Source: a bacterium | GTDB taxonomy: Bacteria; UBP18; UBA7526 | Direction of reading: 5' to 3' | DNA: 57,498 nt | Assembly: GCA_030615855.1 (NCBI GenBank) | Contig: JAUWYL010000005.1 | Span: forward strand, 1 to 57,498 | In this document: positions 1 through 57,498 of the stretch, piece by piece | How the letters are laid out: each line of letters opens with the position of its first letter | How positions within the stretch are numbered: position 1 is the stretch's first letter | Made by a program: the position numbers and the translations under genes | Notes under the pieces: generated by a model | Seen by the model: the letters and a program-made list of their open reading frames with translations, nothing else | Told to the model about the DNA's origin: nothing | Databases searched by the model: none

Positions 1-153
1 TTTGGAATTTCTTTAGATTCCACGAGGGAATGTATTTCTGTATTCAATGTCTTAATCAGGCAATCGCTTATTGATAAAGCAGTATTTAAAGACCTACGTA
101 AGGATGGTCGAGAGATTACCAGTATGATTACTGGCTTAATCAATTCTTTGTAA
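1..153 (+). CDS. Four-helix-bundle protein (23S rRNA IVP/bAvd-like), C-terminal part; 5' end lies outside the window
   Basis: Frame 1 reads FGISLDSTRECISVFNVLIRQSLIDKAVFKDLRKDGREITSMITGLINSL*, matching the family's C-terminal pattern (IsxgSxxE...I..M..GLI.SL). Not in the ORF track. Followed by heptamer repeats, like the paralog at 23475. Confidence 0.7.
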   Translation, partial: FGISLDSTRECISVFNVLIRQSLIDKAVFKDLRKDGREITSMITGLINSL

Positions 154-160
154 TTTTTTA

Positions 161-209
161 CTGTAAACTGTAAACTGGTTACTGTAAACTACCGAGTGAT
201 AACGAGGTA
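161..209. repeat. CTGTAAA/CTGGTTA heptamer array ending in a GA/GA mini-hairpin
   Basis: ctgtaaa-ctgtaaa-ctggtta-ctgtaaa followed by tacc-ga-gt-gata-ac-ga-ggta. Confidence 0.8.
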
Positions 210-213
210 TGAA

Positions 214-1113
214 ATGGCAGTAGATATTAAAAAGGTCCTTAGCAGTTTGAAGGAGAGAAAAGAGACCATGCTCGTCTGGGGATTGGGAGTCGTTGCCCTC
301 TCTCTAGGGGTTTTTATCCTCATCGGTTATATCAGAGGGGTCTCCCCTCCTCCCATCTTGGAGGTGGTTGTCAGAAGAAAGAAACCCCTGAAAAGCAAGG
401 AAGAGATCATTGCCCAGCTCAAGGAGGCCCAGAAGATACCTCCCTTTGTTGACTATCACCATATCCTGACCAAAAACCTCTTCATGCAGTCCAGAATGGC
501 CCGGATTGAAGGGGAGAGGATAGTAGGAGTAGGGGGTTTTGTCCTGAAGGGGATCATAGAGAGACCGGAAACGAGAAGAATCGCCGCCCTCATTCAGGAT
601 CCAGGAGGCAAGGCCCATATTGTGGAGGCTGGCCAGATGATTGGCACCAGTGAAGTGAAGGTAATGGCCATTGACTTCAAGAACCAGAGCGTGGCCCTCA
701 TGGGCAAGGGCTGGAAGAAGCCCCAGGTCATCAGGCTGGCCAGAGAAGCCCTGGGAGAGAAGGCCCTGATCACCTTCCGGCCGAGCGAAAAGAAGAAAGA
801 AGTAGAAAAGCCAAAGGAGGTCACAGGGGAGGAGGCGAAGAAGGCCATGGATGCTGCAAAACGGGCCATGAGTGAGGCCGACTCCAGCATTGTCGATGCC
901 TCTACGGCAACAGATACCTCGGAAGCCATAGAGGAAAGGGACGTTGCTAAAAAGAAGTTAGAGGAGGCTCAGGAAGCATATCTCACCAAGGACTATGCTA
1001 CAACGAGGGATCTGGCTCTTGAGGCGGAGAAGCTGGCCAAGGAAGCAGTGGAATTAGTGGAGGAAGCCGAGACAGAGGCAGAAGAAGAGGAAGAGGAGGA
1101 AGAAGAGGAATAA
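214..1113 (+). CDS. PilP/GspC-like inner-membrane pilus/T2SS assembly protein with charged helical, acidic tail
   Basis: N-terminal TM helix; FVLKGII...AALIQDPGGKAHIVEAGQMIG resembles the PilP/GspC HR domain; same operon as a secretin. ATG 214 follows GAGG. Confidence 0.55.
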   Translation: MAVDIKKVLSSLKERKETMLVWGLGVVALSLGVFILIGYIRGVSPPPILEVVVRRKKPLKSKEEIIAQLKEAQKIPPFVDYHHILTKNLFMQSRMARIEGERIVGVGGFVLKGIIERPETRRIAALIQDPGGKAHIVEAGQMIGTSEVKVMAIDFKNQSVALMGKGWKKPQVIRLAREALGEKALITFRPSEKKKEVEKPKEVTGEEAKKAMDAAKRAMSEADSSIVDASTATDTSEAIEERDVAKKKLEEAQEAYLTKDYATTRDLALEAEKLAKEAVELVEEAETEAEEEEEEEEEE

Positions 1114-1137
1114 AAGTGTGGAGAAAGGAGTAAAATC

Positions 1138-2355
1138 ATGATGAAGAAAATAGTATCAGGAGTTTTATTAATTCTATGGAGCCTTTTATTGAATGTTGCT
1201 ATTTTTGGAGCAGGGGAGGTAGTCGTCGTACCTGCCAGCCTGGATCACTTCTCGGTAACGGCACCCAGTGAGGTTACTGCGGGAAAGCTCTTCCCAGTAA
1301 CCATTACTGCTTGTGATTCCTTCGGGAATATAGTCACTGACTACCGCCTCTCTGGTAAGGGAGTGAAGATAACCACCAGCGGGATGGGGAAGATTGTCCC
1401 AGAGAGGATCGCTCCCTTAGAATTTAAGGATGGGGTAGCTCAGGTGAGCCTCACCTATGATCGGGCGCAGGATATCCTTTTCATCTCTACTGAGATAGAA
1501 GGGAAGGCCAGGGGGAGGAGCAATACCATAACCGTCCTTCCCTCCAAACTGGATCATTTTGTGCTTACCGTTCCCAGGGAGGCCAGGGCAGGGCAGGAGT
1601 TTACCATCTTCATCAGTGCCCGGGATGCCTTTGGGAATATTATCTCTGATTATTCCAGTAGAGGAAAGGAGCTCTCCCTCTTCGCTTCTGGGGAGGGGAG
1701 ACTCAATCCCTCCAAGGTAGAAGTTACCCAATTTAAAGAAGGGGTTACTTCCCTTAACCTCACCTACAATAAAGCTCAGAAGATCACCCTCACCTGTAAG
1801 GAGGAGGGAGAGAAGGCAGAAGGGGTTTCTTCTTCTCTGACCGTAAGGCCAGGGGTTTTCGATCACTTCCTCTTATCCTGTGCTCCTTCTGCCCGAGCCG
1901 GGAAAAGCTTCGAAGCCACCATTACTGCCTGTGATTCCTTCGGGAATGTGGTGACTGACTATCAAGCCACAGGGAAGGGAGCCCTTCTTTCCGTAACAGG
2001 AAGCGGAAAGCTCAATCCTTCCCAGATTCCTGCCTCTCAGTTTATAGATGGAGCGGCCAAGGTCAAGCTCTCCTATGACAGAGCAGAACCCATCACCATT
2101 AGTGCTAAGGAGGCTGTTCTAAAAGCAAGACCGGAGGTAAAAGAGGGGGTTTCCATCACTGTGGCAGGAAGGGAAGTCATGGTTGAGAGGATAGATGGGA
2201 TCAATGGCTGGGCCTACATCAGGGATGAGATAAGGTATGTCAACATCAGGATGGATAGCGATGTTCAAGATGTCTGGAGGGAGGTTCCCAGGGAAAAAAC
2301 CCCGGAGACCTACCAAGCCATTCAGAAACTCTTGAGGAAGAGAGGAGCTCAGTGA
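1138..2355 (+). CDS. Secreted protein with three Ig-like beta-sandwich repeats
   Basis: Signal peptide; three repeats of DHF.(V/L).(A/V)P....AG..F...I.A.D.FGN...DY. Confidence 0.6.
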   Translation: MMKKIVSGVLLILWSLLLNVAIFGAGEVVVVPASLDHFSVTAPSEVTAGKLFPVTITACDSFGNIVTDYRLSGKGVKITTSGMGKIVPERIAPLEFKDGVAQVSLTYDRAQDILFISTEIEGKARGRSNTITVLPSKLDHFVLTVPREARAGQEFTIFISARDAFGNIISDYSSRGKELSLFASGEGRLNPSKVEVTQFKEGVTSLNLTYNKAQKITLTCKEEGEKAEGVSSSLTVRPGVFDHFLLSCAPSARAGKSFEATITACDSFGNVVTDYQATGKGALLSVTGSGKLNPSQIPASQFIDGAAKVKLSYDRAEPITISAKEAVLKARPEVKEGVSITVAGREVMVERIDGINGWAYIRDEIRYVNIRMDSDVQDVWREVPREKTPETYQAIQKLLRKRGAQ

Positions 2356-3656
2356 CTAAGAAACTGACCGTTGTTTTACTCGCTATTCTCCTTTCATTAT
2401 CCCTTCTTTCCAGTGAGTCATCCTCTCAGGAAATAGTCCGTCCGTCAGAGACGGCCGGATGGAAGGAGGACATCCTCATCCTTCTCAAGGTTGTCAAGAC
2501 TGTGGGAGATTATAAAGACCTTGTGGAACTCATCGAAGTTGCTCCTTCCCTGAAGGAGGACCCGGAAATAAGGAAAGCCTATATCACTTTTGCTCCTAAA
2601 GGGATGAGTCCCCCCAGCTGGGCAAGGGAAGAGAGGGTAGAAAAGGTAAAGGCCAAGAGAGTAGCAAAGGTGGAAGAGATTAAGGAGCCTGAAGAAAAGC
2701 GGGAGATAGAGATACCAAAGAAGATTGCAGTAGAAGTTAAAGAAGAAGCCCGGCCCCTGACAAAAGAAAAGAAGAAAGAAGTCAGGAAGCACTACCTGAT
2801 AGGAAAGAGATACTACAATGCCAAGGAGGATAGGAAAGCCATTGAGGAATTTAAAAAGGCGCTTGCCTTAGATCCTACCTACAAGAAAGCAATTAGATAT
2901 CTCTCCGAGAGCCACTATCACCTGGGAAGTAAGTATTATAGAGATAAGGATTATGGAAAGGCCATGGCAGAGTTTGAGAAAGCCCTGACTAAGAACCCCG
3001 AGCATAAGAAGGCCAAAGAATACTTCGCTAAATCACAAGCAAGAATAGAAGAAAAAGAGGAAAGGGCTCGGGCAGAAGAAGCGCGAAGGATTGCTCAGGA
3101 GGTAGGGGAACAGAAGAAACCCCTTGAGGTAGAGGAGAGACCCCCAATAGAGGTTATTAAGGAAGAGCCGGAAATAGAATCCCTTGAGAAAGTCGAAGTA
3201 GTGACTGAAGGTCCTCCAGAGAAGATTGTGGTTGCTAAGGAAGTTCCAGTTAAGAAGAAAGAACTCAAAGTGGAGATTGAGGAAGAATTGGGAGTAAGAC
3301 CCACTCCACTTCCCAAAGGAGCCAAGGTTATCCACTCTACAGATGTGGTTAGCGGGGTGAAGGCAGAAATGGTTGAAGGAAAAATGAGGGTAACCATCAC
3401 CCTTTCTGGCGAGAGGAAGTATACGGTATCTGAGAGGGGGCGACCACCTGCCATAGTCATCGACATCCCCCATACCATAAATGCTGTCTTTCCCGGAAGG
3501 GTAATGGTCAATCAGGGAGGGGTGAGAACGGTCGAGGTAATTCAGCATCGCGCGGTCCCCTTCGATGGAACACGAGTAATAATAAGGCTCTCCCGCTTTA
3601 AGGAATACGAGGTAAAGAGCAAAGAAAACGAAATCCATGTTGAGTTTGAGGAATGA
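2352..3656 (+). CDS. Periplasmic TPR protein with C-terminal AMIN-like domain
   Basis: Signal peptide; TPR motifs (HYLIGKRYY...AIEEFKKALALDP); C-terminal PPAIVIDIP...TRVIIRL typical of AMIN. Confidence 0.65.
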   Translation: MTKKLTVVLLAILLSLSLLSSESSSQEIVRPSETAGWKEDILILLKVVKTVGDYKDLVELIEVAPSLKEDPEIRKAYITFAPKGMSPPSWAREERVEKVKAKRVAKVEEIKEPEEKREIEIPKKIAVEVKEEARPLTKEKKKEVRKHYLIGKRYYNAKEDRKAIEEFKKALALDPTYKKAIRYLSESHYHLGSKYYRDKDYGKAMAEFEKALTKNPEHKKAKEYFAKSQARIEEKEERARAEEARRIAQEVGEQKKPLEVEERPPIEVIKEEPEIESLEKVEVVTEGPPEKIVVAKEVPVKKKELKVEIEEELGVRPTPLPKGAKVIHSTDVVSGVKAEMVEGKMRVTITLSGERKYTVSERGRPPAIVIDIPHTINAVFPGRVMVNQGGVRTVEVIQHRAVPFDGTRVIIRLSRFKEYEVKSKENEIHVEFEE

Positions 3657-4159
3657 TTAAGAAGATAGTAACTCTCTTTTTTATAATCGCTTTTATGGTG
3701 GGCACCCTCTGGGCAGAGGAGTCCATAGAACTGGAGATTAATTGTCCTGAAGAAACTAAAGACTCTCCAACTTCAGTGATTGAGATAATAGAAGAGGGGG
3801 AGATTTCAGAAGAGGAGCCAGTGGAAAAGGAGAAGAGGGAGAGTAGCCCCCTTCAGTTAAAGAAGAAATCCTCCTATCCCAAACTCCCTCTTTTGGAGCC
3901 CCTTCCCCTCTCTGGAATGAAGGCCAATAAAAAGATTATCTCCCGCCTGCTTAAAGATTTGAAGAGCAAAAACCCCGCCCTCCGCTGTTGGGCAGCAAGG
4001 AGCCTGGGAGAACTGGATATCCAGAAGGAGCGAGGCAAGGCAATAAGGGCTCTCAGAAAGGCCTTTAGGAAGGAAAAGCATCCTCAGGTAAAGGAAGCAA
4101 TAAAGGAGGTACTATTGAAATTAGAGGGCGAACTCCCAGAAACGAAGGCCTTTCTATGA
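3653..4159 (+). CDS. Exported HEAT-repeat protein
   Basis: Signal peptide; LLKDLKSKNPALRCWAARSLGEL HEAT/PBS-like motif; ATGA overlap with the upstream gene. Confidence 0.55.
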   Translation: MIKKIVTLFFIIAFMVGTLWAEESIELEINCPEETKDSPTSVIEIIEEGEISEEEPVEKEKRESSPLQLKKKSSYPKLPLLEPLPLSGMKANKKIISRLLKDLKSKNPALRCWAARSLGELDIQKERGKAIRALRKAFRKEKHPQVKEAIKEVLLKLEGELPETKAFL

Positions 4160-5061
4160 GATTAAAAAGAATACTACTCTTAGGTCTAATCTTCTCATTG
4201 ATTCAGACTTCAGCCTTACTTGCCCGAGTAGGCGATAGGCCCATGCCTGTAGGAGCCAGAGCTACCGGGATGGGGGGAGCCTTTGTCGCTGTGGCAGATG
4301 ATGCCTATGCCGCCTACTACAACCCAGCAGGGCTATCTCAGTTAAAGAGAAGAGAAGGAACAGTCACCTCTCTGGTAGATATGTCGACCAGAAATAAGTA
4401 CTTAGATTACGATGACATCGTCATCTATGCTAACCCAGATGAGAGGTATGGAGCCTGGGCAGGATGGTTTGTGGATAGCGGCTCACATCAGAAAGGAGCG
4501 AAGAAGCCAGAGTACTGGTACTGCTATTCCTATGGCAAGGAGGTTTTAAGGGGCCTCTCCTTGGGGGGCAACCTGCGCTATGTCTGGGGTAAAACCCGCC
4601 ATCCCAATGTGAGCGACCACGCTGGAGCCCTCGATCTCGCCCTTCTTTACCGTCCTGTTAGATGGTTTTCTGCTGGCTTCTTAATTCAGGATGTGAATGA
4701 GCCTGAGCATTGGAATGAGGAGTATGATATTAACTTTCGACCGGGAGTCGCCTTCCGTCCAGATAAACTGACCGTCATTGCCTGTGACCTATACGATGCT
4801 ACAGGAGAGACGGACGATACCTATCACGATGCCAGTCAGGATGTGAGAGTCGGCGTGGAGAGGTGGATTACAAAGCATAGGTACGTCGCTTTAAGGGGAG
4901 GGGCCTATCATCTTACTTCCCGGTATGAGGCCTATACTGGCGGTTTAGGTCTGAGGTTCGAAATAAATCAGATCGAATATAGGTTTGACTATGCCTACTT
5001 TGCTCACCAAAAAGGAGATGAGGAGGAGAGGCATTACTTGGGTCTTACCTTTGCCTTCTAA
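4156..5061 (+). CDS. Outer-membrane beta-barrel, PorV/PorQ (FadL-like) family
   Basis: PVGARATGMGGAFVAVADDAYAAYYNPAGL signature; alternating aromatic strands; C-terminal Phe. Confidence 0.75.
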   Translation: MRLKRILLLGLIFSLIQTSALLARVGDRPMPVGARATGMGGAFVAVADDAYAAYYNPAGLSQLKRREGTVTSLVDMSTRNKYLDYDDIVIYANPDERYGAWAGWFVDSGSHQKGAKKPEYWYCYSYGKEVLRGLSLGGNLRYVWGKTRHPNVSDHAGALDLALLYRPVRWFSAGFLIQDVNEPEHWNEEYDINFRPGVAFRPDKLTVIACDLYDATGETDDTYHDASQDVRVGVERWITKHRYVALRGGAYHLTSRYEAYTGGLGLRFEINQIEYRFDYAYFAHQKGDEEERHYLGLTFAF

Positions 5062-5080
5062 GAATTGAACGATAAATAAA

Positions 5081-5500
5081 TTGAGAATATTAATTACAGG
5101 ATTGATAGTGGGAATGACCTTAATGGGAGGTGCCTGCTCTGGGACCCAGTCCAGAGGGAAAGTAATAACCGAGAAGAAAGTACCGGTGGTGAAGATAGGG
5201 AACCTGAAGAAGAACCCTTCGCTCTATTTAGGTAAAACGGTAACTGTAAAAGGGGAATATCGTGGCTGGAAGGCAGAGTGTGGTCCCCCTCCCGTAACTC
5301 GTAGCGATTGGGGAGTAAGGGATGAGACGGGCACCATCTATGTTACCGGGAAGCCAGCTTCTCATCTCGATCCTTATAAAGACATTGGCAGGAAAATTAC
5401 AGTAACCGGAACCTTTCATTTGAAGAAAAATCCCTATGCCCATCTTAAAATAGAGAATATTCCGTATATTAAGGCAGTGAAAATTGAAATAGGGAAATGA
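5081..5500 (+). CDS. Lipoprotein with OB-fold-like domain
   Basis: Hydrophobic leader ending GGAC; NPSLYLGKTVTVKG...DETGTIYV OB-like pattern. Confidence 0.5.
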   Translation: MRILITGLIVGMTLMGGACSGTQSRGKVITEKKVPVVKIGNLKKNPSLYLGKTVTVKGEYRGWKAECGPPPVTRSDWGVRDETGTIYVTGKPASHLDPYKDIGRKITVTGTFHLKKNPYAHLKIENIPYIKAVKIEIGK

Positions 5501-5503
5501 GAA

Positions 5504-5583
5504 GTGAACCCCGTTAGAGATGACAGAATAAATTTAGATGTAAATTACGGTCGCCTTGGGCGACCTATCTCTAACGGGGTGAA
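5504..5583. mobile_element. Miniature inverted-repeat element inserted at a start codon
   Basis: 14-bp perfect IR accccgttagagat (5508-5521) / atctctaacggggt (5567-5580); flanking GTGAA duplication; internal hairpin ggtcgcc-ttg-ggcgacc. Confidence 0.7.
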
Positions 5584-7156
5584 GAAGTATTGGATAGGAA
5601 TCATACTATTGGTACTTTTAGTAGCAGTTCCGGTTACTGCTTATTCCGATGCCTGGACATTCATGGTCTATCTCGATGGGGACAATAACTTGGAATCGGC
5701 TGCCATCGATGATTTCTTAGAGATGGCAGAAGTGGGCTCTGATATTAATGTCAATATCATCGTTCAGATGGATCGGGTATCTTTTGAAGTTTTAGATGCT
5801 ATTGGCCAAGGAGCATATGATGACACCAGCTACGGTAATTGGACAACGACAAAGAGGTTTCGTGTTGACTTGGATAGTACCCCGGTTGATAGCGACTCTG
5901 GTTTTATCTCTGATGAGGGTGAGTTGAATATGGGTGATCCCAATACCCTGAGCGACTTTGTAGACTGGGCAACTACCACTTACCCGGCAACCAATTATGC
6001 CCTAATCCTCTGGAATCATGGCGGCGGCTGGAGAGATGCGATAAAGGCTAAGGGGCTGAATAAAGATGCAATAAAGGCCATCTGCTGGGATGAGACAGAT
6101 AATGCCGATTGCCTCTATATGAATGAGGTGAAGAGCGCTCTCCTGAATATTACAGAGCATATGCACCTCATTGGCTTCGATGCCTGCCTGATGGGAATGA
6201 TAGAGGTTGCCCATCAGATATATAGTTATGGAAGCGTTATGGTTGGTTCTGAAACGATTGAGCCCAATGATGGCTGGCCATATGATACCATCCTCAGTGC
6301 AACCAATGGTTTAGTGAAAAATCCAAACTGGACAGCGAATCAACTGGGTGACTGGATAGTAGATACTTATATAGCCCAGACTGCTGCTGCATATAAAACT
6401 CAGTCAGCCATAGACCTTACAAAGATTAACGCCCTAGCCAGCGCTGTGGATAGCTTTGCCCAGGCATTGGGATATGACTCGGATATAGCAAACGCCCGGG
6501 CAAATGTTGAGGACTATTATTATCCGGCACATATTGACCTCTATCACTTCGCCTATCTCTGTAAGCAGTATAGTTCTAATTCAACCATCGATTCTCGCGC
6601 CCAGACAGTAATGGATAACGTCACCAGCGCGGTTATTACTGAGGGCCACGGCACTGACCATCCTAACTCTCATGGATTGGCCATCTATTTTCCCTCGACT
6701 GAAGCATCTTACGACAGCGATTATGGCACGCTCAGCATTAACTCTTTCGCTACTACCAATTGGGATGAGTTCTTGAGTAACTATTATAATCAGGTTGCTC
6801 CTCCGGGAGGAGACGGAGGGACAACGGGCACTGGAGGGGGAGGAAGTAGTGGTGGTAAAGTCTGCTTCATCGCTACAGCTGCCTACGGCAGCTACACGGA
6901 TGAGCACGGATTGATTACGGATTCTCACGGATCACCGATCACTGTTTTACAGAAATTCCGGGATGAATATCTCTTGACCAATGCCCCAGGAAGGGCCTTC
7001 GTCTCCTATTACGAAAGGATGAGCCCACCCATAGCAAGATACATTGAGAATAAAGAAGCCTTAAAAGCTATTATAAGATTTTATCTCAAACCAGTAGTCT
7101 GGTTGACTAAGAAAGTAACAAGTAATCCGTCTGTGACGGAAACATTGAACAATTGA
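5579..7156 (+). CDS. Clostripain-family (C11) cysteine peptidase with CFI-box-CTERM sorting domain
   Basis: [33 protein letters not shown]; Gly linker then [10 protein letters not shown]...FRD...FVSYY..SPPIA. The upstream in-frame GTG 5504 comes from the inserted element. Confidence 0.85.
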
Positions 7157-7196
7157 GGATTAAAAAATATAAAGATGATAGAGGAGGAAAAGAAGA

Positions 7197-9179
7197 ATGA
7201 GGAAGAATTTAAGAAGATGGCTGATTAGTCTAACACTATTGGCGACTCTGAGTTTAGGGATTGGTCTGGCTCTGGCACAGGAAGAAGAGGCATATTCACC
7301 AGAGGAGGTTGTTCCGATTGTCGAACCTGTAGCTCCGGTACCTGTCAAGCCGACCAACGCTGTTCAGAGCATAGAGGTTGTAGATCTGCCGGAGAAGGTG
7401 AGGATTATTATTACTACCACCCAGCCGGCGGAGTATATCATTGGCAAGGTATATAAGCCAAAGATGCTCTATGTGGACATTCTGAATTCGGTGAATGACC
7501 TTCCCAAGAGAAGGTTCCGGGTGAAGAAGGGACCAGTAAAGAGAATCAGGTCCAGTCAGTATCAGGTCCTTCCCACAGAGATCTCAAGAATTGTGGTAGA
7601 CCTTGATAGGTGGGTCAAACACGAGATAGCCAGGGAGGAGAATAAGTTATACTTAGAATTCTATAAGCCAGAAGTTCTGATTGCCAAGGCCCCACCAGAG
7701 GAGAAGGCCCCTCCTGAAGAAGAGAAAGTTCCTCCTGAAGAAGAGGAGAAGGTTCCCCTTCTTGAGGAGAGGCTGATCAGCGTTTCCTTTACTGATGCTC
7801 CCATGTCTGCGGTATTGAGCTTCTTAGCCGAGATGAGTGGCTACAATATCGTGGCCAGCGCTGAAGTAACTGCCGCGACGGTGACCATAACCCTCAAGGA
7901 TGTTCCGGTCATGACCGCCCTGAATACCATCCTGGAGATGCAGGGCCTGTGGTATAAGAAAGAGAAGAATATCATAAGGGTCATGACCATAGGGGAGTTC
8001 CAGGCCACTTTAGCGGTAAAGGCCGATTTAACCCGGGTATTCGTCCTCCAGCATGCCGATGCCGCAGGCTTAGCTGAGGTTCTGAATAGTGTCCTGGGAG
8101 GAGCAGTAATAAAGAAGGTACCCACAAAAGTTAGCCTCCGCGTTACTGAAAAGAGGGCTGGTGAATTCGCGAGAGCCGTTCAAGCCGCGAAGACCCTTCA
8201 TTTTAAGGGGAAGACCTTCGTCATCGCGGATGTGAGGACAAATTCTTTGATCATCACCACCGATGACCCCAGGAACTTCCTGATGCTTGAGAGGCTAATA
8301 AAGGAACTGGATACCGAGATCCCCCAGGTCCTCTTAGAAGTCATGATTGTTGAGGTGACCCTTGGCCCGGATGATACCAATATTGGTCTGCAGTGGGTCT
8401 GGGGAGATGTCAACCTCCCTGGTGGTCTCGATGGGGTGATGCACTGGGATGAGTTCGATGAGGGGACGGTGCCTGGGGTGACCGGAGCTGATACTGAGGA
8501 CCTCTACACTACAGAGCGTGGCCAGTATAAACTCATTCTCTGGAATGAGCATGTCAAAATACTCTTCCAGGCCATGCAGGAGACCCATAAGGTGGATGTC
8601 CTCTCCACTCCCAGGATTCTCACCCTTAACAACCAACCAGCGATGATTCAGGTAGGTTATGAGTATCCCGTGGTCATAGATGATGACTGGGTCTATAAGG
8701 ATATCGGGATAATCCTGAATATTACTCCTAAGATCAATGAGGCGAAGTTTGTCAACCTCAGCCTGAATCAGGAGATCACAGAGATCTATGGAACGAACAT
8801 CTATGGACTTCCCATATTCTCAAAGCGGATCCTAGAGTCCAGTGGCCTGGTGAAGGATGGTTATACCCTGGTTATTGGAGGACTGATCAAGACCTCCAAG
8901 ATAGATGCCGAGTATATGATTCCCTGGTTGGGTAAGATACCGGGATTGGGTTATCTCTTCAAGAGGAAGGAGAAGAGGACGGAGAATGTGGAGATCATGA
9001 TGTTCATCACTCCCTATGTTCTCACCAGCCCGGGAGAAGGGACGAGGGTGTCCAGGAAACAGGCAAGGGACCTCTCCACAGGGAAGGTCTCAGATAAGGA
9101 CATTCGTGTTCCAGAGGCAAAGATCGAGATACCGGAATTAGAAGAGGCCGAGATACCAGAGATAGAAGAGAAGAAGTAG
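7197..9179 (+). CDS. pilQ: Type IV pilus/T2SS secretin (PilQ-like) with AMIN and N domains
   Basis: Signal peptide; AMIN domain; N0 (ISVSFTDA...); DVRTNSLII; QVLLEVMIVE; STPRILTLNNQPAMI; IPWLGKIPGLGYLFK. Confidence 0.8.
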   Translation: MRKNLRRWLISLTLLATLSLGIGLALAQEEEAYSPEEVVPIVEPVAPVPVKPTNAVQSIEVVDLPEKVRIIITTTQPAEYIIGKVYKPKMLYVDILNSVNDLPKRRFRVKKGPVKRIRSSQYQVLPTEISRIVVDLDRWVKHEIAREENKLYLEFYKPEVLIAKAPPEEKAPPEEEKVPPEEEEKVPLLEERLISVSFTDAPMSAVLSFLAEMSGYNIVASAEVTAATVTITLKDVPVMTALNTILEMQGLWYKKEKNIIRVMTIGEFQATLAVKADLTRVFVLQHADAAGLAEVLNSVLGGAVIKKVPTKVSLRVTEKRAGEFARAVQAAKTLHFKGKTFVIADVRTNSLIITTDDPRNFLMLERLIKELDTEIPQVLLEVMIVEVTLGPDDTNIGLQWVWGDVNLPGGLDGVMHWDEFDEGTVPGVTGADTEDLYTTERGQYKLILWNEHVKILFQAMQETHKVDVLSTPRILTLNNQPAMIQVGYEYPVVIDDDWVYKDIGIILNITPKINEAKFVNLSLNQEITEIYGTNIYGLPIFSKRILESSGLVKDGYTLVIGGLIKTSKIDAEYMIPWLGKIPGLGYLFKRKEKRTENVEIMMFITPYVLTSPGEGTRVSRKQARDLSTGKVSDKDIRVPEAKIEIPELEEAEIPEIEEKK

Positions 9180-9245
9180 TAGAGATTTCAGCGAACGGTT
9201 GCCTGTATTAGGGGTGTGGATGGGTCGTGAGTAGTGGGTCGGGGA

Positions 9246-9315
9246 TGAGTTGTGTGGATGGGGATATATTCCCCACCCTCACCCCCACAACCCGACTCAC
9301 AACACACAACTCACC
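9246..9315. repeat. About 70-bp GT/AC-rich hairpin element, copy 1
   Basis: Near-identical reverse-complement copy at 55042-55112. Confidence 0.75.
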
Positions 9316-9370
9316 CTTATCCCCGATGACTTAAGTAACCCTTCAACGTATAACGTAAAAGGAGGAGTTT

Positions 9371-10492
9371 ATGCGCCGGCCAATAATTGTAGGGCTGGTT
9401 ATCTGTTTATTCCTCTCCCTTTCCTGTGCTTCCACAAAAAGAGAGAAGAAAATTTCGAAGGCCAGGAAAGAGGTGGCCAGTGGCTACTATGAAAATGGAA
9501 GGGCCCATCTTAAAGAGGGCTTCATCATCGATGCCATAAGGGCGTTTGAGAAAGCTATTGAAGAGAATCCAGATAATCTAAAGGCTCACTACTACCTTGC
9601 CTTCTGCTATAAGGATAGGAAATATCCCGGCTTGGCCATAAGGGAATTCCAGGAAGTGGTGAGAATAAATCCCAAGATTACCGTGGCCTATTACCAGCTG
9701 GGAGACCTCTATCTCGGGAGCGGATTAAATGAAGAGGCCATCCTGGCCTATGAGAAGGTCTTGGAACACAAGCCAGAGCATGAAAAGAAGGCTGAGATCG
9801 AAACCACTCTCTTTACCCTCAATTATAATTTGGGAGTAACCCACTATAATAATGGGGAGTATGCCCAAGCAAAAGAGAGTTTCCAGAAAGTTCTGGAGAT
9901 TAAGCCAGAGGAGGAAAGGGTAAAAAAGCTTCTGGAGGAGATAGATGAAATCTTAGGGGTCACTAAACCAAAACCAGTGGTAACCAGAAAAGCCAAGGAT
10001 CTCATAGATCAAGGGATTAAGTATTATAACTTTGGCCAGTATGATACAGCCATCACTGAGTTTCAAAAAGCAGTAGAGAGCGATCCCAAATCTGTTAAGG
10101 CCCACCTCTACTTGGCCTGGGCCTATGAGAAGAAGGGAGAGAAGAAGAAGGCCATTGGGGAGTATCAGAAGATAACCGAGATCGATCCCAATCATCTGGA
10201 TGCCCATTATCGATTGGGAAAATATTATGATAGTGTGGGCCAGAAGGCTGAGGCCATAAAAGAGTATGAGAGGGTCCTATCTTTAAAACCGAGTAAGGAG
10301 AAACTTGAGAAGATCTCCCCTGTTCTCTATGCCTTCTACTATGAACAGGGGATGAAGGCCTATAACAAGAAGAAATACCAAGAAGCAAAAGAGCGTTTCC
10401 AGAAAGCACTAAAGGTCAAACCAGGTGATCCAGAGGCTACTGAGATGCTTTCCACAGTGAAAATGCTCCTCGAGGAGAAAGGGAGAGAATAG
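9371..10492 (+). CDS. TPR-repeat lipoprotein
   Basis: Lipobox LSLSC; multiple TPR motifs; GGAGGAG SD. Confidence 0.8.
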   Translation: MRRPIIVGLVICLFLSLSCASTKREKKISKARKEVASGYYENGRAHLKEGFIIDAIRAFEKAIEENPDNLKAHYYLAFCYKDRKYPGLAIREFQEVVRINPKITVAYYQLGDLYLGSGLNEEAILAYEKVLEHKPEHEKKAEIETTLFTLNYNLGVTHYNNGEYAQAKESFQKVLEIKPEEERVKKLLEEIDEILGVTKPKPVVTRKAKDLIDQGIKYYNFGQYDTAITEFQKAVESDPKSVKAHLYLAWAYEKKGEKKKAIGEYQKITEIDPNHLDAHYRLGKYYDSVGQKAEAIKEYERVLSLKPSKEKLEKISPVLYAFYYEQGMKAYNKKKYQEAKERFQKALKVKPGDPEATEMLSTVKMLLEEKGRE

Positions 10493-10508
10493 GAAGGAGT
10501 AGGAAGAT

Positions 10509-11753
10509 ATGTCTCCTGTCAAAAAAAAGTTTATCCTAAGACTGGAAGATAAACTGATCATTCTTGTTGTCACCCTGATTATCGGTATTATGGTTGCTGT
10601 GACCATAGTTACCATCAGACGCGAACAGCAGGGGATGGAACTTAGCATGAGAGCCAAGGCAAAGGACCACTCCGAGATCTTAGCAATAAGCAACGTGGAA
10701 CAACTCTTGAAAAAAGACTATGTTGCCTTGGGGAGTGCGGTGGAGGAAGTAATTAAAAGAGACCCGGATATCGCCTATGTCGCCATCTATGATGAGGAGG
10801 GTCGCACCATGACCCGGAGCCGCAGCACTGCCTTAAGCGAAGAAACCTTCTCCTCAATCGATAGACTGCTCAAGGAATCCATTAAGATCACCCTGGCTAG
10901 TAAGATGGAGAGGATCCAGGTAGGGAGGGAAGAGACTCTCTACGATACTATCGTTCCCATCAAGGTTCCAGAACTTAAGGCTGCGCCAGTGGGAGCGGTG
11001 CGCATCGGGTTCACTACCGCACGCCTTAGGGAGAAGGCGGCTGAGGTCCGGAATCAGAATATCATGCTCACCGTGATCTTCATCTGTCTGGGCATGGTGG
11101 GAGCCCTGGTCATGGGGAAGATATTGAATAGACAGATCAGCGATCTCATCGCTGCCCGCACCGCCCCTGCCCGGGAAGAGATTTTACCCGGGGAGGAATA
11201 CGATCTGGAGAAGGAGTTGAAGAGGTATCTCCCGGAGTATGGGGAGAGGTTCGATGAGGTATATAAGAAACTCTCTCCCCAGGATCTCTTCGCCCTCTTC
11301 AAGGCAGCAAGGGAGATACCGACCGCCCTGAGCCTCAAAGAGGCCCTGAGGCTCAGCGCCCAGACCATCTCTGACATTATGAAGGTCTCGGAACTGGTCA
11401 TCTTCTTGAAGGATGAGAAGACCAGGGAAGTGAGAGCCAGGATGGGCTATGATATAAGTGGCCCCATGAGTGAGAAGACCTTGGCAGATATCAAGGTGGA
11501 GGAAGGAAGGGGGGAGGTCTGGATGGCCTCGGAGTTTGGAACCTCCTCTCCCATAGACACTCCCAAGCTAGGAAGTGGCATCGTTTCTCCCTTAGTAAGT
11601 AAGGAAAAGACCATTGGGGTGATTGAAATCAGGAGCCGACTATCCGGGGAGCCCTTTGGGAAGAAGGACCAATTACTCTTAGAACTTCTGGGGGGACTCA
11701 TCGCTACTTCCGTTGAGAAGGCGCAGGCCATAGAAGAAAGAAAGAAAGAATAG
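10509..11753 (+). CDS. Two-TM membrane sensor with extracytoplasmic Cache-like and cytoplasmic GAF-like domains; no kinase or cyclase domain
   Basis: Two TM helices flanking DPDIAYVAIYDEEG...VGAVRIGF; C-terminal PLVSKEKTIGVIEI...F...D..LL GAF pattern. Confidence 0.6.
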   Translation: MSPVKKKFILRLEDKLIILVVTLIIGIMVAVTIVTIRREQQGMELSMRAKAKDHSEILAISNVEQLLKKDYVALGSAVEEVIKRDPDIAYVAIYDEEGRTMTRSRSTALSEETFSSIDRLLKESIKITLASKMERIQVGREETLYDTIVPIKVPELKAAPVGAVRIGFTTARLREKAAEVRNQNIMLTVIFICLGMVGALVMGKILNRQISDLIAARTAPAREEILPGEEYDLEKELKRYLPEYGERFDEVYKKLSPQDLFALFKAAREIPTALSLKEALRLSAQTISDIMKVSELVIFLKDEKTREVRARMGYDISGPMSEKTLADIKVEEGRGEVWMASEFGTSSPIDTPKLGSGIVSPLVSKEKTIGVIEIRSRLSGEPFGKKDQLLLELLGGLIATSVEKAQAIEERKKE

Positions 11754-11821
11754 CCCCCTATAAAAGCCCAGGAGGGCGAAAAGCCCCGAGGGGGCCTCGC
11801 CCCTTTTCGGGGGGCAATTGA

Positions 11822-11847
11822 AGGGGGAGAAATCCCCCTCTTTTTTT
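11822..11847 (+). terminator. Rho-independent terminator-like hairpin
   Basis: aggggga-GAAA-tccccct followed by cttttttt. Confidence 0.6.
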
Positions 11848-11850
11848 AAG

Positions 11851-11907
11851 AAGATAGATACAGATGGGGATGGGATCCCTGATACCTACGTTATTGAGGA
11901 AAAATAG
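11851..11907 (+). pseudogene. Relic 3' end of a DxDxDG-motif gene related to the downstream ComEA-like paralogs
   Basis: Reads KIDTDGDGIPDTYVIEEK*; matches KVDTDGDGIPDTWV (12779 ORF) and KIDTDGDGIPDTFII (14831 ORF). Confidence 0.55.
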
Positions 11908-11908
11908 A

Positions 11909-12760
11909 GTGGGCAAATCCCTTCTTAGAAAGCTACTCCTTACTCTTCTCATCGCCTCATTCCTTCTCCTAACCGTCTTCTCCCTCTCTGCCCAGAATTA
12001 CCTCCGGGTTACCTTCATCGACGTTGGGGAAGGGGATAGCTGTCTCATCCAGACCCCGGGAGGGAAGAATATCATAATCGATGGAGGGAAGACTAACCAG
12101 GGAAAGAAACTCCTCTCCTTTCTCAAGAAGAAGAGAATAAGGAAGATAGATACTATGGTGGCTACCCACCCAGATATGGACCACATCGGAGGACTATTGG
12201 CCATCTTAGATAGCAATATCGAGATCAAGAATGTTTTAGACTCTGGCCATAAGCATACCTCCTATGCCTATCAAGACTTCCTGCTCAAGGTGGCGGAAAG
12301 GAAAGATATAAAGTACTACCAACCGAGGGCGGGTCAGATATTCGATTGGGGGGAGGGATTGAAGGTCCAGGTCCTGAGCCCAGCCCATCTCTTTCACAAC
12401 GCCAACGACTCCTCCATAGTCATCAAACTCACCTATGGCTTAACCTCCTTCCTGTTTACTGGAGATGCTGGCTATCCCGCAGAGGACGAGATGGTAGCCA
12501 ACTTCAGGAAAGGGCTAAAGAGCACCATCCTGAAGGCCGGCCACCATGGAGCAAAGACCTCCACCTCTTCCTCTTTCTTAAATTATGTCAGACCAAGAGT
12601 AGCCATAATCAGCGTGGGCCCCAACTCCTACGGCCATCCCAATAAAGGGGTTCTCGATAGGCTTCAGGAGATAGGGGCCAAGGTCTATAGAACGGATGAG
12701 AGAGGGAATATTACCATAACTACTGATGGAAAGAAGTGCTGGATAGAGACTAAGCGATAG
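11909..12760 (+). CDS. Exported ComEC/Rec2-type metallo-beta-lactamase-fold hydrolase
   Basis: FIDVGEGDS, THPDMDHIGG, NDSSIV, LFTGDA, GHHGA, NSYGHP; signal peptide. GTG 11909 follows GAGG (the ORF track starts at 11864). Confidence 0.8.
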   Translation: MGKSLLRKLLLTLLIASFLLLTVFSLSAQNYLRVTFIDVGEGDSCLIQTPGGKNIIIDGGKTNQGKKLLSFLKKKRIRKIDTMVATHPDMDHIGGLLAILDSNIEIKNVLDSGHKHTSYAYQDFLLKVAERKDIKYYQPRAGQIFDWGEGLKVQVLSPAHLFHNANDSSIVIKLTYGLTSFLFTGDAGYPAEDEMVANFRKGLKSTILKAGHHGAKTSTSSSFLNYVRPRVAIISVGPNSYGHPNKGVLDRLQEIGAKVYRTDERGNITITTDGKKCWIETKR

Positions 12761-12778
12761 GGAAAGAGAGTGAAATAA

Positions 12779-13375
12779 ATGTCCTTTTCTTCTGGTCAGA
12801 GAGTGGTGGTTATCATCCTTTTCCTGGCTTTTCTCTCTGGAGGAGGGGTTTTGGGCTATAGAATTATGAAGGAGTATCCAGAAATTACTTCCCAGCAGAT
12901 AGAAGTCTTCCCTGAAATTACCCCCCCACCTATTACTCCCCCACCTATTATTCCCCGACCTATTGAAGAACCGGTCTCACCCAGACCAGTAGTGGTGACA
13001 GAGAAGACTCCCATCAGGAAACTGGCGAGAAGGGAGAAAGAAAAACTCCAGAAGGCCTTGAAGATAAATATCAATACCGCCTCTTTAGAAGAATTGCAGA
13101 AGATACCCTATATCGGTTCTAAAAGGGCAGAGAAGATTATCAGTGGCCGACCCTACCAAAGTATTGAAGATATAATGAATGTTCATGGGTTTGGGGAAAA
13201 AACCCTTGAGAAGATAAAGGATTACATTACCGTTACCGGCAAGGGATTAGCGGAATATAAGCCTCCCGCGGAGAGGGTTAAATCTATAGAAGAAAGTAAA
13301 AAGAAGGTAAAAATCGTAAAAGTAGATACTGATGGGGATGGCATTCCCGATACCTGGGTCACCAAGCCCCAATAA
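12779..13375 (+). CDS. ComEA-like helix-hairpin-helix DNA-binding protein
   Basis: TM anchor, Pro-rich linker, KININTASLEELQKIPYIG...V.GFGEKTLEKI; C-terminal DTDGDG. Confidence 0.85.
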   Translation: MSFSSGQRVVVIILFLAFLSGGGVLGYRIMKEYPEITSQQIEVFPEITPPPITPPPIIPRPIEEPVSPRPVVVTEKTPIRKLARREKEKLQKALKININTASLEELQKIPYIGSKRAEKIISGRPYQSIEDIMNVHGFGEKTLEKIKDYITVTGKGLAEYKPPAERVKSIEESKKKVKIVKVDTDGDGIPDTWVTKPQ

Positions 13376-13488
13376 ATAGTAGGAGAGTAAAAGAGTAAGA
13401 AAGTAGGAAAGTAGGCATTTCAATTGGAAAATTAGCACTTTTCTACTTTCCTTCTTTTATACTTTCTTACTCCCGAACGGAGTGAGGG
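13376..13488. repeat. Inverted 8-mer (AAAGTAGG / TTCTACTT-like) arrays plus GA/GA hairpin
   Basis: Purine-rich arm then pyrimidine-rich arm; ends atactttcttactcccgaacggagtgagg, nearly identical to 45232-45259. Confidence 0.75.
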
Positions 13489-13492
13489 TCAA

Positions 13493-14578
13493 ATGGTTGA
13501 GGCCTATGGAGTAGAGAAAGGGCCAGAAAAAAAGTCAAATAAAGGATTCTTCTCTTTAGTCATTATTCTGCTCCTACTTGCTTCCTCTACCTGGGGATTG
13601 GCCTTAAATGCCAACTGGCGCCAGGTGCTTTATGCTCCCTTTAAGGAGGCCTCTCTTCCCAGCCCTGTAGAGACTGATAAGGAGGCCCCTCTTCCCAGTC
13701 CTGTAGAGATTGAAGAGGAGGCCTTTCTTCCCAGCCCCATAGAGATTGAAGAGGTATATAAATCACCCGATGAGTTGACCATTACCTACTTCGATGTCGG
13801 CCAGGGATTGGCCCACCTCATCCAGATCCCTTCAGGAAAGGTAATTATCTATGATGCCGGAGAGGGAACGGACCCGGATCATAAGTATACCAAGTATCGC
13901 AATGCGGGAGCGAAGGCCATCCTTCCTGTCTTAAGAGGAGAACATATCAAGAAAATTGATGTTATTGTTGGTTCCCATCCCCACAGCGACCACCTGGGAG
14001 GCTTCCTCTCCATATTGAGTAGCAACGAGTTCGAGATAGGGGAGGTATTAGACCCCGGTATGGTCCATCCCACCCCCACCTATAATGCTTTTCTGGAACT
14101 GATAGAGAAGAAGGAGATGCCCTATCGGATTGTGAGGGATGGGGATATCCTGGATTGGGGTCCGGATGTCTTCGTCCAGATCCTCTCTCCTCCCAAAGGC
14201 GAATTATGGGGTCACGCCAATGAAAACTCGGTGACCATAAAGTTAGTCTATGGCAAAACCAGCTTCCTCTTCACGGGAGATATTGAGAAGAGAGCCATCA
14301 ATAGACTCATCGATGTGTATGGCCCGCGGATAAAGGCAGATGTTGTTCAGATTCCCCATCATGGCTCCAATACCTCAAACGATAGGGACTTCATTAGATT
14401 AACAGGAGCCGCTCACGCTGTAACCAGCGGTACTGGAGGACCACCATTTGGTCATCCTACCCCAGAGACCGTGAGGAGGTGGAGGGAGATCGGGGCCCAG
14501 GTTCACCACACCCATCTGGATGGAAATATCACCATTATTAGTAATGGGAAGAATATAAGCGTAAGGACTATGAGGTAG
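13493..14578 (+). CDS. Second exported ComEC/Rec2-type MBL-fold hydrolase
   Basis: YFDVGQG, SHPHSDHLGG, NENSV, LFTGDI, PHHGS, PFGHP; 3x12-aa Pro/Glu repeat after the TM helix. Confidence 0.8.
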   Translation: MVEAYGVEKGPEKKSNKGFFSLVIILLLLASSTWGLALNANWRQVLYAPFKEASLPSPVETDKEAPLPSPVEIEEEAFLPSPIEIEEVYKSPDELTITYFDVGQGLAHLIQIPSGKVIIYDAGEGTDPDHKYTKYRNAGAKAILPVLRGEHIKKIDVIVGSHPHSDHLGGFLSILSSNEFEIGEVLDPGMVHPTPTYNAFLELIEKKEMPYRIVRDGDILDWGPDVFVQILSPPKGELWGHANENSVTIKLVYGKTSFLFTGDIEKRAINRLIDVYGPRIKADVVQIPHHGSNTSNDRDFIRLTGAAHAVTSGTGGPPFGHPTPETVRRWREIGAQVHHTHLDGNITIISNGKNISVRTMR

Positions 14579-14596
14579 AAAGGAGGTCTAACGGGA

Positions 14597-14835
14597 ATGA
14601 ACCCCGCACCTCCTACTGTATTTATCATATTTATCTTTTGAAAATAGAAGAAGCAAGAACTGGATTGAGTTTACGCCGTTTAGACTCTAATCTACCAACA
14701 TATGAGAATAACTAATCTATTTAGAGTCGGTATCAAAACTATTGGAAAAACTACAGAACGATATTTGAGAGTCTAACGGGGTTTACTAAGTATAATACAG
14801 AATCTTATTGAATCATAAGGGAGGTGCGGGGTGAA
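14597..14835. mobile_element. Nested miniature inverted-repeat elements at a start codon
   Basis: Outer 13-bp IR accccgcacctcc / ggaggtgcggggt with TGAA duplication; inner element 14674-14781 with TTTA duplication. Confidence 0.7.
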
Positions 14836-15457
14836 GAAGAATAGGAGGTGGTGGGTGAGTCTGGCCATCGTAGCCGTTCTCTTAGTGGGAGTAATCGGGA
14901 TTATCACCTACAGAGAGAGGTCTAAGAGGGCAAGATGGACAGAGGAGCCAGGGGAAGCAATCTATGAGGAGATGGTTCCTCCAGAGGAGGCGATGCCTTT
15001 AGAAGAACCAGAGATCGTGGAGGCCCCACCAGTGGTTCAGGTTCCCCCTCCTCGGGAACCAGTCCAAATAAAAGTCCCGGTAGCGGAAGAGAGGTTAGTG
15101 GAGGTCAAGGTGGAGGAGACTGCACCTCCCACCAAGGCCCCTTCCTTGGTGATGGAGAAGATAGATACCGATGGGGATGGGATTCCCGACACCTTTATTA
15201 TTAAGGGGGAGCCGGGCGCTGCTCCAACTCCGGTCAAGAAGGCAGCCAAGAAGAAGAGGGCGGCTGCGGCTGGGGGGAAGATCAGTATCAACACCGCAAG
15301 TGCCAAGGAATTGGAGACCCTGCCTGGTGTTGGTCCAGCTACGGCAAAGAAGATTATCGATGGCCGTCCCTATGGAAGCATTGAAGATATTACGAATGTG
15401 AAAGGGATTGGAGAGAAGTCATTTGCCAGGATGAAGAACCTAATTACCGTTGAATAA
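14831..15457 (+). CDS. ComEA-like HhH DNA-binding protein
   Basis: TM anchor, Pro/Glu linker, DTDGDG, KISINTASAKELETLPGVGPATAKKII. Confidence 0.85.
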   Translation: MKKNRRWWVSLAIVAVLLVGVIGIITYRERSKRARWTEEPGEAIYEEMVPPEEAMPLEEPEIVEAPPVVQVPPPREPVQIKVPVAEERLVEVKVEETAPPTKAPSLVMEKIDTDGDGIPDTFIIKGEPGAAPTPVKKAAKKKRAAAAGGKISINTASAKELETLPGVGPATAKKIIDGRPYGSIEDITNVKGIGEKSFARMKNLITVE

Positions 15458-15498
15458 CACGGATCATCGCGGATTACAACACGAATAGGCACAGATTC

Positions 15499-15563
15499 AT
15501 CTGTGGCAATGCTTAACTATTTATGCTCTCTAGGATGCTAACGAAGTGCATCCTATAATCTGT
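15499..15563. repeat. About 65-bp duplicated element, copy 1
   Basis: Second copy at 16389-16453; contains hairpin taggatgc-N9-gcatcct. Confidence 0.75.
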
Positions 15564-15617
15564 GATATTTTGCCCACGCAGGAGACATACTCAAAATCCG
15601 CGTTTAAGGAAGAGGAA

Positions 15618-16253
15618 ATGGAAAAGAGTAAGAGGATGAGTATTATCGTAGTGGGAATCCTCTTAGTGGCCCTTATGATCGGTGTGGCCTATGTTGCCTC
15701 AGTTGCTGGAGTACCCCCCATATCGAGCATCACTCAGGTAAGCGTTGGCCAGAGGGCAACCCTGAAGGGAAACATAACCAGTGTCCGGGTCTTCAAAAAG
15801 GGAAGGACGATAAAAATCAGCGATGGAACAGGAAGCATAGATATCCTCATCTGGAATAACCTTTTCTACCAGATACCACAGAAAGCTTCTTTAATTCAAG
15901 GAACGAGCATCCAAGTAAGTGGAGAGATCGGTTCCTACAAGGGAAGACTTCAGATAAAACCAAGAAGTCCTTTTGATATTCGGATCGCAGGTGCTGCTTC
16001 CGCTGCTCCGGCCATTGCTCCCGCTGTCGTGCCCGCTACTCCAGTGGCTGTCCCGGTGCCAGTAACTACGGGGAAGATTAATATCAATACCGCCTCCCAA
16101 TCCGAATTAGAGAGCCTGCGCGGGATCGGACCGGCCAAGGCCCAGCTCATCATCGCTGGCCGTCCCTACGCCACGGTTGATGACCTGACCGAGGTGAAGG
16201 GCATCGGACCCAAGACCCTTGAGAAGTTGAGGCCTCGGATCACTGTCGATTAA
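15618..16253 (+). CDS. ComEA-like protein with OB-fold and HhH domains
   Basis: TM anchor; OB-fold ISDGTGSIDILIW...IQVSGEIGSYKGRLQI; KININTASQSELESLRGIGP. ATG 15618 follows GAGG. Confidence 0.8.
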   Translation: MEKSKRMSIIVVGILLVALMIGVAYVASVAGVPPISSITQVSVGQRATLKGNITSVRVFKKGRTIKISDGTGSIDILIWNNLFYQIPQKASLIQGTSIQVSGEIGSYKGRLQIKPRSPFDIRIAGAASAAPAIAPAVVPATPVAVPVPVTTGKININTASQSELESLRGIGPAKAQLIIAGRPYATVDDLTEVKGIGPKTLEKLRPRITVD

Positions 16254-16388
16254 ACGCGAATCCACGCGAACTGGAAAGCAAAGACGAAAGACAATTAGGA
16301 CACGAATGAGCGCGAATAGTAGATACTGGATGCTGGATCCTTGATCCTTGATCCTTATCCTTGGTTACGTCTGTCTTTTAGATCTGTG

Positions 16389-16453
16389 ATCCGTGGCAAT
16401 GCTTAACTATTTATACTCTCTAGGATGCCAGCGAAGCGCATCCTGTAATTTGT
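16389..16453. repeat. About 65-bp duplicated element, copy 2
   Basis: Matches 15499-15563 with a few substitutions. Confidence 0.75.
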
Positions 16454-16490
16454 TTCTTATCTGTGTGAATTCGTGTTTAAAGGGAGAAGT

Positions 16491-17285
16491 ATGTTTAAAC
16501 TCTCTCATTTGGAACGAGTCGTTTTCTTCTCTCTCCTAGGAGCCTTAACTCTGGGAAGCATTCTCTATATGGTGAAGATACTCCTCACCCCCCTTCCCGA
16601 AATCCTCCCCCCTCCAGAAAGGGAGGTGAGACGGGAAGTCATTCCGCAACCAGTGGTCCTTCCTGAGCCTGAGATCCTCCCTGAGCCAGAGATCATTACC
16701 AAGCCGCCTTCCGAGCCAACCCCAGAAATGCCTCCCGCTCCAAAGGAAATTACTATTCGCATCACGGGAGCAGTGAATAAGCCCGGGGTCTATTGTTTCA
16801 TTGAGGGGGCAAAGATCGTTGATGCAGTAAAGGCTGCGGGAGGGGCAAGGGGGGACGCCCTTCTGGATGTTATGCGGCTTGCCCAACCCCTGGAGCATGG
16901 CTCGGAGATTGTCATCTCCCGAAAGTTCGATGCCCAAGCCTTCAGAAGGAAACTCCTCTCCTATGGACCGGAGCATGTCTACACCACAGAGGAGCTAATG
17001 CTGGCCTATGGTAGGCCTGAAGAAGAGATAAAGAAGAAAAAGGAAGAGAGACCCAAAGAGGAGGAAGAAAAACCCAAGCCAAGTGAAGAGGGGAAGATAA
17101 ATATCAATACCGCAGCAAAGGAAGAGCTCCAGACCCTGCCCGGTATTGGACCAAAGAAAGCAGAGGCCTTCATAAGATATAGGGAGGAACATGGCCCTTT
17201 CCAAGAGACCTCTGATATCACGAAGATCCATGGCATCGGGCAGAAGACCTACGAGAACCTGAAGGATAAGATTACCGTGGATTAG
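16491..17285 (+). CDS. comEA: ComEA with SLBB and HhH domains
   Basis: ITGAVNKPGVY...DAVKAAGG (SLBB); KININTAAKEELQTLPGIGPKKA...HGPF...GIGQKT. Confidence 0.85.
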   Translation: MFKLSHLERVVFFSLLGALTLGSILYMVKILLTPLPEILPPPEREVRREVIPQPVVLPEPEILPEPEIITKPPSEPTPEMPPAPKEITIRITGAVNKPGVYCFIEGAKIVDAVKAAGGARGDALLDVMRLAQPLEHGSEIVISRKFDAQAFRRKLLSYGPEHVYTTEELMLAYGRPEEEIKKKKEERPKEEEEKPKPSEEGKININTAAKEELQTLPGIGPKKAEAFIRYREEHGPFQETSDITKIHGIGQKTYENLKDKITVD

Positions 17286-17294
17286 GAGAGAAGA

Positions 17295-17969
17295 GTGTTT
17301 AAACTATCCCGTTCTGAGCAGTTGGTCATTCTTTTCCTTGTAGGAGTGATCCTGGTGGGAGGTGCTGTGGCCTCTGTTAAGAAGTATCTGGAAAATAAGG
17401 AGAAAGGGCATCTCCTGACCGCAGAAAGCATTACCTCGCTTGAAGAAGAAGTTGCCCCTAAGAGGATTATCATCCACATTACGGGGGCAGTGAAGAGGCC
17501 CGGGGTCTATCACTTTAAAGAGGGAGCAAGAGTCATCGATGCCGTGAAGGCAGCTGGTGGACCAGAGGAGGATGCCCTTCTCGACATCCTGAACCTCGCT
17601 CAACCCATGGAAGATGGCTCCAAGATCGTTGTCTCCCAGAAGTTCGATGCCCAGGAGTTTAAAAAGAGGCTTCTCTCCCATGGACCAGAGCATGTCTATA
17701 CCACAGAGGAGTTAAAGTTAGCCTATGGTGAGATGAAAGAAAAAGAAGAAAGGAAACTCAAAAGAAAGATAAAAGAAGAAGTAGCCCCAAAAATAAACAT
17801 AAACACTGCCACCCTCCAAGAGATTCAAACTCTGCCCAACATCGGTCCAAAGAAAGCAAAAGCCATCATCGCTAACCGCCCCTATTCAAGCATTGAAGAG
17901 ATTACCAAGATTCATGGGTTTGGCCCTAAAATTTATGGGGTATTGAGGGATAAAATTACCGTGGAATGA
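17295..17969 (+). CDS. comEA: ComEA paralog with SLBB and HhH domains
   Basis: HITGAVKRPGVY...DAVKAAGG; KININTATLQEIQTLPNIGP; close paralog of the upstream gene. Confidence 0.85.
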   Translation: MFKLSRSEQLVILFLVGVILVGGAVASVKKYLENKEKGHLLTAESITSLEEEVAPKRIIIHITGAVKRPGVYHFKEGARVIDAVKAAGGPEEDALLDILNLAQPMEDGSKIVVSQKFDAQEFKKRLLSHGPEHVYTTEELKLAYGEMKEKEERKLKRKIKEEVAPKININTATLQEIQTLPNIGPKKAKAIIANRPYSSIEEITKIHGFGPKIYGVLRDKITVE

Positions 17970-17972
17970 AGA

Positions 17973-20396
17973 ATGCGCCTGTCTGCCGACGAGGCAGGAA
18001 TGAACGCGAATAATAAACGCAAATCTTCGCGAATAAAATATCCACTCCTTATTATTGTTCTCACTTATATTCTAGGTATTATCCTTAGCCATCTTCTTGA
18101 CCTTCCCTTCCCCTTTCTCTTCCTCACCCTTACCTTCCTTCTCCTCTCTTTCTTTCTATCCTTTAAAAGAGGGAATCTCACCCTTTCCACCATCTTCCTC
18201 ATCTTCTCCCTTATTTTAAGCGGCTTTCTCTATCATAAACTCTTTGTCTCCTGTCTTACTCCTTCTGGGTTGGATGAATTCTTGGGGAAAAAGGTAGAGA
18301 TTATTGGAACGGTCTCCTCCTTTCCAGAGGCAAAAGAGGAGAGAACCTCCTTTGCTCTGAAAACAGAGGAAATAGATGGGAAAAGGATGGGATCCAGAAT
18401 AGAGGTCAGTATCTTCCATGCCAAAGACTTCTACCGTGAGGCAGAAATAAAGAAATCCTCCTTTCAGTATGGAGATAGGATCAGATTTCGGGGAAGATTG
18501 GAGAGACCTCCTGCCTCTCGAAACCCGAAGGGTTTCGATTATCGAAGTTATCTCTTGGGAAGGAAGATCCCTGCCCTGGTCTATTTGAGGGAGGAGGAAA
18601 TAGAGATTCTGGGGAGAGAGGGAGGAAATCCCCTATCTCGGGTCGGTCTCTTCTTCCGTCAGCACCTCATGGAGACTATTGACCAGACCCTTCCTTCCCT
18701 TCAGGGAGGGGTGCTCAAGGGGATCCTCCTTGGCAGGAGGGGGGAACTTCCTCCAGAAATAGAAAAAGACTTCATAGATACTGGGGTAGTTCATGTCTTG
18801 GCGGTCTCTGGCCTCCATGTAGGCCTCATTACCTTCATCTTCGGGGCCTTCTTCGCCATTCTTCGTCTCCCTAAAAGGATAAGTGCCCTTCTCCTCATTC
18901 TCATCATCTTTCTCTATGCCCTCATGGTTGGTCCCCGCCCCTCTATCCTGCGAGCCTCGATCATGTTTGGAATAGGCACCCTTGCCTACTACCTTCAACG
19001 GAAGAGGGAACTATACAATTCCCTTGCCTTGGCGGCCCTCATCCTCCTTCTTATAAACCCTCTTTTTCTATTCAACATTGGGTTCCAGCTCTCCTTTATA
19101 GCGGTTCTCTCCATCTTATATCTCTATCCCAGGATCTGGCCCAAATTGAAATCTCTATCTCACTATCTCGGGGGTTTAATGGCCGTCTCTTTGGCTGCCT
19201 GGATTGGGGTAGCGCCTCTAATCGCTTATCACTTCAACTACTTTACTCCAGTGGCCCTTCTGGCCAATCTCTTTGTCGTACCTTTAGTCACTATTGTCGT
19301 TGCCTTGGGTTTTCTGGCAACCATCTTCTCCTTCTTTCTTCCCTTAGCCCATCTCTTCTCTCATGCCAACTGGCTATTCCTAACCCTACTCGTTAAGGCG
19401 GTTAACTTCTTCAATTATTTTCCGGGAGCAGGAATAAGAGTTATTACTCCTTCTCTTTTTTTCATTGGTTTCTATTACTTAGGTATTGTCGGGCTGATAA
19501 ATTTTAGACGTTCCCCCTTGATAAGAAAAGTAGTTTTTATTGGAACCCTATGCTTAATAGCCTTCTTCATCTGGGGAAATATCTTTACCCCTCAAAGTGA
19601 TCTCCTAAAGGTCACTTTCTTGGATGTTGGTCAGGGAGACTCCATTTTCGTTCAATTTCCAGATAAGAAGAATATGCTCATCGATGGAGGAAGTGGAAGA
19701 TATGATACCCTCCCTTCCTACCTCTGGGACCAGAGAATAAGAAGGATCGATTATCTTATCTCCACTCATCCCCATACCGATCACTTAGGAGGTCTGATAG
19801 GGGTTCTTTCTAATTTTAGGGTAGGAGGAGTAATAGAGAGTGGCCAGGAGCATACCTCTTTCACCTACAAAAAGTTTTTGGAGATTATGAAAGAGAAGAA
19901 GATCCCCTACCGGATAGCCAGAGCAGGCCAGAAATTGGAAAGTAATCAAAATAATATACGGATCGATATTTTGCATCCTCAAGAAGAACTCATAGAGTAT
20001 GGAGGCTCTCAACTGAATAATAACTCAATAGTAGTAAAGCTGACCTATGGGAAAGTAAGTTTCCTTTTTACTGCTGATATCGAGAAAGAGGCAGAGGGGT
20101 TACTGGTTAAGAAGTATGGCCTAAGGCTCAAGAGTACCATCCTCAAGGTTCCCCATCAGGGGTCTAAGACTTCTAGTACTTTAAAATTTTTAGAGAAAGT
20201 TTCTCCAGAGTGTGCTATAATAAGTGTCGGTGCCCGAAATCCCTTTGGCCATCCCCATCCTGAGGTATTAAAGAGATTCCAGAATCTAGGAATCAAGGTA
20301 TATCGCACAGATGAAGAGGGAGCAGTTATTATAACTACAGATGGCAGGGATTATTGGGTTAATACTATGCGGGAAAAACAAAGACTAGGAAAGTGA
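17973..20396 (+). CDS. comEC: DNA internalization competence protein ComEC/Rec2
   Basis: DUF4131 OB region (RNPKGFDY), GVVHVLAVSGLHVG, GFQLSF, C-terminal MBL domain (THPHTDHLGG). Confidence 0.95.
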   Translation: MRLSADEAGMNANNKRKSSRIKYPLLIIVLTYILGIILSHLLDLPFPFLFLTLTFLLLSFFLSFKRGNLTLSTIFLIFSLILSGFLYHKLFVSCLTPSGLDEFLGKKVEIIGTVSSFPEAKEERTSFALKTEEIDGKRMGSRIEVSIFHAKDFYREAEIKKSSFQYGDRIRFRGRLERPPASRNPKGFDYRSYLLGRKIPALVYLREEEIEILGREGGNPLSRVGLFFRQHLMETIDQTLPSLQGGVLKGILLGRRGELPPEIEKDFIDTGVVHVLAVSGLHVGLITFIFGAFFAILRLPKRISALLLILIIFLYALMVGPRPSILRASIMFGIGTLAYYLQRKRELYNSLALAALILLLINPLFLFNIGFQLSFIAVLSILYLYPRIWPKLKSLSHYLGGLMAVSLAAWIGVAPLIAYHFNYFTPVALLANLFVVPLVTIVVALGFLATIFSFFLPLAHLFSHANWLFLTLLVKAVNFFNYFPGAGIRVITPSLFFIGFYYLGIVGLINFRRSPLIRKVVFIGTLCLIAFFIWGNIFTPQSDLLKVTFLDVGQGDSIFVQFPDKKNMLIDGGSGRYDTLPSYLWDQRIRRIDYLISTHPHTDHLGGLIGVLSNFRVGGVIESGQEHTSFTYKKFLEIMKEKKIPYRIARAGQKLESNQNNIRIDILHPQEELIEYGGSQLNNNSIVVKLTYGKVSFLFTADIEKEAEGLLVKKYGLRLKSTILKVPHQGSKTSSTLKFLEKVSPECAIISVGARNPFGHPHPEVLKRFQNLGIKVYRTDEEGAVIITTDGRDYWVNTMREKQRLGK

Positions 20397-20520
20397 GCCC
20401 CGAAGGACAAGCCTACGGGGCAGGCAGGTGAAATAGTGAAACGGAGAAGGGGGGAAACGGAGAAAGGGAGAAGAATTACCGATTCACCGTCTCTCCGATT
20501 CCCCGATTCAAAAAAGCGGG
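20397..20520. repeat. CCCCG..CGGGGCAGGCAGG hairpin plus inverted 8-mer arrays (AAACGGAG / CCGATTC)
   Basis: gccccg-N13-cggggc-aggcagg flanked by GTGA; related to 44635-44673. Confidence 0.65.
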
Positions 20521-20530
20521 GAGGTAGGAG

Positions 20531-21049
20531 ATGAGTATTCTGACCAGGGGGGAGATTCTGAAGGAGATTAGGAAGGGAAGGATAAAGATCGAGCCCTTCG
20601 ATGAGTCGAAGGTGGGGCCGGGTTCTGTGGACCTTCATCTGGGGAACGAGTTCCGGGTATTCAAGAAGGTGCACAATGTCATCCATGTCTCAGAAAGGAC
20701 CTCCCATGAGCAGGTAACTGAGGTAGTAAAGGTGAAGAAGCATTTTGTCTTGATGCCAGGAGAGACAATCTTAGGGATTACAAGAGAGAAGATCACCTTG
20801 CCCAGTGACATCTGTGGTTGGCTTGAGGGAAGGAGTAGGTTCGCTCGATTCGGTCTCCTGGTCCACATCTCAGCCAGTTTCATGCATCCTGGGATCGCCA
20901 ACCACCAGGTCCTGGAGATTTCGAATTTTAGTCCTATGCCCTTGGCCATCTATCCTGGGACGCCCATCTGCCAGTTCATCTTTCAGAGAACGGTTGGGAA
21001 GGCAAAATATCACGGGAAATATAGGGCTCAGGATGAGACGAACTTTTAG
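20531..21049 (+). CDS. dcd: dCTP deaminase
   Basis: PGSVDLHLG, EGRSRFARFGL, LEISN, ICQFIF. Confidence 0.9.
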   Translation: MSILTRGEILKEIRKGRIKIEPFDESKVGPGSVDLHLGNEFRVFKKVHNVIHVSERTSHEQVTEVVKVKKHFVLMPGETILGITREKITLPSDICGWLEGRSRFARFGLLVHISASFMHPGIANHQVLEISNFSPMPLAIYPGTPICQFIFQRTVGKAKYHGKYRAQDETNF

Positions 21050-21905
21050 TGCCTTCTCTTTCGATACCAAGTTACCCCCTAGATTTGGGGGAGAAGTCCA
21101 AAGCGTCTTCTCTAAAGCCTTCAATATTAGAACAGAAGAGAATGAACTTATCTCTATTGTGACAGCTGAAAAACTAAATGGTCCCAATCGCATTCTCCTT
21201 AAACTTCCCGAAGATGAAGATTTCATTTCTTTTGGGATAAAAAAGGGGGCAAAAACAGTAGGAACTGCTCAGGAGATAAGTATTGATAACGGAAATTTCC
21301 TCATCTCTTTAGAGAAAGCGAAGAAATGGTCATCTAAAATTGAGATAAAAGAGAAGACATTAAGTTCTCGAGTAAGAGACAACTTGTTTGGCTCATTTCT
21401 CCAAAAAGATTTTTCAACCGAAAAAGAAAGAAACAGCGTTTCTCAAGAATTAAGAGTTCGGATTCAAGAATTGATTAAATCCACTAAAGAAAGAGATTCT
21501 TCCAAAGTTTCAGAAAATGTCAAGAGCCTCATTGGCTTTGGAGAAGGACTTACTCCTTCAGGAGACGATTTTTTAGTAGGATTCATTGCCCCTTTACATT
21601 TTCTGGACAATTCAGAACTCTATCCTCTTTTAAAAAAGATAAAAAGAATCATTAACTTGGAGAAAGAGAAAACTACTTTCTTGAGTGGGAAGTTCTTGGA
21701 ATACGCCTGCCAAGGTAGATTCCCAGAAACAATTCTGAATCTAATAGAAACGATCTTTTCTAGAAATAGAAAAGAGGTCAAGGAAGCGGCCAAAAAGTGT
21801 TTAGACTTTGGTGCCACTTCGGGAAGAGATACTCTTCTTGGAGTTTTGGCAGGCCTTTCTTTAAGAGTAAAGGAACTAGAAAATGATTCTAAAGAATATC
21901 GTTAA
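21033..21905 (+). CDS. DUF2877 family protein (YlbF/AllH-like)
   Basis: LIGFGEGLTPSGDDFLVG and FGATSGRD signatures; adjacent to fdrA. Confidence 0.85.
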   Translation: MRRTFSAFSFDTKLPPRFGGEVQSVFSKAFNIRTEENELISIVTAEKLNGPNRILLKLPEDEDFISFGIKKGAKTVGTAQEISIDNGNFLISLEKAKKWSSKIEIKEKTLSSRVRDNLFGSFLQKDFSTEKERNSVSQELRVRIQELIKSTKERDSSKVSENVKSLIGFGEGLTPSGDDFLVGFIAPLHFLDNSELYPLLKKIKRIINLEKEKTTFLSGKFLEYACQGRFPETILNLIETIFSRNRKEVKEAAKKCLDFGATSGRDTLLGVLAGLSLRVKELENDSKEYR

Positions 21906-23421
21906 GAAAGATACCTATCAGGATTCTGTCTTCTTGATGTCCATTGCCAGTAGGGTAAAGTCTTTAGAAGGTATAGAGGAAGTATCCTGCCTAATGGGAA
22001 CTCCAGAGAATAAAAAACTATTGGCCGAGGTAAATCTTTTAACTAAGGAGGGAGAAGAAGCAAAGTCCAATGACCTCTTGATTGCTATTTCTGCCCGGGA
22101 CAAGATGGCTATTGAAAAGACATTGGAGGAGATCAAAAAATTATTGGCGGAGAAAAGGGTTAGAAAAGAAGAAGGTGAGGCAATTTTACCTAAGAGCCTG
22201 GATTCTGCCCTTGACCAATTGCCAGATGCCAATCTTATTCATATCTCTATTCCCGGAAGGTATGTGAGATGGGAAGCAGAAAAAGCCTTAGAAAGGGGCT
22301 TAAACCTCTTCATCTTCAGTGACAATGTTTCCGTAGGGGATGAGTTAGAGTTAAAGAGAATGGCTAAGAGGAAAGGCCAGTTAGTCATGGGTCCAGACTG
22401 TGGAACAGCGATAATCAATGGTGTGGCCTTAGGATTTGCTAATGTAGTCAGAAGAGGGAATATTGGAATTGTTGCTGCTGCGGGAACAGGACTGCAGGAA
22501 GTCTCTTGTCTAATCCATCAGGCTGGCTTGGGAATCTCTCAGGGTATTGGAACTGGGGGAAGGGACCTATTAAAGGGGATCGGTGGAATTACCATGCTTC
22601 AGGGAATAAAGGCCTTGGAGAATGACCCAGATACCAGGATAATCCTCTTGATCTCCAAGCCTCCAGCAAAGGAAGTAGCAGATAGAATAATAAAAGAGGT
22701 AAAGAAGGCTAAGAAGCCCTTTGTCATAAATTTCTTAGGAAGCAAACCAGGCGAAGAGACTAAAAGAATACACTTTGCTTCTACCTTAGAGGAGACAGCC
22801 CATAAAGCGATAGCCCTGAGCAAGAAAGAAAAGTATAAATCTAAAGTATTCAGCGAGAGAAAAGAAAGAATAATCTCTTTAGCAAAAAGAGAACCCTCAA
22901 AACTTAAAAATAGACAGAAGTATATTCGAGGATTATTCTCTGGGGGAACACTATGTGATGAGGCCATGCTCATCTTAAAAGATTTAGTGGGTGATATCTA
23001 TTCCAATATCCCCCTAAAACCCTCTCTGAAGTTAAAGAACAGTAATTTGAGCCAAAAGAACTCTTTAGTTGACTTAGGAGATGATGAGTTTACCAGAGGA
23101 AGGCCCCATCCCATGATTGACTTCACCTTAAGGAATGAAAGGATTATCCAGGAGGTAAAGAATCCAGAAACAGCGGTAATCCTTTTGGACATCGTCTTGG
23201 GTTATGGCGCCCATCCTGATCCAGCGAATGCCTTGGCTCCAGCAATAAAGGAGGCAAAGGAAAGGAATGTCTTAGTAGTGGCCTCCTTATGTGGCACAGA
23301 GGGCGATCCCCAGGACTATAAGAGACAGAAGGAAGAATTAGAGAAGATGGGAGTAATCATTATGCCTTCCAATGCTCAGGCAGCGAGGTTCACTGCCCTG
23401 GCAGCCACAAAACGCAGATGA
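21883..23421 (+). CDS. fdrA: Acyl-CoA synthetase-like FdrA (AllF)
   Basis: YQDSVFLM, MGTPENK, FIFSDNV, VMGPDCGT, GLFSGGTL, DDEFTRGRPHPMID. Confidence 0.9.
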   Translation: MILKNIVKKDTYQDSVFLMSIASRVKSLEGIEEVSCLMGTPENKKLLAEVNLLTKEGEEAKSNDLLIAISARDKMAIEKTLEEIKKLLAEKRVRKEEGEAILPKSLDSALDQLPDANLIHISIPGRYVRWEAEKALERGLNLFIFSDNVSVGDELELKRMAKRKGQLVMGPDCGTAIINGVALGFANVVRRGNIGIVAAAGTGLQEVSCLIHQAGLGISQGIGTGGRDLLKGIGGITMLQGIKALENDPDTRIILLISKPPAKEVADRIIKEVKKAKKPFVINFLGSKPGEETKRIHFASTLEETAHKAIALSKKEKYKSKVFSERKERIISLAKREPSKLKNRQKYIRGLFSGGTLCDEAMLILKDLVGDIYSNIPLKPSLKLKNSNLSQKNSLVDLGDDEFTRGRPHPMIDFTLRNERIIQEVKNPETAVILLDIVLGYGAHPDPANALAPAIKEAKERNVLVVASLCGTEGDPQDYKRQKEELEKMGVIIMPSNAQAARFTALAATKRR

Positions 23422-23430
23422 CTACAGATA

Positions 23431-23882
23431 AAGGAGTAAGGAATAAGGAATAAGGAGTAAGGAGTAAGTAGGAAGTGATGGAAAAGAAGGTAAGAAAGGT
23501 CGAAGATCTCTTAGTTTACCAGAGAGCGATGAAACTCTTTGATGAATTCATGGAAGAAGACCTTCCTCTTTTGAGTAAACATTTTGCGGGAAGGGAATTG
23601 GCCAGACAGCAGGTAAGAAGCCTTGATTCCATCTGTGCCAATATGGAGGAAGGCTTTGGGAGAAAAGCAGGCAAGGAACATAAAAATTTCTTCCGGATAT
23701 CAAGAGGTTCTACAGGCGAGAGTAAGGGAAGATATAGAAGATGCAAAAAATTCTTATCCCAGAAAACAATAGAGAAAAGAGTAGGACAATTGAGTGAAAT
23801 CCAAGCTATGCTCAATTCCCTACTAAGCAAACTAAGGGATTAGCCCTTTCACTTACTACTTGTTACTTACTACTTACTACTT
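23431..23882. mobile_element. Four-helix-bundle cassette bounded by inverted heptamer arrays
   Basis: (TAAGGAR)n at 23431-23474 and (CTTACTA)n at 23852-23882 flank the ORF. Confidence 0.55.
23475..23843 (+). CDS. Four-helix-bundle protein (23S rRNA IVP / TIGR02436-like)
   Basis: EDLLVYQRA...QVRSLDSICANMEEGFGR....F..ISRGS..E. Confidence 0.9.
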   Translation: MMEKKVRKVEDLLVYQRAMKLFDEFMEEDLPLLSKHFAGRELARQQVRSLDSICANMEEGFGRKAGKEHKNFFRISRGSTGESKGRYRRCKKFLSQKTIEKRVGQLSEIQAMLNSLLSKLRD

Positions 23883-23902
23883 TTTTTAAAAGGTAGGGAG
23901 AT

Positions 23903-24985
23903 ATGGACTATTTAATTAAGAAGGCCAAGAAGAAGGATTTTTCTCTCTACAAGATAGGCCCGGATGGGAAGGGGGTAAAGAGGTATATTATCTCTACTCT
24001 CCAGACACGCAAGATATGCAACATTCCGGAGATCATGGGCTTTGAGTATATAAGCACTCTCCAGGAAGGAATGAAGAAGATCTTAAAGAACCTTCCTTTT
24101 CATCGTTTCGATGATAAAAGTGTCTCTGTCTTACATTTCCTAAGAGGAGGACTTAACTTCGGCCTCCCCTTTCTTCTCCACAAGGTCTATGGCTTCAATA
24201 GGCACTTCTCTTCCTTTATCACCTCCCAGAGATATAAGAAAAGAGGGAAGTGGTCAATAAAGTTAGACCAGTATCGCAAGTTTTCCATTCCGGAAGATGC
24301 TAACATCTTCTTAGGGGATGTCATTGCTACCGGAACCACCATAGAGAATGGATTGGGAATACTTTATAGAAGATGTTTGGAAGAAAAGAAGAATATCAAG
24401 AACTTCATCGTCTTTACCATTGGTTGTTATAAGGCGGAGAAGATCTTGGAAAAGTTCGATAGGCTCTTCAGGAAATCATTCGACTATCAGAATACCTATC
24501 TCTATTACTTAGAAGGAAGGTTTGGCCTGCCAGAGAAGAGGAAGGATTTTAGAATCTGCCTTCCGGGAACAGACCTCATCAGATATCCCGCCCTCCTCTC
24601 CCCGGAGTTCGAACTATTCCAGTATGAGAAAATATCTTATCCCTTGGAGAGATGCACCATCTACGATGTGGGCTCCCGCTCCTTTGAATGCCTTACTCAC
24701 TTAGAAGATGTTATCGACTATTGGAAGAAACTATCTCTTACCGGAATGACCCTCTATGAGGCTTATAAAGAGAGGTGGCCAGAGAGGGAATATAGTTCGT
24801 TTGAGAGTTTGAGAGAAGCAAAGAGAAGAACCTGGAAGAATATGGATCCAAAGTTAATTAAAAATCTCTATGAAACATACCGAAGGAGATGGACTCCAAA
24901 GAGAATAAGAGAGGCCAAGAAGAAAGATTCTCTCAAAAAATTCTGTACTCAAAGAATAAAAGAAATAAAGAAATTAATGAAGTGA
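23903..24985 (+). CDS. Phosphoribosyltransferase-like protein (UPRTase-like fold)
   Basis: HFLRGGLNF and PRPP-loop-like IFLGDVIATGTT. Confidence 0.6.
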   Translation: MDYLIKKAKKKDFSLYKIGPDGKGVKRYIISTLQTRKICNIPEIMGFEYISTLQEGMKKILKNLPFHRFDDKSVSVLHFLRGGLNFGLPFLLHKVYGFNRHFSSFITSQRYKKRGKWSIKLDQYRKFSIPEDANIFLGDVIATGTTIENGLGILYRRCLEEKKNIKNFIVFTIGCYKAEKILEKFDRLFRKSFDYQNTYLYYLEGRFGLPEKRKDFRICLPGTDLIRYPALLSPEFELFQYEKISYPLERCTIYDVGSRSFECLTHLEDVIDYWKKLSLTGMTLYEAYKERWPEREYSSFESLREAKRRTWKNMDPKLIKNLYETYRRRWTPKRIREAKKKDSLKKFCTQRIKEIKKLMK

Positions 24986-24989
24986 AAAA

Positions 24990-26387
24990 ATGACTGGGTT
25001 ATTCGGCAAGAAATTAAAGGTCATCGATCTGGGGCTGGAGTCCTTTCACGATTCCTTACAGGAACAGGGAGTGGAGGTTTTGCATGTCGATTGGAAACCT
25101 CTTTCTTCCAGAGCAAGAATATTGTCTAAACTCGATAATCGAGCGATTGATAAAGTAAATGAAGAAGCGGTTAAGAGGATGATTGATTCTCAGCCGATAC
25201 TGGTAGACATTAAACAGGCCAAGGATGTTATTCCGGGAATGAGCAAGAGGACCATTCTTCATGCTGGGCCTCCCGTAGAATGGAAGAAGATGTGTGGACC
25301 AATAAAGGGAGCAGTAATGGGTGCTCTGATCTATGAAGGATTGGCAGAGAACCCGAAAGAGGCAAAGAAATTAGTAGCCAGTGAAAAGATTAAATTTTCC
25401 CCCTGTCACCATCATAATGCGGTAGGACCTATGGCCGGCGTTATCTCGGCCTCTATGTATGTCTTCGTGGTCAAGAATCAAAGATTCGGTAATTATGCTT
25501 ACTGCACCTTAAATGAGGGATTAGGGAAGGTATTGAGGTTCGGTGCCTATAGTGAGGAAGTAATCGAGAGGCTTAAGTGGATGGAGAAGGTCCTCGCTCC
25601 GGGCTTGAAGAAAGCGGTAAAAATATCCGGGGGAATGAATATCAAGAACCTTACTGCTCAGGCACTGCAGATGGGGGATGAGTGCCATAACAGGAATGTT
25701 GCTGCCACCTCATTATTTTTAAAGGAGATTACCCCTCATCTCCTAAAGACCGATTTGAATAAAAAGACAATAGGAGAAATAATTGAATTTGTTTCGGGAA
25801 ATGTCCATTTCTTTCTGAATATCTCCATGGCGGCCTGCAAGGCAACTGCAGATACTATCTTAGGATTTAAGAATAGTTCCCTGGTGAGCGTCATGGCCAG
25901 AAATGGAACAGATATCGGAATAAGGGTGGCAGAATTAGGGGAGAGATGGTTTACTGCAAAAGCCGGGATGCCTAAGGGACTATACTTTGCCGGCTATAGC
26001 GCCAAGGATGCCAATCCCGACTTAGGGGATTCCACAATATCAGAGGTCGCCGGCATTGGGGGATTTGCTATGGCCTCTGCTCCAGCTATCGTCCAGTTCA
26101 TAGGAGGAAGTCCTCAGGATGCCATAAAATACACCAAAGAGATGTATGAAATTACTGTCGCAAAACATAGTATTTATAAAATTCCCACCCTTGATTTTAT
26201 AGGGACACCAATCGGTATCGATATCAGAAAGGTGGTTGAGACCGGGATTACCCCATTCATCAATACCGGGATTGCCCACAAAAAACCGGGCATCGGCCAG
26301 ATAGGAGCCGGCATCCTGCGCGCCCCCATGAGCATCTTCGAAGAAGCTCTTACTACCTTCGCATCTTCGAAGATTGGAAGACCGTAA
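24990..26387 (+). CDS. DUF1116 family protein (YlbE/AllG-like)
   Basis: ILHAGPP, PCHHHNAVGPMAG, NEGLGKVLRFGA, MGDECHNRN, DLGDS, INTGIAHK. Confidence 0.9.
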   Translation: MTGLFGKKLKVIDLGLESFHDSLQEQGVEVLHVDWKPLSSRARILSKLDNRAIDKVNEEAVKRMIDSQPILVDIKQAKDVIPGMSKRTILHAGPPVEWKKMCGPIKGAVMGALIYEGLAENPKEAKKLVASEKIKFSPCHHHNAVGPMAGVISASMYVFVVKNQRFGNYAYCTLNEGLGKVLRFGAYSEEVIERLKWMEKVLAPGLKKAVKISGGMNIKNLTAQALQMGDECHNRNVAATSLFLKEITPHLLKTDLNKKTIGEIIEFVSGNVHFFLNISMAACKATADTILGFKNSSLVSVMARNGTDIGIRVAELGERWFTAKAGMPKGLYFAGYSAKDANPDLGDSTISEVAGIGGFAMASAPAIVQFIGGSPQDAIKYTKEMYEITVAKHSIYKIPTLDFIGTPIGIDIRKVVETGITPFINTGIAHKKPGIGQIGAGILRAPMSIFEEALTTFASSKIGRP

Positions 26388-26476
26388 TAAGCTCAAATTT
26401 TCCTTTCTTTTCCGTTGAATCTATAGTATAATGTTGATGTTAAATGAGAAATGAGGCTTGCTTGTAGGAGATAGAG

Positions 26477-28372
26477 ATGGGGAAGTATAAAGGTTATCAT
26501 GGAAAGTATATCAGGGTTGATTTGACGAAGGAAGAAGTTAAGGTTCTGGACCTGCCAGATGATCTCATTGAGAACTATCTGGGAGGGAATGGCTTTGGGA
26601 TAAAGATCCTCTGGGATGAGGTTCCTCCAGAGGTCGATGCCTTAGACCCAGAGAATAGGCTCGTCTTTGCTACCGGCGCCTTGAATGGGACCCTCTGGCC
26701 CTGTTCTGGTCATTTAGAGGTAATTAGCAAATCGCCCTTGACGGGAATCTATGGTGATGCCAATGCTGGTGGCTTCTTTGCCCCAGAACTACGCTTTGCG
26801 GGCTACGATATGATCGTCTTTCAGGGAAAGGCAGAGAGGCCGGTCTATCTATGGATTAAAGACGATGAGATTGAACTAAGGGATGCCAAACATCTCTGGG
26901 GAAAAGATACCCTTACCACCCAGAGGATGATCAGAGAAGAGTTGAAAGATGAGAAGATTAAGGTGGCCTCTATCGGCCCGGCAGGGGAGAATCTGGTCAA
27001 ATTTGCCTGCATCGTAGTCACTGAGAATCGTACCCTTGCTCGGGCAGGAATAGGAGCCGTAATGGGAAGTAAAAACTTGAAAGCAATTGCGGTGCGTGGA
27101 ACAAAACAAGTTTCCCTAAATAATCCAGAGGAGCTTAAGAAGGCCGCCACTTTGGCAAGGAAGGCCATAAGGGAGAATGAGTTCACCGCAGGAGAGCATA
27201 AGTATGGAACAGCAGGTTTAGTAAATATTGTCAATGAGGTGGGAAGATTCCCCACCCGGAATTTACAAGCCGGACACTTTGAAGAGGCGGATAAGATTAG
27301 TGGTGAAGCCTTGGACGAGAAGCACTTTGTGAGACACCAGGCCTGCTATCGCTGTCCCATTGCTTGTGATAAGGTGATGGAGGTGAGGGAAGGAGAGTAT
27401 AAGGGGACGGTGACCTCTTCCTTAGAGTATGAGACACTATGTTCCCTGGGAGCAAAGTGTGGCAATAGCAATTTAGCCTCCGTTATTAAGGCCAATGTCA
27501 TCTGCGATAGCATGGGAATGGACACCATCTCTGCCGGAGGGGCCATCTCCTGGGCCATGGAGTGTTACGAGAAGAGAATACTAACTAAGGAAGATACGGA
27601 TGGCCTGGACCTTTCCTGGGGAAATTATCATTCCATAATTACCCTATTGGAGAAAATTGCCAAAAGAGAGGGATTTGGTGGTCTATTAGCAGAAGGTTGT
27701 AAGAGAGCAGCAGAGAAGACTGGCAAGGGTTCGGAATATTATGCCATGCATATCAAAGGGATGGAGATCCCCGCCCAGGATGGAAGGAGCCAGCAGTCCA
27801 TGGGATTAGCCCATGCAACCTCTAATAGGGGAGCAGACCACTTGAAGGGATTCCCTACCATTGATGAGACCGGCTATGCCGGAGCAGCCATAAAAAGGTA
27901 CGGAGAGGATAAGATGCCGGAGATAATAGATGGCATCCAGACCAAGTATAAGCCCCTTGTGGTGAAGGATGGGGAGGAGTTCTGCGCCGTCATTGACTCA
28001 TCGGGGATCTGTAAGTTCGGAACATTATTTCCTCCCGCCATCTACTGGGATCTTCTGACTCCCGGAATAAAGTATGCTACTGGACTGGATGTTGATGTTC
28101 CCAGACTGAAAAAGATTGGGGAGAGGATATACAATCTTCAGAGATGTTATAATATCCTTTTGGGAATCTCGAAGAAGGACGATACCCAGCCAGAGAGACT
28201 CTTAAAAGAGCCCTCTCCTTCTAAGAGAGCCAAAGGCCATGTGGTCTACTTAGATAAGATGCTGCCTGAGTATTATAAACTTAGGGAATGGGATGAGGAG
28301 ACCGGCTATCCCACGAGGAAGAAGTTAGAAGAACTAGGCTTAGGCTTCGCTGCTGATAAACTGAATTTATGA
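26477..28372 (+). CDS. Aldehyde:ferredoxin oxidoreductase family (W/Mo-pterin)
   Basis: KSPLTG, IGPAGENLV, GAVMGSKNLKAIAV, CYRCPIAC, EYET, GMDTIS, RGADH. Confidence 0.92.
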   Translation: MGKYKGYHGKYIRVDLTKEEVKVLDLPDDLIENYLGGNGFGIKILWDEVPPEVDALDPENRLVFATGALNGTLWPCSGHLEVISKSPLTGIYGDANAGGFFAPELRFAGYDMIVFQGKAERPVYLWIKDDEIELRDAKHLWGKDTLTTQRMIREELKDEKIKVASIGPAGENLVKFACIVVTENRTLARAGIGAVMGSKNLKAIAVRGTKQVSLNNPEELKKAATLARKAIRENEFTAGEHKYGTAGLVNIVNEVGRFPTRNLQAGHFEEADKISGEALDEKHFVRHQACYRCPIACDKVMEVREGEYKGTVTSSLEYETLCSLGAKCGNSNLASVIKANVICDSMGMDTISAGGAISWAMECYEKRILTKEDTDGLDLSWGNYHSIITLLEKIAKREGFGGLLAEGCKRAAEKTGKGSEYYAMHIKGMEIPAQDGRSQQSMGLAHATSNRGADHLKGFPTIDETGYAGAAIKRYGEDKMPEIIDGIQTKYKPLVVKDGEEFCAVIDSSGICKFGTLFPPAIYWDLLTPGIKYATGLDVDVPRLKKIGERIYNLQRCYNILLGISKKDDTQPERLLKEPSPSKRAKGHVVYLDKMLPEYYKLREWDEETGYPTRKKLEELGLGFAADKLNL

Positions 28373-28373
28373 G

Positions 28374-28497
28374 GGTTACTACGCTTCGCTGTTACTACCA
28401 GTTACTACGCCCCGCTGAAGACGGGACTGTTACTAACAGTTGCCTTTGTAACTTCTCGTAACCGATAGTAACCGATTAGTAACCTTTAGTAACCGAT
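28374..28497. repeat. Inverted ~10-mer GTTACTA/TAGTAAC array, copy 1
   Basis: Begins ggttactacgcttcgctgttacta, identical at 35253 and reverse-complemented at 53802-53824. Confidence 0.8.
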
Positions 28498-28521
28498 ACC
28501 TACTTAAAGGAGGAAAAAGAA

Positions 28522-29769
28522 ATGATGGACCTCATTATTAGGAATGCTAAGACAAGAGAAAAGGATGGCAGAGTAGATATTGCCATCAAGGGAGCGAAGA
28601 TTAGGAGAATAGCCAAGAAGTTAAATGGAAAAGCGAAGAATGAAATTGACGCTAAGGGAGGTTTAACTACTCCTACATTCGTCGATCCCCATCTACATTT
28701 AGATAAAGCTCTGATTAGCGAAGTAGTGAGAGAGAATGTTACGGGAACCCTAACCGAGGCCATTGAGATTATCTGGAATAAGAAGAAAAGATATACCATA
28801 AAGGATATTGTTTCTCGGGCAGGAAAGGCCATTGAGTGGGGAGTAAAGAATGGGACGACCATCTTCAGGACCCATGTGGATGTCGATAATATCGGAAAAT
28901 TGATGCCTTTGAAAGGATTATTAGAGGTGAGAAAAGAGTATCAGGATGTCTGTGACATTCAGATTGTGGTCTTTCCCCAGGAAGGAATAATAAAAAATAA
29001 GGGAACAGAAAAACTAATGCGTCAAGCGATGGAATTAGGAGCAGATGTAGTAGGGGGAATGCCCTATAATGAATATACTTATGATGACTCTAAGAAGCAC
29101 ATCGATATTGCCTTTCAGATCGCCAAAGAGTTTGATGTTGACATCGATATGCACGTGGATGAGACGGATGATCCGGATGCCCGAACCTTAGAGTACTTAG
29201 CAGCCAAGACAATAAAGGAGGGTTGGCAGGGAAGGGTCACTGCTGGTCATACCTGCGCCTTAGCGGCTTATGATGATCTTTATGCCTCCAAGGTAATCGG
29301 GATGATAAAAGAGGCAGAAGTAAATATGATTACCAACCCGGCAACGAACTTGATGTTACAGGGGAGATTCGATAAACAACCCATCCGGCGTGGAATTACC
29401 AGGGTAAAAGAACTCTTAGAGGCTGGGGTGAACGTCTGCTATGGCCAGGACTGTCTAAAGGATACTTTCTATCCCACCTGGGGAAGGGAGGATATGTTAG
29501 AAGTAGGTTTAATTACTGCCCATGCGGCACAGTTTACTATGCCAAAAGAGATTGAGATTCTATTCGATATGCCCACCATAAATGCTGCCCAGGTATTGAG
29601 ACTTAAGAACTATGGGATAAAGGTGGGAAATCCGGCCAGTCTAAACATTATAGATGCCCGCAATGTCCAGGAGGCCTTCCGCACCCAGGCAGATAGGCTC
29701 TATGTCATAAGGAAAGGAAAAGTCATCGCCCGAACCAAGACCATCTCAGAGCTCTTTAGGAAGAGATAG
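28522..29769 (+). CDS. codA: Cytosine deaminase-like amidohydrolase
   Basis: FVDPHLHLDKA, RTHVDV, FPQEG, DMHVDE, AGHT, GQD. Confidence 0.8.
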   Translation: MMDLIIRNAKTREKDGRVDIAIKGAKIRRIAKKLNGKAKNEIDAKGGLTTPTFVDPHLHLDKALISEVVRENVTGTLTEAIEIIWNKKKRYTIKDIVSRAGKAIEWGVKNGTTIFRTHVDVDNIGKLMPLKGLLEVRKEYQDVCDIQIVVFPQEGIIKNKGTEKLMRQAMELGADVVGGMPYNEYTYDDSKKHIDIAFQIAKEFDVDIDMHVDETDDPDARTLEYLAAKTIKEGWQGRVTAGHTCALAAYDDLYASKVIGMIKEAEVNMITNPATNLMLQGRFDKQPIRRGITRVKELLEAGVNVCYGQDCLKDTFYPTWGREDMLEVGLITAHAAQFTMPKEIEILFDMPTINAAQVLRLKNYGIKVGNPASLNIIDARNVQEAFRTQADRLYVIRKGKVIARTKTISELFRKR

Positions 29770-29784
29770 AAGGAGGTAAAATAA

Positions 29785-30552
29785 ATGAAGTTAATTGATC
29801 TTACTCAGCCTTTGAGTGTTTTGACACCTGCCTGGCCAACCTATGAACCATTGCAGGTGAAGTTCTTCAAAAGGTTGGCTCCCAACGGGGCCAATGGACA
29901 ATTGATCACTACTTCCAACCATGTGGGGACCCACTTAGATGGGGCATTACACTTCTGCACCCATGGAAGGGATATCGCCTCCATTCCCTTAGAGGACTTA
30001 TATGGCGAGGCAGCGGTAGTCGACCTCTCGGATATGGCAGAGGATTATGGTATCTATACCTCTAAAGATATTACTGACCGGATAGAGGTGAAGAAGAAAG
30101 ATATTTTAATCATCAATACTGGATACCATAGGTATGCCTGGGATCAGCCAGAGGCGGATGAGGTGAGATATATGTGCAAGCATCCCGGTCCTACTATAGA
30201 GTTCGCTGAATGGTGCAAGAAGATGGAGATTAAATGGATCGGGGTTGACTGCGGCTCAGCGGACCATCCCATGAATACCAAGATAAGGGACTGGATGCCT
30301 CGTTTAGCCAGGGAGTGTAACGAATACTTTAAGAAGAAATATAAGAAGAGCATTGAAGAGATCTTCCCTCCCGACCATTATCAATTGATGCACATTCAAT
30401 TATTTCCCCACGACATCATCCATGCTGAGAACTTAGGGGGAGAGATAGATAAGATATTGAATAAGAGGACCATCGTGGGCTGCTTCCCCTGGAGGTTTAT
30501 GGGAGGAGAATCGGCATTCTGTAGGATAGTAGCCTTCGAAAAAGAAGGTTAA
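29785..30552 (+). CDS. Cyclase / kynurenine-formamidase-family metal hydrolase
   Basis: HVGTHLDG motif, GVDCGSADHP, HAENL. Confidence 0.85.
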   Translation: MKLIDLTQPLSVLTPAWPTYEPLQVKFFKRLAPNGANGQLITTSNHVGTHLDGALHFCTHGRDIASIPLEDLYGEAAVVDLSDMAEDYGIYTSKDITDRIEVKKKDILIINTGYHRYAWDQPEADEVRYMCKHPGPTIEFAEWCKKMEIKWIGVDCGSADHPMNTKIRDWMPRLARECNEYFKKKYKKSIEEIFPPDHYQLMHIQLFPHDIIHAENLGGEIDKILNKRTIVGCFPWRFMGGESAFCRIVAFEKEG

Positions 30553-30624
30553 TATCGGTTAAAAACGGTTATTAACCACTATTAACTGATATTAACTGTT
30601 ATTAACTTTAGAACAGGAGGAATC

Positions 30625-31362
30625 ATGGAGAAAGAGTATCACATTGGTTTGAAGAAGGGGGATGTGGGAAGGTATGTCCTACTACCTGGTGACCCGGCAA
30701 GGACAGAGATCATTGCCAAGCACTTTGAGAATGCCCAGGAGGTGGGATTTACCAGGGAGTATCGGACATTTACTGGGATGGTAGAAGGGATTAAGATCTC
30801 CACTACCTCTACTGGTATCGGTTGCCCATCAACTGCTATAGCCATTGAGGAATTAGCGAAGATTGGAGCGGATACCTTCATCAGGGTGGGAACCGCTGGC
30901 TCCTTGCAGAAAGAGGTGGAGTTAGGCGATGTTGTTATCTCTACCGGGGCAGTAAGAGAGGAGGGGACAACCAGACAGTATGTCCCTCTAAGTTATCCGG
31001 CGGTTGCCGATTTAGAGGTAACCAATGCCTTAGTGGAAGCAGCCAAGAAGTTAGGCCTTCCTCATCATACAGGTATCGTCCACTGCAAGGATGCCTTCTA
31101 TACTGAAGGGGCAAAAGATCTGCCCCTGGCGGAACATAATGAAGAGATGTGGAAGGCCTGGTATCGCTCAAATGTCCTGGCCACCTCCATGGAATCCAGT
31201 GCCTTATTCGTGGTCTCTTCAATAAAGAAGTTAAGGGCGGGAGAGGTAATGGCCATCATTGGACTTACCTATGCCGATCAGCCCATTGAGAAGAAGGTAG
31301 GGATTACCGAAGCAATAAAGATCGCCATTGAAGCAATAAAAATACTGGAAAAGGGCAGGTGA
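30625..31362 (+). CDS. udp: Uridine/nucleoside phosphorylase
   Basis: LLPGDPAR, REYRTFTG, STGIGCPS, IRVGTAG, SMESS. Confidence 0.85.
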   Translation: MEKEYHIGLKKGDVGRYVLLPGDPARTEIIAKHFENAQEVGFTREYRTFTGMVEGIKISTTSTGIGCPSTAIAIEELAKIGADTFIRVGTAGSLQKEVELGDVVISTGAVREEGTTRQYVPLSYPAVADLEVTNALVEAAKKLGLPHHTGIVHCKDAFYTEGAKDLPLAEHNEEMWKAWYRSNVLATSMESSALFVVSSIKKLRAGEVMAIIGLTYADQPIEKKVGITEAIKIAIEAIKILEKGR

Positions 31363-31473
31363 GCAAGCGGGAAAGTGAGCAGGTGATCGGTGATCAGTGA
31401 TCAGTAATCGGTCTATCTGTGCTAATCCGTGTTGTTATCCGTGATAATCCGTGTTAGAAAGGAGGAATCTAAA

Positions 31474-31602
31474 ATGAGAAAAGAACCATCGGAGAAGGTA
31501 TCGCAGAAGAAGATAACCTTTGATGTCAGGGAACTGGAGCCACTCTTGAGCCCACCTCCGATGAATGAAAAACTTAAGATTCCCAAGGAAGTAGTTGTTT
31601 GA
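31474..31602 (+). CDS. Small hypothetical protein (42 aa), below the ORF-track cutoff
   Basis: AGGAGG SD then ATG; MRKEPSEKVSQKKITFDVRELEPLLSPPPMNEKLKIPKEVVV*; its stop overlaps the next TTG start (TTGA). Confidence 0.5.
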   Translation: MRKEPSEKVSQKKITFDVRELEPLLSPPPMNEKLKIPKEVVV

Positions 31603-32429
31603 AGAGTAAACAGAGCGATCTTTTCGAGCATTTCTTTGGTAAAGAGAAGTCATCACCAAAGTCAGAGAAGAGACCCTTAGTCCTGAGCTATTCCCAGATA
31701 AGTACCTATCAGCAGTGTTCCCTCAAGTATAAGTTTCAGTATATAGAGAGAAGACCCACCAAACCTAGCCCCCACTTAGACTTCGGCCAAACCATCCACA
31801 ATACCCTAAAAGACTTCCACAAAGAATTTGATCCTAAAAGAACAAGCCTGGAAGATCTATTGAATCTCTATGAGAAGAACTGGGTGGCCGAGGGATACGA
31901 GAGCAAGGAGAAGGAAGAGGAGTTTAGGAGAGAGGGAGAGAGGATACTCAGGGATTATTATCAGACAGCGATAAGAAATCCTAATGTTTCCCTTTATCTG
32001 GAGGAGAATTTCAAGTTTCGCATGGGGGATTGCGAGATCTGGGGAAAGATCGATAGGATCGATAGGCTTCCTGATGGGGGATGGGAGATCATAGACTATA
32101 AGGCAGGTAAAAGAAGAATAGGAGAGGCAGGATTAGAAGCCGACCTAAATCCTTCAGCGATTGATGAGAACTTCCAGTTATCCCTCTATTATCTGGGCTG
32201 TAAGGAGAAGTTCAAGAGAGCCCCAGAGAAGGTGAGCCTCTACTATTTGAAGTATAATCAGAAGTTAAGTACCACCAGGAGACCAGAGCAGTTGAGGGAT
32301 GTGGAGAGGATTGTAGGTGAGGTTGCCTCTAAGATCAGGGAGAAGAGGTTTGAAGCAAAAAAGGGACCCCTATGCCCCTGGTGCGATTATAAGGAGCTCT
32401 GTCCGGCCCTCAAAGAAACTCGCCGTTAG
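31599..32429 (+). CDS. RecB-family PD-(D/E)XK nuclease with four Cys
   Basis: LSYSQISTYQQC, GQTIH, GKIDRID, IIDYKAG, QLSLY, CPWCDYKELC. Confidence 0.85.
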   Translation: MKSKQSDLFEHFFGKEKSSPKSEKRPLVLSYSQISTYQQCSLKYKFQYIERRPTKPSPHLDFGQTIHNTLKDFHKEFDPKRTSLEDLLNLYEKNWVAEGYESKEKEEEFRREGERILRDYYQTAIRNPNVSLYLEENFKFRMGDCEIWGKIDRIDRLPDGGWEIIDYKAGKRRIGEAGLEADLNPSAIDENFQLSLYYLGCKEKFKRAPEKVSLYYLKYNQKLSTTRRPEQLRDVERIVGEVASKIREKRFEAKKGPLCPWCDYKELCPALKETRR

Positions 32430-32483
32430 AGACTTAATCGCTGTTTTTTCTCACCAGTTTATTTCCCTTTCATCGTATCGGAA

Positions 32484-32545
32484 CTTCAATGCAACCACGG
32501 ATTAGACGGATTAGACAGATTTAAAAATCCGTGGAAATCTGTGAA
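32484..32545. repeat. Inverted 9-mer arrays (ACGGATTAG / AATCYGTG)
   Basis: aaccacggattagacggattagacagat...atccgtggaaatctgtgaaatctgtggtt. Confidence 0.75.
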
Positions 32546-32581
32546 ATCTGTGGTTATCTATCTTGTTTTTTTGGAAATTTT

Positions 32582-35248
32582 ATGGCCAAGAAGAGACTCT
32601 TCTTAATTGATGGGAATGCCTATATCCATAGGGCCTTCCATGCCTTGCCTCTCCTCACTACTTCTCGAGGAGAGATAGTAAACGCTGTCTATGGCTTTAT
32701 CAGGATGATACTGAAAATCTTGCGAAAAGAATCCCCGGATTATATGGCGGTCTGCTTCGATTATCCGGCACCCACCTTCCGCCATAAGGTATATGAGGAG
32801 TATAAGGCCACCAGGAAAAGGGCTCCAGATGAACTACGAAGTCAAATCCCCCTGGCCCATGAGATTGTCAGAGCATTGAATCTGGCCCTCTTTGAGAAAG
32901 AGGGGTATGAGGCGGACGATTTAATTGCCACCCTTTCAGAAAGAGCAAAGAAGGAAGGGATAGAGACCGTCATCGTCACTGGGGATAAGGATGCCTTACA
33001 GCTGGTCGATAAATCTATCTCAGTCTTAAATGAGTCCAAGGATATCTCGTATAACGAGGAGGAGGTAAAAGAAAGAACAGGCGTTACTCCTAGACAGATA
33101 ACTGATTTTATGGCCCTTATGGGTGATCAATCGGATAATGTTCCCGGAGTAAGAGGGGTAGGACCCAAGACCGCTACCCAACTCATCCAGAGGTTCGGAA
33201 GCATTGAGAATTTATATCAACACCTAGATGAGATAGGGGGAAAACTAAAGGAGAGGCTGAAGGATTCAAGAGAGGATGCCTTTCTCTCGAAGAGATTAGT
33301 TATCTTAGAGGAGAATGTTCCTTTAAAATTCGGGATCTCCCATTGTAGAATAAAACCACCCAAGAGAGAAGAACTTTTGGGCCTTCTCCACAGGTTAGAA
33401 TTTCGAAGTCTCATCGCTGAGCTGGTCACCACTAAGGAAGAGAAGCGGGTTAGCTACTCTACCATCCTCTCCAAGGATGATTTTGAGAGGCTACTAAAGG
33501 ATTTAAGGAAAGTCCCCTTAGTCTCTATTGATTTTGAGACCACGGGAAAGGACCCCATGGCCGCCTCTCTGGTAGGCATCGCTCTATCTCTAAAGCCTTT
33601 CTCTGCCCATTACGTTCCTCTTATCCATTCCTATCTCGGGGCCCCAGAACAACTGGATAGGGAATATGTCTTAAAAGAGCTAAAGCCTATCCTGGAGAAT
33701 GAGAGAATAAAGAAGTATGGACAGAATATAAAATATGAGATTATTCTCTTGAAGAGGGAAGGAATAGATTTAAAAGGAATATATTTTGATACCATGGTCG
33801 CCTCCTACCTCTTGAACCCCGCGAAGCTAAATCACAACTTAGGCGACATCGCCATTGAATACCTGGGCCATAAGATGACTCCAATAAGTGAGTTAATTGG
33901 TAAAGGCAAGAAAGAAATTACTATGGATGAGGTGGAGATCGAGAGGGTCACTCCCTATGCCTGCGCTGATGCGGACATCGTTCTTCGTTTGGCAGAAATC
34001 ATGGAGCCGAAGTTAAAGGAGAAAGGCTTAGAAGGACTCTTTCATAAGGTGGAGATGCCTCTGGTAAGGGTGCTGGCAGAGATGGAGAGGGACGGGGTTC
34101 TTATTGACAAGGAATATCTTGGATCTCTATCAAAGGAATTTGCTTTAGAGCTAAAAAAATTGGAGAAGAAAATCTACTCCCTGGCAGGGGGGGAGTTCAA
34201 TATCAATTCCCCCAAGCAGCTCTCTTATATCCTATTTGAGAAGTTAAAACTCCCCGTAATAGAGAAGACCAAGACCGGATACTCTACAAAAGAAGCAGTC
34301 CTAAGGGAATTAACCCCCAGTCATAAATTACCCAGCCTACTTATCAAATATCGGGAACTGGCCAAACTCAAGTCAACCTACATCGATGCTTTACCTTTAC
34401 TTATCAATCCTATAGATGGAAGGGTCCATACCTCCTTTAATCAGACCGTGACCGCTACCGGAAGGCTTTCCTCCTCTGAACCCAACCTGCAGAACATTCC
34501 CATAAGGACAGAGTTGGGAAGGAAAATCAGGAAGGCCTTTATTCCTAAAGAAGGTTCTATTCTATTATCCGCCGATTACTCCCAGATAGACCTCAGGGTC
34601 TTGGCCCATATCTCGAAAGACAAGAGTTTGAGAGACGCCTTCTTCAAGGACGAGGATATTCACTCCCGAACAGCATGTGAGATCTTCAGTATCTCAAAGA
34701 AAGAGGTCACTCCCGAACTACGCAGAATCGCAAAGACTGTAAACTTCGGCCTCTCCTATGGCATGAGCCCTTTTGGCCTCTCTAAAGACTTAGGCATCCC
34801 TTTGAAAGAAGCCGAGAAGTACATCACAAAATACTTTGAGAGGTATAGAGGGGTGAAGAAGTATATTGAGGAGATCATCGAAGAGGCGAAAGAGAAGGGC
34901 TATGTTATCACATTACTTAAAAGAAGAAGATATATTCCAGAGATAAATCACCCGGATCCCAGGCTCTCCAACTTTGCTAAAAGAGTGGCCATTAATACTC
35001 CCATACAAGGGACCTCTGCGGATATCATCAAGGTGGCCATGCTTGAGATAAGTGAGAGAATAAAGAAAGAAAGACTAAAAACCAAGATGACTATTCAGAT
35101 CCACGATGAACTCCTCTTCGAGGTTCCCGAGGATGAAGTAAAGGAAGTATCAAGATTAGCCAAGGAGATTATGGAGGGTTCAATAGAGTTAGAGGTCCCC
35201 ATAAGAGTCGATATAAAGATGGGAAAGAGCTGGGCAGAAATCCACTAA
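32582..35248 (+). CDS. polA: DNA polymerase I
   Basis: LIDGNAYIHRAFHA 5'-3' exonuclease, DFETT 3'-5' exonuclease, ADYSQIDLR, KTVNFGLSYG, QIHDEL. Confidence 0.97.
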   Translation: MAKKRLFLIDGNAYIHRAFHALPLLTTSRGEIVNAVYGFIRMILKILRKESPDYMAVCFDYPAPTFRHKVYEEYKATRKRAPDELRSQIPLAHEIVRALNLALFEKEGYEADDLIATLSERAKKEGIETVIVTGDKDALQLVDKSISVLNESKDISYNEEEVKERTGVTPRQITDFMALMGDQSDNVPGVRGVGPKTATQLIQRFGSIENLYQHLDEIGGKLKERLKDSREDAFLSKRLVILEENVPLKFGISHCRIKPPKREELLGLLHRLEFRSLIAELVTTKEEKRVSYSTILSKDDFERLLKDLRKVPLVSIDFETTGKDPMAASLVGIALSLKPFSAHYVPLIHSYLGAPEQLDREYVLKELKPILENERIKKYGQNIKYEIILLKREGIDLKGIYFDTMVASYLLNPAKLNHNLGDIAIEYLGHKMTPISELIGKGKKEITMDEVEIERVTPYACADADIVLRLAEIMEPKLKEKGLEGLFHKVEMPLVRVLAEMERDGVLIDKEYLGSLSKEFALELKKLEKKIYSLAGGEFNINSPKQLSYILFEKLKLPVIEKTKTGYSTKEAVLRELTPSHKLPSLLIKYRELAKLKSTYIDALPLLINPIDGRVHTSFNQTVTATGRLSSSEPNLQNIPIRTELGRKIRKAFIPKEGSILLSADYSQIDLRVLAHISKDKSLRDAFFKDEDIHSRTACEIFSISKKEVTPELRRIAKTVNFGLSYGMSPFGLSKDLGIPLKEAEKYITKYFERYRGVKKYIEEIIEEAKEKGYVITLLKRRRYIPEINHPDPRLSNFAKRVAINTPIQGTSADIIKVAMLEISERIKKERLKTKMTIQIHDELLFEVPEDEVKEVSRLAKEIMEGSIELEVPIRVDIKMGKSWAEIH

Positions 35249-35252
35249 AGAT

Positions 35253-35385
35253 GGTTACTACGCTTCGCTGTTACTATCGGTTACTACGTCCCGATAAAAT
35301 CGGGACTGTTATTACCGGTTGCTTCTGTAGTAGTCATTTGTAACTGTTCGTAACTGATAGTAACCATTCGTAACTGTTAGTAACC
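35253..35385. repeat. Inverted ~10-mer GTTACTA/TAGTAAC array, copy 2
   Basis: Same 24-nt start as 28374; carries hairpin gtcccgat-aaa-atcgggac. Confidence 0.8.
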
Positions 35386-35403
35386 CTTTTGCAGGAGCAG
35401 AGA

Positions 35404-36018
35404 ATGCTGGTTGTTGGTCTGACAGGTGGCATGGCATCTGGGAAGAGTGTGGTAAGTAAAACCCTGAGAGAACTTGGTCTGCCGATAATCGATGCTGATC
35501 TAATCGCCAGGGAAATGGTGAGGCCGAATGAAATAGGTTATAGAGAGATTGTAGACTATTTCGGGAAAAAGATTCTCAATCCAGACCAGACCATTAATAG
35601 AAGAAGATTGGCTAAGATAATCTTCAGTGATTCTAAAGAAAGGGAAAGACTCAACTCTATCCTTCATCCCAAAATAGTTAAGAAGATAAAGAAAAGAATA
35701 CTAAATTTTAAAGAGAAGGGAGAGAAGATAGTCATTGTGGATGCTGCCCTCTTAATCGAGGCCGGACAATTACCCTTAGTTGATGAACTTATTGTAGTTA
35801 CCGTGAGTCCTAAGATTCAGGTCAGGCGTCTGGCTCAAAGGGATCACCTAACAGAGAAAGAGGCCCGGGAGAGGATCGCCACCCAGATGCCCTTATCTGA
35901 AAAGGCGAAACTAGCTGATTATATCATTGATAATAGTAGTTCAGTTAAGAAAACCATAAAGAGAACAAAAGAGGTCTACAACCGGCTGCGTTTGACAATT
36001 GCGGGTAAAAAAGAGTAA
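35404..36018 (+). CDS. coaE: Dephospho-CoA kinase
   Basis: VGLTGGMASGKS, IDAD, ADYIIDN; follows polA. Confidence 0.95.
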   Translation: MLVVGLTGGMASGKSVVSKTLRELGLPIIDADLIAREMVRPNEIGYREIVDYFGKKILNPDQTINRRRLAKIIFSDSKERERLNSILHPKIVKKIKKRILNFKEKGEKIVIVDAALLIEAGQLPLVDELIVVTVSPKIQVRRLAQRDHLTEKEARERIATQMPLSEKAKLADYIIDNSSSVKKTIKRTKEVYNRLRLTIAGKKE

Positions 36019-36021
36019 AAT
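35992..36021 (+). promoter_or_regulatory. Sigma70-type promoter for rho
   Basis: TTGACA-18 nt-TAAAAT, about 20 nt upstream of the rho ATG. Confidence 0.55.
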
Positions 36022-36042
36022 ATATTTTTGTTGAGGTGAAAG

Positions 36043-37296
36043 ATGGATATCGTTGCCCTAAAAGAAAAAACCATCTCTGAGTTAAGCGATGTAGCCCGGA
36101 AGATGAAGATTCCGGGAATAGGGAATTTGAGGAAGCAAGAGCTTATCTTCAAGATATTAGAGGCCCAAACGAAGGAGGAGGGTCTTTTATTTGGGGAGGG
36201 GGTCTTGGAGATTCTTCCCGATGGCTTCGGTTTCCTGCGTTCCCCCAATACTAACTATCTTCCTGGCCCAGATGACATCTATATCTCTCCCTCTCAGATT
36301 AGGCGCTTCAGCCTCAGGAAAGGGGATATCGTCTCCGGGCAGATTCGTCCCCCCAAGGCGGACGAGAAGTTCTTCGCCCTACTCAAGGTAGAGGCGGTAA
36401 ACTTTGAGAACCCGGAACTGGCTAAGGAGAAGATACTATTCGATAACCTTACTCCCCTCTACCCTACGGAGAGGATTAGACTGGAGACGGGAAAGGATGC
36501 CATCTCTGAGCGGGTTATGGACTTATTGACCCCTATTGGAAAGGGTCAGAGGGGATTGATCGTCTCTCCTCCCAGGGCGGGGAAGACCATTCTATTGCAG
36601 AAGATTGCCAACTCCATCACCACCAACCATCCAGAGATAATCTTAATCATTCTCTTAGTTGGGGAGAGGCCAGAGGAAGTGACGGATATGGAACGTAGCG
36701 TCAAAGGAGAGGTCATTGCCTCCACTTTCGATGAGCCAGCCAGCCGCCACGTCCAGGTGGCGGAGATGGTATTGGAAAAGGCTAAGAGGCTTGTAGAGTA
36801 TAAAAAGGATGTGGTCATTCTTTTGGACTCCGTCACCAGGTTGGCCCGGGCCTATAATACCACCTGCCCCCATTCAGGAAAGATACTGACCGGTGGGGTG
36901 GATGCCAATGCTTTGCCCAAGCCCAAGAGATTCTTCGGCACCGCCCGAAATATTGAGGTGGGAGGCTCCTTAACTATTTTAGCTACTGCTCTCATCGATA
37001 CCGGGAGCAAGATGGATGAGGTAATCTTCGAGGAGTTCAAAGGCACAGGGAATATGGAACTGGTTCTCGATAGAAGGCTGGTGGATAGAAGGGTATTCCC
37101 GGCCATCGATATCTCACGAAGCGGAACGAGGAAAGAGGAACTTTTATTGGATAAGGAGGATCTGAGTCGCATCTGGGTCTTAAGGAAGATATTGAGTACT
37201 CTCAATGTTGTTGAGAAGATGGAACTCTTAATTGACAAGCTGAAGAAGACCAAGACCAATAAGGAATTCCTGAAAACTATGAATCAAGGAGGCTAA
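36043..37296 (+). CDS. rho: Transcription termination factor Rho
   Basis: [50 protein letters not shown]. Confidence 0.98.
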
Positions 37297-37297
37297 T

Positions 37298-37519
37298 ATG
37301 AAAGAAGGGATTCATCCTAAGTATGTAGACTGCACCATTACCTGTGCCTGCGGAAACGTCATCCATACCAGAGCGACCAAGCCCAGCATCAGAGTGGAGA
37401 TCTGTTCTGCTTGCCATCCCTTCTTCACGGGGAAGCAGAAGCTGGTCGATACCGCAGGAAGGGTGGAAAGGTTCAGGAGAAAGTACGGATTGGGCGAGAA
37501 AAAAGAAGAGAAGAAATGA
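37298..37519 (+). CDS. rpmE: 50S ribosomal protein L31 (Zn-binding type)
   Basis: [13 protein letters not shown]...[12 protein letters not shown]. Confidence 0.97.
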
Positions 37520-38364
37520 GGGTGAGGGTTGGAGGGCAGGCGGTCATTGAGGGGGTGATGATGAGAACCTCCCATGCTCTGGCCATTGCCCTAAGAAAAG
37601 AGGATGGAGAAATCTTGGTAAAGAAGGAGATCCTTCCTTCCCGCCATCTTCTCTTAAAGAAGCCCATAAGCCGAGGGGCAATTGCCCTATGGGAGGCACT
37701 GGTCATCGGCTATAAGGCCTTAGCCTTCTCTGCCAAGAAGAGTAAAAAGGAGGAGAAGGAGATATCAGGTTTTGCTCTGGGCCTTACCATGATCTTCGCT
37801 TTTGGTTTAGCAATCCTCTTTTTTATCCTCTTGCCCGCCTTCCTAACTAGTTTATTTCAGATTAAGAGTAGCATTCTCTTTAATCTGGTGGATGGTCTCA
37901 TTCGCCTTCTCCTCTTCTTTAGTTATCTCTGGGCCATCTCTCGGCTAAAAGAGATTAAGAGATTATTTGCTTATCATGGGGCAGAGCATAAGGTGGTCTA
38001 TACCTACGAAGCTGGGGAAGATTTAACTATAGAGAATGCCAGAAATAAGAGCACCCTTCATCCCAGATGTGGGACGAACTTCATCCTTATCTTCTTAATC
38101 ATGAGTATCCTGCTATTCTCTCTATTGGGAAGAGCTACTTCTCTTGAGACCCATCTACTGCGCTTCTGCCTCATTCCTATCATCGCTGCTTTTGCCTATG
38201 AGATCATCAGGTTCTCTATGAAGAAGAGATGGCACTTCATCAACTTCCTCGGCCTACAACTTCAAAAAATTACTACCGGGGAGCCCACGGACGACCAGAT
38301 TGAAGTGGCCCTGGTTGCCTTAAAAGAAGTTCTGGCTCTAGAAGAGAATAGAGCAGATAACTAG
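37516..38364 (+). CDS. DUF1385 membrane protein
   Basis: [28 protein letters not shown]; usual rpmE-prfA context; ATGA overlap. Confidence 0.9.
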
Positions 38365-38480
38365 GTTACGTTTATCGGTTGCGTCTTTTTACGAACGACG
38401 ATAGACGATAGCCGAAACGAGCCGCGTAACCGTTCAACGTAGAACGGAAGACGGATTTTATACTTAATAGGGGAACAAAG

Positions 38481-39548
38481 ATGTTAGAGAAGTTAGCTGA
38501 TCTTGAAAAAAGATTCCGGGACCTGGAAAGACTCCTCTCCGATCCAGAAATCGTTGCTGACCGAGTAAAATATCAGAAGTTGGCCAAGGAGCGCTCCCAG
38601 ATAGAACCCTTGGTGAAGAAATACCAAAGATATGAGAAGGTAATCAGGCAGATGGATGAGGCCCAGGAGCTCTATATCTTGGAGAAGGATTTAGAATTCA
38701 AGGCTCTGGCAAGGGCAGAACTCGACAATTTATCGAAAGAGAAGGAGACCCTGGAGAGGGATCTAAGACTCCTTTTGATTCCTCCCGATCCCAATGATGA
38801 GAAGAATACCATCATAGAGATAAGAGCCGGCACCGGAGGAAATGAGGCCGCTCTCTTTGCTGGAGACCTCTTCCGCATGTACTCTAAGTATGCTCAGAGG
38901 AAGGGGTGGAAGATAAATATCCTAAGCGCCCATCCCGGGGAGGTGGGAGGCTTTAAGGAGATTATCTTCTCTATAGAAGGGGATAAGGTATACAGTAGAT
39001 TCAAGTATGAGAGTGGGGCCCATCGGGTTCAGAGAGTGCCGGTCACTGAGGCCGGAGGAAGGATTCACACCTCGGCGGCAACGGTGGCCGTACTACCCGA
39101 GGCAGAGCCTATAGATGTTCAAATTAAATCAGAGGATCTACAGATCGAGACCTTTCGGGCTACTGGCGCGGGAGGGCAGCACGTCAATGTCACCGACTCT
39201 GCAGTGAGGGTCACCCATCTCCCTACCAAGATAGTCGCCTCTTGCCAGGATGAAAGGTCCCAGCATAAGAATAAGGCCAAGGCCTTGAAGATTCTTTATG
39301 CTCGACTCTTCGATTACTTCACTCAGGAGCAGATCAGGAAGAGGGCCCAGGAGCGAAGGATTCAGATTGGGACTGGGGATAGAAGTGAGCGCATCAGAAC
39401 CTACAACTTCCCTCAGGGACGAGTAACCGACCATCGCATCAACCTTACCCTTCATAAATTGGATACCATCTTAGAAGGAGAGATAGAAGAACTGATCCAG
39501 AGGTTACAATCAGAGGATCAGATAAAGAAGTTGGAGAAGATGAAGTGA
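38481..39548 (+). CDS. prfA: Peptide chain release factor 1
   Basis: RVQRVPVTE (PxT motif), GAGGQHVN. Confidence 0.97.
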   Translation: MLEKLADLEKRFRDLERLLSDPEIVADRVKYQKLAKERSQIEPLVKKYQRYEKVIRQMDEAQELYILEKDLEFKALARAELDNLSKEKETLERDLRLLLIPPDPNDEKNTIIEIRAGTGGNEAALFAGDLFRMYSKYAQRKGWKINILSAHPGEVGGFKEIIFSIEGDKVYSRFKYESGAHRVQRVPVTEAGGRIHTSAATVAVLPEAEPIDVQIKSEDLQIETFRATGAGGQHVNVTDSAVRVTHLPTKIVASCQDERSQHKNKAKALKILYARLFDYFTQEQIRKRAQERRIQIGTGDRSERIRTYNFPQGRVTDHRINLTLHKLDTILEGEIEELIQRLQSEDQIKKLEKMK

Positions 39549-40411
39549 GATTAAGAGACGCTTTCCGTCAAGCCCATCGAGATCTGGGGAATTTTTTGGA
39601 AGCTGAGGTACTCCTCAAGTCTTGCTTAGGCCTTGAGAGACAAGATATTTACTTGAATCCAGATCGCGGTTTAACCCGCTATGAACTGAATCTTTTAGAA
39701 GAAGCAATAGAGAAGAGAAAGGATCGTTTACCCTTAGCTTACATTACTGGAAAGAAGGAGTTCTATTCTTTAGGGTTCAGAGTTACTCCAGATACCTTCA
39801 TCCCTCGTCCAGAGACAGAATTTATTGTGGATGCTGTTTTAGAAAAATTACCAATTACCAATTACCAATTACCAATTACCATAGTAGATTTGGGAACAGG
39901 CTGTGGGAATATCGCTATTACCTTAGCGAGGTATATTCCTCACTCCAGAATATATGCTACGGATATCTCTAAAAAGGCTTTAGAGGTAGCAGAAGAGAAT
40001 GCCAGAAAGCACAGAGTAGAAGATAGGATTACCTTTTTGGAAGGCGACCTCTTCTCTCCTTTGGAAAATTATTACTTGGAAGGAAAGATAGACTTTTTAA
40101 TCTCCAATCCTCCCTATGTTATGAGAAGTGAGATCAACTCCTTAATGCCTGAAGTAGCAAATTATGAACCGCACATCGCCCTGGATGGAGGAGAGGATGG
40201 GCTTTTCTTTTATGGAAGGATAATAGAGAAAGCACCCCTATATTTAAAGCCCAGAGGCTACTTAATTCTGGAGTTAGGAATAGATCAAGCCTCCCAAGCA
40301 AAAGAAACGGTTAAAAAGACCTTAGAGTTTGAATCTATAGAAGTTGTTAAGGATTACAGCCAGATAGAACGGGTAATTGTGGCCCGGAGAGCAGTGATCA
40401 GTAATCAGTAA
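39545..40411 (+). CDS. prmC: Release factor glutamine methyltransferase PrmC/HemK
   Basis: IPRPETE, DLGTGCG, SNPPY. Confidence 0.95.
   Translation: MRLRDAFRQAHRDLGNFLEAEVLLKSCLGLERQDIYLNPDRGLTRYELNLLEEAIEKRKDRLPLAYITGKKEFYSLGFRVTPDTFIPRPETEFIVDAVLEKLPITNYQLPITIVDLGTGCGNIAITLARYIPHSRIYATDISKKALEVAEENARKHRVEDRITFLEGDLFSPLENYYLEGKIDFLISNPPYVMRSEINSLMPEVANYEPHIALDGGEDGLFFYGRIIEKAPLYLKPRGYLILELGIDQASQAKETVKKTLEFESIEVVKDYSQIERVIVARRAVISNQ
39846..39880. repeat. Perfect (AATTACC)5 heptamer array inside prmC
   Basis: Five exact copies, translated as KLPITNYQLPIT. Confidence 0.9.
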
Positions 40412-40532
40412 TATGGGTAATGGGATGTGAGATGTGGGATTTGGGATTTTTTATCGCACATCACATATCACACATCGCCTTTATCTATCTTCCCCTATTT
40501 TTTTACTGTTCACAGATCACAGTTCACAGATT
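40392..40532. repeat. Two-layer nested inverted heptamer arrays
   Basis: Outer cagtgat/cagtaat...ctgttca/cagttca; inner gggatgt/gagatgt...atcgcac/atcacat. Confidence 0.7.
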
Positions 40533-40545
40533 ATAAGGAGCAAGT

Positions 40546-41799
40546 GTGGAAAGAATTATTATCACTGGTGGAGAGAGACTAAAGGGTAGAGTGGGAATAA
40601 GTGGTTCAAAGAATGCCGCCCTTCCCATTATGGCCGCTACCTTATTGACCAATGGAGTAACTACTCTATCGAATATCCCCCGTCTTAAGGATGTTACCAC
40701 CATGGCCCGGGTATTAAGAACCCTGGGGGCCAAGGTAGAATTTAGGGAAAGGGAACTGAAGATCGATACTACCAATGTCGATCGCTTCCTCGCTCCCTAT
40801 AATCTGGTGAAGACCATGAGGGCTTCCTTCCTGGTCTTCGGACCTCTTTTGGCAAAGTTGGGTAGGGCGAGGGTCTCTCTGCCTGGAGGATGTGCCATCG
40901 GCTCCCGCCCCGTAGACCTACATCTGAGGGGATTTAAAGAGTTAGGAGCAGAGGTGAGCATGGGGGGTGGCTATACCCAGGTGAAGAGGGATGGACTGAT
41001 CGGTGCTGAAATCTATTTAGACTTCCCTTCTGTGGGGGCCACAGAAAATCTTATGATGGCTGCTACCCTGGCTAAGGGGAAGACCACTATAGAGAATGCG
41101 GCTAAAGAGCCAGAGATTGTGGATCTGGCAAACTTCCTGAACAAAATGGGAGCAAGGATTAAGGGAGCGGGAACGGACACCATCAGGACTATCGGGGTAA
41201 AGGAACTGAAGGGAACAGATTACTCCATCATCTCGGATAGGATCGAGGCCGGAACCTATATCATCGCCTCCGCCATTACCAAAGGAGATATTATCTTAGA
41301 GGGCGCCAAGATTGATCACTTGGAATCTCTGGTTACTAAACTCCATGAGGCGGGAGTAGAGATTAAGGATGAGGAGGGGGCGATTAAAGTAAAAGCAAGA
41401 AGAAGAATCAAAGCCGTAGATGTCAAGACCATGCCCTATCCTGGTTTCCCCACAGACATGCAGGCCCAGTTCATGGCCCTCATGAGCATTACCCCGGGAA
41501 TGAGCATGATTACTGAGACGGTATTTGAGAATAGGTTCATGCACGTTTCAGAACTTTTAAGAATGGGAGCAGATATTAAGATTGAGGGATCGAGAGCCGT
41601 AATAAAAGGGATAAGGTCCTTGAGTGGGGCACCGGTCATGGCTACTGACCTGAGGGCCTCTGCGGCCCTTATCTTAGCCGGCCTGGTTGCTGAGGGAAAG
41701 ACAGAGATCTCTCGTATCTATCACCTAGATCGGGGATATGAGAGGATTGTAGAGAAACTTTCCAATTTAGGAGCAAAGATAGAGAGGGTAACGGTATGA
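40546..41799 (+). CDS. murA: UDP-N-acetylglucosamine 1-carboxyvinyltransferase
   Basis: [32 protein letters not shown]. Confidence 0.97.
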
Positions 41800-43181
41800 A
41801 AGTCTTAAAGAGCGGCACTAAAGAGGCTAAAAGAAGGATTGAAAGGATACTGAACCGCAAGACCCTTCTGGAAGATAAAAGATTAGAGAAAAAGGTCAGA
41901 GAAATCATTGAAGATGTACGAAAGAAAGGCAATAAGGCCCTCTTAAGATATACTAAGAAGTTCGATGGAGTCTCTCTTTCTTCTAAAAGATTAAGGGTCA
42001 GTAGAAAAGAGATTGAAGAAGCAAAAAGATTAGTAAATAGAGATTTTATAGAGGCATTAAAGAAGGCCTATCAGAATATCAGAAGATATCACGAAAAACA
42101 ACTTCCCAAATCCTTTAAGATTTCTTCTCGAGAAGGAGTGATTTTAGAGGAAAGATACCAGCCAATAAAGAGGGTGGGCCTCTATATTCCGGGAGGAAGG
42201 GCCCCCTATCCCTCAACTGTCCTAATGGCTGGCGTTCCTGCTGAGATAGCAGGAGTAAAAAAGATTATTATGGTTTCTCCCCCTCAAAGGGATGGGAGAT
42301 TAAGTCCCTACATTTTAATGGCAGCGGATTTAGTAGGAATAGGCGAAATCTATAGAGCGGGAGGAGCCCAGGCCATTGCTGCTTTGGCCTATGGTACAGA
42401 GACCATTCCCAAGGTAGACAAGATCGTCGGTCCAGGAAATATCTACGTTACCTTGGCAAAGAAGTTGGTTTATGGTGAGGTAGACATCGATATGCTCGCT
42501 GGGCCAAGTGAGATATTAATCTTGGCAGATGAGAGTGCTAATCCTTCATTTATCGCATCTGATCTAATTGCACAGGCAGAACATGATAAACTATCCTGGC
42601 CCCTCCTTATCTCTACTTCTTTAAGATTAGCCCGAAAAGTAGAGCAGGAGATTAGAAAGCAGGTTAAATCTCTGAAGCGGGGCGAGATAATCAATGCTTC
42701 CTTAAAGAATAATGGAGCCTTAATTATTACTAAAAACTTGAAGGAAGCAATCAATCTTGTCAATGAGATTGCACCAGAACACCTGGAGATTATGACCAGA
42801 AATCCAGGACAAGTAGCGAAGAAGATTAGAAATGCTGGTGCTATATTCCTGGGTCCTTATTCTAGTGAGTCAGTGGGAGACTATATCGCTGGACCAAGTC
42901 ACATCCTGCCTACCAGTGGGACAGCGAGATTCTATTCTCCTTTAGGAGTGAGGGATTTCATGAAGTCTTCCCACATTATCTCTTATTCTAAAGAAGCCCT
43001 AAAAAGAGAGGCGAAAGAGATTATAGAACTTGCCCGAAGAGAAGGCCTGGATGCCCACGCTCAAGCAGTAAAGATTAGACTGCAACCGCAGAGAACACCA
43101 AATTATCGTAAAAAGCGCAAAAAATCTTCGCGGACTTCGCGGACTTTTAGCGGCCTTAGCGGTTGCAAGGGAGGAGATTAA
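41796..43181 (+). CDS. hisD: Histidinol dehydrogenase with repeat-derived C-terminal extension
   Basis: [42 protein letters not shown]. Confidence 0.95.
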
Positions 43182-43182
43182 A

Positions 43183-43806
43183 ATGGCAAAGAGAATGGCA
43201 GAGGTGAAGAGAAAGACGAAAGAGACAGATGTTAGATTGAAACTCAATCTCGATGGAGAAGGAAAGTGTAAGGTGAAGACCGGTATCGGGTTACTGGACC
43301 ATATGTTGGAACTCTTTGCCTTTCACGGCTTATTCGATTTGGAGATTGAGGCAAAAGGGGACCTGCAGGTTGACATCCACCATACTAATGAGGATATCGG
43401 CATTGTTTTAGGTCAGGCGTTTAAGGACGCTCTGGGCGATAAAAAGGGAATAAAGAGATTCGGTTCTGCTTCGGTCCCCATGGAAGACGTATTAGCCCAG
43501 GTGACTTTAGACATAAGCGGTAGAAGCCATTTTCAAAGTGAACTCGAATCTGCTGCACCAATCGCAAACGAAGAAGATATAAAATATTCTAAACAAGATT
43601 TTGACCATTTCTGGGAAGCGTTTGCCAAACACGCCGGGATTAATCTGATTATTGAGAAACCAAAGCTTTTTCCATCGGCGCATGGGCCTGACATCCATAC
43701 ACTATTAGAACCTGTCTTTAAAGGCCTTGGTCTTGCCCTGCGTCAGGCTGTGGAGATTGACCCCCGCAGAAAAGATGTACCTTCTACAAAGGGCATTATT
43801 GATTAG
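43183..43806 (+). CDS. hisB: Imidazoleglycerol-phosphate dehydratase (second His motif altered)
   Basis: RKTKETD, DHML, DIHHTNED, PSTKG. Confidence 0.88.
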   Translation: MAKRMAEVKRKTKETDVRLKLNLDGEGKCKVKTGIGLLDHMLELFAFHGLFDLEIEAKGDLQVDIHHTNEDIGIVLGQAFKDALGDKKGIKRFGSASVPMEDVLAQVTLDISGRSHFQSELESAAPIANEEDIKYSKQDFDHFWEAFAKHAGINLIIEKPKLFPSAHGPDIHTLLEPVFKGLGLALRQAVEIDPRRKDVPSTKGIID

Positions 43807-43867
43807 TAATCAAACTGTTAACTGGTTACTGTTAACTGGTTACTGACCGAACGATAGTGAGGTCACC

Positions 43868-44593
43868 ATGCTTATCATACCAGCCATCGATCTTATCGAA
43901 GGAAGATGTGTAAGATTACGAGAGGGCAGGTTATCCTCTGAAGAAGTCTATTCTAAAGAGCCGGTTGCCGTAGCCGAATTGTGGGAACTGAAAGGAGCAG
44001 AAAGATTACACATCGTTGACTTAGACGGTGCCTTTGAAGGAGAACCCCAGAACCTAAAAATAGTCAAAAGAATTGCTAAAGGTGTTAAAATCCCCATCCA
44101 GTTCGGGGGCGGAGTAAGAAGTCTAAAGACCATCAGAGAGGTTCTGGATTGTGGTGTGGAATATGTGATCTTAGGAACTACTGCCATCTCCCAACCAGAA
44201 TTCGTTAAAAGAGCAATAAAGAAATTCGGGAAGAGGATAATGGTGAGCATCGATGCCTCTAATCTAAAGGTTAGAGTCCGAGGATGGGAGAAGAAAACCA
44301 GAAAGACCGCCCCCATCTTAGCCAAAGAGATAGCAAAATTAGGAGTAAAGAGTATTATCTTCACTGATATAAAGAGGGACGGAGCTTTAAGAGGGCCGAA
44401 CATCTTCCAGATTAAGAAGATGCTAAAAGCAGTAGATATTTCCTTAATAATCTCCGGGGGGATCTCTTCTTTAGAAGACATAAAGAAATTAAAACCCCTA
44501 GAGAAGAAAGGCCTATCTGGGGTCATTGTGGGCAAGGCCCTCTATACTGGCAGAGTAGATTTAGAAAAAGCCATTGAAATAGGTAATCGGTGA
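43868..44593 (+). CDS. hisA: ProFAR isomerase
   Basis: IIPAIDL..G.CVRL, HIVDLDGA, GGGVRS, TDIKRDG. Confidence 0.95.
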   Translation: MLIIPAIDLIEGRCVRLREGRLSSEEVYSKEPVAVAELWELKGAERLHIVDLDGAFEGEPQNLKIVKRIAKGVKIPIQFGGGVRSLKTIREVLDCGVEYVILGTTAISQPEFVKRAIKKFGKRIMVSIDASNLKVRVRGWEKKTRKTAPILAKEIAKLGVKSIIFTDIKRDGALRGPNIFQIKKMLKAVDISLIISGGISSLEDIKKLKPLEKKGLSGVIVGKALYTGRVDLEKAIEIGNR

Positions 44594-44712
44594 ACAGTGA
44601 TCGGTTATCTGGACTCAATTTCTAATTCCTAATTCCCCCCGAAGGAAAGCCTTCGGCTTCCTACGGGGCAGGCAATTTCCAATAACTTATTAACTACCAT
44701 TGGGGGGCAATA

Positions 44713-45129
44713 ATGAAAAGACTACTTGAGAGATTGAAGTTCGATGAGAAGGGTCTCATCCCGGTCATCATTCAGGATGTTGATACCAATGAGGTCTTGA
44801 TGCTCGCCTATATGAATGAGGAGGCCTTCATCATGACTATGGAGACCGGGAAGACCCACTTTTGGAGCCGATCAAGAGAGAAATTATGGCTAAAGGGCGA
44901 GGAATCAGGAAACTATCAGCAAGTAGAGGATGTCTACTTTGACTGCGATGCAGATACCCTTTTGATTAAGGTGCGCCAGGTAAGAGGCGCCTGCCACAAG
45001 GGCTACTGGTCCTGCTTCTATCGCCAGATGAAGAAGGAAGGAGAGGTAAAGATAGTGGGAAAGAAGGTCTTTGAGCCTAGCAAGGTCTATGGCCCGAAGG
45101 AGACCATGAGAAGACCTACGAAGCCTTAA
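44713..45129 (+). CDS. hisI: Phosphoribosyl-AMP cyclohydrolase
   Basis: [29 protein letters not shown]. Confidence 0.95.
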
Positions 45130-45139
45130 AGCGAAGCAA

Positions 45140-45259
45140 GAAGTAATAAAGTAGGAGAGCAGAAGAGAAGAAAAGTAGGAACTGAAAGAGACAAAGCCAA
45201 AAGAGAAATACTTTCTTACTTTCCTACTTTGATACTTTCTTACTCCGAACGAAGTGAGG
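45140..45259. repeat. Inverted 8-mer arrays plus GA/GA hairpin (same family as 13376-13488)
   Basis: aaagtagg...ctttcttactttcctacttt...ccgaacgaagtgagg. Confidence 0.75.
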
Positions 45260-45264
45260 TAAAG

Positions 45265-46272
45265 ATGATCAAAGAAGCGATTGGTAAACTCATTGAGAAG
45301 AAGGATCTGACCCGGAAAGAGATGGTCGGGGTGATGAACGAGATCATGACCGGAAATGCCACTCCCTCCCAGATAGGAGGGTTTCTAACCGCCCTGAGGC
45401 TAAAAGGGGAGACAGTGGAGGAGATTACCGGAGCGGCCCTGGTCATGAGAGAAAAGGTGACCAAGATAAGGGTGAAGAAGGAACCCATAGTTGATACCTG
45501 TGGAACAGGAGGAGACCTCCCCAATACCTTCAATATCTCAACCATCGCCGCCTTTGTTGTTGCGGGATGTGGTCTGGCGGTGGCAAAGCATGGGAATCGA
45601 GCAGTATCCAGTCAATGTGGAAGTGCCGATCTTCTAGAAGGATTGGGGGTCAACCTCGATGTCGAAGTAGAAACTGTTGAGAGATGTATTGAAGAGATTG
45701 GAATTGGTTTCTTGTTTGCTCCCCTTTTGCATGGGGCAATGAAGTATGCTATTGGGCCTAGGAGGGAGATGGGAATCCGGACGATATTCAATATCCTGGG
45801 ACCCTTGACCAATCCAGCAGGTGCCCAGGTTCAGGTCTTAGGAGTCTATAGTGACAAACTCACCCAGACCATTGCTGGAGTATTGAAAAACTTAGATTCT
45901 AAGCATGCCTTTGTAGTTCATGGTGAGGATGGATTGGATGAGATTACCACCACCTCTCCTACTAAAGTCTCTGAATTAAAAGAGGGGAAGGTCACCACCT
46001 ACTCCATTAAGCCAGAGGACTTTGGTATAAAAAAAGCAAAGTTGGATAATATCTCGGGAGGGAATGTTCCCCATAATGTGAAGATTGCCCATGATGTTCT
46101 GGAGGGAAAGAAAGGGCCTCAGGGGGACATCGTTCTTCTAAATGCCTCTGCGGCCATCGTTGCTGGTAACAAGGCAAAAGATTTAAAAGAGGGGATTAAA
46201 TTGGCAGAGGAAGCCATTGACTCTGGACGGGCAAAGGAGAAGCTAGAACTACTTAAGAAATATTCTAAATAG
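45265..46272 (+). CDS. trpD: Anthranilate phosphoribosyltransferase
   Basis: [26 protein letters not shown]. Confidence 0.95.
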
Positions 46273-46290
46273 TGATCGGTGGAATAGAGG

Positions 46291-46376
46291 TTTACAGTAA
46301 CCAGCGAACAGTAACCAGTCTTTTCTATTCACTTCACTGTAAACTGGTTACTGGTTACTATCCGAGCAAAGCGAGG
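46291..46376. repeat. Inverted CAGTAAC/CTGGTTA arrays plus GA/GA hairpin
   Basis: tttacag-taaccag-cgaacag-taaccag ... ctgtaaa-ctggtta-ctggtta, then ccgagcaaagcgagg. Confidence 0.8.
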
Positions 46377-46381
46377 GTGAA

Positions 46382-47167
46382 ATGGTTGGAGAACTGGAAA
46401 GCATCATCGCCTACAAAAGAAAAGAGATAGAGAGAGACAAAATAAAGATGCCTTTGGAAACCCTGAAGTCTAAGATCACTGATTTACCTCCTACAAGGGA
46501 CTTTAAAGAGACCATATCAAAGGAGGGCCTGAACCTCATTGCTGAGATAAAGAGGGCCTCCCCCTCTAAAGGAGTAATTAGAAGAGAGTTCAATCCAGTA
46601 GAGATTGCCAAGATCTACCAGGAGTCTGGAGCAAGCGCCATCTCTGTCTTGACCACAGAAAAGTTCTTCTATGGAAGCCTGGACTTTCTTTCTCAAGTAA
46701 AGGAAGTGACCACCATTCCCATCTTACAGAAGGACTTCATTGTCGATGAGTATCAGATATATCAGGCGAGAGCAAATAAGGCAGATGCCATACTTTTGAT
46801 TGCTTCTATTCTGGTTGAAGCCCAGATAAATAGCTTCTTAGAATGTGCCCATGGCCTGGGATTGGATTGTCTGGTAGAGGTCCATACCAAAGAGGAACTA
46901 GGCAAGGTCTTGGCTACCAAGGCCCAGATCATTGGGATCAATAATCGAGACCTGATGACCCTGACTACTGATTTATCTACTACTCTGACCCTAAGCAAAT
47001 TAGTTCCTAAGGATAGAATATTGGTGAGTGAGAGCGGCATCGAGACCCAGGAGGATGTGAAGAGACTTCAAGAGTGTGGAGCGAAGGCTATCTTGGTCGG
47101 AGAGTCCCTGATGCGCGCCCCAGACATCAGCGCCAAAATGAAGGAACTTTTAGGAAAGACCAAGTGA
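46382..47167 (+). CDS. trpC: Indole-3-glycerol phosphate synthase
   Basis: IAEIKRASPSKG, AISVLT, KDF, GINNRDL, SESGI. Confidence 0.95.
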   Translation: MVGELESIIAYKRKEIERDKIKMPLETLKSKITDLPPTRDFKETISKEGLNLIAEIKRASPSKGVIRREFNPVEIAKIYQESGASAISVLTTEKFFYGSLDFLSQVKEVTTIPILQKDFIVDEYQIYQARANKADAILLIASILVEAQINSFLECAHGLGLDCLVEVHTKEELGKVLATKAQIIGINNRDLMTLTTDLSTTLTLSKLVPKDRILVSESGIETQEDVKRLQECGAKAILVGESLMRAPDISAKMKELLGKTK

Positions 47168-47784
47168 CCTGGATTAAGATATGTGGGATTACCAATATTG
47201 AAGACGCTTTAAAGGTAGTCGAACTGGGAGCAGATGCTTTGGGGTTTGTCTTCTATGAGAAGAGCCCCCGTAAGACTACTAAAGAGAAGGCAAAAGAGAT
47301 TATTAGTTCCCTACCAAAAGAGGTAGTCAAGGTCGGTCTCTTTGTTGATGAGTTAGAGGAGAGGGTAAACGAGATTACTTCTTATTGCAACTTTGATATC
47401 TTACAGTTCCATGGAGATGAGACTCCAGATTACTGCAAGAAGTTTCCTCAGAAAATAATCAAGGCCTTTAGGATTAAGGATAAAGAAAGTTTAGTAAACA
47501 TTCCAAAGTATGAGGTAGATTATTATCTCTTAGACGCCTATAGCCAAGTCGCACCGGGAGGAACGGGAAGGACATTTAACTGGGAATTAGCAATAGAGGC
47601 TAAGAAGTTCGAAAGGCCAATCATCCTCTCTGGAGGATTGAACCCAGAGAATATCATAGAGGCCATAGAAAAAGTCTCACCCTTTGGAGTAGATGTCTCA
47701 AGTGGAGTAGAGTCATCCCCGGGCAAAAAGGACCATAAGAAGCTAAAAGAGTTCATTACTAAGGTGAAAGGTTTTGAAATATGA
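47164..47784 (+). CDS. trpF: Phosphoribosylanthranilate isomerase
   Basis: IKICGIT, QFHGDE, GGTG, SGGLNPEN, DVSSGVE; GTGA overlap with trpC. Confidence 0.95.
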   Translation: MTWIKICGITNIEDALKVVELGADALGFVFYEKSPRKTTKEKAKEIISSLPKEVVKVGLFVDELEERVNEITSYCNFDILQFHGDETPDYCKKFPQKIIKAFRIKDKESLVNIPKYEVDYYLLDAYSQVAPGGTGRTFNWELAIEAKKFERPIILSGGLNPENIIEAIEKVSPFGVDVSSGVESSPGKKDHKKLKEFITKVKGFEI

Positions 47785-47904
47785 ATCCCATTAGACCTTC
47801 CTAGGTCTGGAGGGATTAGGTCAAAGGCTTTTAAAATGAACCAAACGAAGTATCTCTTTTATTCATTTTTCCAGTGATAAAATAAAGAGGTCTAACGGGA
47901 TGAA
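47781..47904. mobile_element. Miniature inverted-repeat element inserted in the trpF/leuD ATGA overlap
   Basis: IR tcccattagacct (47786-47798) / aggtctaacggga (47888-47900), one mismatch; ATGAA duplicated. Confidence 0.7.
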
Positions 47905-48397
47905 ACTGAAAGGAAGAGCCCATAAATTTGGCAACGACGTAAATACAGACTATATCATTTCTGGAAGATATAAGTTCAAGACCTTAGATATGAGAGAGTT
48001 AGCCAAGCATGTTATGGAGGATTTAGACCCCAACTTCTACAAGAAGATTAAGAAAGGAGACTTCATCGTTGCCGGGAGGAACTTCGGCTGCGGCTCCTCA
48101 AGGGAGCAGGCTCCTCTAGCCATAAAGTATGCTAAAATCTCAGGTATAATTGCCAAATCATTTGCCCGCATATTCTATCGGAATGCCATAAACATCGGTC
48201 TTCCAGTGATGGAGTGCAATACGGACAGGATCAAAGAGGGCGATGAGTTAGAGGTTGATTTAGAGGAAGGAATAATCTATAATAAGAGTAGGAAAAAGAA
48301 GATAAAGTTCAAGCCCCTGTCAAGATTCATGATTGAGATATTAAAGGATGGGGGATTGGCCGCCCACTTCAAAAAATACGGCACATTTAAATTGTAA
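47900..48397 (+). CDS. leuD: 3-isopropylmalate/homoaconitate dehydratase small subunit
   Basis: DVNTDYII, NFGCGSSREQAP, SFARIFYRNAINIG. Confidence 0.85.
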   Translation: MKLKGRAHKFGNDVNTDYIISGRYKFKTLDMRELAKHVMEDLDPNFYKKIKKGDFIVAGRNFGCGSSREQAPLAIKYAKISGIIAKSFARIFYRNAINIGLPVMECNTDRIKEGDELEVDLEEGIIYNKSRKKKIKFKPLSRFMIEILKDGGLAAHFKKYGTFKL

Positions 48398-48409
48398 AGG
48401 AGAAAAAAA

Positions 48410-50772
<2,363 letters not shown>

Positions 50773-50819
50773 CCTTGACGTCTCAAGAGAAATAACATAT
50801 TAGTTGTGTTTTAGATGGA

Positions 50820-50836
50820 ACCATTCGCGCGAAAGG
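50820..50836. promoter_or_regulatory. Palindromic site ACCATTCGCGCGAAAGG (candidate ArsR operator), copy 1
   Basis: Identical 17-mer at 51146-51162; core TTCGCGCGAA is a perfect palindrome. Confidence 0.5.
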
Positions 50837-50852
50837 GCCTATAGGAGGCGAT

Positions 50853-51131
50853 ATGAAAGATGCAGAGAGTTTATTAAAATCCGTAGCCAATAGAAAAAGG
50901 TTAACTATCCTTTGGCTATTGCGCCGGGAAGGTGAAAAATCAGTCAGTGAGATTGCCCAGAGAATAAAGCTTTCTTTCAAGAGCACTTCAAAGCACCTAT
51001 TAAGGCTGGAAAGAGCAGGATTCGTCATTCGAAGGCAAAAAAGCTTCTGGGGCTATTACTCTATTAGCGAACATATGCCGGAAAGGAACAGAGTTGTTTT
51101 GAGATTTTTGGAAAGGAATTTCTTTAAATAG
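50853..51131 (+). CDS. ArsR/SmtB-family transcriptional regulator
   Basis: LKSVANRKRLTIL...SVSEIA...TSKHL..L..AGFV; AGGAGG SD. Confidence 0.85.
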   Translation: MKDAESLLKSVANRKRLTILWLLRREGEKSVSEIAQRIKLSFKSTSKHLLRLERAGFVIRRQKSFWGYYSISEHMPERNRVVLRFLERNFFK

Positions 51132-51139
51132 TGTAAAAT

Positions 51140-51169
51140 TATTCTACCATTCGCGCGAAAGGTAGAATA
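51140..51169. promoter_or_regulatory. Extended palindrome containing copy 2 of the 17-mer
   Basis: tattctacc-a-ttcgcgcgaa-a-ggtagaata. Confidence 0.5.
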
Positions 51170-51187
51170 GATGTTCTATGCTTGTGA

Positions 51188-51217
51188 TTGACAGGATAAG
51201 AGAAAGTGTGGTAGTAT
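51188..51217 (+). promoter_or_regulatory. Sigma70-type promoter of the tRNA operon
   Basis: TTGACA-18 nt-TAGTAT, with TG extension. Confidence 0.5.
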
Positions 51218-51233
51218 AACATAGGTAATTTGC

Positions 51234-51309
51234 GGGCCGCTAGCTCATCAGGTAGAGCACCGCCCTTTTAAGGCGGGTGTGACAGGTTCGAGTCCTGTGC
51301 GGCCCACCA
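51234..51309 (+). tRNA. tRNA-Lys(TTT)
   Basis: Acceptor GGGCCGC/GCGGCCC, anticodon arm CCGCC-CTTTTAA-GGCGG, TTCGAGT loop, encoded CCA. Confidence 0.95.
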
Positions 51310-51315
51310 TAAAAT

Positions 51316-51392
51316 GTCCCCATCGTCTAGCCTGGTTAGGACACCAGGTTTTCAACCTGGCAGCAGGGGTTCAAATCCCCTTGGGGACACCA
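51316..51392 (+). tRNA. tRNA-Glu(TTC)
   Basis: Acceptor GTCCCCA/TGGGGAC, CCAGG-TTTTCAA-CCTGG, TTCAAAT loop, CCA. Confidence 0.95.
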
Positions 51393-51458
51393 ACCTACGC
51401 CAAGGCTTCGGTTGGCAGGCCAGTAAAAGGGCTTGCCCGCCGTAGCTTTAGCGAAGGC

Positions 51459-51533
51459 GGGCGCTTAGTTCAGAGGAAGAACGCTTCCCTTACAAGGAAG
51501 AGGTCGTAGGTTCAAGTCCTACAGCGCCCACCA
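51459..51533 (+). tRNA. tRNA-Val(TAC)
   Basis: Acceptor GGGCGCT/AGCGCCC, CTTCC-CTTACAA-GGAAG, TTCAAGT loop, CCA. Confidence 0.95.
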
Positions 51534-51712
51534 AAATGCGAATAATTGTGAATATAAAATGGGAATAATAAACTGGGACGCGAATACTCGCGAATTTATT
51601 CGCGTAGTTTCGCGGTTTTTTTTAGATTCGCGTTGCTTTCCGCCAAATCCGTCCGACCGTCCGGAAGAGACGGACGGACGGAGCGGACAGGCGTGTCTGA
51701 GCGGAGCGAAGA

Positions 51713-52873
51713 ATGGGAAGAGCATTCGTTACTGATGGACAATGGAGAAAGACACTTGCGGTAGTCCGTTCCTTGGGAGAGAAGGGGATTGAGGTTACCG
51801 TAGGGGAGAATACCAGATTTGCCACCACCCTTTTCTCAAGATATGCTACTAAGAAAGTAATCTATCCTTCTCCCAGAACCAAACCGGATGCTTTTATTGA
51901 TTATTTATTAGATGAGTTGAAGCAGACATCCTACGATGTTCTCTTTCCTATGGAAGAGGAAACTTTACTTCTCGTGGCAAAGAATAAAGAAAAAATTTCT
52001 AAACTTACTTATCTCTTAATTCCTGATCATGAGAAGATCGAGTTTACCCGGAATAAGAAGAATATAATTAAAAAGGCCCGGGAGTTAGATATCTCTTGCC
52101 CCAAGACCTGGTTTATTGAAGATATTGATGAAGTAGAAAGAATTGCTAAAGAGATTGAGTATCCAGTAGTGATTAAGCCCCAGGTGAGTTTCGGCTCCTA
52201 TGGTATTAAACGAGTAAGAAACGAGAAAGAATTAATCTCAAAATATAAAGAGGCTCATAAAATTTATCCTCTCCCCCTAATTCAGGAATCTATTCCCCAG
52301 GAAGGGGAAGCCTTTGGAGTGAGTGCTCTGTTCAATAAAAATTCTAAACTTCGTGCCGTCTTCGTCCATAAGAGGCTAAGGGAATACCCGGTTACTGGAG
52401 GCCCAAGTACCTTAAGAGAAAGCGTGAAAAATCCTAAAGTTCAAGAGATGAGTTTAAAATTATTGAAGGCTCTAGATTGGATAGGGGTAGCCATGGTGGA
52501 GTTTAAAGTAGACCCCAGAGATGGAGAACCGAAACTGATGGAGGTCAATCCCCGGTTCTGGGGCTCATTGCAACTTGCCATTCTATCTGGGGTGGACTTC
52601 CCGTATCTCATCTATCGGATAGCAAAGGAAGGGGATATTGAACCGGTCCTTGATTATAAGACAGAGGTAAGATGCCGCTGGATGTTCCCAGGAGATTTTC
52701 TTCATCTCTTCTCTAATCTAAGAAGGTTCAGATGGACTTCTGGCTTCTTTAATTTTAAAACAAACTATGATATATTATCCTTAAGAGACCCCGGTCCCAT
52801 TTTGGGTAGAATATTATCAGTCTATAGCCTTTTCTCCCAGAAAGAGATGAGAAGGCTATTATTCAGGAGATAG
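51713..52873 (+). CDS. ATP-grasp domain protein (carboxylate-amine ligase, surface-polysaccharide type)
   Basis: YPVVIKP, LIQESIP, AMVEFK.D, LMEVNPRFWGS. Confidence 0.85.
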   Translation: MGRAFVTDGQWRKTLAVVRSLGEKGIEVTVGENTRFATTLFSRYATKKVIYPSPRTKPDAFIDYLLDELKQTSYDVLFPMEEETLLLVAKNKEKISKLTYLLIPDHEKIEFTRNKKNIIKKARELDISCPKTWFIEDIDEVERIAKEIEYPVVIKPQVSFGSYGIKRVRNEKELISKYKEAHKIYPLPLIQESIPQEGEAFGVSALFNKNSKLRAVFVHKRLREYPVTGGPSTLRESVKNPKVQEMSLKLLKALDWIGVAMVEFKVDPRDGEPKLMEVNPRFWGSLQLAILSGVDFPYLIYRIAKEGDIEPVLDYKTEVRCRWMFPGDFLHLFSNLRRFRWTSGFFNFKTNYDILSLRDPGPILGRILSVYSLFSQKEMRRLLFRR

Positions 52874-52874
52874 C

Positions 52875-53693
52875 ATGCTCAATGCTTTGACGGTTGATGT
52901 TGAGGATTGGTATCATATCTGTGGAATGGAGGATATCTTTCCTCCTTCTAAATGGGATGAATATGAGGATCGGGTCTCAATTGGCTTAGAAAAGCTATTA
53001 GATATCCTAAGAGAAAAGAGAGTAAAGGCAACCTTTTTCATCCTGGGATATGTGGCCCAGAGGAATCCTGGGGTTGTAAGATTAATAAAGAAGGATGGTC
53101 ATGAGATCGCCACCCATGGATATGGCCATATTCAGGTTTACAGGCAGACAAAGGAAGAGTTCAGAAGAGATTTAAGGAAATCAATAGAGATTATTGAGGA
53201 GATAAACAAGAATAAGGTTATTGGTTATCGGGCACCAGAATGGTCGATAAGGAAGGATACTTACTGGGCGCTGGACATCTTAAAAGAGGAAGGCCTGGAG
53301 TACGATTCCAGCATCCTGAAGGCGAGACTCATAGGGGAACCCACAATTAATAGATACTCTCATAAGGTTAAAACAAAGAATGGAGAGATATTTGAGTTTC
53401 CTCCCACCATTATGAGGACCTTTATGGGGAATATGCCCATCGCCACTGGTTGGGGATTACGGTTTGGCATCTGGTGGGATATCAAGAGAACCGTTAGGAA
53501 TCTGAATAAAAAGGGAGTGCCAGCGCTATTCTGCATCCACCCCTGGGAGTTCGATCTGGAGCATCCCAAGGTGAAGCTTCCTTTTTGGAGGAACTTCGTC
53601 CATTATACAAAAATAAGGAGCACTTCTTATAAATTGCACAAATTGCTTGAAGAATTTGAATTTGGGCCAATAAGAAAAGTCCTCAAACTGTAA
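52875..53693 (+). CDS. Polysaccharide deacetylase (DUF3473/XrtA-associated type)
   Basis: NALTVDVEDWYH, ATFFILG, HEIATHGYGH, GYRAP, YDSS, HPWEFD. Confidence 0.88.
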   Translation: MLNALTVDVEDWYHICGMEDIFPPSKWDEYEDRVSIGLEKLLDILREKRVKATFFILGYVAQRNPGVVRLIKKDGHEIATHGYGHIQVYRQTKEEFRRDLRKSIEIIEEINKNKVIGYRAPEWSIRKDTYWALDILKEEGLEYDSSILKARLIGEPTINRYSHKVKTKNGEIFEFPPTIMRTFMGNMPIATGWGLRFGIWWDIKRTVRNLNKKGVPALFCIHPWEFDLEHPKVKLPFWRNFVHYTKIRSTSYKLHKLLEEFEFGPIRKVLKL

Positions 53694-53698
53694 ATGGG

Positions 53699-53842
53699 GG
53701 CTACAAACGGCTACAAACGGTTACTAACGGTTACGAATTTGGTTACTAACAGTTACTAAAAATTGTGGCAACCGATAGTAACCGCGAAGCATAGTAACTA
53801 ATAGTAACAGCGAAGCGTAGTAACTAGCGACTGAAGGGAGCT
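53699..53842. repeat. Inverted ~10-mer GTTACTA/TAGTAAC array, copy 3 (opposite orientation), plus GA/GA hairpin
   Basis: tagtaacagcgaagcgtagtaac at 53802-53824 is the reverse complement of 28375-28397. Confidence 0.8.
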
Positions 53843-53846
53843 TTGA

Positions 53847-54950
53847 GTGAAAGCGACTTTTCCCCATGTGGGAAGGATGGATATCTTCATAAAGGGAATG
53901 ACTAAGGCCTTAGGCATGGAGGCTGTAGTTCCTCCCACAAACTCCAAGAAGGCCTTGAACTTAGGGGTAAAGTATGCTCCGGAGTTCGTCTGCCTACCCT
54001 TCAAGTTAATGCTCGGGAATCTGATAGAGGCCTTAGAGAAAGGGGCAGATACCATTATCTTAGTCAGTGATAGAGGTCCCTGCCGTTTAGGATTATATGG
54101 ATTACCTCTACAGATCATATTAAAGAACTTAGGATATAAGTTTAATTGGGTCACTTTGGATAGCCCCCAGGCTATAAAGAGCTCCTTCCAGTTGGGGATG
54201 ATAAAGGGAGTAGAGAAGTATCGGGATAAACTTACCTTCATGGATGGATTACTCGCCTTCCACTTCGGCTGGAAGAAGATGCTCGCCACAGAAGAAATTG
54301 AGAGGCTCTCCTTAAAGATTAGACCCTATGAGATAAACAAAGGGGATACCACAAAGGTCTTCTATCAGGGGATGAGAGCAATTGAAGAGGCAGAGAATCT
54401 ATACGATCTGAAGAAAGCAAAGAATAAGGCGATAAGGAATTTGAAAAACATCTCTCAGGATAGGAGCAGAAAGCCCCTTAAGGTAGCTATCGCTGGGGAA
54501 ATCTTCGTCGTCCTGGACTCCTTCGCTAACTTGGATATTGAGAAGAAACTGGGAGAACTGGGCTGTGAGGTGGATAGAACCATATGGTTCTCCACCCATA
54601 TCTTGCATCATCTGGGACTGGATAAGTTCATGAGAAAGAGCAAGAGGAAAGCCATCCAGGCAGCAAGGCCCTATCTCAAGTATCATGTGGGTGCAGAGTG
54701 TAATGCCACCGTAGGATATGCCATTCTATATGCCAAGGAGGGATACGATGGCTTCATTCATCTTATGCCCTTCACCTGTATGCCGGAGTTTGTGGCCGGT
54801 GGGGTCTTGACCCGGGTGAGCAAGGACTATGACATTCCCATATTCACTGTGGAACTGGAGGAGCACTCCTCCCAGACCCATCTCATGACCAGATTAGAGG
54901 CCTTTGTCGAATTGTTAAAGCGGCGACGGAATCAGCGAAGTAACCAGTAA
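53847..54950 (+). CDS. 2-hydroxyacyl-CoA dehydratase-family / CoA protein activase-associated protein
   Basis: TFPHVG, APEFVCLPFK, GPCRLGLY, PFTCMPE, TRLEAFV. Confidence 0.75.
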   Translation: MKATFPHVGRMDIFIKGMTKALGMEAVVPPTNSKKALNLGVKYAPEFVCLPFKLMLGNLIEALEKGADTIILVSDRGPCRLGLYGLPLQIILKNLGYKFNWVTLDSPQAIKSSFQLGMIKGVEKYRDKLTFMDGLLAFHFGWKKMLATEEIERLSLKIRPYEINKGDTTKVFYQGMRAIEEAENLYDLKKAKNKAIRNLKNISQDRSRKPLKVAIAGEIFVVLDSFANLDIEKKLGELGCEVDRTIWFSTHILHHLGLDKFMRKSKRKAIQAARPYLKYHVGAECNATVGYAILYAKEGYDGFIHLMPFTCMPEFVAGGVLTRVSKDYDIPIFTVELEEHSSQTHLMTRLEAFVELLKRRRNQRSNQ

Positions 54951-55252
54951 CCAGTTAACAGTTTACAGTAAAAAAATAAGAGAGCATCAGATAACCAGAT
55001 TATTAGATAAAGAAAGACAGATATCAAAATACCAGGATAAAGGTGAGCTGTGGGTTATGTGTCGGGTTGTGGGGGGTGAGGGTGTAGAATATATCCCCAT
55101 CCACACAACTCACTACCCATCCCTACCCTCAATCAATCTGGGATTCTGAATTCTTATTCTGAGACTCTGATGTTCTGATAATCTATAATTTTGCTGGTTA
55201 CTGTTCGCTGGTTACTGTAAACTATCTAGACTGATCACCGTTCACTGATTAC
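54939..55252. repeat. Three-layer nested inverted-repeat region
   Basis: Outer CAGTAAC/CTGGTTA arms, middle CAGAT/TCTG arms, inner 70-bp element shared with 9246-9315. Confidence 0.75.
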
Positions 55253-55276
55253 AATATCACCTATAGGAGGTTTGAA

Positions 55277-56236
55277 ATGGATACCTATTTAGGAATCGAT
55301 GTGGGATCAATAAGTACCAATTTGGCAGTCATCGATGAGGAAAAAAGAGTTTTAGCCTGGGAGTATCTCTTGACTGGGGGAAGACCAATAGAAGCGGTTC
55401 AGAAGGGCCTGAGGGGGATGGAGAAAAAGTTTGCAAAGGGACTTGAGATAAAGGGGGTGGGCTCTACAGGGAGTGCCCGGCACCTAACCGGAATACTGGT
55501 GGGAGCAGATACGGTGAAGAGCGAGATCATTGCTCATGCCGTGGCTGCCTCCCATCTCATCCCGGAGATTAATACCATCTTCGAGATCGGGGGACAAGAT
55601 TCAAAGATCATCATCGTTCGGGATGGAGTAGTGGTGGACTTCGCCATGAATACCATTTGTGCTGCGGGCACTGGCTCCTTTCTGGACCATCAGGCCCAGA
55701 GGCTGGGAGTTCCCATAGAGGAGTTCGGGGATTTGGCTACCAGAGCAAAAGCCCCCACCAGGATCGCGGGAAGGTGCACGGTATTTGCCGAATCAGATAT
55801 GATCCATAAACAACAGACCGGACATGCTACAGAGAATATCGTGGCTGGTCTCTGTCAGGCCTTAGTGAGAAATTACTTAAATAATGTGGGCAAGGGGAAG
55901 GATATCCTTCCACCGGTCGTCTTCCAGGGGGGGGTGGCAGCGAATAAGGGAATGAAGGCTGCCTTTGAGGAGGAGCTAGGATATGAGGTTATTGTCCCAG
56001 AATATTATCATGTTATGGGAGCTATCGGTGCCGCCATACTTGCCCAGGAGACGATAGTTCAGACGAAGAAGACGAAATTCAAGGGCTTTAAGGTGAGTGA
56101 GGTAGATTATAAGACCCGCTCCTTCGAATGTACCGGCTGCCCCAACCTCTGCGAGGTAATTGAGGTCTTGATGAATGGAGAGGTTATCTCAAGATGGGGG
56201 GATCGGTGCGGAAAGTGGGAGGTGTTGGAAAAGTGA
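55277..56236 (+). CDS. Acyl-CoA dehydratase activase (BadF/BadG/BcrA/BcrD ATPase)
   Basis: GIDVGSIST, EIGGQDSK, CAAGTGSF, RCTVFAES, C-terminal CTGCPNLC. Confidence 0.9.
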   Translation: MDTYLGIDVGSISTNLAVIDEEKRVLAWEYLLTGGRPIEAVQKGLRGMEKKFAKGLEIKGVGSTGSARHLTGILVGADTVKSEIIAHAVAASHLIPEINTIFEIGGQDSKIIIVRDGVVVDFAMNTICAAGTGSFLDHQAQRLGVPIEEFGDLATRAKAPTRIAGRCTVFAESDMIHKQQTGHATENIVAGLCQALVRNYLNNVGKGKDILPPVVFQGGVAANKGMKAAFEEELGYEVIVPEYYHVMGAIGAAILAQETIVQTKKTKFKGFKVSEVDYKTRSFECTGCPNLCEVIEVLMNGEVISRWGDRCGKWEVLEK

Positions 56237-56240
56237 AAGT

Positions 56241-56328
56241 AGGCTACAGGCTGCAGGCCACATGCTACAGGCTGCAAAAACTTGAAGCCTGGGGCTTGAG
56301 GCTTGAGGCTTGAGAGAGCGGAGCGAAC
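56241..56328. repeat. CAGGCTR / GCTTGAG heptamer arrays plus GA/GA hairpin variant
   Basis: aggctac-aggctgc-aggccac-atgctac-aggctgc ... gcttgag x3, then gagagcggagcgaac. Confidence 0.7.
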
Positions 56329-56329
56329 G

Positions 56330-57313
56330 ATGGCCATCAAAGTAGGCATTCCCAGGGCCCTTTTATACTATCGTCTCTATCCTTTTTGGAAGACATTCTT
56401 CAGTTCTTTAGGAATAGAGGTAATAGTCTCGGGCAGGACCACTAAGAAATTATTGAAAGAAGGCCTGAAGTATGCGCCGGATGAGGCCTGCCTATCGATA
56501 AAGGTAGCCTTCGGCCATGTGCAAGACCTAATGGACAAGGTGGACTATCTCTTTCTACCAAGATTGGTAAGCCTGGAAAGGGGGACCTACATCTGCCCCA
56601 AGTTCATCGGCTTTCCGGATATGATAAGGAGTGCTTTTGATAACCTCCCCCTTTTAATCGATACCTCCTTTAACCTGAGGAGAAGGCCAAGCAATTTATT
56701 TTTTCCTATGTATCGGGTAGGAAGAATCTTTAAAAGGTCCTTTCTTTCCATCTATGGGGCATATAAGAAGGCTTTAGAGGAGGAATCTAAATACCTATCA
56801 TCTCTTCGTAAAGGCAACCTACTTCCCGGGGTCCTTTCTAGTTGGGAAAAGAAAAGAGCTCTCAGACCATCCAATCCCAAAGGGAATCTCTGCATCGCTT
56901 TAGTCGGCCATCCCTATAATCTCTATGACTCCTTTGTCAATCTCAATATCATTAAGAAGTTAGAGGATCTGGGTGCCAGAGTAATTACCCCGGAGATGGT
57001 GTCTCCTCTCGAGATTAAGAAAGAAGCAGACAAGATTCCCCAGGAGGTCTACTGGAGCCTGGGAAGAGAAATCGTGGGAGCGAGCTTCTATCTCCTGGAA
57101 TCGAAGTCCATAGATGGTATGATTCACCTGGGCTCCTTTGGCTGTGGTCCGGACTCCTTCCTAAGGGAATTGATAGCTGATAGAGCAAGAAAGCATCAAG
57201 AGATCGCCTATCTCTCCCTCATCCTTGATGAGCATACTGGGGAGGCAGGAATAGTCACAAGATTAGAGGCCTTCATTGATTTGATTCAGCGGAGACGAAT
57301 GCTCAAGAGTTAA
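56330..57313 (+). CDS. Acyl-CoA dehydratase activase-related protein (DUF2229-type)
   Basis: VGIPRALLYY, ACLSIK, CPKFIGFPD, GHPYN, FGCGPD, DEHTGEAG..TRLEAF. Confidence 0.8.
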   Translation: MAIKVGIPRALLYYRLYPFWKTFFSSLGIEVIVSGRTTKKLLKEGLKYAPDEACLSIKVAFGHVQDLMDKVDYLFLPRLVSLERGTYICPKFIGFPDMIRSAFDNLPLLIDTSFNLRRRPSNLFFPMYRVGRIFKRSFLSIYGAYKKALEEESKYLSSLRKGNLLPGVLSSWEKKRALRPSNPKGNLCIALVGHPYNLYDSFVNLNIIKKLEDLGARVITPEMVSPLEIKKEADKIPQEVYWSLGREIVGASFYLLESKSIDGMIHLGSFGCGPDSFLRELIADRARKHQEIAYLSLILDEHTGEAGIVTRLEAFIDLIQRRRMLKS

Positions 57314-57419
57314 CAGTTTACAGCGAACAGTTAACAGTGAAAAAACTGGTTACTGTACACTGGTTACTGGTTACTCTCCGAACGGAGCCCTGAACCGTAC
57401 GGTTCAGGGCGGAGCGGGG
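57309..57419. repeat. Inverted CAGTTAA/CTGGTTA arrays plus a hairpin interrupted by a 24-bp palindrome
   Basis: gttaaca-gtttaca-gcgaaca-gttaaca ... ctggtta-ctgtaca-ctggtta-ctggtta; palindrome gccctgaaccgtacggttcagggc. Confidence 0.8.
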
Positions 57420-57423
57420 AACT

Positions 57424-57498
57424 ATGAAACCAACTTTCCCTCACATGGGAACCATTGGGGTTCTGGGCGAAGCCATCCTCAGGCGCTTTGGCCGGGAG
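57424..57498 (+). CDS. Start of a paralog of the 53847 CoA-activase-associated protein (truncated by the window end)
   Basis: MKPTFPHMG versus MKATFPHVG. Confidence 0.7.
   Translation, partial: MKPTFPHMGTIGVLGEAILRRFGRE

Follow-up and report, generated by a model that had tools for sequence, protein, structure and literature searches.

Inverted short-tandem-repeat hairpins in operon spacers of a UBP18 bacterium, mostly empty and sometimes carrying a four-helix-bundle gene, resemble 23S rRNA intervening sequences

The 57,498-nucleotide stretch of DNA that we analyzed (contig JAUWYL010000005.1 of an uncultivated UBP18 bacterium, hereafter the window) contains about 20 elements of a single class, in which two arms made of 7-10-nt tandem units form a long and imperfect inverted repeat (Table 1). 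The elements lie after a stop codon and before the ribosome-binding site of the next gene in co-directional operons, and the genes around them are intact, in agreement with an earlier note on this DNA that had described insertion without disruption of operons. The same note had reported that neither a transposase nor a reverse transcriptase (RT) is encoded here, and none was present among the 52 window proteins scanned.

Table 1. Repeat elements and four-helix-bundle (4HB) genes of the window
Position	Strand	Feature	Basis
1..153	+	3' end of a second PF05635 gene, clipped by the window edge	PF05635 profile positions 63-106, E 7.5e-4
160..190	+	single right-arm-type array ACTGTAA x4.4, directly after the 1-153 gene	97% over 31 nt to 54945-54975, reverse orientation
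9210..9325	+	G/T-rich then C/A-rich long hairpin, secretin/TPR gap	gap fold z -4.1
13378..13472	+	empty hairpin, arms AGTAGGAA / ACTTTTCT	z -5.4; cognate duplex -36.3 kcal/mol
16336..16363	+	array GATCCTT x4.1; gap without significant hairpin	fold z -0.3
20438..20510	+	empty hairpin, arms GAAACGGA / ACCGATTC	gap z -3.0; rank 1
23431..23470	+	left arm, purine-rich, AAGGAGT x5.4	arrays, duplex energy, cassette fold
23475..23843	+	cargo: 4HB protein gene, 122 aa	TIGR02436, PF05635, model, Foldseek
23851..23882	+	right arm, pyrimidine-rich, ACTTACT x4.6, then seven T	arrays, duplex energy, cassette fold
28374..28498	+	empty hairpin, GTTACTA / TAGTAAC family, inner G+C hairpin	88% over 59 nt to 35253-35311
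30547..30610	+	compact hairpin, GGTTAAAAAC / TATTAACTGA units; family of the L001 polA-coaE element	z -3.7
31382..31455	+	adjacent arrays GGTGATC and AATCCGTG-type, non-complementary	z -1.1
32497..32552	+	short hairpin ACGGATTAG / AAATCTGTG, extends to annotated polA start	rank 1
35253..35385	+	empty hairpin, GTTACTA / TAGTAAC family, period 10, polA-coaE gap	z -5.1
38365..38450	+	degenerate hairpin element upstream of prfA; missing in L001 and L005	printed gap, relatives' spacers
40415..40531	+	hairpin GGGATGT / ATCACAC plus extra array TCACAGA	z -3.2
43813..43845	+	single array ACTGTTAACTGGTT x2.3	Tandem Repeats Finder, relatives' spacers
45140..45246	+	empty hairpin, AAGTAGG / TACTTTCT family	z -3.0
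46294..46361	+	empty hairpin CAGTAAC / ACTGGTT	arrays, duplex energy
51534..51712	+	two hairpins, CGCGAAT-type and CCGTCCG-type, after tRNA cluster	z -3.3
53719..53826	+	empty hairpin, GTTACTA / TAGTAAC family	z -3.1
54939..55226	+	nest of three hairpins, three different unit families	z -3.5
56241..56316	+	empty hairpin AGGCTAC / CTTGAGG	z -2.6; rank 1
57308..57377	+	empty hairpin AGTTAAC / ACTGGTT	arrays, gap fold, duplex energy

Tandem Repeats Finder returned 35 arrays (period 6-11, at least 2.8 copies, overlaps merged), 24 of which fall in the 4261 intergenic bases (7.4% of the window) and 11 in the 53237 coding bases, giving densities of 5.6 versus 0.21 per kb and a 27-fold intergenic excess (binomial p 1.4e-19). 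Among the intergenic arrays, units of 7 nt (n=14) are commoner than those of 8 (n=5), 10 (n=4) and 9 nt (n=1). About 20 gaps had been listed earlier as holding degenerate 7-10-nt arrays, and combining Tandem Repeats Finder with the printed gaps we see arrays at or beside every one of them, with a weak signal at 15458, 38365 and 51540. All the units named at that time (CAGTAAC, AAAGTAGG, ACGGATTAG, GTTACTA, GGGATGT and CAGGCTR) were recovered, and the units vary among sites. TAACTGA-type units also occur in the window, at 30580-30607.

The claim that a left arm is followed by a complementary right arm stands for 17 pairs, whose limits were drawn by hand from arrays, printed gaps and gap folds. 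Exceptions are the gaps at 15458-15545 and 16254, which contain arrays and whose folds are no more stable than those of shuffles (z -0.5 and -0.3), the site at 31382-31455, where two arrays have no mutual complementarity, and 154-195 and 43813-43845, each with a single arm. In the 17 pairs the arms are 67-81% complementary at the DNA level, and their complementarity exceeds that of controls, with a summed duplex energy of -489 kcal/mol against -232 +/- 41 for permuted partners (0/10000 permutations as low). RNA folding gave z from -3 to -5.4 against dinucleotide shuffles in 10 of the 30 gaps folded, and the purine-rich arm comes first in 13 of 17 hairpins. Among the stem mismatches of the 17 pairs, G:U on the transcribed strand is not in excess (26 vs 19; transversions 78/123), so they do not demonstrate selection for pairing at the RNA level; the pattern is unlike selection on an RNA helix, and a DNA-level origin plus decay fits equally well.

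The one complete filled cassette of the window lies between fdrA and the allG-side genes. Its arms are 81% complementary over 31 nt (rank 2 of 17), and the minimum-energy structure predicted for the entire 481-nt unit at 23422-23902 joins them across the ORF (z -3.0; 0/100 shuffles as good), which places the gene in the loop of a hairpin formed by paired arrays. The protein scores 59.2 bits with TIGR02436 (cut-off 24) and 57.6 bits with PF05635 (cut-off 33.8), and its model (pLDDT 93) has four helices that Foldseek matches to Xcc0516 (2GSC, TM 0.82-0.86), BT_0352 (2RLD) and the Avd structures 4DWL and 8UB7 (TM about 0.7-0.79), so its assignment to the intervening-sequence (IVS) protein family, with structural kinship to the Avd protein of diversity-generating retroelements (DGRs), was borne out. 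The PF05635 match of the clipped gene at 1-153 stays under the curated cut-off because the gene is a fragment, and the right arm that had been described after it is present. A partner of this arm would fall outside the window. At least one element of the window holds a 4HB cargo in its loop, and probably so does a second.

Hairpins between co-directional genes might also be intra-operon terminators, attenuators or REP-type stabilizers of 3' ends, and both the seven T after the right arm of the 4HB cassette and the classical terminator at 11822-11839 are in keeping with such roles. We nevertheless hold this to be very unlikely, as the + strand scan placed no sites on repeat stems other than at 35288, in a small inner hairpin, and at 51600, and the sites found (36, 18 and 15) compare with 24.8, 23.6 and 20.0 expected from shuffles. 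The stems are also long, A+T-rich and imperfectly paired, the T tail is mostly missing, and no conserved REP consensus is seen.

Related sequences recur at different sites, both in the window and in congeneric species (L001-L005, 83-91% DNA identity), which are metagenome-assembled genomes where repeats can be mis-assembled. The hairpin at 9210..9325 returns as an inner layer at 55042-55132 (90% over 78 nt to 55035-55112, reverse orientation), and the right end of the element at 13378..13472, which is followed by a small hairpin and then by the ribosome-binding site of the next gene, is 91% like 45217-45259. A 29-nt stretch of the hairpin at 46294..46361 recurs in reverse orientation, with 100% identity, at both 55194-55222 and L001 12461-12489, and window positions 55189-55226 equal L001 12456-12493 over 38 nt (100%) at non-orthologous sites. 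Other matches to non-orthologous sites join 30547..30610 to L001 3837-3873 (92% over 37 nt) and 38365..38450 to L002 6237-6294 (88% over 58 nt, reverse orientation).

Orthologous spacers were said to need presence/absence differences among relatives, and they differ at several sites. Between coaE and rho, the window and L001 have an empty 24-nt spacer, whereas nested hairpins (123-183 nt) occupy it in L003, L004 and L002; L005 has an empty polA-coaE spacer; the 43813..43845 site has a full two-armed hairpin in L001 and none in L005; and the whole 4HB cassette is missing at the orthologous site of L003. The polA-coaE arms show a compensatory change in concert, with left GTTAC and right GTAAC in the window, L003 and L004 and left GTTAA and right TTAAC in L001. 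Comparison of filled and empty sites made no target-site duplication or conserved end motif evident. The elements have been gained, lost, nested and replaced among congeneric species, and their families recur at non-orthologous sites.

These spacers bear on whether the arrays are ordinary simple-sequence repeats, extended in place by slippage and inverted by local template switching, with heptamers favored by the polymerase, no cassette or shared mobility, and an unrelated small gene that landed or survived in permissive spacers. Over-representation of heptamers and its explanation by slippage are published (Mrazek 2007 as cited in PMC4679880; PMC4692102, in the available parts of these papers), copy number among relatives varies by one-unit steps, and the site-to-site variation of the units, the lack of an RNA-type wobble bias in the stems and the lack of a mobilizing enzyme within the window all agree with it. 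However, slippage acting separately at each site would hardly yield the 29-78-nt stretches, identical or nearly so, that non-orthologous sites share within the window and across species, and at clean operon junctions entire elements (100-180 nt) are either there or missing. With the evidence from other genomes that follows, we consider this explanation doubtful.

To look beyond the window, we assembled 24 4HB genes: 22 plasmid genes (21-22 loci, retrieved before we looked at the flanks), one from a Syntrophobacterales genome (L021), whose ORF is truncated, and that of the window. Inverted arms were called when the flanks were more complementary than every one of 200 shuffles and lay above the 95th percentile for 246 pairs of control windows. 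By this measure 17 of 24 have complementary arms against a control rate of 5%, in a plasmid sample that is mostly Nostocales, where heptamer repeats are common anyway, and for which 17 of 41 further records were examined; the proposed association with 4HB genes therefore extends beyond the window. The 4HB flanks have 5.5 arrays per kb, compared with 0.36 in the rest of these loci, a purine-rich arm lies upstream of the gene in 21 of 24, and the genes inside such arms span four phyla. Among the 17 is a bona fide 23S rRNA IVS, from Azospirillum lipoferum, that has GAGGACG-type heptamer arms. Inverted arms are missing in 7 of 24, which have direct arrays on both sides (n=3; L082, L101 and L098), a right arm only, beside an insertion sequence (n=2), weak arms (n=1) or none (n=1).

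An association so far above the control rate speaks against slippage, and so do arms that accompany the gene: one 4HB protein is encoded at two plasmid sites of Nostoc PCC 7120 with an unchanged right arm, and a Stanieria homologue 45% identical to it has the same unit type. The plasmid sample also bears on misassembly of metagenomic genomes at repetitive spacers, a concern raised by the kind of assembly of the relatives and by an N run in one L005 spacer. Finished plasmids of cultured bacteria in nine genera (Nostoc, Calothrix, Geminocystis, Stanieria, Picosynechococcus, Leptolyngbya, Riemerella, Gemmatirosa and Azospirillum) have the same architecture, which has been described experimentally for Coxiella (PMC4990558, in the accessible part of the text), and we give an artefact practically no chance.

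Avd-type 4HB proteins are nucleic-acid-binding cofactors, and the fold match by Foldseek invites a cis-regulatory explanation, in which motif copies are bound by a protein that recognizes RNA or DNA (perhaps the pentameric 4HB protein, or else S1/Csp/CsrA-type factors) and that adjusts how the neighboring genes are translated or what becomes of their transcripts, with the inverted arms as a switch between a bound and a paired form. Window arrays stop just upstream of ribosome-binding sites and have a consistent purine-first polarity, and a role of this kind was proposed for TAACTGA heptamers immediately upstream of Beggiatoaceae start codons (PMC4679880, in the part available). However, the units are too diverse for one regulator (more than 10 types around 4HB genes), and sister species lack the element at the same junction of housekeeping operons, so any regulatory role must be dispensable; we therefore find it improbable.

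The account that we consider somewhat better than evenly probable is that these are IVS-like hairpin cassettes gained and lost in operon spacers, mostly empty and sometimes with a 4HB gene, for which we infer processing and movement. The element would be co-transcribed with its host operon, the arms would form a double-stranded RNA stem, and by analogy with rRNA IVSs, for which the cut has been demonstrated by experiment, this stem may be cut by RNase III, so that the insertion would be tolerated and the cargo mRNA freed. The purine-rich 5' arm may provide a Shine-Dalgarno-like sequence for the cargo, empty hairpins could be decayed or non-autonomous relatives, and the arrays may evolve by slippage within arms and template switching between them. 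No mobilizing enzyme that could act as the agent of movement is encoded among the 52 proteins. The earlier reading of a selfish or mRNA-processing cassette is partly supported.

Among known systems, REP/BIME/REPIN sequences and MITEs are likewise small, non-coding, palindromic, intergenic, dispersed in many copies, tolerated in operons and variable among relatives, but the window has no single consensus, RAYT, transposase or visible target duplication, and its arms are internally tandem-repetitive with units that turn over. DGRs share the homologous four-helix bundle, and PF05635 is the commonest family beside their RTs (PMC10053308), whereas the window has no RT, template repeat or variable repeat, and the gene stands alone inside a hairpin. 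The 'CRISPR-associated' 23S_rRNA_IVP genes, 18 of which are in cas loci (PMC3936711), have a cas6-cas4 or a cas10-cmr3 pair on either side of a 4HB gene, as do L082, L092 and L094; in all three of these loci the gene has repeat arms of its own, which suggests that it is a passenger that was inserted and not a part of the cas system.

Heptamer repeats (cyanobacterial STRR, Mrazek LSSR, Beggiatoaceae TAACTGA, Xanthomonas GGGAATC) are also intergenic 7-nt arrays of strain-variable length, and those of Xanthomonas include 70-75 convergent (inverted) pairs (PMC4692102, in the portion available). The available parts of these papers treat arrays as stand-alone (G-quadruplexes, translational sites), unlike here, and do not mention intervening, S23, four helix or xcc0516. 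We found no paper joining 4HB genes to such repeats in general, and the link of heptamer arrays to a cargo gene and to IVSs is what this work adds.

The cassette of the window has the design of the ORF-bearing 23S rRNA IVSs of Leptospira, Coxiella and Alphaproteobacteria, in which a PF05635/S23p ORF lies within terminal inverted repeats that form a long stem, but it is found in mRNA operons. As far as the accessible sources go, heptamers occur in the 5' arm of rRNA IVSs (GACAGAT in Coxiella, GAGGACG-type on both sides in Azospirillum); in Coxiella two to three copies precede the S23p ORF, with a cleavage site at the first repeat, and IVSs are excised by RNase III (PMC4990558). Sporadic distribution and a decay-prone ORF (PMC4990558, in the same part; compare L021) are further likenesses. 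Unlike these IVSs, the elements sit in spacers of mRNA operons and not in helix 25 or 45 of 23S rRNA (no rRNA is present in the window), the genome has many empty and nested copies in many unit families, and RNase III excision would apply by analogy. Finding a gene in a repeat hairpin in UBP18, in cyanobacteria and other phyla, and in the classical rRNA IVS joins three long-unexplained features.

Tandem Repeats Finder returned 82 rows for the window, which were reduced to 35 arrays by merging overlaps and keeping periods of 6-11 with at least 2.8 copies. Twenty-four of them lie in 4261 intergenic bases and 11 in 53237 coding bases, an intergenic excess of 27-fold (binomial p 1.4e-19), and most of those assigned to coding sequence consist of purine codon repeats or abut the end of a gene. 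Among the 24 intergenic arrays, 14 have period 7, the commonest. The arrays qualify as long simple-sequence (STRR heptamer) repeats, a class defined by head-to-tail units of 5-11 nt, a length beyond chance and a mainly intergenic position. The earlier note had described a left arm followed by an approximately complementary right arm, and the gap sequences bear this out, showing an array, a short loop and a roughly reverse-complementary array, with the whole structure occupying the space from the stop codon to the next ribosome-binding site. Its claim of a paired-arm layout stands for 17 arm pairs, whose limits we set by hand, and fails in the gaps at 15458 and 16254, where arrays are present and the fold is not significant, at 31382-31455, where the two arrays are mutually non-complementary, and at 154-195 and 43813-43845, which are single arms. 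Summed over the 17 pairs, the cognate arm duplexes reach -489 kcal/mol against -232 +/- 41 for permuted arms, and none of 10000 permutations was as low; the non-cognate arms that pair equally well are few, and all belong to the same unit family. Arm complementarity in the window is only 67-81%, and RNA folding of 30 gaps gave z of -3 to -5.4 against dinucleotide shuffles in ten. In the gap at 54939-55226, three hairpins, each of a different family, are nested one in another.

Several smaller features accompany the arrays. Directly 3′ of many right arms, a small hairpin of the CTCC-GAAC-GGAG type is followed by a ribosome-binding site (GAGG), and arrays of the GTTAC family are interspersed with the mini-hairpin words GCGAAGC and GCTTCGC as variant units. 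The prmC coding sequence holds a perfect heptamer array just upstream of the methyltransferase DLGTG motif, and at 36 nt the array is in frame; the PrmC orthologues of two relatives (L001 and L002) differ in length at this array and are only 76-78% identical, where neighbouring genes exceed 90%. Another small repeat, whose ends are of the type CCCCGTTAGA ... TCTAACGGGG, occurs in the window and in L001, L003 and L005; in the window it forms an inverted pair where ORF 5504-7156 has its annotated start and a 190-nt unit in the 14579-14830 gap. We rejected TCTAACGGGG as the end of a second element, its count of 8 in the window (one mismatch allowed) being matched by 3 of 100 shuffles.

Positions of small hairpins, repeats, dispersed stretches and selected genes in the window and in other loci
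Feature	Sequence	Position	Remark
CTCC-GAAC-GGAG-type hairpin	window	13455-13492	
CTCC-GAAC-GGAG-type hairpin	window	43840-43867	
CTCC-GAAC-GGAG-type hairpin	window	45235-45260	
CTCC-GAAC-GGAG-type hairpin	window	46355-46381	
CTCC-GAAC-GGAG-type hairpin	window	57370-57395	
Heptamer array in prmC	window	39846-39881	AATTACC x5.1
Second small repeat	window	5509-5579; 14587-14781; 47891	
Second small repeat	L001	about 990	
Second small repeat	L005	5400-5520	
Second small repeat	L003	about 4000 and 14850	
Dispersed stretch	window	28374; 35253; 53792	88-94% common identity over 33-59 nt, the last in reverse orientation
Dispersed stretch	window	9246-9322 and 55035-55112	90% over 78 nt, reverse orientation
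Dispersed stretch	window and L002	38365 and 6237-6294	similar, different junction
Dispersed stretch	window and L001	55189-55226 and 12456-12493	38 nt identical, different junction
Row of comEA and comEC-type genes	window	12779-17969	
Small gene after rho	window	37298-37510	start of gene
Extra gene	L002	7172-8156	
Counterpart of the extra gene	window	31474-31598	
1.7-kb insertion	L002	3719-5412	
4HB gene	window	23475-23843	
4HB cassette upstream of xisH-xisI	L087	117-1371	AAGTCGG / ACTTCCG arms

All credible genes of the window lie on the + strand, which is purine-rich, with GC skew and AT skew both positive. Their content is housekeeping: polA, coaE, rho, prfA, prmC, murA, purA, his and trp genes, five comEA paralogues with comEC, a secretin and tRNA-Lys/Glu/Val, the three tRNAs being the only Rfam matches. 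The comEA-like paralogues stand in a row before the full comEC, together with two additional metallo-beta-lactamase (ComEC-C-terminal) genes, and the upstream regions of two comEA genes have a common stretch of 36-57 nt with 91-97% identity. After rho, the window has the start of a small gene, putatively rpmE-like by sequence, which is conserved in L001, L002, L003 and L005.

Relatives were picked with a PolA protein scan, one genome per species, and five metagenome-assembled genomes proved syntenic (L001, L003, L004, L002 and L005), with PolA identities of 97-86%. Their DNA identities to the window in the aligned parts are 90.8, 87.5, 84.2, 85.4 and 82.9%, respectively, so they are sister species and not strains. 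Among these species the spacers differ by whole hairpins. The coaE-rho spacer is 24 nt long and identical in the window and L001, and hairpins of 123 nt (L003), 125 nt (L004) and 183 nt (L002), similar in their outer arms and different in their inner layers, stand there in other relatives. Five genomes carry hairpins of 107-165 nt between polA and coaE, where L005 has 38 nt without repeats. Upstream of prfA, the window has 116 nt, the genes overlap in L001 and L005, and L002 has 260 nt of other arrays, while the murA-hisD and prfA-prmC junctions overlap in the window and hold arrays in L001 and L002. The arms also change in concert: between polA and coaE the window, L003 and L004 have GTTAC x3-4 on the left and GTAAC x2-5 on the right, and L001 has GTTAA on the left and TTAAC x4 on the right, a substitution of U-A for G-C that recurs throughout the arrays of both arms.

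L002 differs from the window at two further places. A 1.7-kb insertion separates two genes whose spacing in the window and L003 is 15 nt; it begins with a left-arm-type array, its right arm is absent, and its cargo comprises a membrane protein with a GYF domain and, preceded by a small ORF, a nucleotidyltransferase (DUF6036/NTP_transf_5). L002 also has an extra gene between udp and a PD-(D/E)XK/Cas4-like gene, of which the first ~100 nt are left in the window, fused to the region where the Cas4-like gene starts, in what looks like an internal deletion.

Related stretches recur at other places within the window and at different junctions in the relatives (see table), and the 38 nt identical to L001 contrast with genes that are only 91% identical. 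Short arrays, some of them inverted pairs, were also found in Desulfobacterota and Omnitrophota loci, and are rare or absent in most other loci of the 79 examined. The main rival explanation is that the arrays arose in place by slippage and that the four-helix-bundle (4HB; PF05635/TIGR02436) gene is an unrelated one that merely landed there. Slippage accounts for length variation in unit steps, but it leaves both the dispersal of identical stretches and the clean presence or absence of hairpins unexplained, and we regard this explanation as rather unlikely.

The 4HB ORF of the window scores 59.2 bits against TIGR02436 (cut-off 24) and 57.6 bits against PF05635 (cut-off 33.8). A second 4HB gene is represented by its tail in bases 1-153, with a right-arm-type array after it; this fragment spans profile positions 63-106 only and scores 20.1 bits, under the PF05635 cut-off. 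Homologues of the complete protein number 218 at E<=1e-5 among 355 candidates, and the motif RxxxSxxxNxxE, described as conserved in the PF05635 family (PMC3936711), is present as R48, S52, N56 and E59, (near-)invariant across an alignment of 25 homologues. The AlphaFold2 model (pLDDT 93.2) has four helices and was matched by Foldseek to Xcc0516 (2GSC, TM 0.82-0.86) and BT_0352 (2RLD, TM 0.63-0.79), and more distantly to Avd (4DWL, 8UB7), the accessory variability determinant of diversity-generating retroelements (DGR). Searching the PDB by sequence alone, whether with the protein or with a profile of 25 sequences, gave nothing at E<=0.01, and the kinship to 2GSC, 2RLD and Avd is one of predicted fold. 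The gene is enclosed by AAGGAGT x5.4 and ACTTACT x4.6, arms that pair at 6 of 7 positions per heptamer, with 81% complementarity over 31 nt. When all 481 nt of the unit are folded, the minimum-energy structure closes these arms across the ORF (z -3.0). The unit interrupts an allH-fdrA-x-allG operon, and at this junction the spacer of L003 is another one, about 130 nt long and lacking a 4HB gene.

A narrow profile of close homologues of this protein, run on 10197 ORFs from all six frames of the window and of 79 polA loci, returned the query alone at E<=1e-3 and, at E<=50, one real extra match together with false ones such as SmpB; because the profile is too narrow, the 79 loci are no fair census of 4HB genes. 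The extra match, confirmed by Pfam, is a truncated PF05635 ORF in a Syntrophobacterales locus, L021 (E 3e-20, profile positions 2-62), flanked by AAGACAC-type x14 and GTCTTGA-type x9.6 arrays. We also searched a plasmid collection by tblastn, which gave 5 records with the window protein and 46 with a Nostoc 4HB, 41 of them new, and fetched all 5 and 17 of the 41, the latter picked for taxonomic spread with their flanks unseen. With one near-duplicate removed and one locus carrying two 4HB genes, these 22 loci yielded 22 genes, a Nostocales-heavy sample, and the addition of L021 and the window made a test set of 24.

The key test of the earlier note, for an association between 4HB genes and such repeats, was extended beyond the window and came out positive: for 17 of the 24 genes, inverted complementarity of the flanks exceeded all 200 shuffles as well as the 95th percentile of the controls, 246 pairs of sequence windows drawn from those loci. 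Three plasmid loci (L082, L101 and L098) have direct arrays on both sides of the gene, two (L088 and L089) have only a right arm, adjoining an insertion sequence, with the matching left array of L089 lying beyond an ISL3 gene, flank complementarity is weak in L091, and a search for repeat arms at the L100 gene found none. Arrays number 36 in 6498 nt of 4HB flanks versus 39 in 109502 nt elsewhere in the loci, and their units are different in almost every case. The purine-rich arm is 5′ of the gene in 21 of the 24 cases. Of the 18 plasmid loci in which each side has an annotated neighbour, 13 have the two on the strand of the 4HB gene, as in cas6-[4HB]-cas4 and cas10-[4HB]-cmr3. In the unannotated L080 (Azospirillum lipoferum), the 4HB gene lies inside a 23S rRNA gene (Rfam) and therefore belongs to a classical intervening sequence (IVS), whose stem is formed by GAGGACG-type heptamers in one arm and complementary ones in the opposite arm. 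The same 4HB protein is encoded at two sites in Nostoc PCC 7120 with an identical right arm in both, and the unit type recurs at a Stanieria homologue 45% identical to it; arms that travel with the gene are again left unexplained by slippage in place.

The 4HB genes in cas operons of the cyanobacterial plasmids L082, L092 and L094 each have repeat arms of their own. Such genes in cas loci have been taken as a sign of a possible CRISPR-linked function (PMC3936711, PMC10910872). The published association may reflect passenger insertions, and caution is needed not to take 4HB genes within cas operons for CRISPR components. On the Nostoc punctiforme plasmid pNPUN01 (L087), a 4HB cassette lies directly upstream of xisH-xisI; the taxonomic distributions of TAACTGA repeats and XisH/XisI are described as alike (PMC4679880).

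Our observations show a class of hairpin elements with repeat arms, either empty or with a 4HB gene inside, that are gained, lost, nested and dispersed, with the design of the ORF-bearing rRNA IVS. According to PMC4990558, RNase III cuts the rRNA IVS stem mid-way, the Coxiella IVS has two to three GACAGAT repeats 5′ of a decaying S23p ORF with the first repeat as the cleavage site, and the origin and mobility of IVSs "remain unclear", an old proposal being that the ORF encodes a mobility component. By analogy, we lean slightly towards a composite explanation in which IVS-like cassettes in operons would be co-transcribed with the host genes, and the transcripts would fold and be cut by RNase III. 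Cutting would make the cassettes tolerable as passengers and free the cargo mRNA, for which the purine-rich 5′ arm could supply a Shine-Dalgarno-like sequence, and the empty copies would be decayed or non-autonomous elements.

Stem mismatches in the window are of the G:U type on the + strand in 26 cases and on the - strand in 19; transversions number 78 and gaps 23, and a strand test of G:U versus A·C mismatches found no asymmetry. We therefore do not claim selection at the RNA level, as the mismatch pattern is without the signature of RNA-helix selection. The imperfect pairing fits palindromes that formed at the DNA level and decayed later, with homogenisation quicker within than between arms. 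A bolder explanation, to which we give very little credence, is that the heptamer arrays, instead of arising passively by slippage, are made or copied by a nucleic-acid-templated process with the 4HB protein as an Avd-like cofactor. A panhandle cassette RNA released by RNase III would bind the 4HB pentamer that it encodes, and this pentamer would recruit a host reverse transcriptase (RT) or polymerase, as Avd does in DGRs, and the cDNA, with reiterative copying at its ends, would be inserted at hairpin loops or operon junctions. This would fit the nesting at hairpin apices, the polarity with respect to transcription and the way in which the two arms change in concert. If it were true, rRNA IVSs, cyanobacterial STRRs, the inverted heptamers of Xanthomonas and "CRISPR-associated" 4HB genes would be traces of one retro-mobile family, widespread and so far unrecognised.

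Three puzzles have been kept apart for about thirty years, namely, the origin and spread of rRNA IVSs, the nature of the heptamer repeats that abound in cyanobacteria, Xanthomonas, Beggiatoaceae and other groups, and the function of the very common stand-alone PF05635 proteins. Our results suggest a single element type behind all three, a hairpin cassette with repeat arms in operon spacers or rRNA, with or without a 4HB gene, and these questions are thereby open to tests in cultivable hosts (Nostoc, Xanthomonas and Bacteroides). Hairpin cassettes also account for assembly breaks and strain variation at these spacers.

Parts of this picture are in print. Intergenic heptamer arrays have been described (PMC4679880, PMC2700814), as have inverted pairs of them in Xanthomonas (PMC4692102, where the text available to us never mentions intervening, S23, four helix or xcc0516) and one case of an IVS with heptamers (PMC4990558). 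In the main text of open full-text papers, we found no statement that PF05635 genes generally lie inside inverted short-tandem-repeat arms, nor one that treats stand-alone heptamer hairpins and rRNA IVSs as one element type, and either may exist.

Intrinsic terminators, with their short G+C-rich stem and T run, were considered and rejected, as no repeat stem coincides with a terminator-like site of the + strand, with the exception of small inner hairpins at 35288 and 51600. REP/REPIN elements have one conserved palindromic consensus in many copies and a RAYT transposase, whereas the window has at least five unrelated unit families, and none of its 52 scanned proteins is a transposase or RT. 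The inverted ends of a MITE are present; no target-site duplication is evident between filled and empty sites, whose junctions are blurred by 9-17% divergence, and no autonomous partner element was seen in the window. DGRs have an RT gene with template and variable repeats next to an Avd-like gene, whereas the neighbours of the window 4HB gene are metabolic genes of the allH, fdrA and allG type. The 23S rRNA IVS is found in helix 25 or 45 of its host gene, whereas the window cassette stands between protein-coding genes; in both, terminal inverted repeats form an enclosing stem, in the cassette by its predicted fold. What is new here is an IVS-type element in mRNA operons, present for the most part as empty copies.

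Follow-up and report, generated by a model that had tools for sequence, protein, structure and literature searches.

ERIC and Correia elements are MITE-like intergenic repeats that are co-transcribed and alter the expression of neighboring genes, while REP/RAYT sequences and the subterminal hairpins of IS200/IS605 are short, imperfect, strand-specific palindromes found in spacers. At the RNA level, kink-turns place tandem sheared G-A pairs beside a 3-nt bulge and are bound by L7Ae-type proteins, and RNA thermometers of the ROSE and fourU types pair the Shine-Dalgarno (SD) sequence with a U-rich or conserved anti-SD ahead of heat shock or virulence genes. Direct repeats of the heptamer TAACTGA closely precede start codons in Beggiatoaceae, cyanobacteria, and Bacteroidetes; in the part of that study drawn on here, the repeats themselves overlap the ribosome site, mostly without an SD, and no hairpin before the start is described (MacGregor 2015, PMC4679880). 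DNA mini-hairpins of the type GCGNAGC / GCGNNAGC have also been characterized (Hirao; review PMC13037366), and the sections of the review cited here describe GNA loops closed by C-G as far more stable in DNA than in RNA, the RNA versions of GNA and GNNA mini-hairpins having much lower stability than the DNA ones.

Here we describe a structured motif in a stretch of 57,498 nucleotides (the window; GCA_030615855.1 JAUWYL010000005.1:1-57498) from an uncultured bacterium belonging to a candidate phylum known from metagenomes only. The motif is a hairpin of 15 to 23 nt composed of an outer stem of 2 to 6 bp, a tandem G-A/A-G mismatch, a 2-bp inner stem, and an R-N(-N)-A loop. The analysis confirms that this hairpin, reported in an earlier note on the same DNA, is a real conserved element, and it demonstrates that selection acts on the structure, that its position is linked in two registers to start codons and the SD, and that it moves together with repeat cassettes. 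We consider it about an even bet (probability roughly 0.5) that the motif acts in RNA as a structured module for ribosome binding and that it forms the 3′ terminus of dispersed repeat cassettes between genes.

Hairpin copies in the window and in related genomes

All eight sites listed in the earlier note were located in the window at the positions and with the letters it gave (Table 1), and the window start codons match the N termini of orthologues in relatives. The last of the eight, which the note had called a weaker copy, does have a poor outer stem, is not predicted by RNAfold, and is absent from the orthologue in the relative L001.

Table 1. Hairpin copies and associated repeat arrays in the window (gap, nucleotides from the end of the longest outer stem to the start codon; R1, score under the covariance model trained on window copies)
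Feature	Position (strand)	Downstream start, gene	Gap	R1 (bits)	Details
GA mini-hairpin: 4-bp outer stem, GA, GT/AC, GATA loop, GA	190..209 (+)	ATG 214, unknown 299-aa protein	4	23.8	RNA MFE -5.1; GAGG end 6 nt upstream of start
Inverted array pair, long imperfect stem (cassette body)	13376..13471 (+)				Ends where hairpin begins; MFE -40.2, z -4.78; same family as 45130-45244
GA mini-hairpin	13472..13488 (+)	ATG 13493, ComEC/MBL-like gene	4	25.6	Present in whole-spacer MFE, 0 nt after long array stem
Single heptamer array, hisB-hisA	43807..43843 (+)				Upstream of hairpin; identical in L002
GA mini-hairpin, 5-bp outer stem	43844..43865 (+)	ATG 43868, hisA	2	24.6	RNA MFE -8.4; compensatory G-C to A-T change relative to L002
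Cassette body, hisI-trpD	45130..45244 (+)				Central loop between purine-rich and pyrimidine-rich arrays; family shared with L003 8802-8891 and L003 10787-10855
GA mini-hairpin	45245..45259 (+)	ATG 45265, trpD	5	23.6	Competing pairing with last array unit in RNA folds
Cassette body, trpD-trpC	46273..46358 (+)				Inverted heptamer arrays
GA mini-hairpin	46359..46379 (+)	ATG 46382, trpC	2	24.0	Adjoins array stem; trpD stop codon is part of stem base; inner pair G-C to A-T relative to L002; present in 4/6 genomes
GA mini-hairpin	51696..51712 (+)	ATG 51713, ATP-grasp protein	0	24.5	SD word GGAG is loop plus next base, end 6 nt upstream of start; orthologous copy in L001 at 15106-15122
GA mini-hairpin	53826..53842 (+)	GTG 53847, DUF2229/HGD-D-like protein	4	22.1	Inner pair C-G plus U-G wobble; missing from whole-spacer MFE
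Weak copy	56314..56328 (+)	ATG 56330	1	20.9	Outer stem mostly unpaired; scored although part of R1 training set
Possible disrupted ninth copy	57376..57423 (+)	ATG 57424	0		Read by eye; 5′ half, inserted 22-nt perfect palindrome (57388-57409), then 3′ half-like piece; undetected by R1

The bare pattern is not evidence in itself, because a loose version of it (G-U allowed, loop of 3 to 5 nt) is frequent by chance, with 43 matches on the plus strand and 8 on the minus strand, mostly in coding sequence. This abundance is what speaks for reading the hairpins as chance matches or as a side effect of SD composition where the genome is rich in purines, but several results contradict such a reading. 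The strict motif occurs in 7 of 53 upstream zones of 32 nt, which together make up 2.9% of the window, whereas dinucleotide shuffles of these zones gave a mean of 0.45 (maximum, 4 in 2,000); with the last 12 nt (SD plus spacer) held fixed the mean was 0.74 and the maximum 5. No shuffle among 2,000 reached seven zones whether or not the SD was kept, so that the bias toward start codons holds with SD composition controlled for. GA/GA is also the only mismatch pair present at more than two upstream zones in the same architecture (seven, against two for the runner-up); in the 121 kb of the window and its relatives it accounts for 18 matches compared to 6 for the next mismatch type, and in 1.25 Mb of controls it falls outside the top 12 mismatch types.

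A covariance model trained on the window copies alone (R1) scored the eight sites at 20.9 to 25.6 bits and the next match in the window at 11.9 bits, and this 9-bit gap to the background indicates that the sites form a discrete class. In 63.9 kb from five related metagenome-assembled genomes (MAGs), one of them named UBP18, R1 recovered 14 matches of at least 17.8 bits, or ∼219 per Mb. The same threshold yielded 1 match in 98.7 kb of controls scanned with filters off and 5 matches in 1.249 Mb of unrelated genomes scanned with default filters (4 per Mb). A covariance-model scan of relatives, as proposed in the earlier note, recovers the motif. Together with the compensatory changes in orthologous spacers described below, the shuffles, the bit gap, and the recovery in relatives refute the chance reading, to which we give next to no weight.

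A scan of the window against Rfam 15 at gathering thresholds returned three tRNAs only and no family at the hairpin sites, and a scan extended to E values of up to 5 gave no match overlapping any hairpin. Near-identical hairpins occur in unrelated phyla (L046, L055, and L063), none of them before a start codon and none of these loci matching an Rfam family; an identical 24-mer containing the same hairpin is found in two unrelated phyla.

Structure and covariation

In an alignment of 22 copies, positions G5, A6, A12, G15, and A16 are invariant and both GA dinucleotides are retained in every copy. All six stem pairs covary with double changes, with a covariation score of 0.677 compared to 0.305 in shuffles (reached in 0 of 500) and 0.01 to 0.14 for slid partners. 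Paired cells amount to 87.9%, against 67.2% in shuffles, but this percentage is inflated because the initial scan from which the 22 copies were chosen demanded pairing; the unbiased parts of the analysis are the model test and the comparison of orthologues. In the latter, 59 of 64 positions agree between the hisA spacers of the window and of L002, with a paired G>A and C>T among the differences; the near-identical orthologous spacers of these two genomes contain two compensatory double changes, at hisA and at the inner pair of trpC. The claim that the paired positions change in a compensatory way around constant GA dinucleotides therefore stands.

This pattern of conservation, with fixed GA dinucleotides and a fixed last loop A amid otherwise variable positions, is typical of motifs read by a protein, and the site overlaps the SD. 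Both features would suit an operator at which a lineage-specific RNA-binding protein reads the tandem G-A and the R-N-A loop and represses or activates translation of a regulon. Against this, the downstream genes share no theme (hisA, trpD, trpC, trpF, murA, ATP-grasp, ComEC-like, and unknowns), presence at a given gene varies by species (murA in 2 of 5 genomes, hisA in 4 of 6), which would be unexpected of a regulon, no protein emerged as a candidate, and the lack of a 3-nt bulge means that the hairpin is not a kink-turn site. We regard an operator as improbable.

Folding predictions differ between RNA and DNA. With RNA parameters the proposed fold is the minimum free energy (MFE) structure in 20 of 22 copies, two copies not being predicted, and the hairpins are weak, at -0.1 to -8.4 kcal/mol. 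With DNA parameters, in tables that carry no special bonus for mini-hairpins, it is the MFE structure in 7 of 22. Wobble G-U pairs occupy seven cells among the four core pairs. When whole spacers were folded as RNA, the hairpin formed 0 to 1 nt after the array stem in three of five cases, while other pairing won in the remaining two.

Coupling to the start codon and Shine-Dalgarno sequence

The matches to R1 end 0 to 5 nt upstream of a start codon in all eight window copies and in 11 of the 14 from relatives. In 19 of 20 start-proximal copies a GAGG or GGAG ends 4 to 7 nt upstream of the start, the distance in the remaining copy being 10 nt, which bears out the proposal that the hairpin doubles as the SD. 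Two registers are used: the SD word lies in the GGA loop when the hairpin adjoins the start and otherwise in the 3′ arm (GAGG). Array spacers that lack the hairpin have a plain strong SD in its place. Three copies are not ribosome sites; those at L004 2947 and L004 4087 lie 36 and 43 nt upstream of starts, each ahead of a second copy, and that at L007 8397-8416 lies within an array spacer in inverted orientation and is followed by no start. The his-trp spacers have no promoter-like or terminator-like site and are therefore probably internal to an operon.

Half of the SD word is paired within the hairpin. At 13472 and 45245, which belong to one cassette family, a longer helix is possible between the final array unit and the hairpin's loop plus 3′ arm, and this helix covers the SD. 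These features would be expected of an RNA thermometer or SD-masking switch, in which the hairpin or a helix with the array unit hides the SD until temperature or upstream translation opens it. We find this very unlikely, given that the alternative helix is available to just two of the eight window copies, that the hairpins lack the stability for a strong block of initiation, and that the genes which follow serve housekeeping biosynthesis. The 5′ arm is C-C-G-A-like, and U-rich anti-SD stretches are absent from the alignment. For the same two reasons, the nature of the 5′ arm and of the downstream genes, membership in the ROSE and fourU classes was rejected.

The hairpin as the end of a repeat cassette

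The hairpin was found only in spacers filled with short tandem-repeat arrays, which have periods of 7, 8, or 10 nt and occupy about 20 spacers. Weak miRNA-like Rfam matches were seen over the array stem at 13374-13476. Comparison with relatives captures the cassettes as insertions: the trpD-trpC body is absent from L001 and L007, in which the trpC start follows directly on the trpD stop, and in L003 a cassette with its hairpin is inserted between trpC and trpF, genes that overlap in the window and in L001. This L003 spacer aligns, central loop included, with the hisI-trpD spacers of the window and of L003 itself, and in L007 an array-plus-hairpin unit lies in inverted orientation. Dispersed copies, inverted-repeat arms, and empty sites in L001 and L007 are all traits of intergenic repeats, and gene ends flanking the junctions have been remodeled. 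The view that the hairpin is the end of the cassette was upheld, since it is start-proximal, is confined to array spacers, and travels with the cassette in both the L003 insertion and the L007 inversion.

Such mobility could also be explained at the level of single-stranded DNA (ssDNA), with the hairpin as the recognition end at which a strand-specific enzyme (an HUH/Y1 transposase, RAYT-like, or primase-like protein) copies or moves cassettes and with the SD content reflecting selection on inserts that land before genes. Travel of the hairpin with the arrays, including its presence or absence among species, is consistent with this explanation, as is the G-N(-N)-A loop closed by C-G, a very stable type of DNA mini-hairpin, in 11 of 22 copies. 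The parts of the review cited above name primase sites and N4 polymerase promoters as natural uses of DNA mini-hairpins (PMC13037366). The 24-mer shared by two unrelated phyla likewise suggests mobility. In addition, because all genes are co-oriented and the window has a GC skew of +0.12, the sense strand is probably also the lagging-strand template. The location of 21 of 22 R1 matches of at least 17.8 bits on the sense strand counts for the RNA-level reading, but the co-orientation makes the two strands inseparable.

Weighing against an ssDNA element, searches of the 52 proteins of this 57-kb window (NCBIfam; 13 of them also with Pfam) revealed no transposase, RAYT, or HUH protein, though such enzymes could act in trans. 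The hairpin stands at a single end, with no second hairpin at the other cassette end and only 1 of 22 R1 matches on the opposite strand, and none of the four junctions compared had a target-site duplication or fixed target word. A role in DNA requires neither the 0- to 5-nt gap to the start (20 of 23 copies) nor the fit to two SD registers, the stems contain G-T wobbles, and DNA parameters, from tables that omit the mini-hairpin bonus, give the fold in a minority of copies. The earlier suggestion of an ssDNA or HUH-type enzyme is therefore disfavored by the one-ended hairpin, its tight coupling to SD and start, and the lack of such a protein in the window, and we judge it unlikely.

A possible role in translation initiation

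Action in mRNA is favored by the close link of the hairpin, in two registers, to the SD and the start codon. We propose that the motif is a cis-acting mRNA element that forms the last module of fast-evolving intergenic cassettes. In the transcript, the arrays would fold into a long stem with the mini-hairpin 0 to 1 nt downstream, and the hairpin holds the spacer's only SD word, located in the 3′ arm or the loop 4 to 7 nt upstream of the start. The SD would thereby be kept in a local fold that is small, opens easily, and is shielded from the neighboring repeat arms, and because of this insulated, meltable fold a gene separated from its upstream partner by an insert may regain initiation. The invariant G-A pairs might give the stem a balance between stability and ease of melting, or they might be recognized by the ribosome or a protein.

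A more speculative version, to which we attach a low probability, is that the array stem and GA hairpin together act as a translation bridge and that the same hairpin could be a widely recognized signal. Inverted arrays might zip up 60 to 330 nt of inserted RNA, bringing the upstream stop codon and the hairpin together at the base of one stacked helix, as in the predicted trpD-trpC fold, where the stop codon lies in the stem base and the hairpin begins 0 nt after the stem. Terminating ribosomes could then be passed to the SD in the hairpin, which would couple translation across a mobile insert in the manner of a shunt. Since an identical 24-mer occurs in unrelated phyla, the hairpin could also be an undescribed nucleic acid signal for a conserved factor.

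If the reading as a ribosome-binding module is correct, the motif would be a new and very small structured RNA, with a tandem G-A mismatch and covarying stems as its defining features, and would serve for ribosome binding in general, not as a sensor. The genome would then tolerate, and perhaps exploit, rampant cassette insertion in tightly coupled operons, each insert bringing its own start signal. The hairpin would also offer a compact, portable element with which to test how structure around the SD sets initiation, and it may provide a link to the unexplained start-proximal heptamer repeats of other phyla.

Comparison with known systems

Like a kink-turn, the motif has two facing 5′-GA-3′ dinucleotides between Watson-Crick helices, possibly in sheared geometry. 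Unlike a kink-turn, it has no 3-nt bulge, and the columns flanking the GA (4-17 and 7-14) covary, with columns 4-17 paired in 21 of 22 copies by four pair types; with no unpaired bases between the outer stem and the GA, assignment to the kink-turns was rejected. REP/RAYT and IS200/IS605 sequences are similarly short, imperfect, strand-specific palindromes in spacers, but the hairpin described here has a single orientation, occurs at one end only and on the 5′ side of genes, shows coupling to the SD, and has no HUH gene in the window.

The inner module resembles the DNA mini-hairpin GCGNAGC/GCGNNAGC in that 11 of 22 copies have a C-G-closed G-N-A or G-N-N-A loop with a possible sheared G-A, and all four GNA loops are present among the 22. 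The exact heptamer, however, is found in only 3 of 22 copies, and T-A or T-G closing pairs occur in 6. The loop is AAA in 5 of 22 copies and either AAA or AATA in 6 of 22. What defines the motif, in contrast to the DNA mini-hairpins, is the additional tandem G-A mismatch in the stem together with its position at the SD.

The arrays can be compared to the TAACTGA repeats, which, as far as the portion of the paper used here describes them (PMC4679880), have closely similar heptamer units in forward orientation near the starts of unrelated genes and differ by 7-nt steps between relatives. In the present cassettes, by contrast, the arrays mostly form inverted pairs, do not abut the start, and leave the SD to the GA hairpin or to a plain SD sequence.

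Finally, the cassettes resemble MITE-like elements such as ERIC and Correia in being small, noncoding, and variably present, with inverted-repeat arms, RNA stems, and a dispersed distribution in operon spacers. They differ from these elements in showing no target duplication at the four junctions and no transposase in the window, in having arms built from arrays of 7- to 10-nt tandem repeats of many unit types, and in carrying at one end a distinct, covarying hairpin that supplies the SD.

Genomic setting and comparison set

The window (57.5 kb, 45.7% G+C) has a purine-rich + strand, a GC skew of +0.12, and about 53 genes, nearly all on the + strand. The genes are of the usual chromosomal kinds (polA, rho, prfA, prmC, murA, and purA), accompanied by his/trp genes (hisD, hisB, hisA, hisI, trpD, trpC, and trpF), three tRNAs, and a ComEA-/ComEC-like gene cluster. 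The last is an unusual competence-type cluster (11864 to 20396) with five ComEA-like paralogues, one full-length ComEC, and two short ComEC/MBL-domain genes. A TrpC search of genome contigs recovered five related loci (L001, L002, L003, L004, and L007), all from metagenome-assembled genomes, one of them "bacterium UBP18_UBA7526," with TrpC amino acid identities of 89 to 93%; the next best matches were at most 55% identical and came from other phyla. Seventy-five unrelated loci from the TrpC search (1.249 Mb) served as controls. In L002, trpF is missing after trpC, and positions 7477 to 10522 hold ∼3 kb of coding-looking sequence with no long + strand open reading frames and weak tblastn matches to CoA-activase-like genes of the window; frameshifting, rearrangement, and misassembly are all conceivable causes.

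Position before start codons

All eight GA mini-hairpins listed in the earlier note (outer stem, GA, 2-bp inner stem, loop, GA) read as given, at the positions in the table, and they end 0 to 5 nt upstream of start codons that match orthologue N termini. A loose form of the pattern (G-U allowed, loop of 3 to 5 nt) has 43 + strand matches in the window, mainly in coding sequence, and its count was dropped as a statistic; because the bare pattern is not rare, position and score were tested instead. Of the 53 upstream 32-nt zones, together 2.9% of the window, 7 hold the strict motif. Dinucleotide-shuffled zones gave a mean of 0.45 and a maximum of 4 (2,000 shuffles), while shuffles with the last 12 nt (Shine-Dalgarno [SD] word and spacer) frozen gave a mean of 0.74 and a maximum of 5; 7 was never reached in either, and the excess before starts thus survives control for SD composition. 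When other mismatch types were placed in the same architecture, GA/GA alone exceeded two zones in the window. Across the window and relatives (121 kb) it has 18 matches versus 6 for the next mismatch type, and in the controls it falls outside the 12 commonest types. The probability that the motif arose by chance is, in our estimate, close to negligible.

Positions of hairpins, example array spacers, and look-alike hairpins
Feature	Sequence	Position	Strand	Remark
GA mini-hairpin	window	190		
GA mini-hairpin	window	13472		
GA mini-hairpin	window	43844		
GA mini-hairpin	window	45245		
GA mini-hairpin	window	46359		
GA mini-hairpin	window	51696		
GA mini-hairpin	window	53826		
GA mini-hairpin	window	56314		weak copy
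Array spacer	window	9180-9370		
Array spacer	window	13376-13471		
Array spacer	window	20397-20530		
Array spacer	window	28373-28521		
Array spacer	window	35249-35388		
Array spacer	window	40412-40545		
Array spacer	window	54951-55276		
Look-alike hairpin	L046	3265-3283	+	one arm of longer palindrome
Look-alike hairpin	L055	17257-17275	-	24-mer identical to L046
Look-alike hairpin	L063	7721-7739	-	adjoins tRNA gene
Look-alike hairpin	L058	near 20000 (minus-strand coordinate 734)		close variant

Covariance model and covariation

A covariance model (R1) trained on the eight window sites alone, with the relatives kept out of training, scores those sites at 20.9 to 25.6 bits; the next window match scores 11.9 bits. 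At a score of at least 17.8 bits, R1 recovers 14 copies in 63.9 kb of the relatives, 1 match in 98.7 kb of controls with filters off, and 5 in 1.249 Mb of controls with default filters. Among the 14 copies in relatives, 13 are spacer copies with the same strand as the genes, and 11 adjoin a start codon.

In the alignment of 22 copies from the window and relatives, columns G5, A6, A12, G15, and A16 are invariant and all six stem pairs vary on both sides. Paired cells amount to 87.9% versus 67.2% in shuffles, a percentage inflated by the pairing-demanding scan that collected the copies; the covariation score is 0.677 versus 0.305 when shuffled (0 of 500 shuffles reach 0.677), and slid partners give 0.01 to 0.14. 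Unbiased support for the structure comes from the R1 model test together with orthologue comparison. The hisB-hisA spacers of the window and L002 are identical at 59 of 64 positions, with G>A and C>T at two paired stem positions among the five differences, and in the trpD-trpC spacer an inner G-C pair of the window hairpin is A-T in L002. The compensatory pairing changes and invariant GA dinucleotides that the earlier note had described are upheld by the covariation of the 22 copies and by these orthologues, which demonstrate that selection acts on the hairpin structure.

Link to the Shine-Dalgarno site

The hairpin is linked to the SD and, as had been proposed, doubles as the SD site: of the 20 start-proximal copies, 19 have an SD word whose end lies 4 to 7 nt before the start (10 nt in the remaining copy), in one of two registers. 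Hairpins placed 1 to 5 nt before the start supply GAGG, built from the second GA plus the 3' strand of the outer stem. Hairpins directly adjoining the start have a GGA loop and supply GGAG; these are the copies at the ATP-grasp gene (window and L001) and at murA (L001), and the weak copy at 56314. Array spacers without a hairpin have a plain strong SD.

At the two window copies of one cassette family (13464 to 13488 and 45237 to 45259), the last array unit and the 5' outer stem are complementary to the loop and 3' arm. An alternative 6- to 8-bp helix there would cover the SD, a possible two-state switch; that the hairpin in general is an SD-masking switch is very unlikely. Extra GA hairpins with G-C/G-C outer stems occur in L004 upstream of trpD (2947 to 2961, 36 nt from the start) and trpC (4087 to 4101, 43 nt from the start); a regular SD-bearing copy comes after each of them, so that the hairpins form tandem pairs. 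Elsewhere in the window, a perfect 22-nt palindrome (57388 to 57409) sits in the middle of GA hairpin-like sequence before the ATG at 57424; neither is present in the L001 orthologue, and the palindrome appears to have been inserted into the hairpin-like sequence.

Repeat cassettes

About 20 window spacers are packed with tandem repeats of 7- to 10-nt units of many types, mostly as inverted array pairs that are sometimes nested, and the unit types at one spacer vary between species. Array RNAs fold into long imperfect stems (−28.7 to −40.2 kcal/mol; z, −1.9 to −4.8); in whole-spacer folds the hairpin is predicted 0 to 1 nt after the array stem in 3 of 5 cases, and other pairing wins in 2. The hairpin is confined to array-bearing spacers. 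It precedes hisA in 4 of 6 genomes, trpC in 4 of 6, trpD in 3 of 6 (plus one decayed copy), and murA in 2 of 5. Hairpin-less hisA, trpD, and trpC have neighboring genes that abut, overlap, or lie ∼13 nt apart, and the hairpin-less murA spacers still carry arrays and a plain SD.

Between trpC and trpF, genes that overlap in the window and L001, L003 carries a 69-nt cassette that aligns, central loop included, with the cassettes lying between hisI and trpD in the window and in L003. An inverted array-plus-hairpin unit in L007 (8397 to 8416, − strand) belongs to the family of the murA-preceding unit in L001. These two cases show that the array and the hairpin travel together, and they join the restriction to array spacers in establishing that the hairpin belongs to the repeat cassettes. 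No target duplication was seen at the cassette junctions compared, where flanking gene ends are remodeled. The L007 unit is embedded in a 230-nt array spacer downstream of trpC; a perfect G+C-rich hairpin adjoins the unit, which precedes no start codon. The window also contains a gene for a 122-amino-acid "23S rRNA intervening-sequence/four-helix-bundle" protein (PF05635; 23475 to 23843), flanked by heptamer arrays of 5.4 copies (23431 to 23468) and 4.6 copies (23851 to 23882; whole region, 23431 to 23882); by eye these are pairable with one mismatch per unit, so that the gene would occupy the array-stem loop.

Three of the five control matches represent a single sequence. The same 24-mer, holding a hairpin of 5-bp outer stem, GA, GC, GAA loop, GC, and GA, is present in L046 and L055, which belong to different phyla; L063 and L058 carry close variants. 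All of these look-alikes are noncoding, and none precedes a start codon; Rfam had no match at their loci, and a literature text search with an 11-mer of the hairpin gave no repeat-element paper by title, its occurrences probably being primers. Look-alikes in unrelated phyla indicate that the architecture is not confined to this lineage, whereas the enrichment, by the GA/GA counts, is.

RNA or DNA level

The feature is real and has good statistical and comparative support. We favor, with a probability of about one-half, a structured ribosome-binding module acting in RNA, which forms the end of each cassette and would restore initiation of the downstream gene. The RNA level is favored by the coupling to SD and start, the sense-strand bias (21 of 22 R1-class matches), the G-U wobbles present in stems, the proposed fold being the minimum free energy structure under RNA parameters for 20 of 22 copies versus 7 of 22 under DNA parameters, and the probably operon-internal his-trp spacers. 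The his-trp hairpin spacers contain no promoter-like or terminator-like site and are therefore probably operon internal; across 40300 to 57498, sigma-70-like promoters and intrinsic terminators are no commoner than in shuffles. At 51534 to 51695, a tRNA-Lys/Glu/Val cluster is followed by a short hairpin pair with a run of 8 T (51600 to 51623, terminator-like), arrays, and the 51696 hairpin; given the terminator-like element upstream, this copy may head a transcript instead of sitting in an operon. Within such a module, the G-A pairs may set how stable the stem is, keep the SD apart from the repeat arms, shield a processed 5' end, or serve as a site recognized by a factor. That the hairpin is a protein operator we consider unlikely.

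A rather unlikely alternative is that the hairpin is a single-stranded DNA (ssDNA) recognition end. In half of the copies a C-G pair closes a G-N(-N)-A loop, a type whose stability is extraordinary in DNA and much lower in RNA and which is used by primases and the N4 virion polymerase (PMC13037366). The cassettes are evidently mobile, and since all genes run the same way, the sense strand is probably the lagging-strand template. A purely DNA-level signal, however, needs neither a distance of 0 to 5 nt to the start nor an internal SD kept by two routes. The earlier note had interpreted the hairpin as a recognition end, for example for an ssDNA/HUH-type enzyme, that also supplies the SD; its structural, SD, and cassette components stand, but the enzyme component is not supported: among the proteins of the window, which covers 57 kb of the genome, there is no transposase or HUH protein. 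An N4-type DNA hairpin promoter or primase site was set aside: the hairpin of the N4 promoter arises in the template strand, the purine mismatches here are on the sense strand, and a transcript starting after the hairpin would lose the SD inside it.

Among RNA elements, a riboswitch was rejected because the downstream genes have no common pathway and no Rfam family matches. CsrA prefers GGA-loop sites, and a site of this type was rejected since GGA loops occur in only 6 of 22 copies; a kink-turn is contradicted by the lack of a 3-nt bulge and by covariation of the flanking pairs.

Comparison with known systems

The nearest described phenomenon is that of TAACTGA heptamer repeats beside start codons in Beggiatoaceae, cyanobacteria, and Bacteroidetes, for which the accessible portion of the account describes no hairpin between repeat and start and reports that an SD is mostly lacking (PMC4679880). 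No Rfam 15 family matches the hairpin sites, and literature text searches outside subscription journals, including searches for MITEs with ribosome-binding sites and for tandem G·A pairs with SD sequences, showed no description of this hairpin in titles or abstract openings. For the whole cassette, we take the nearest kind to be MITE-like co-transcribed elements.
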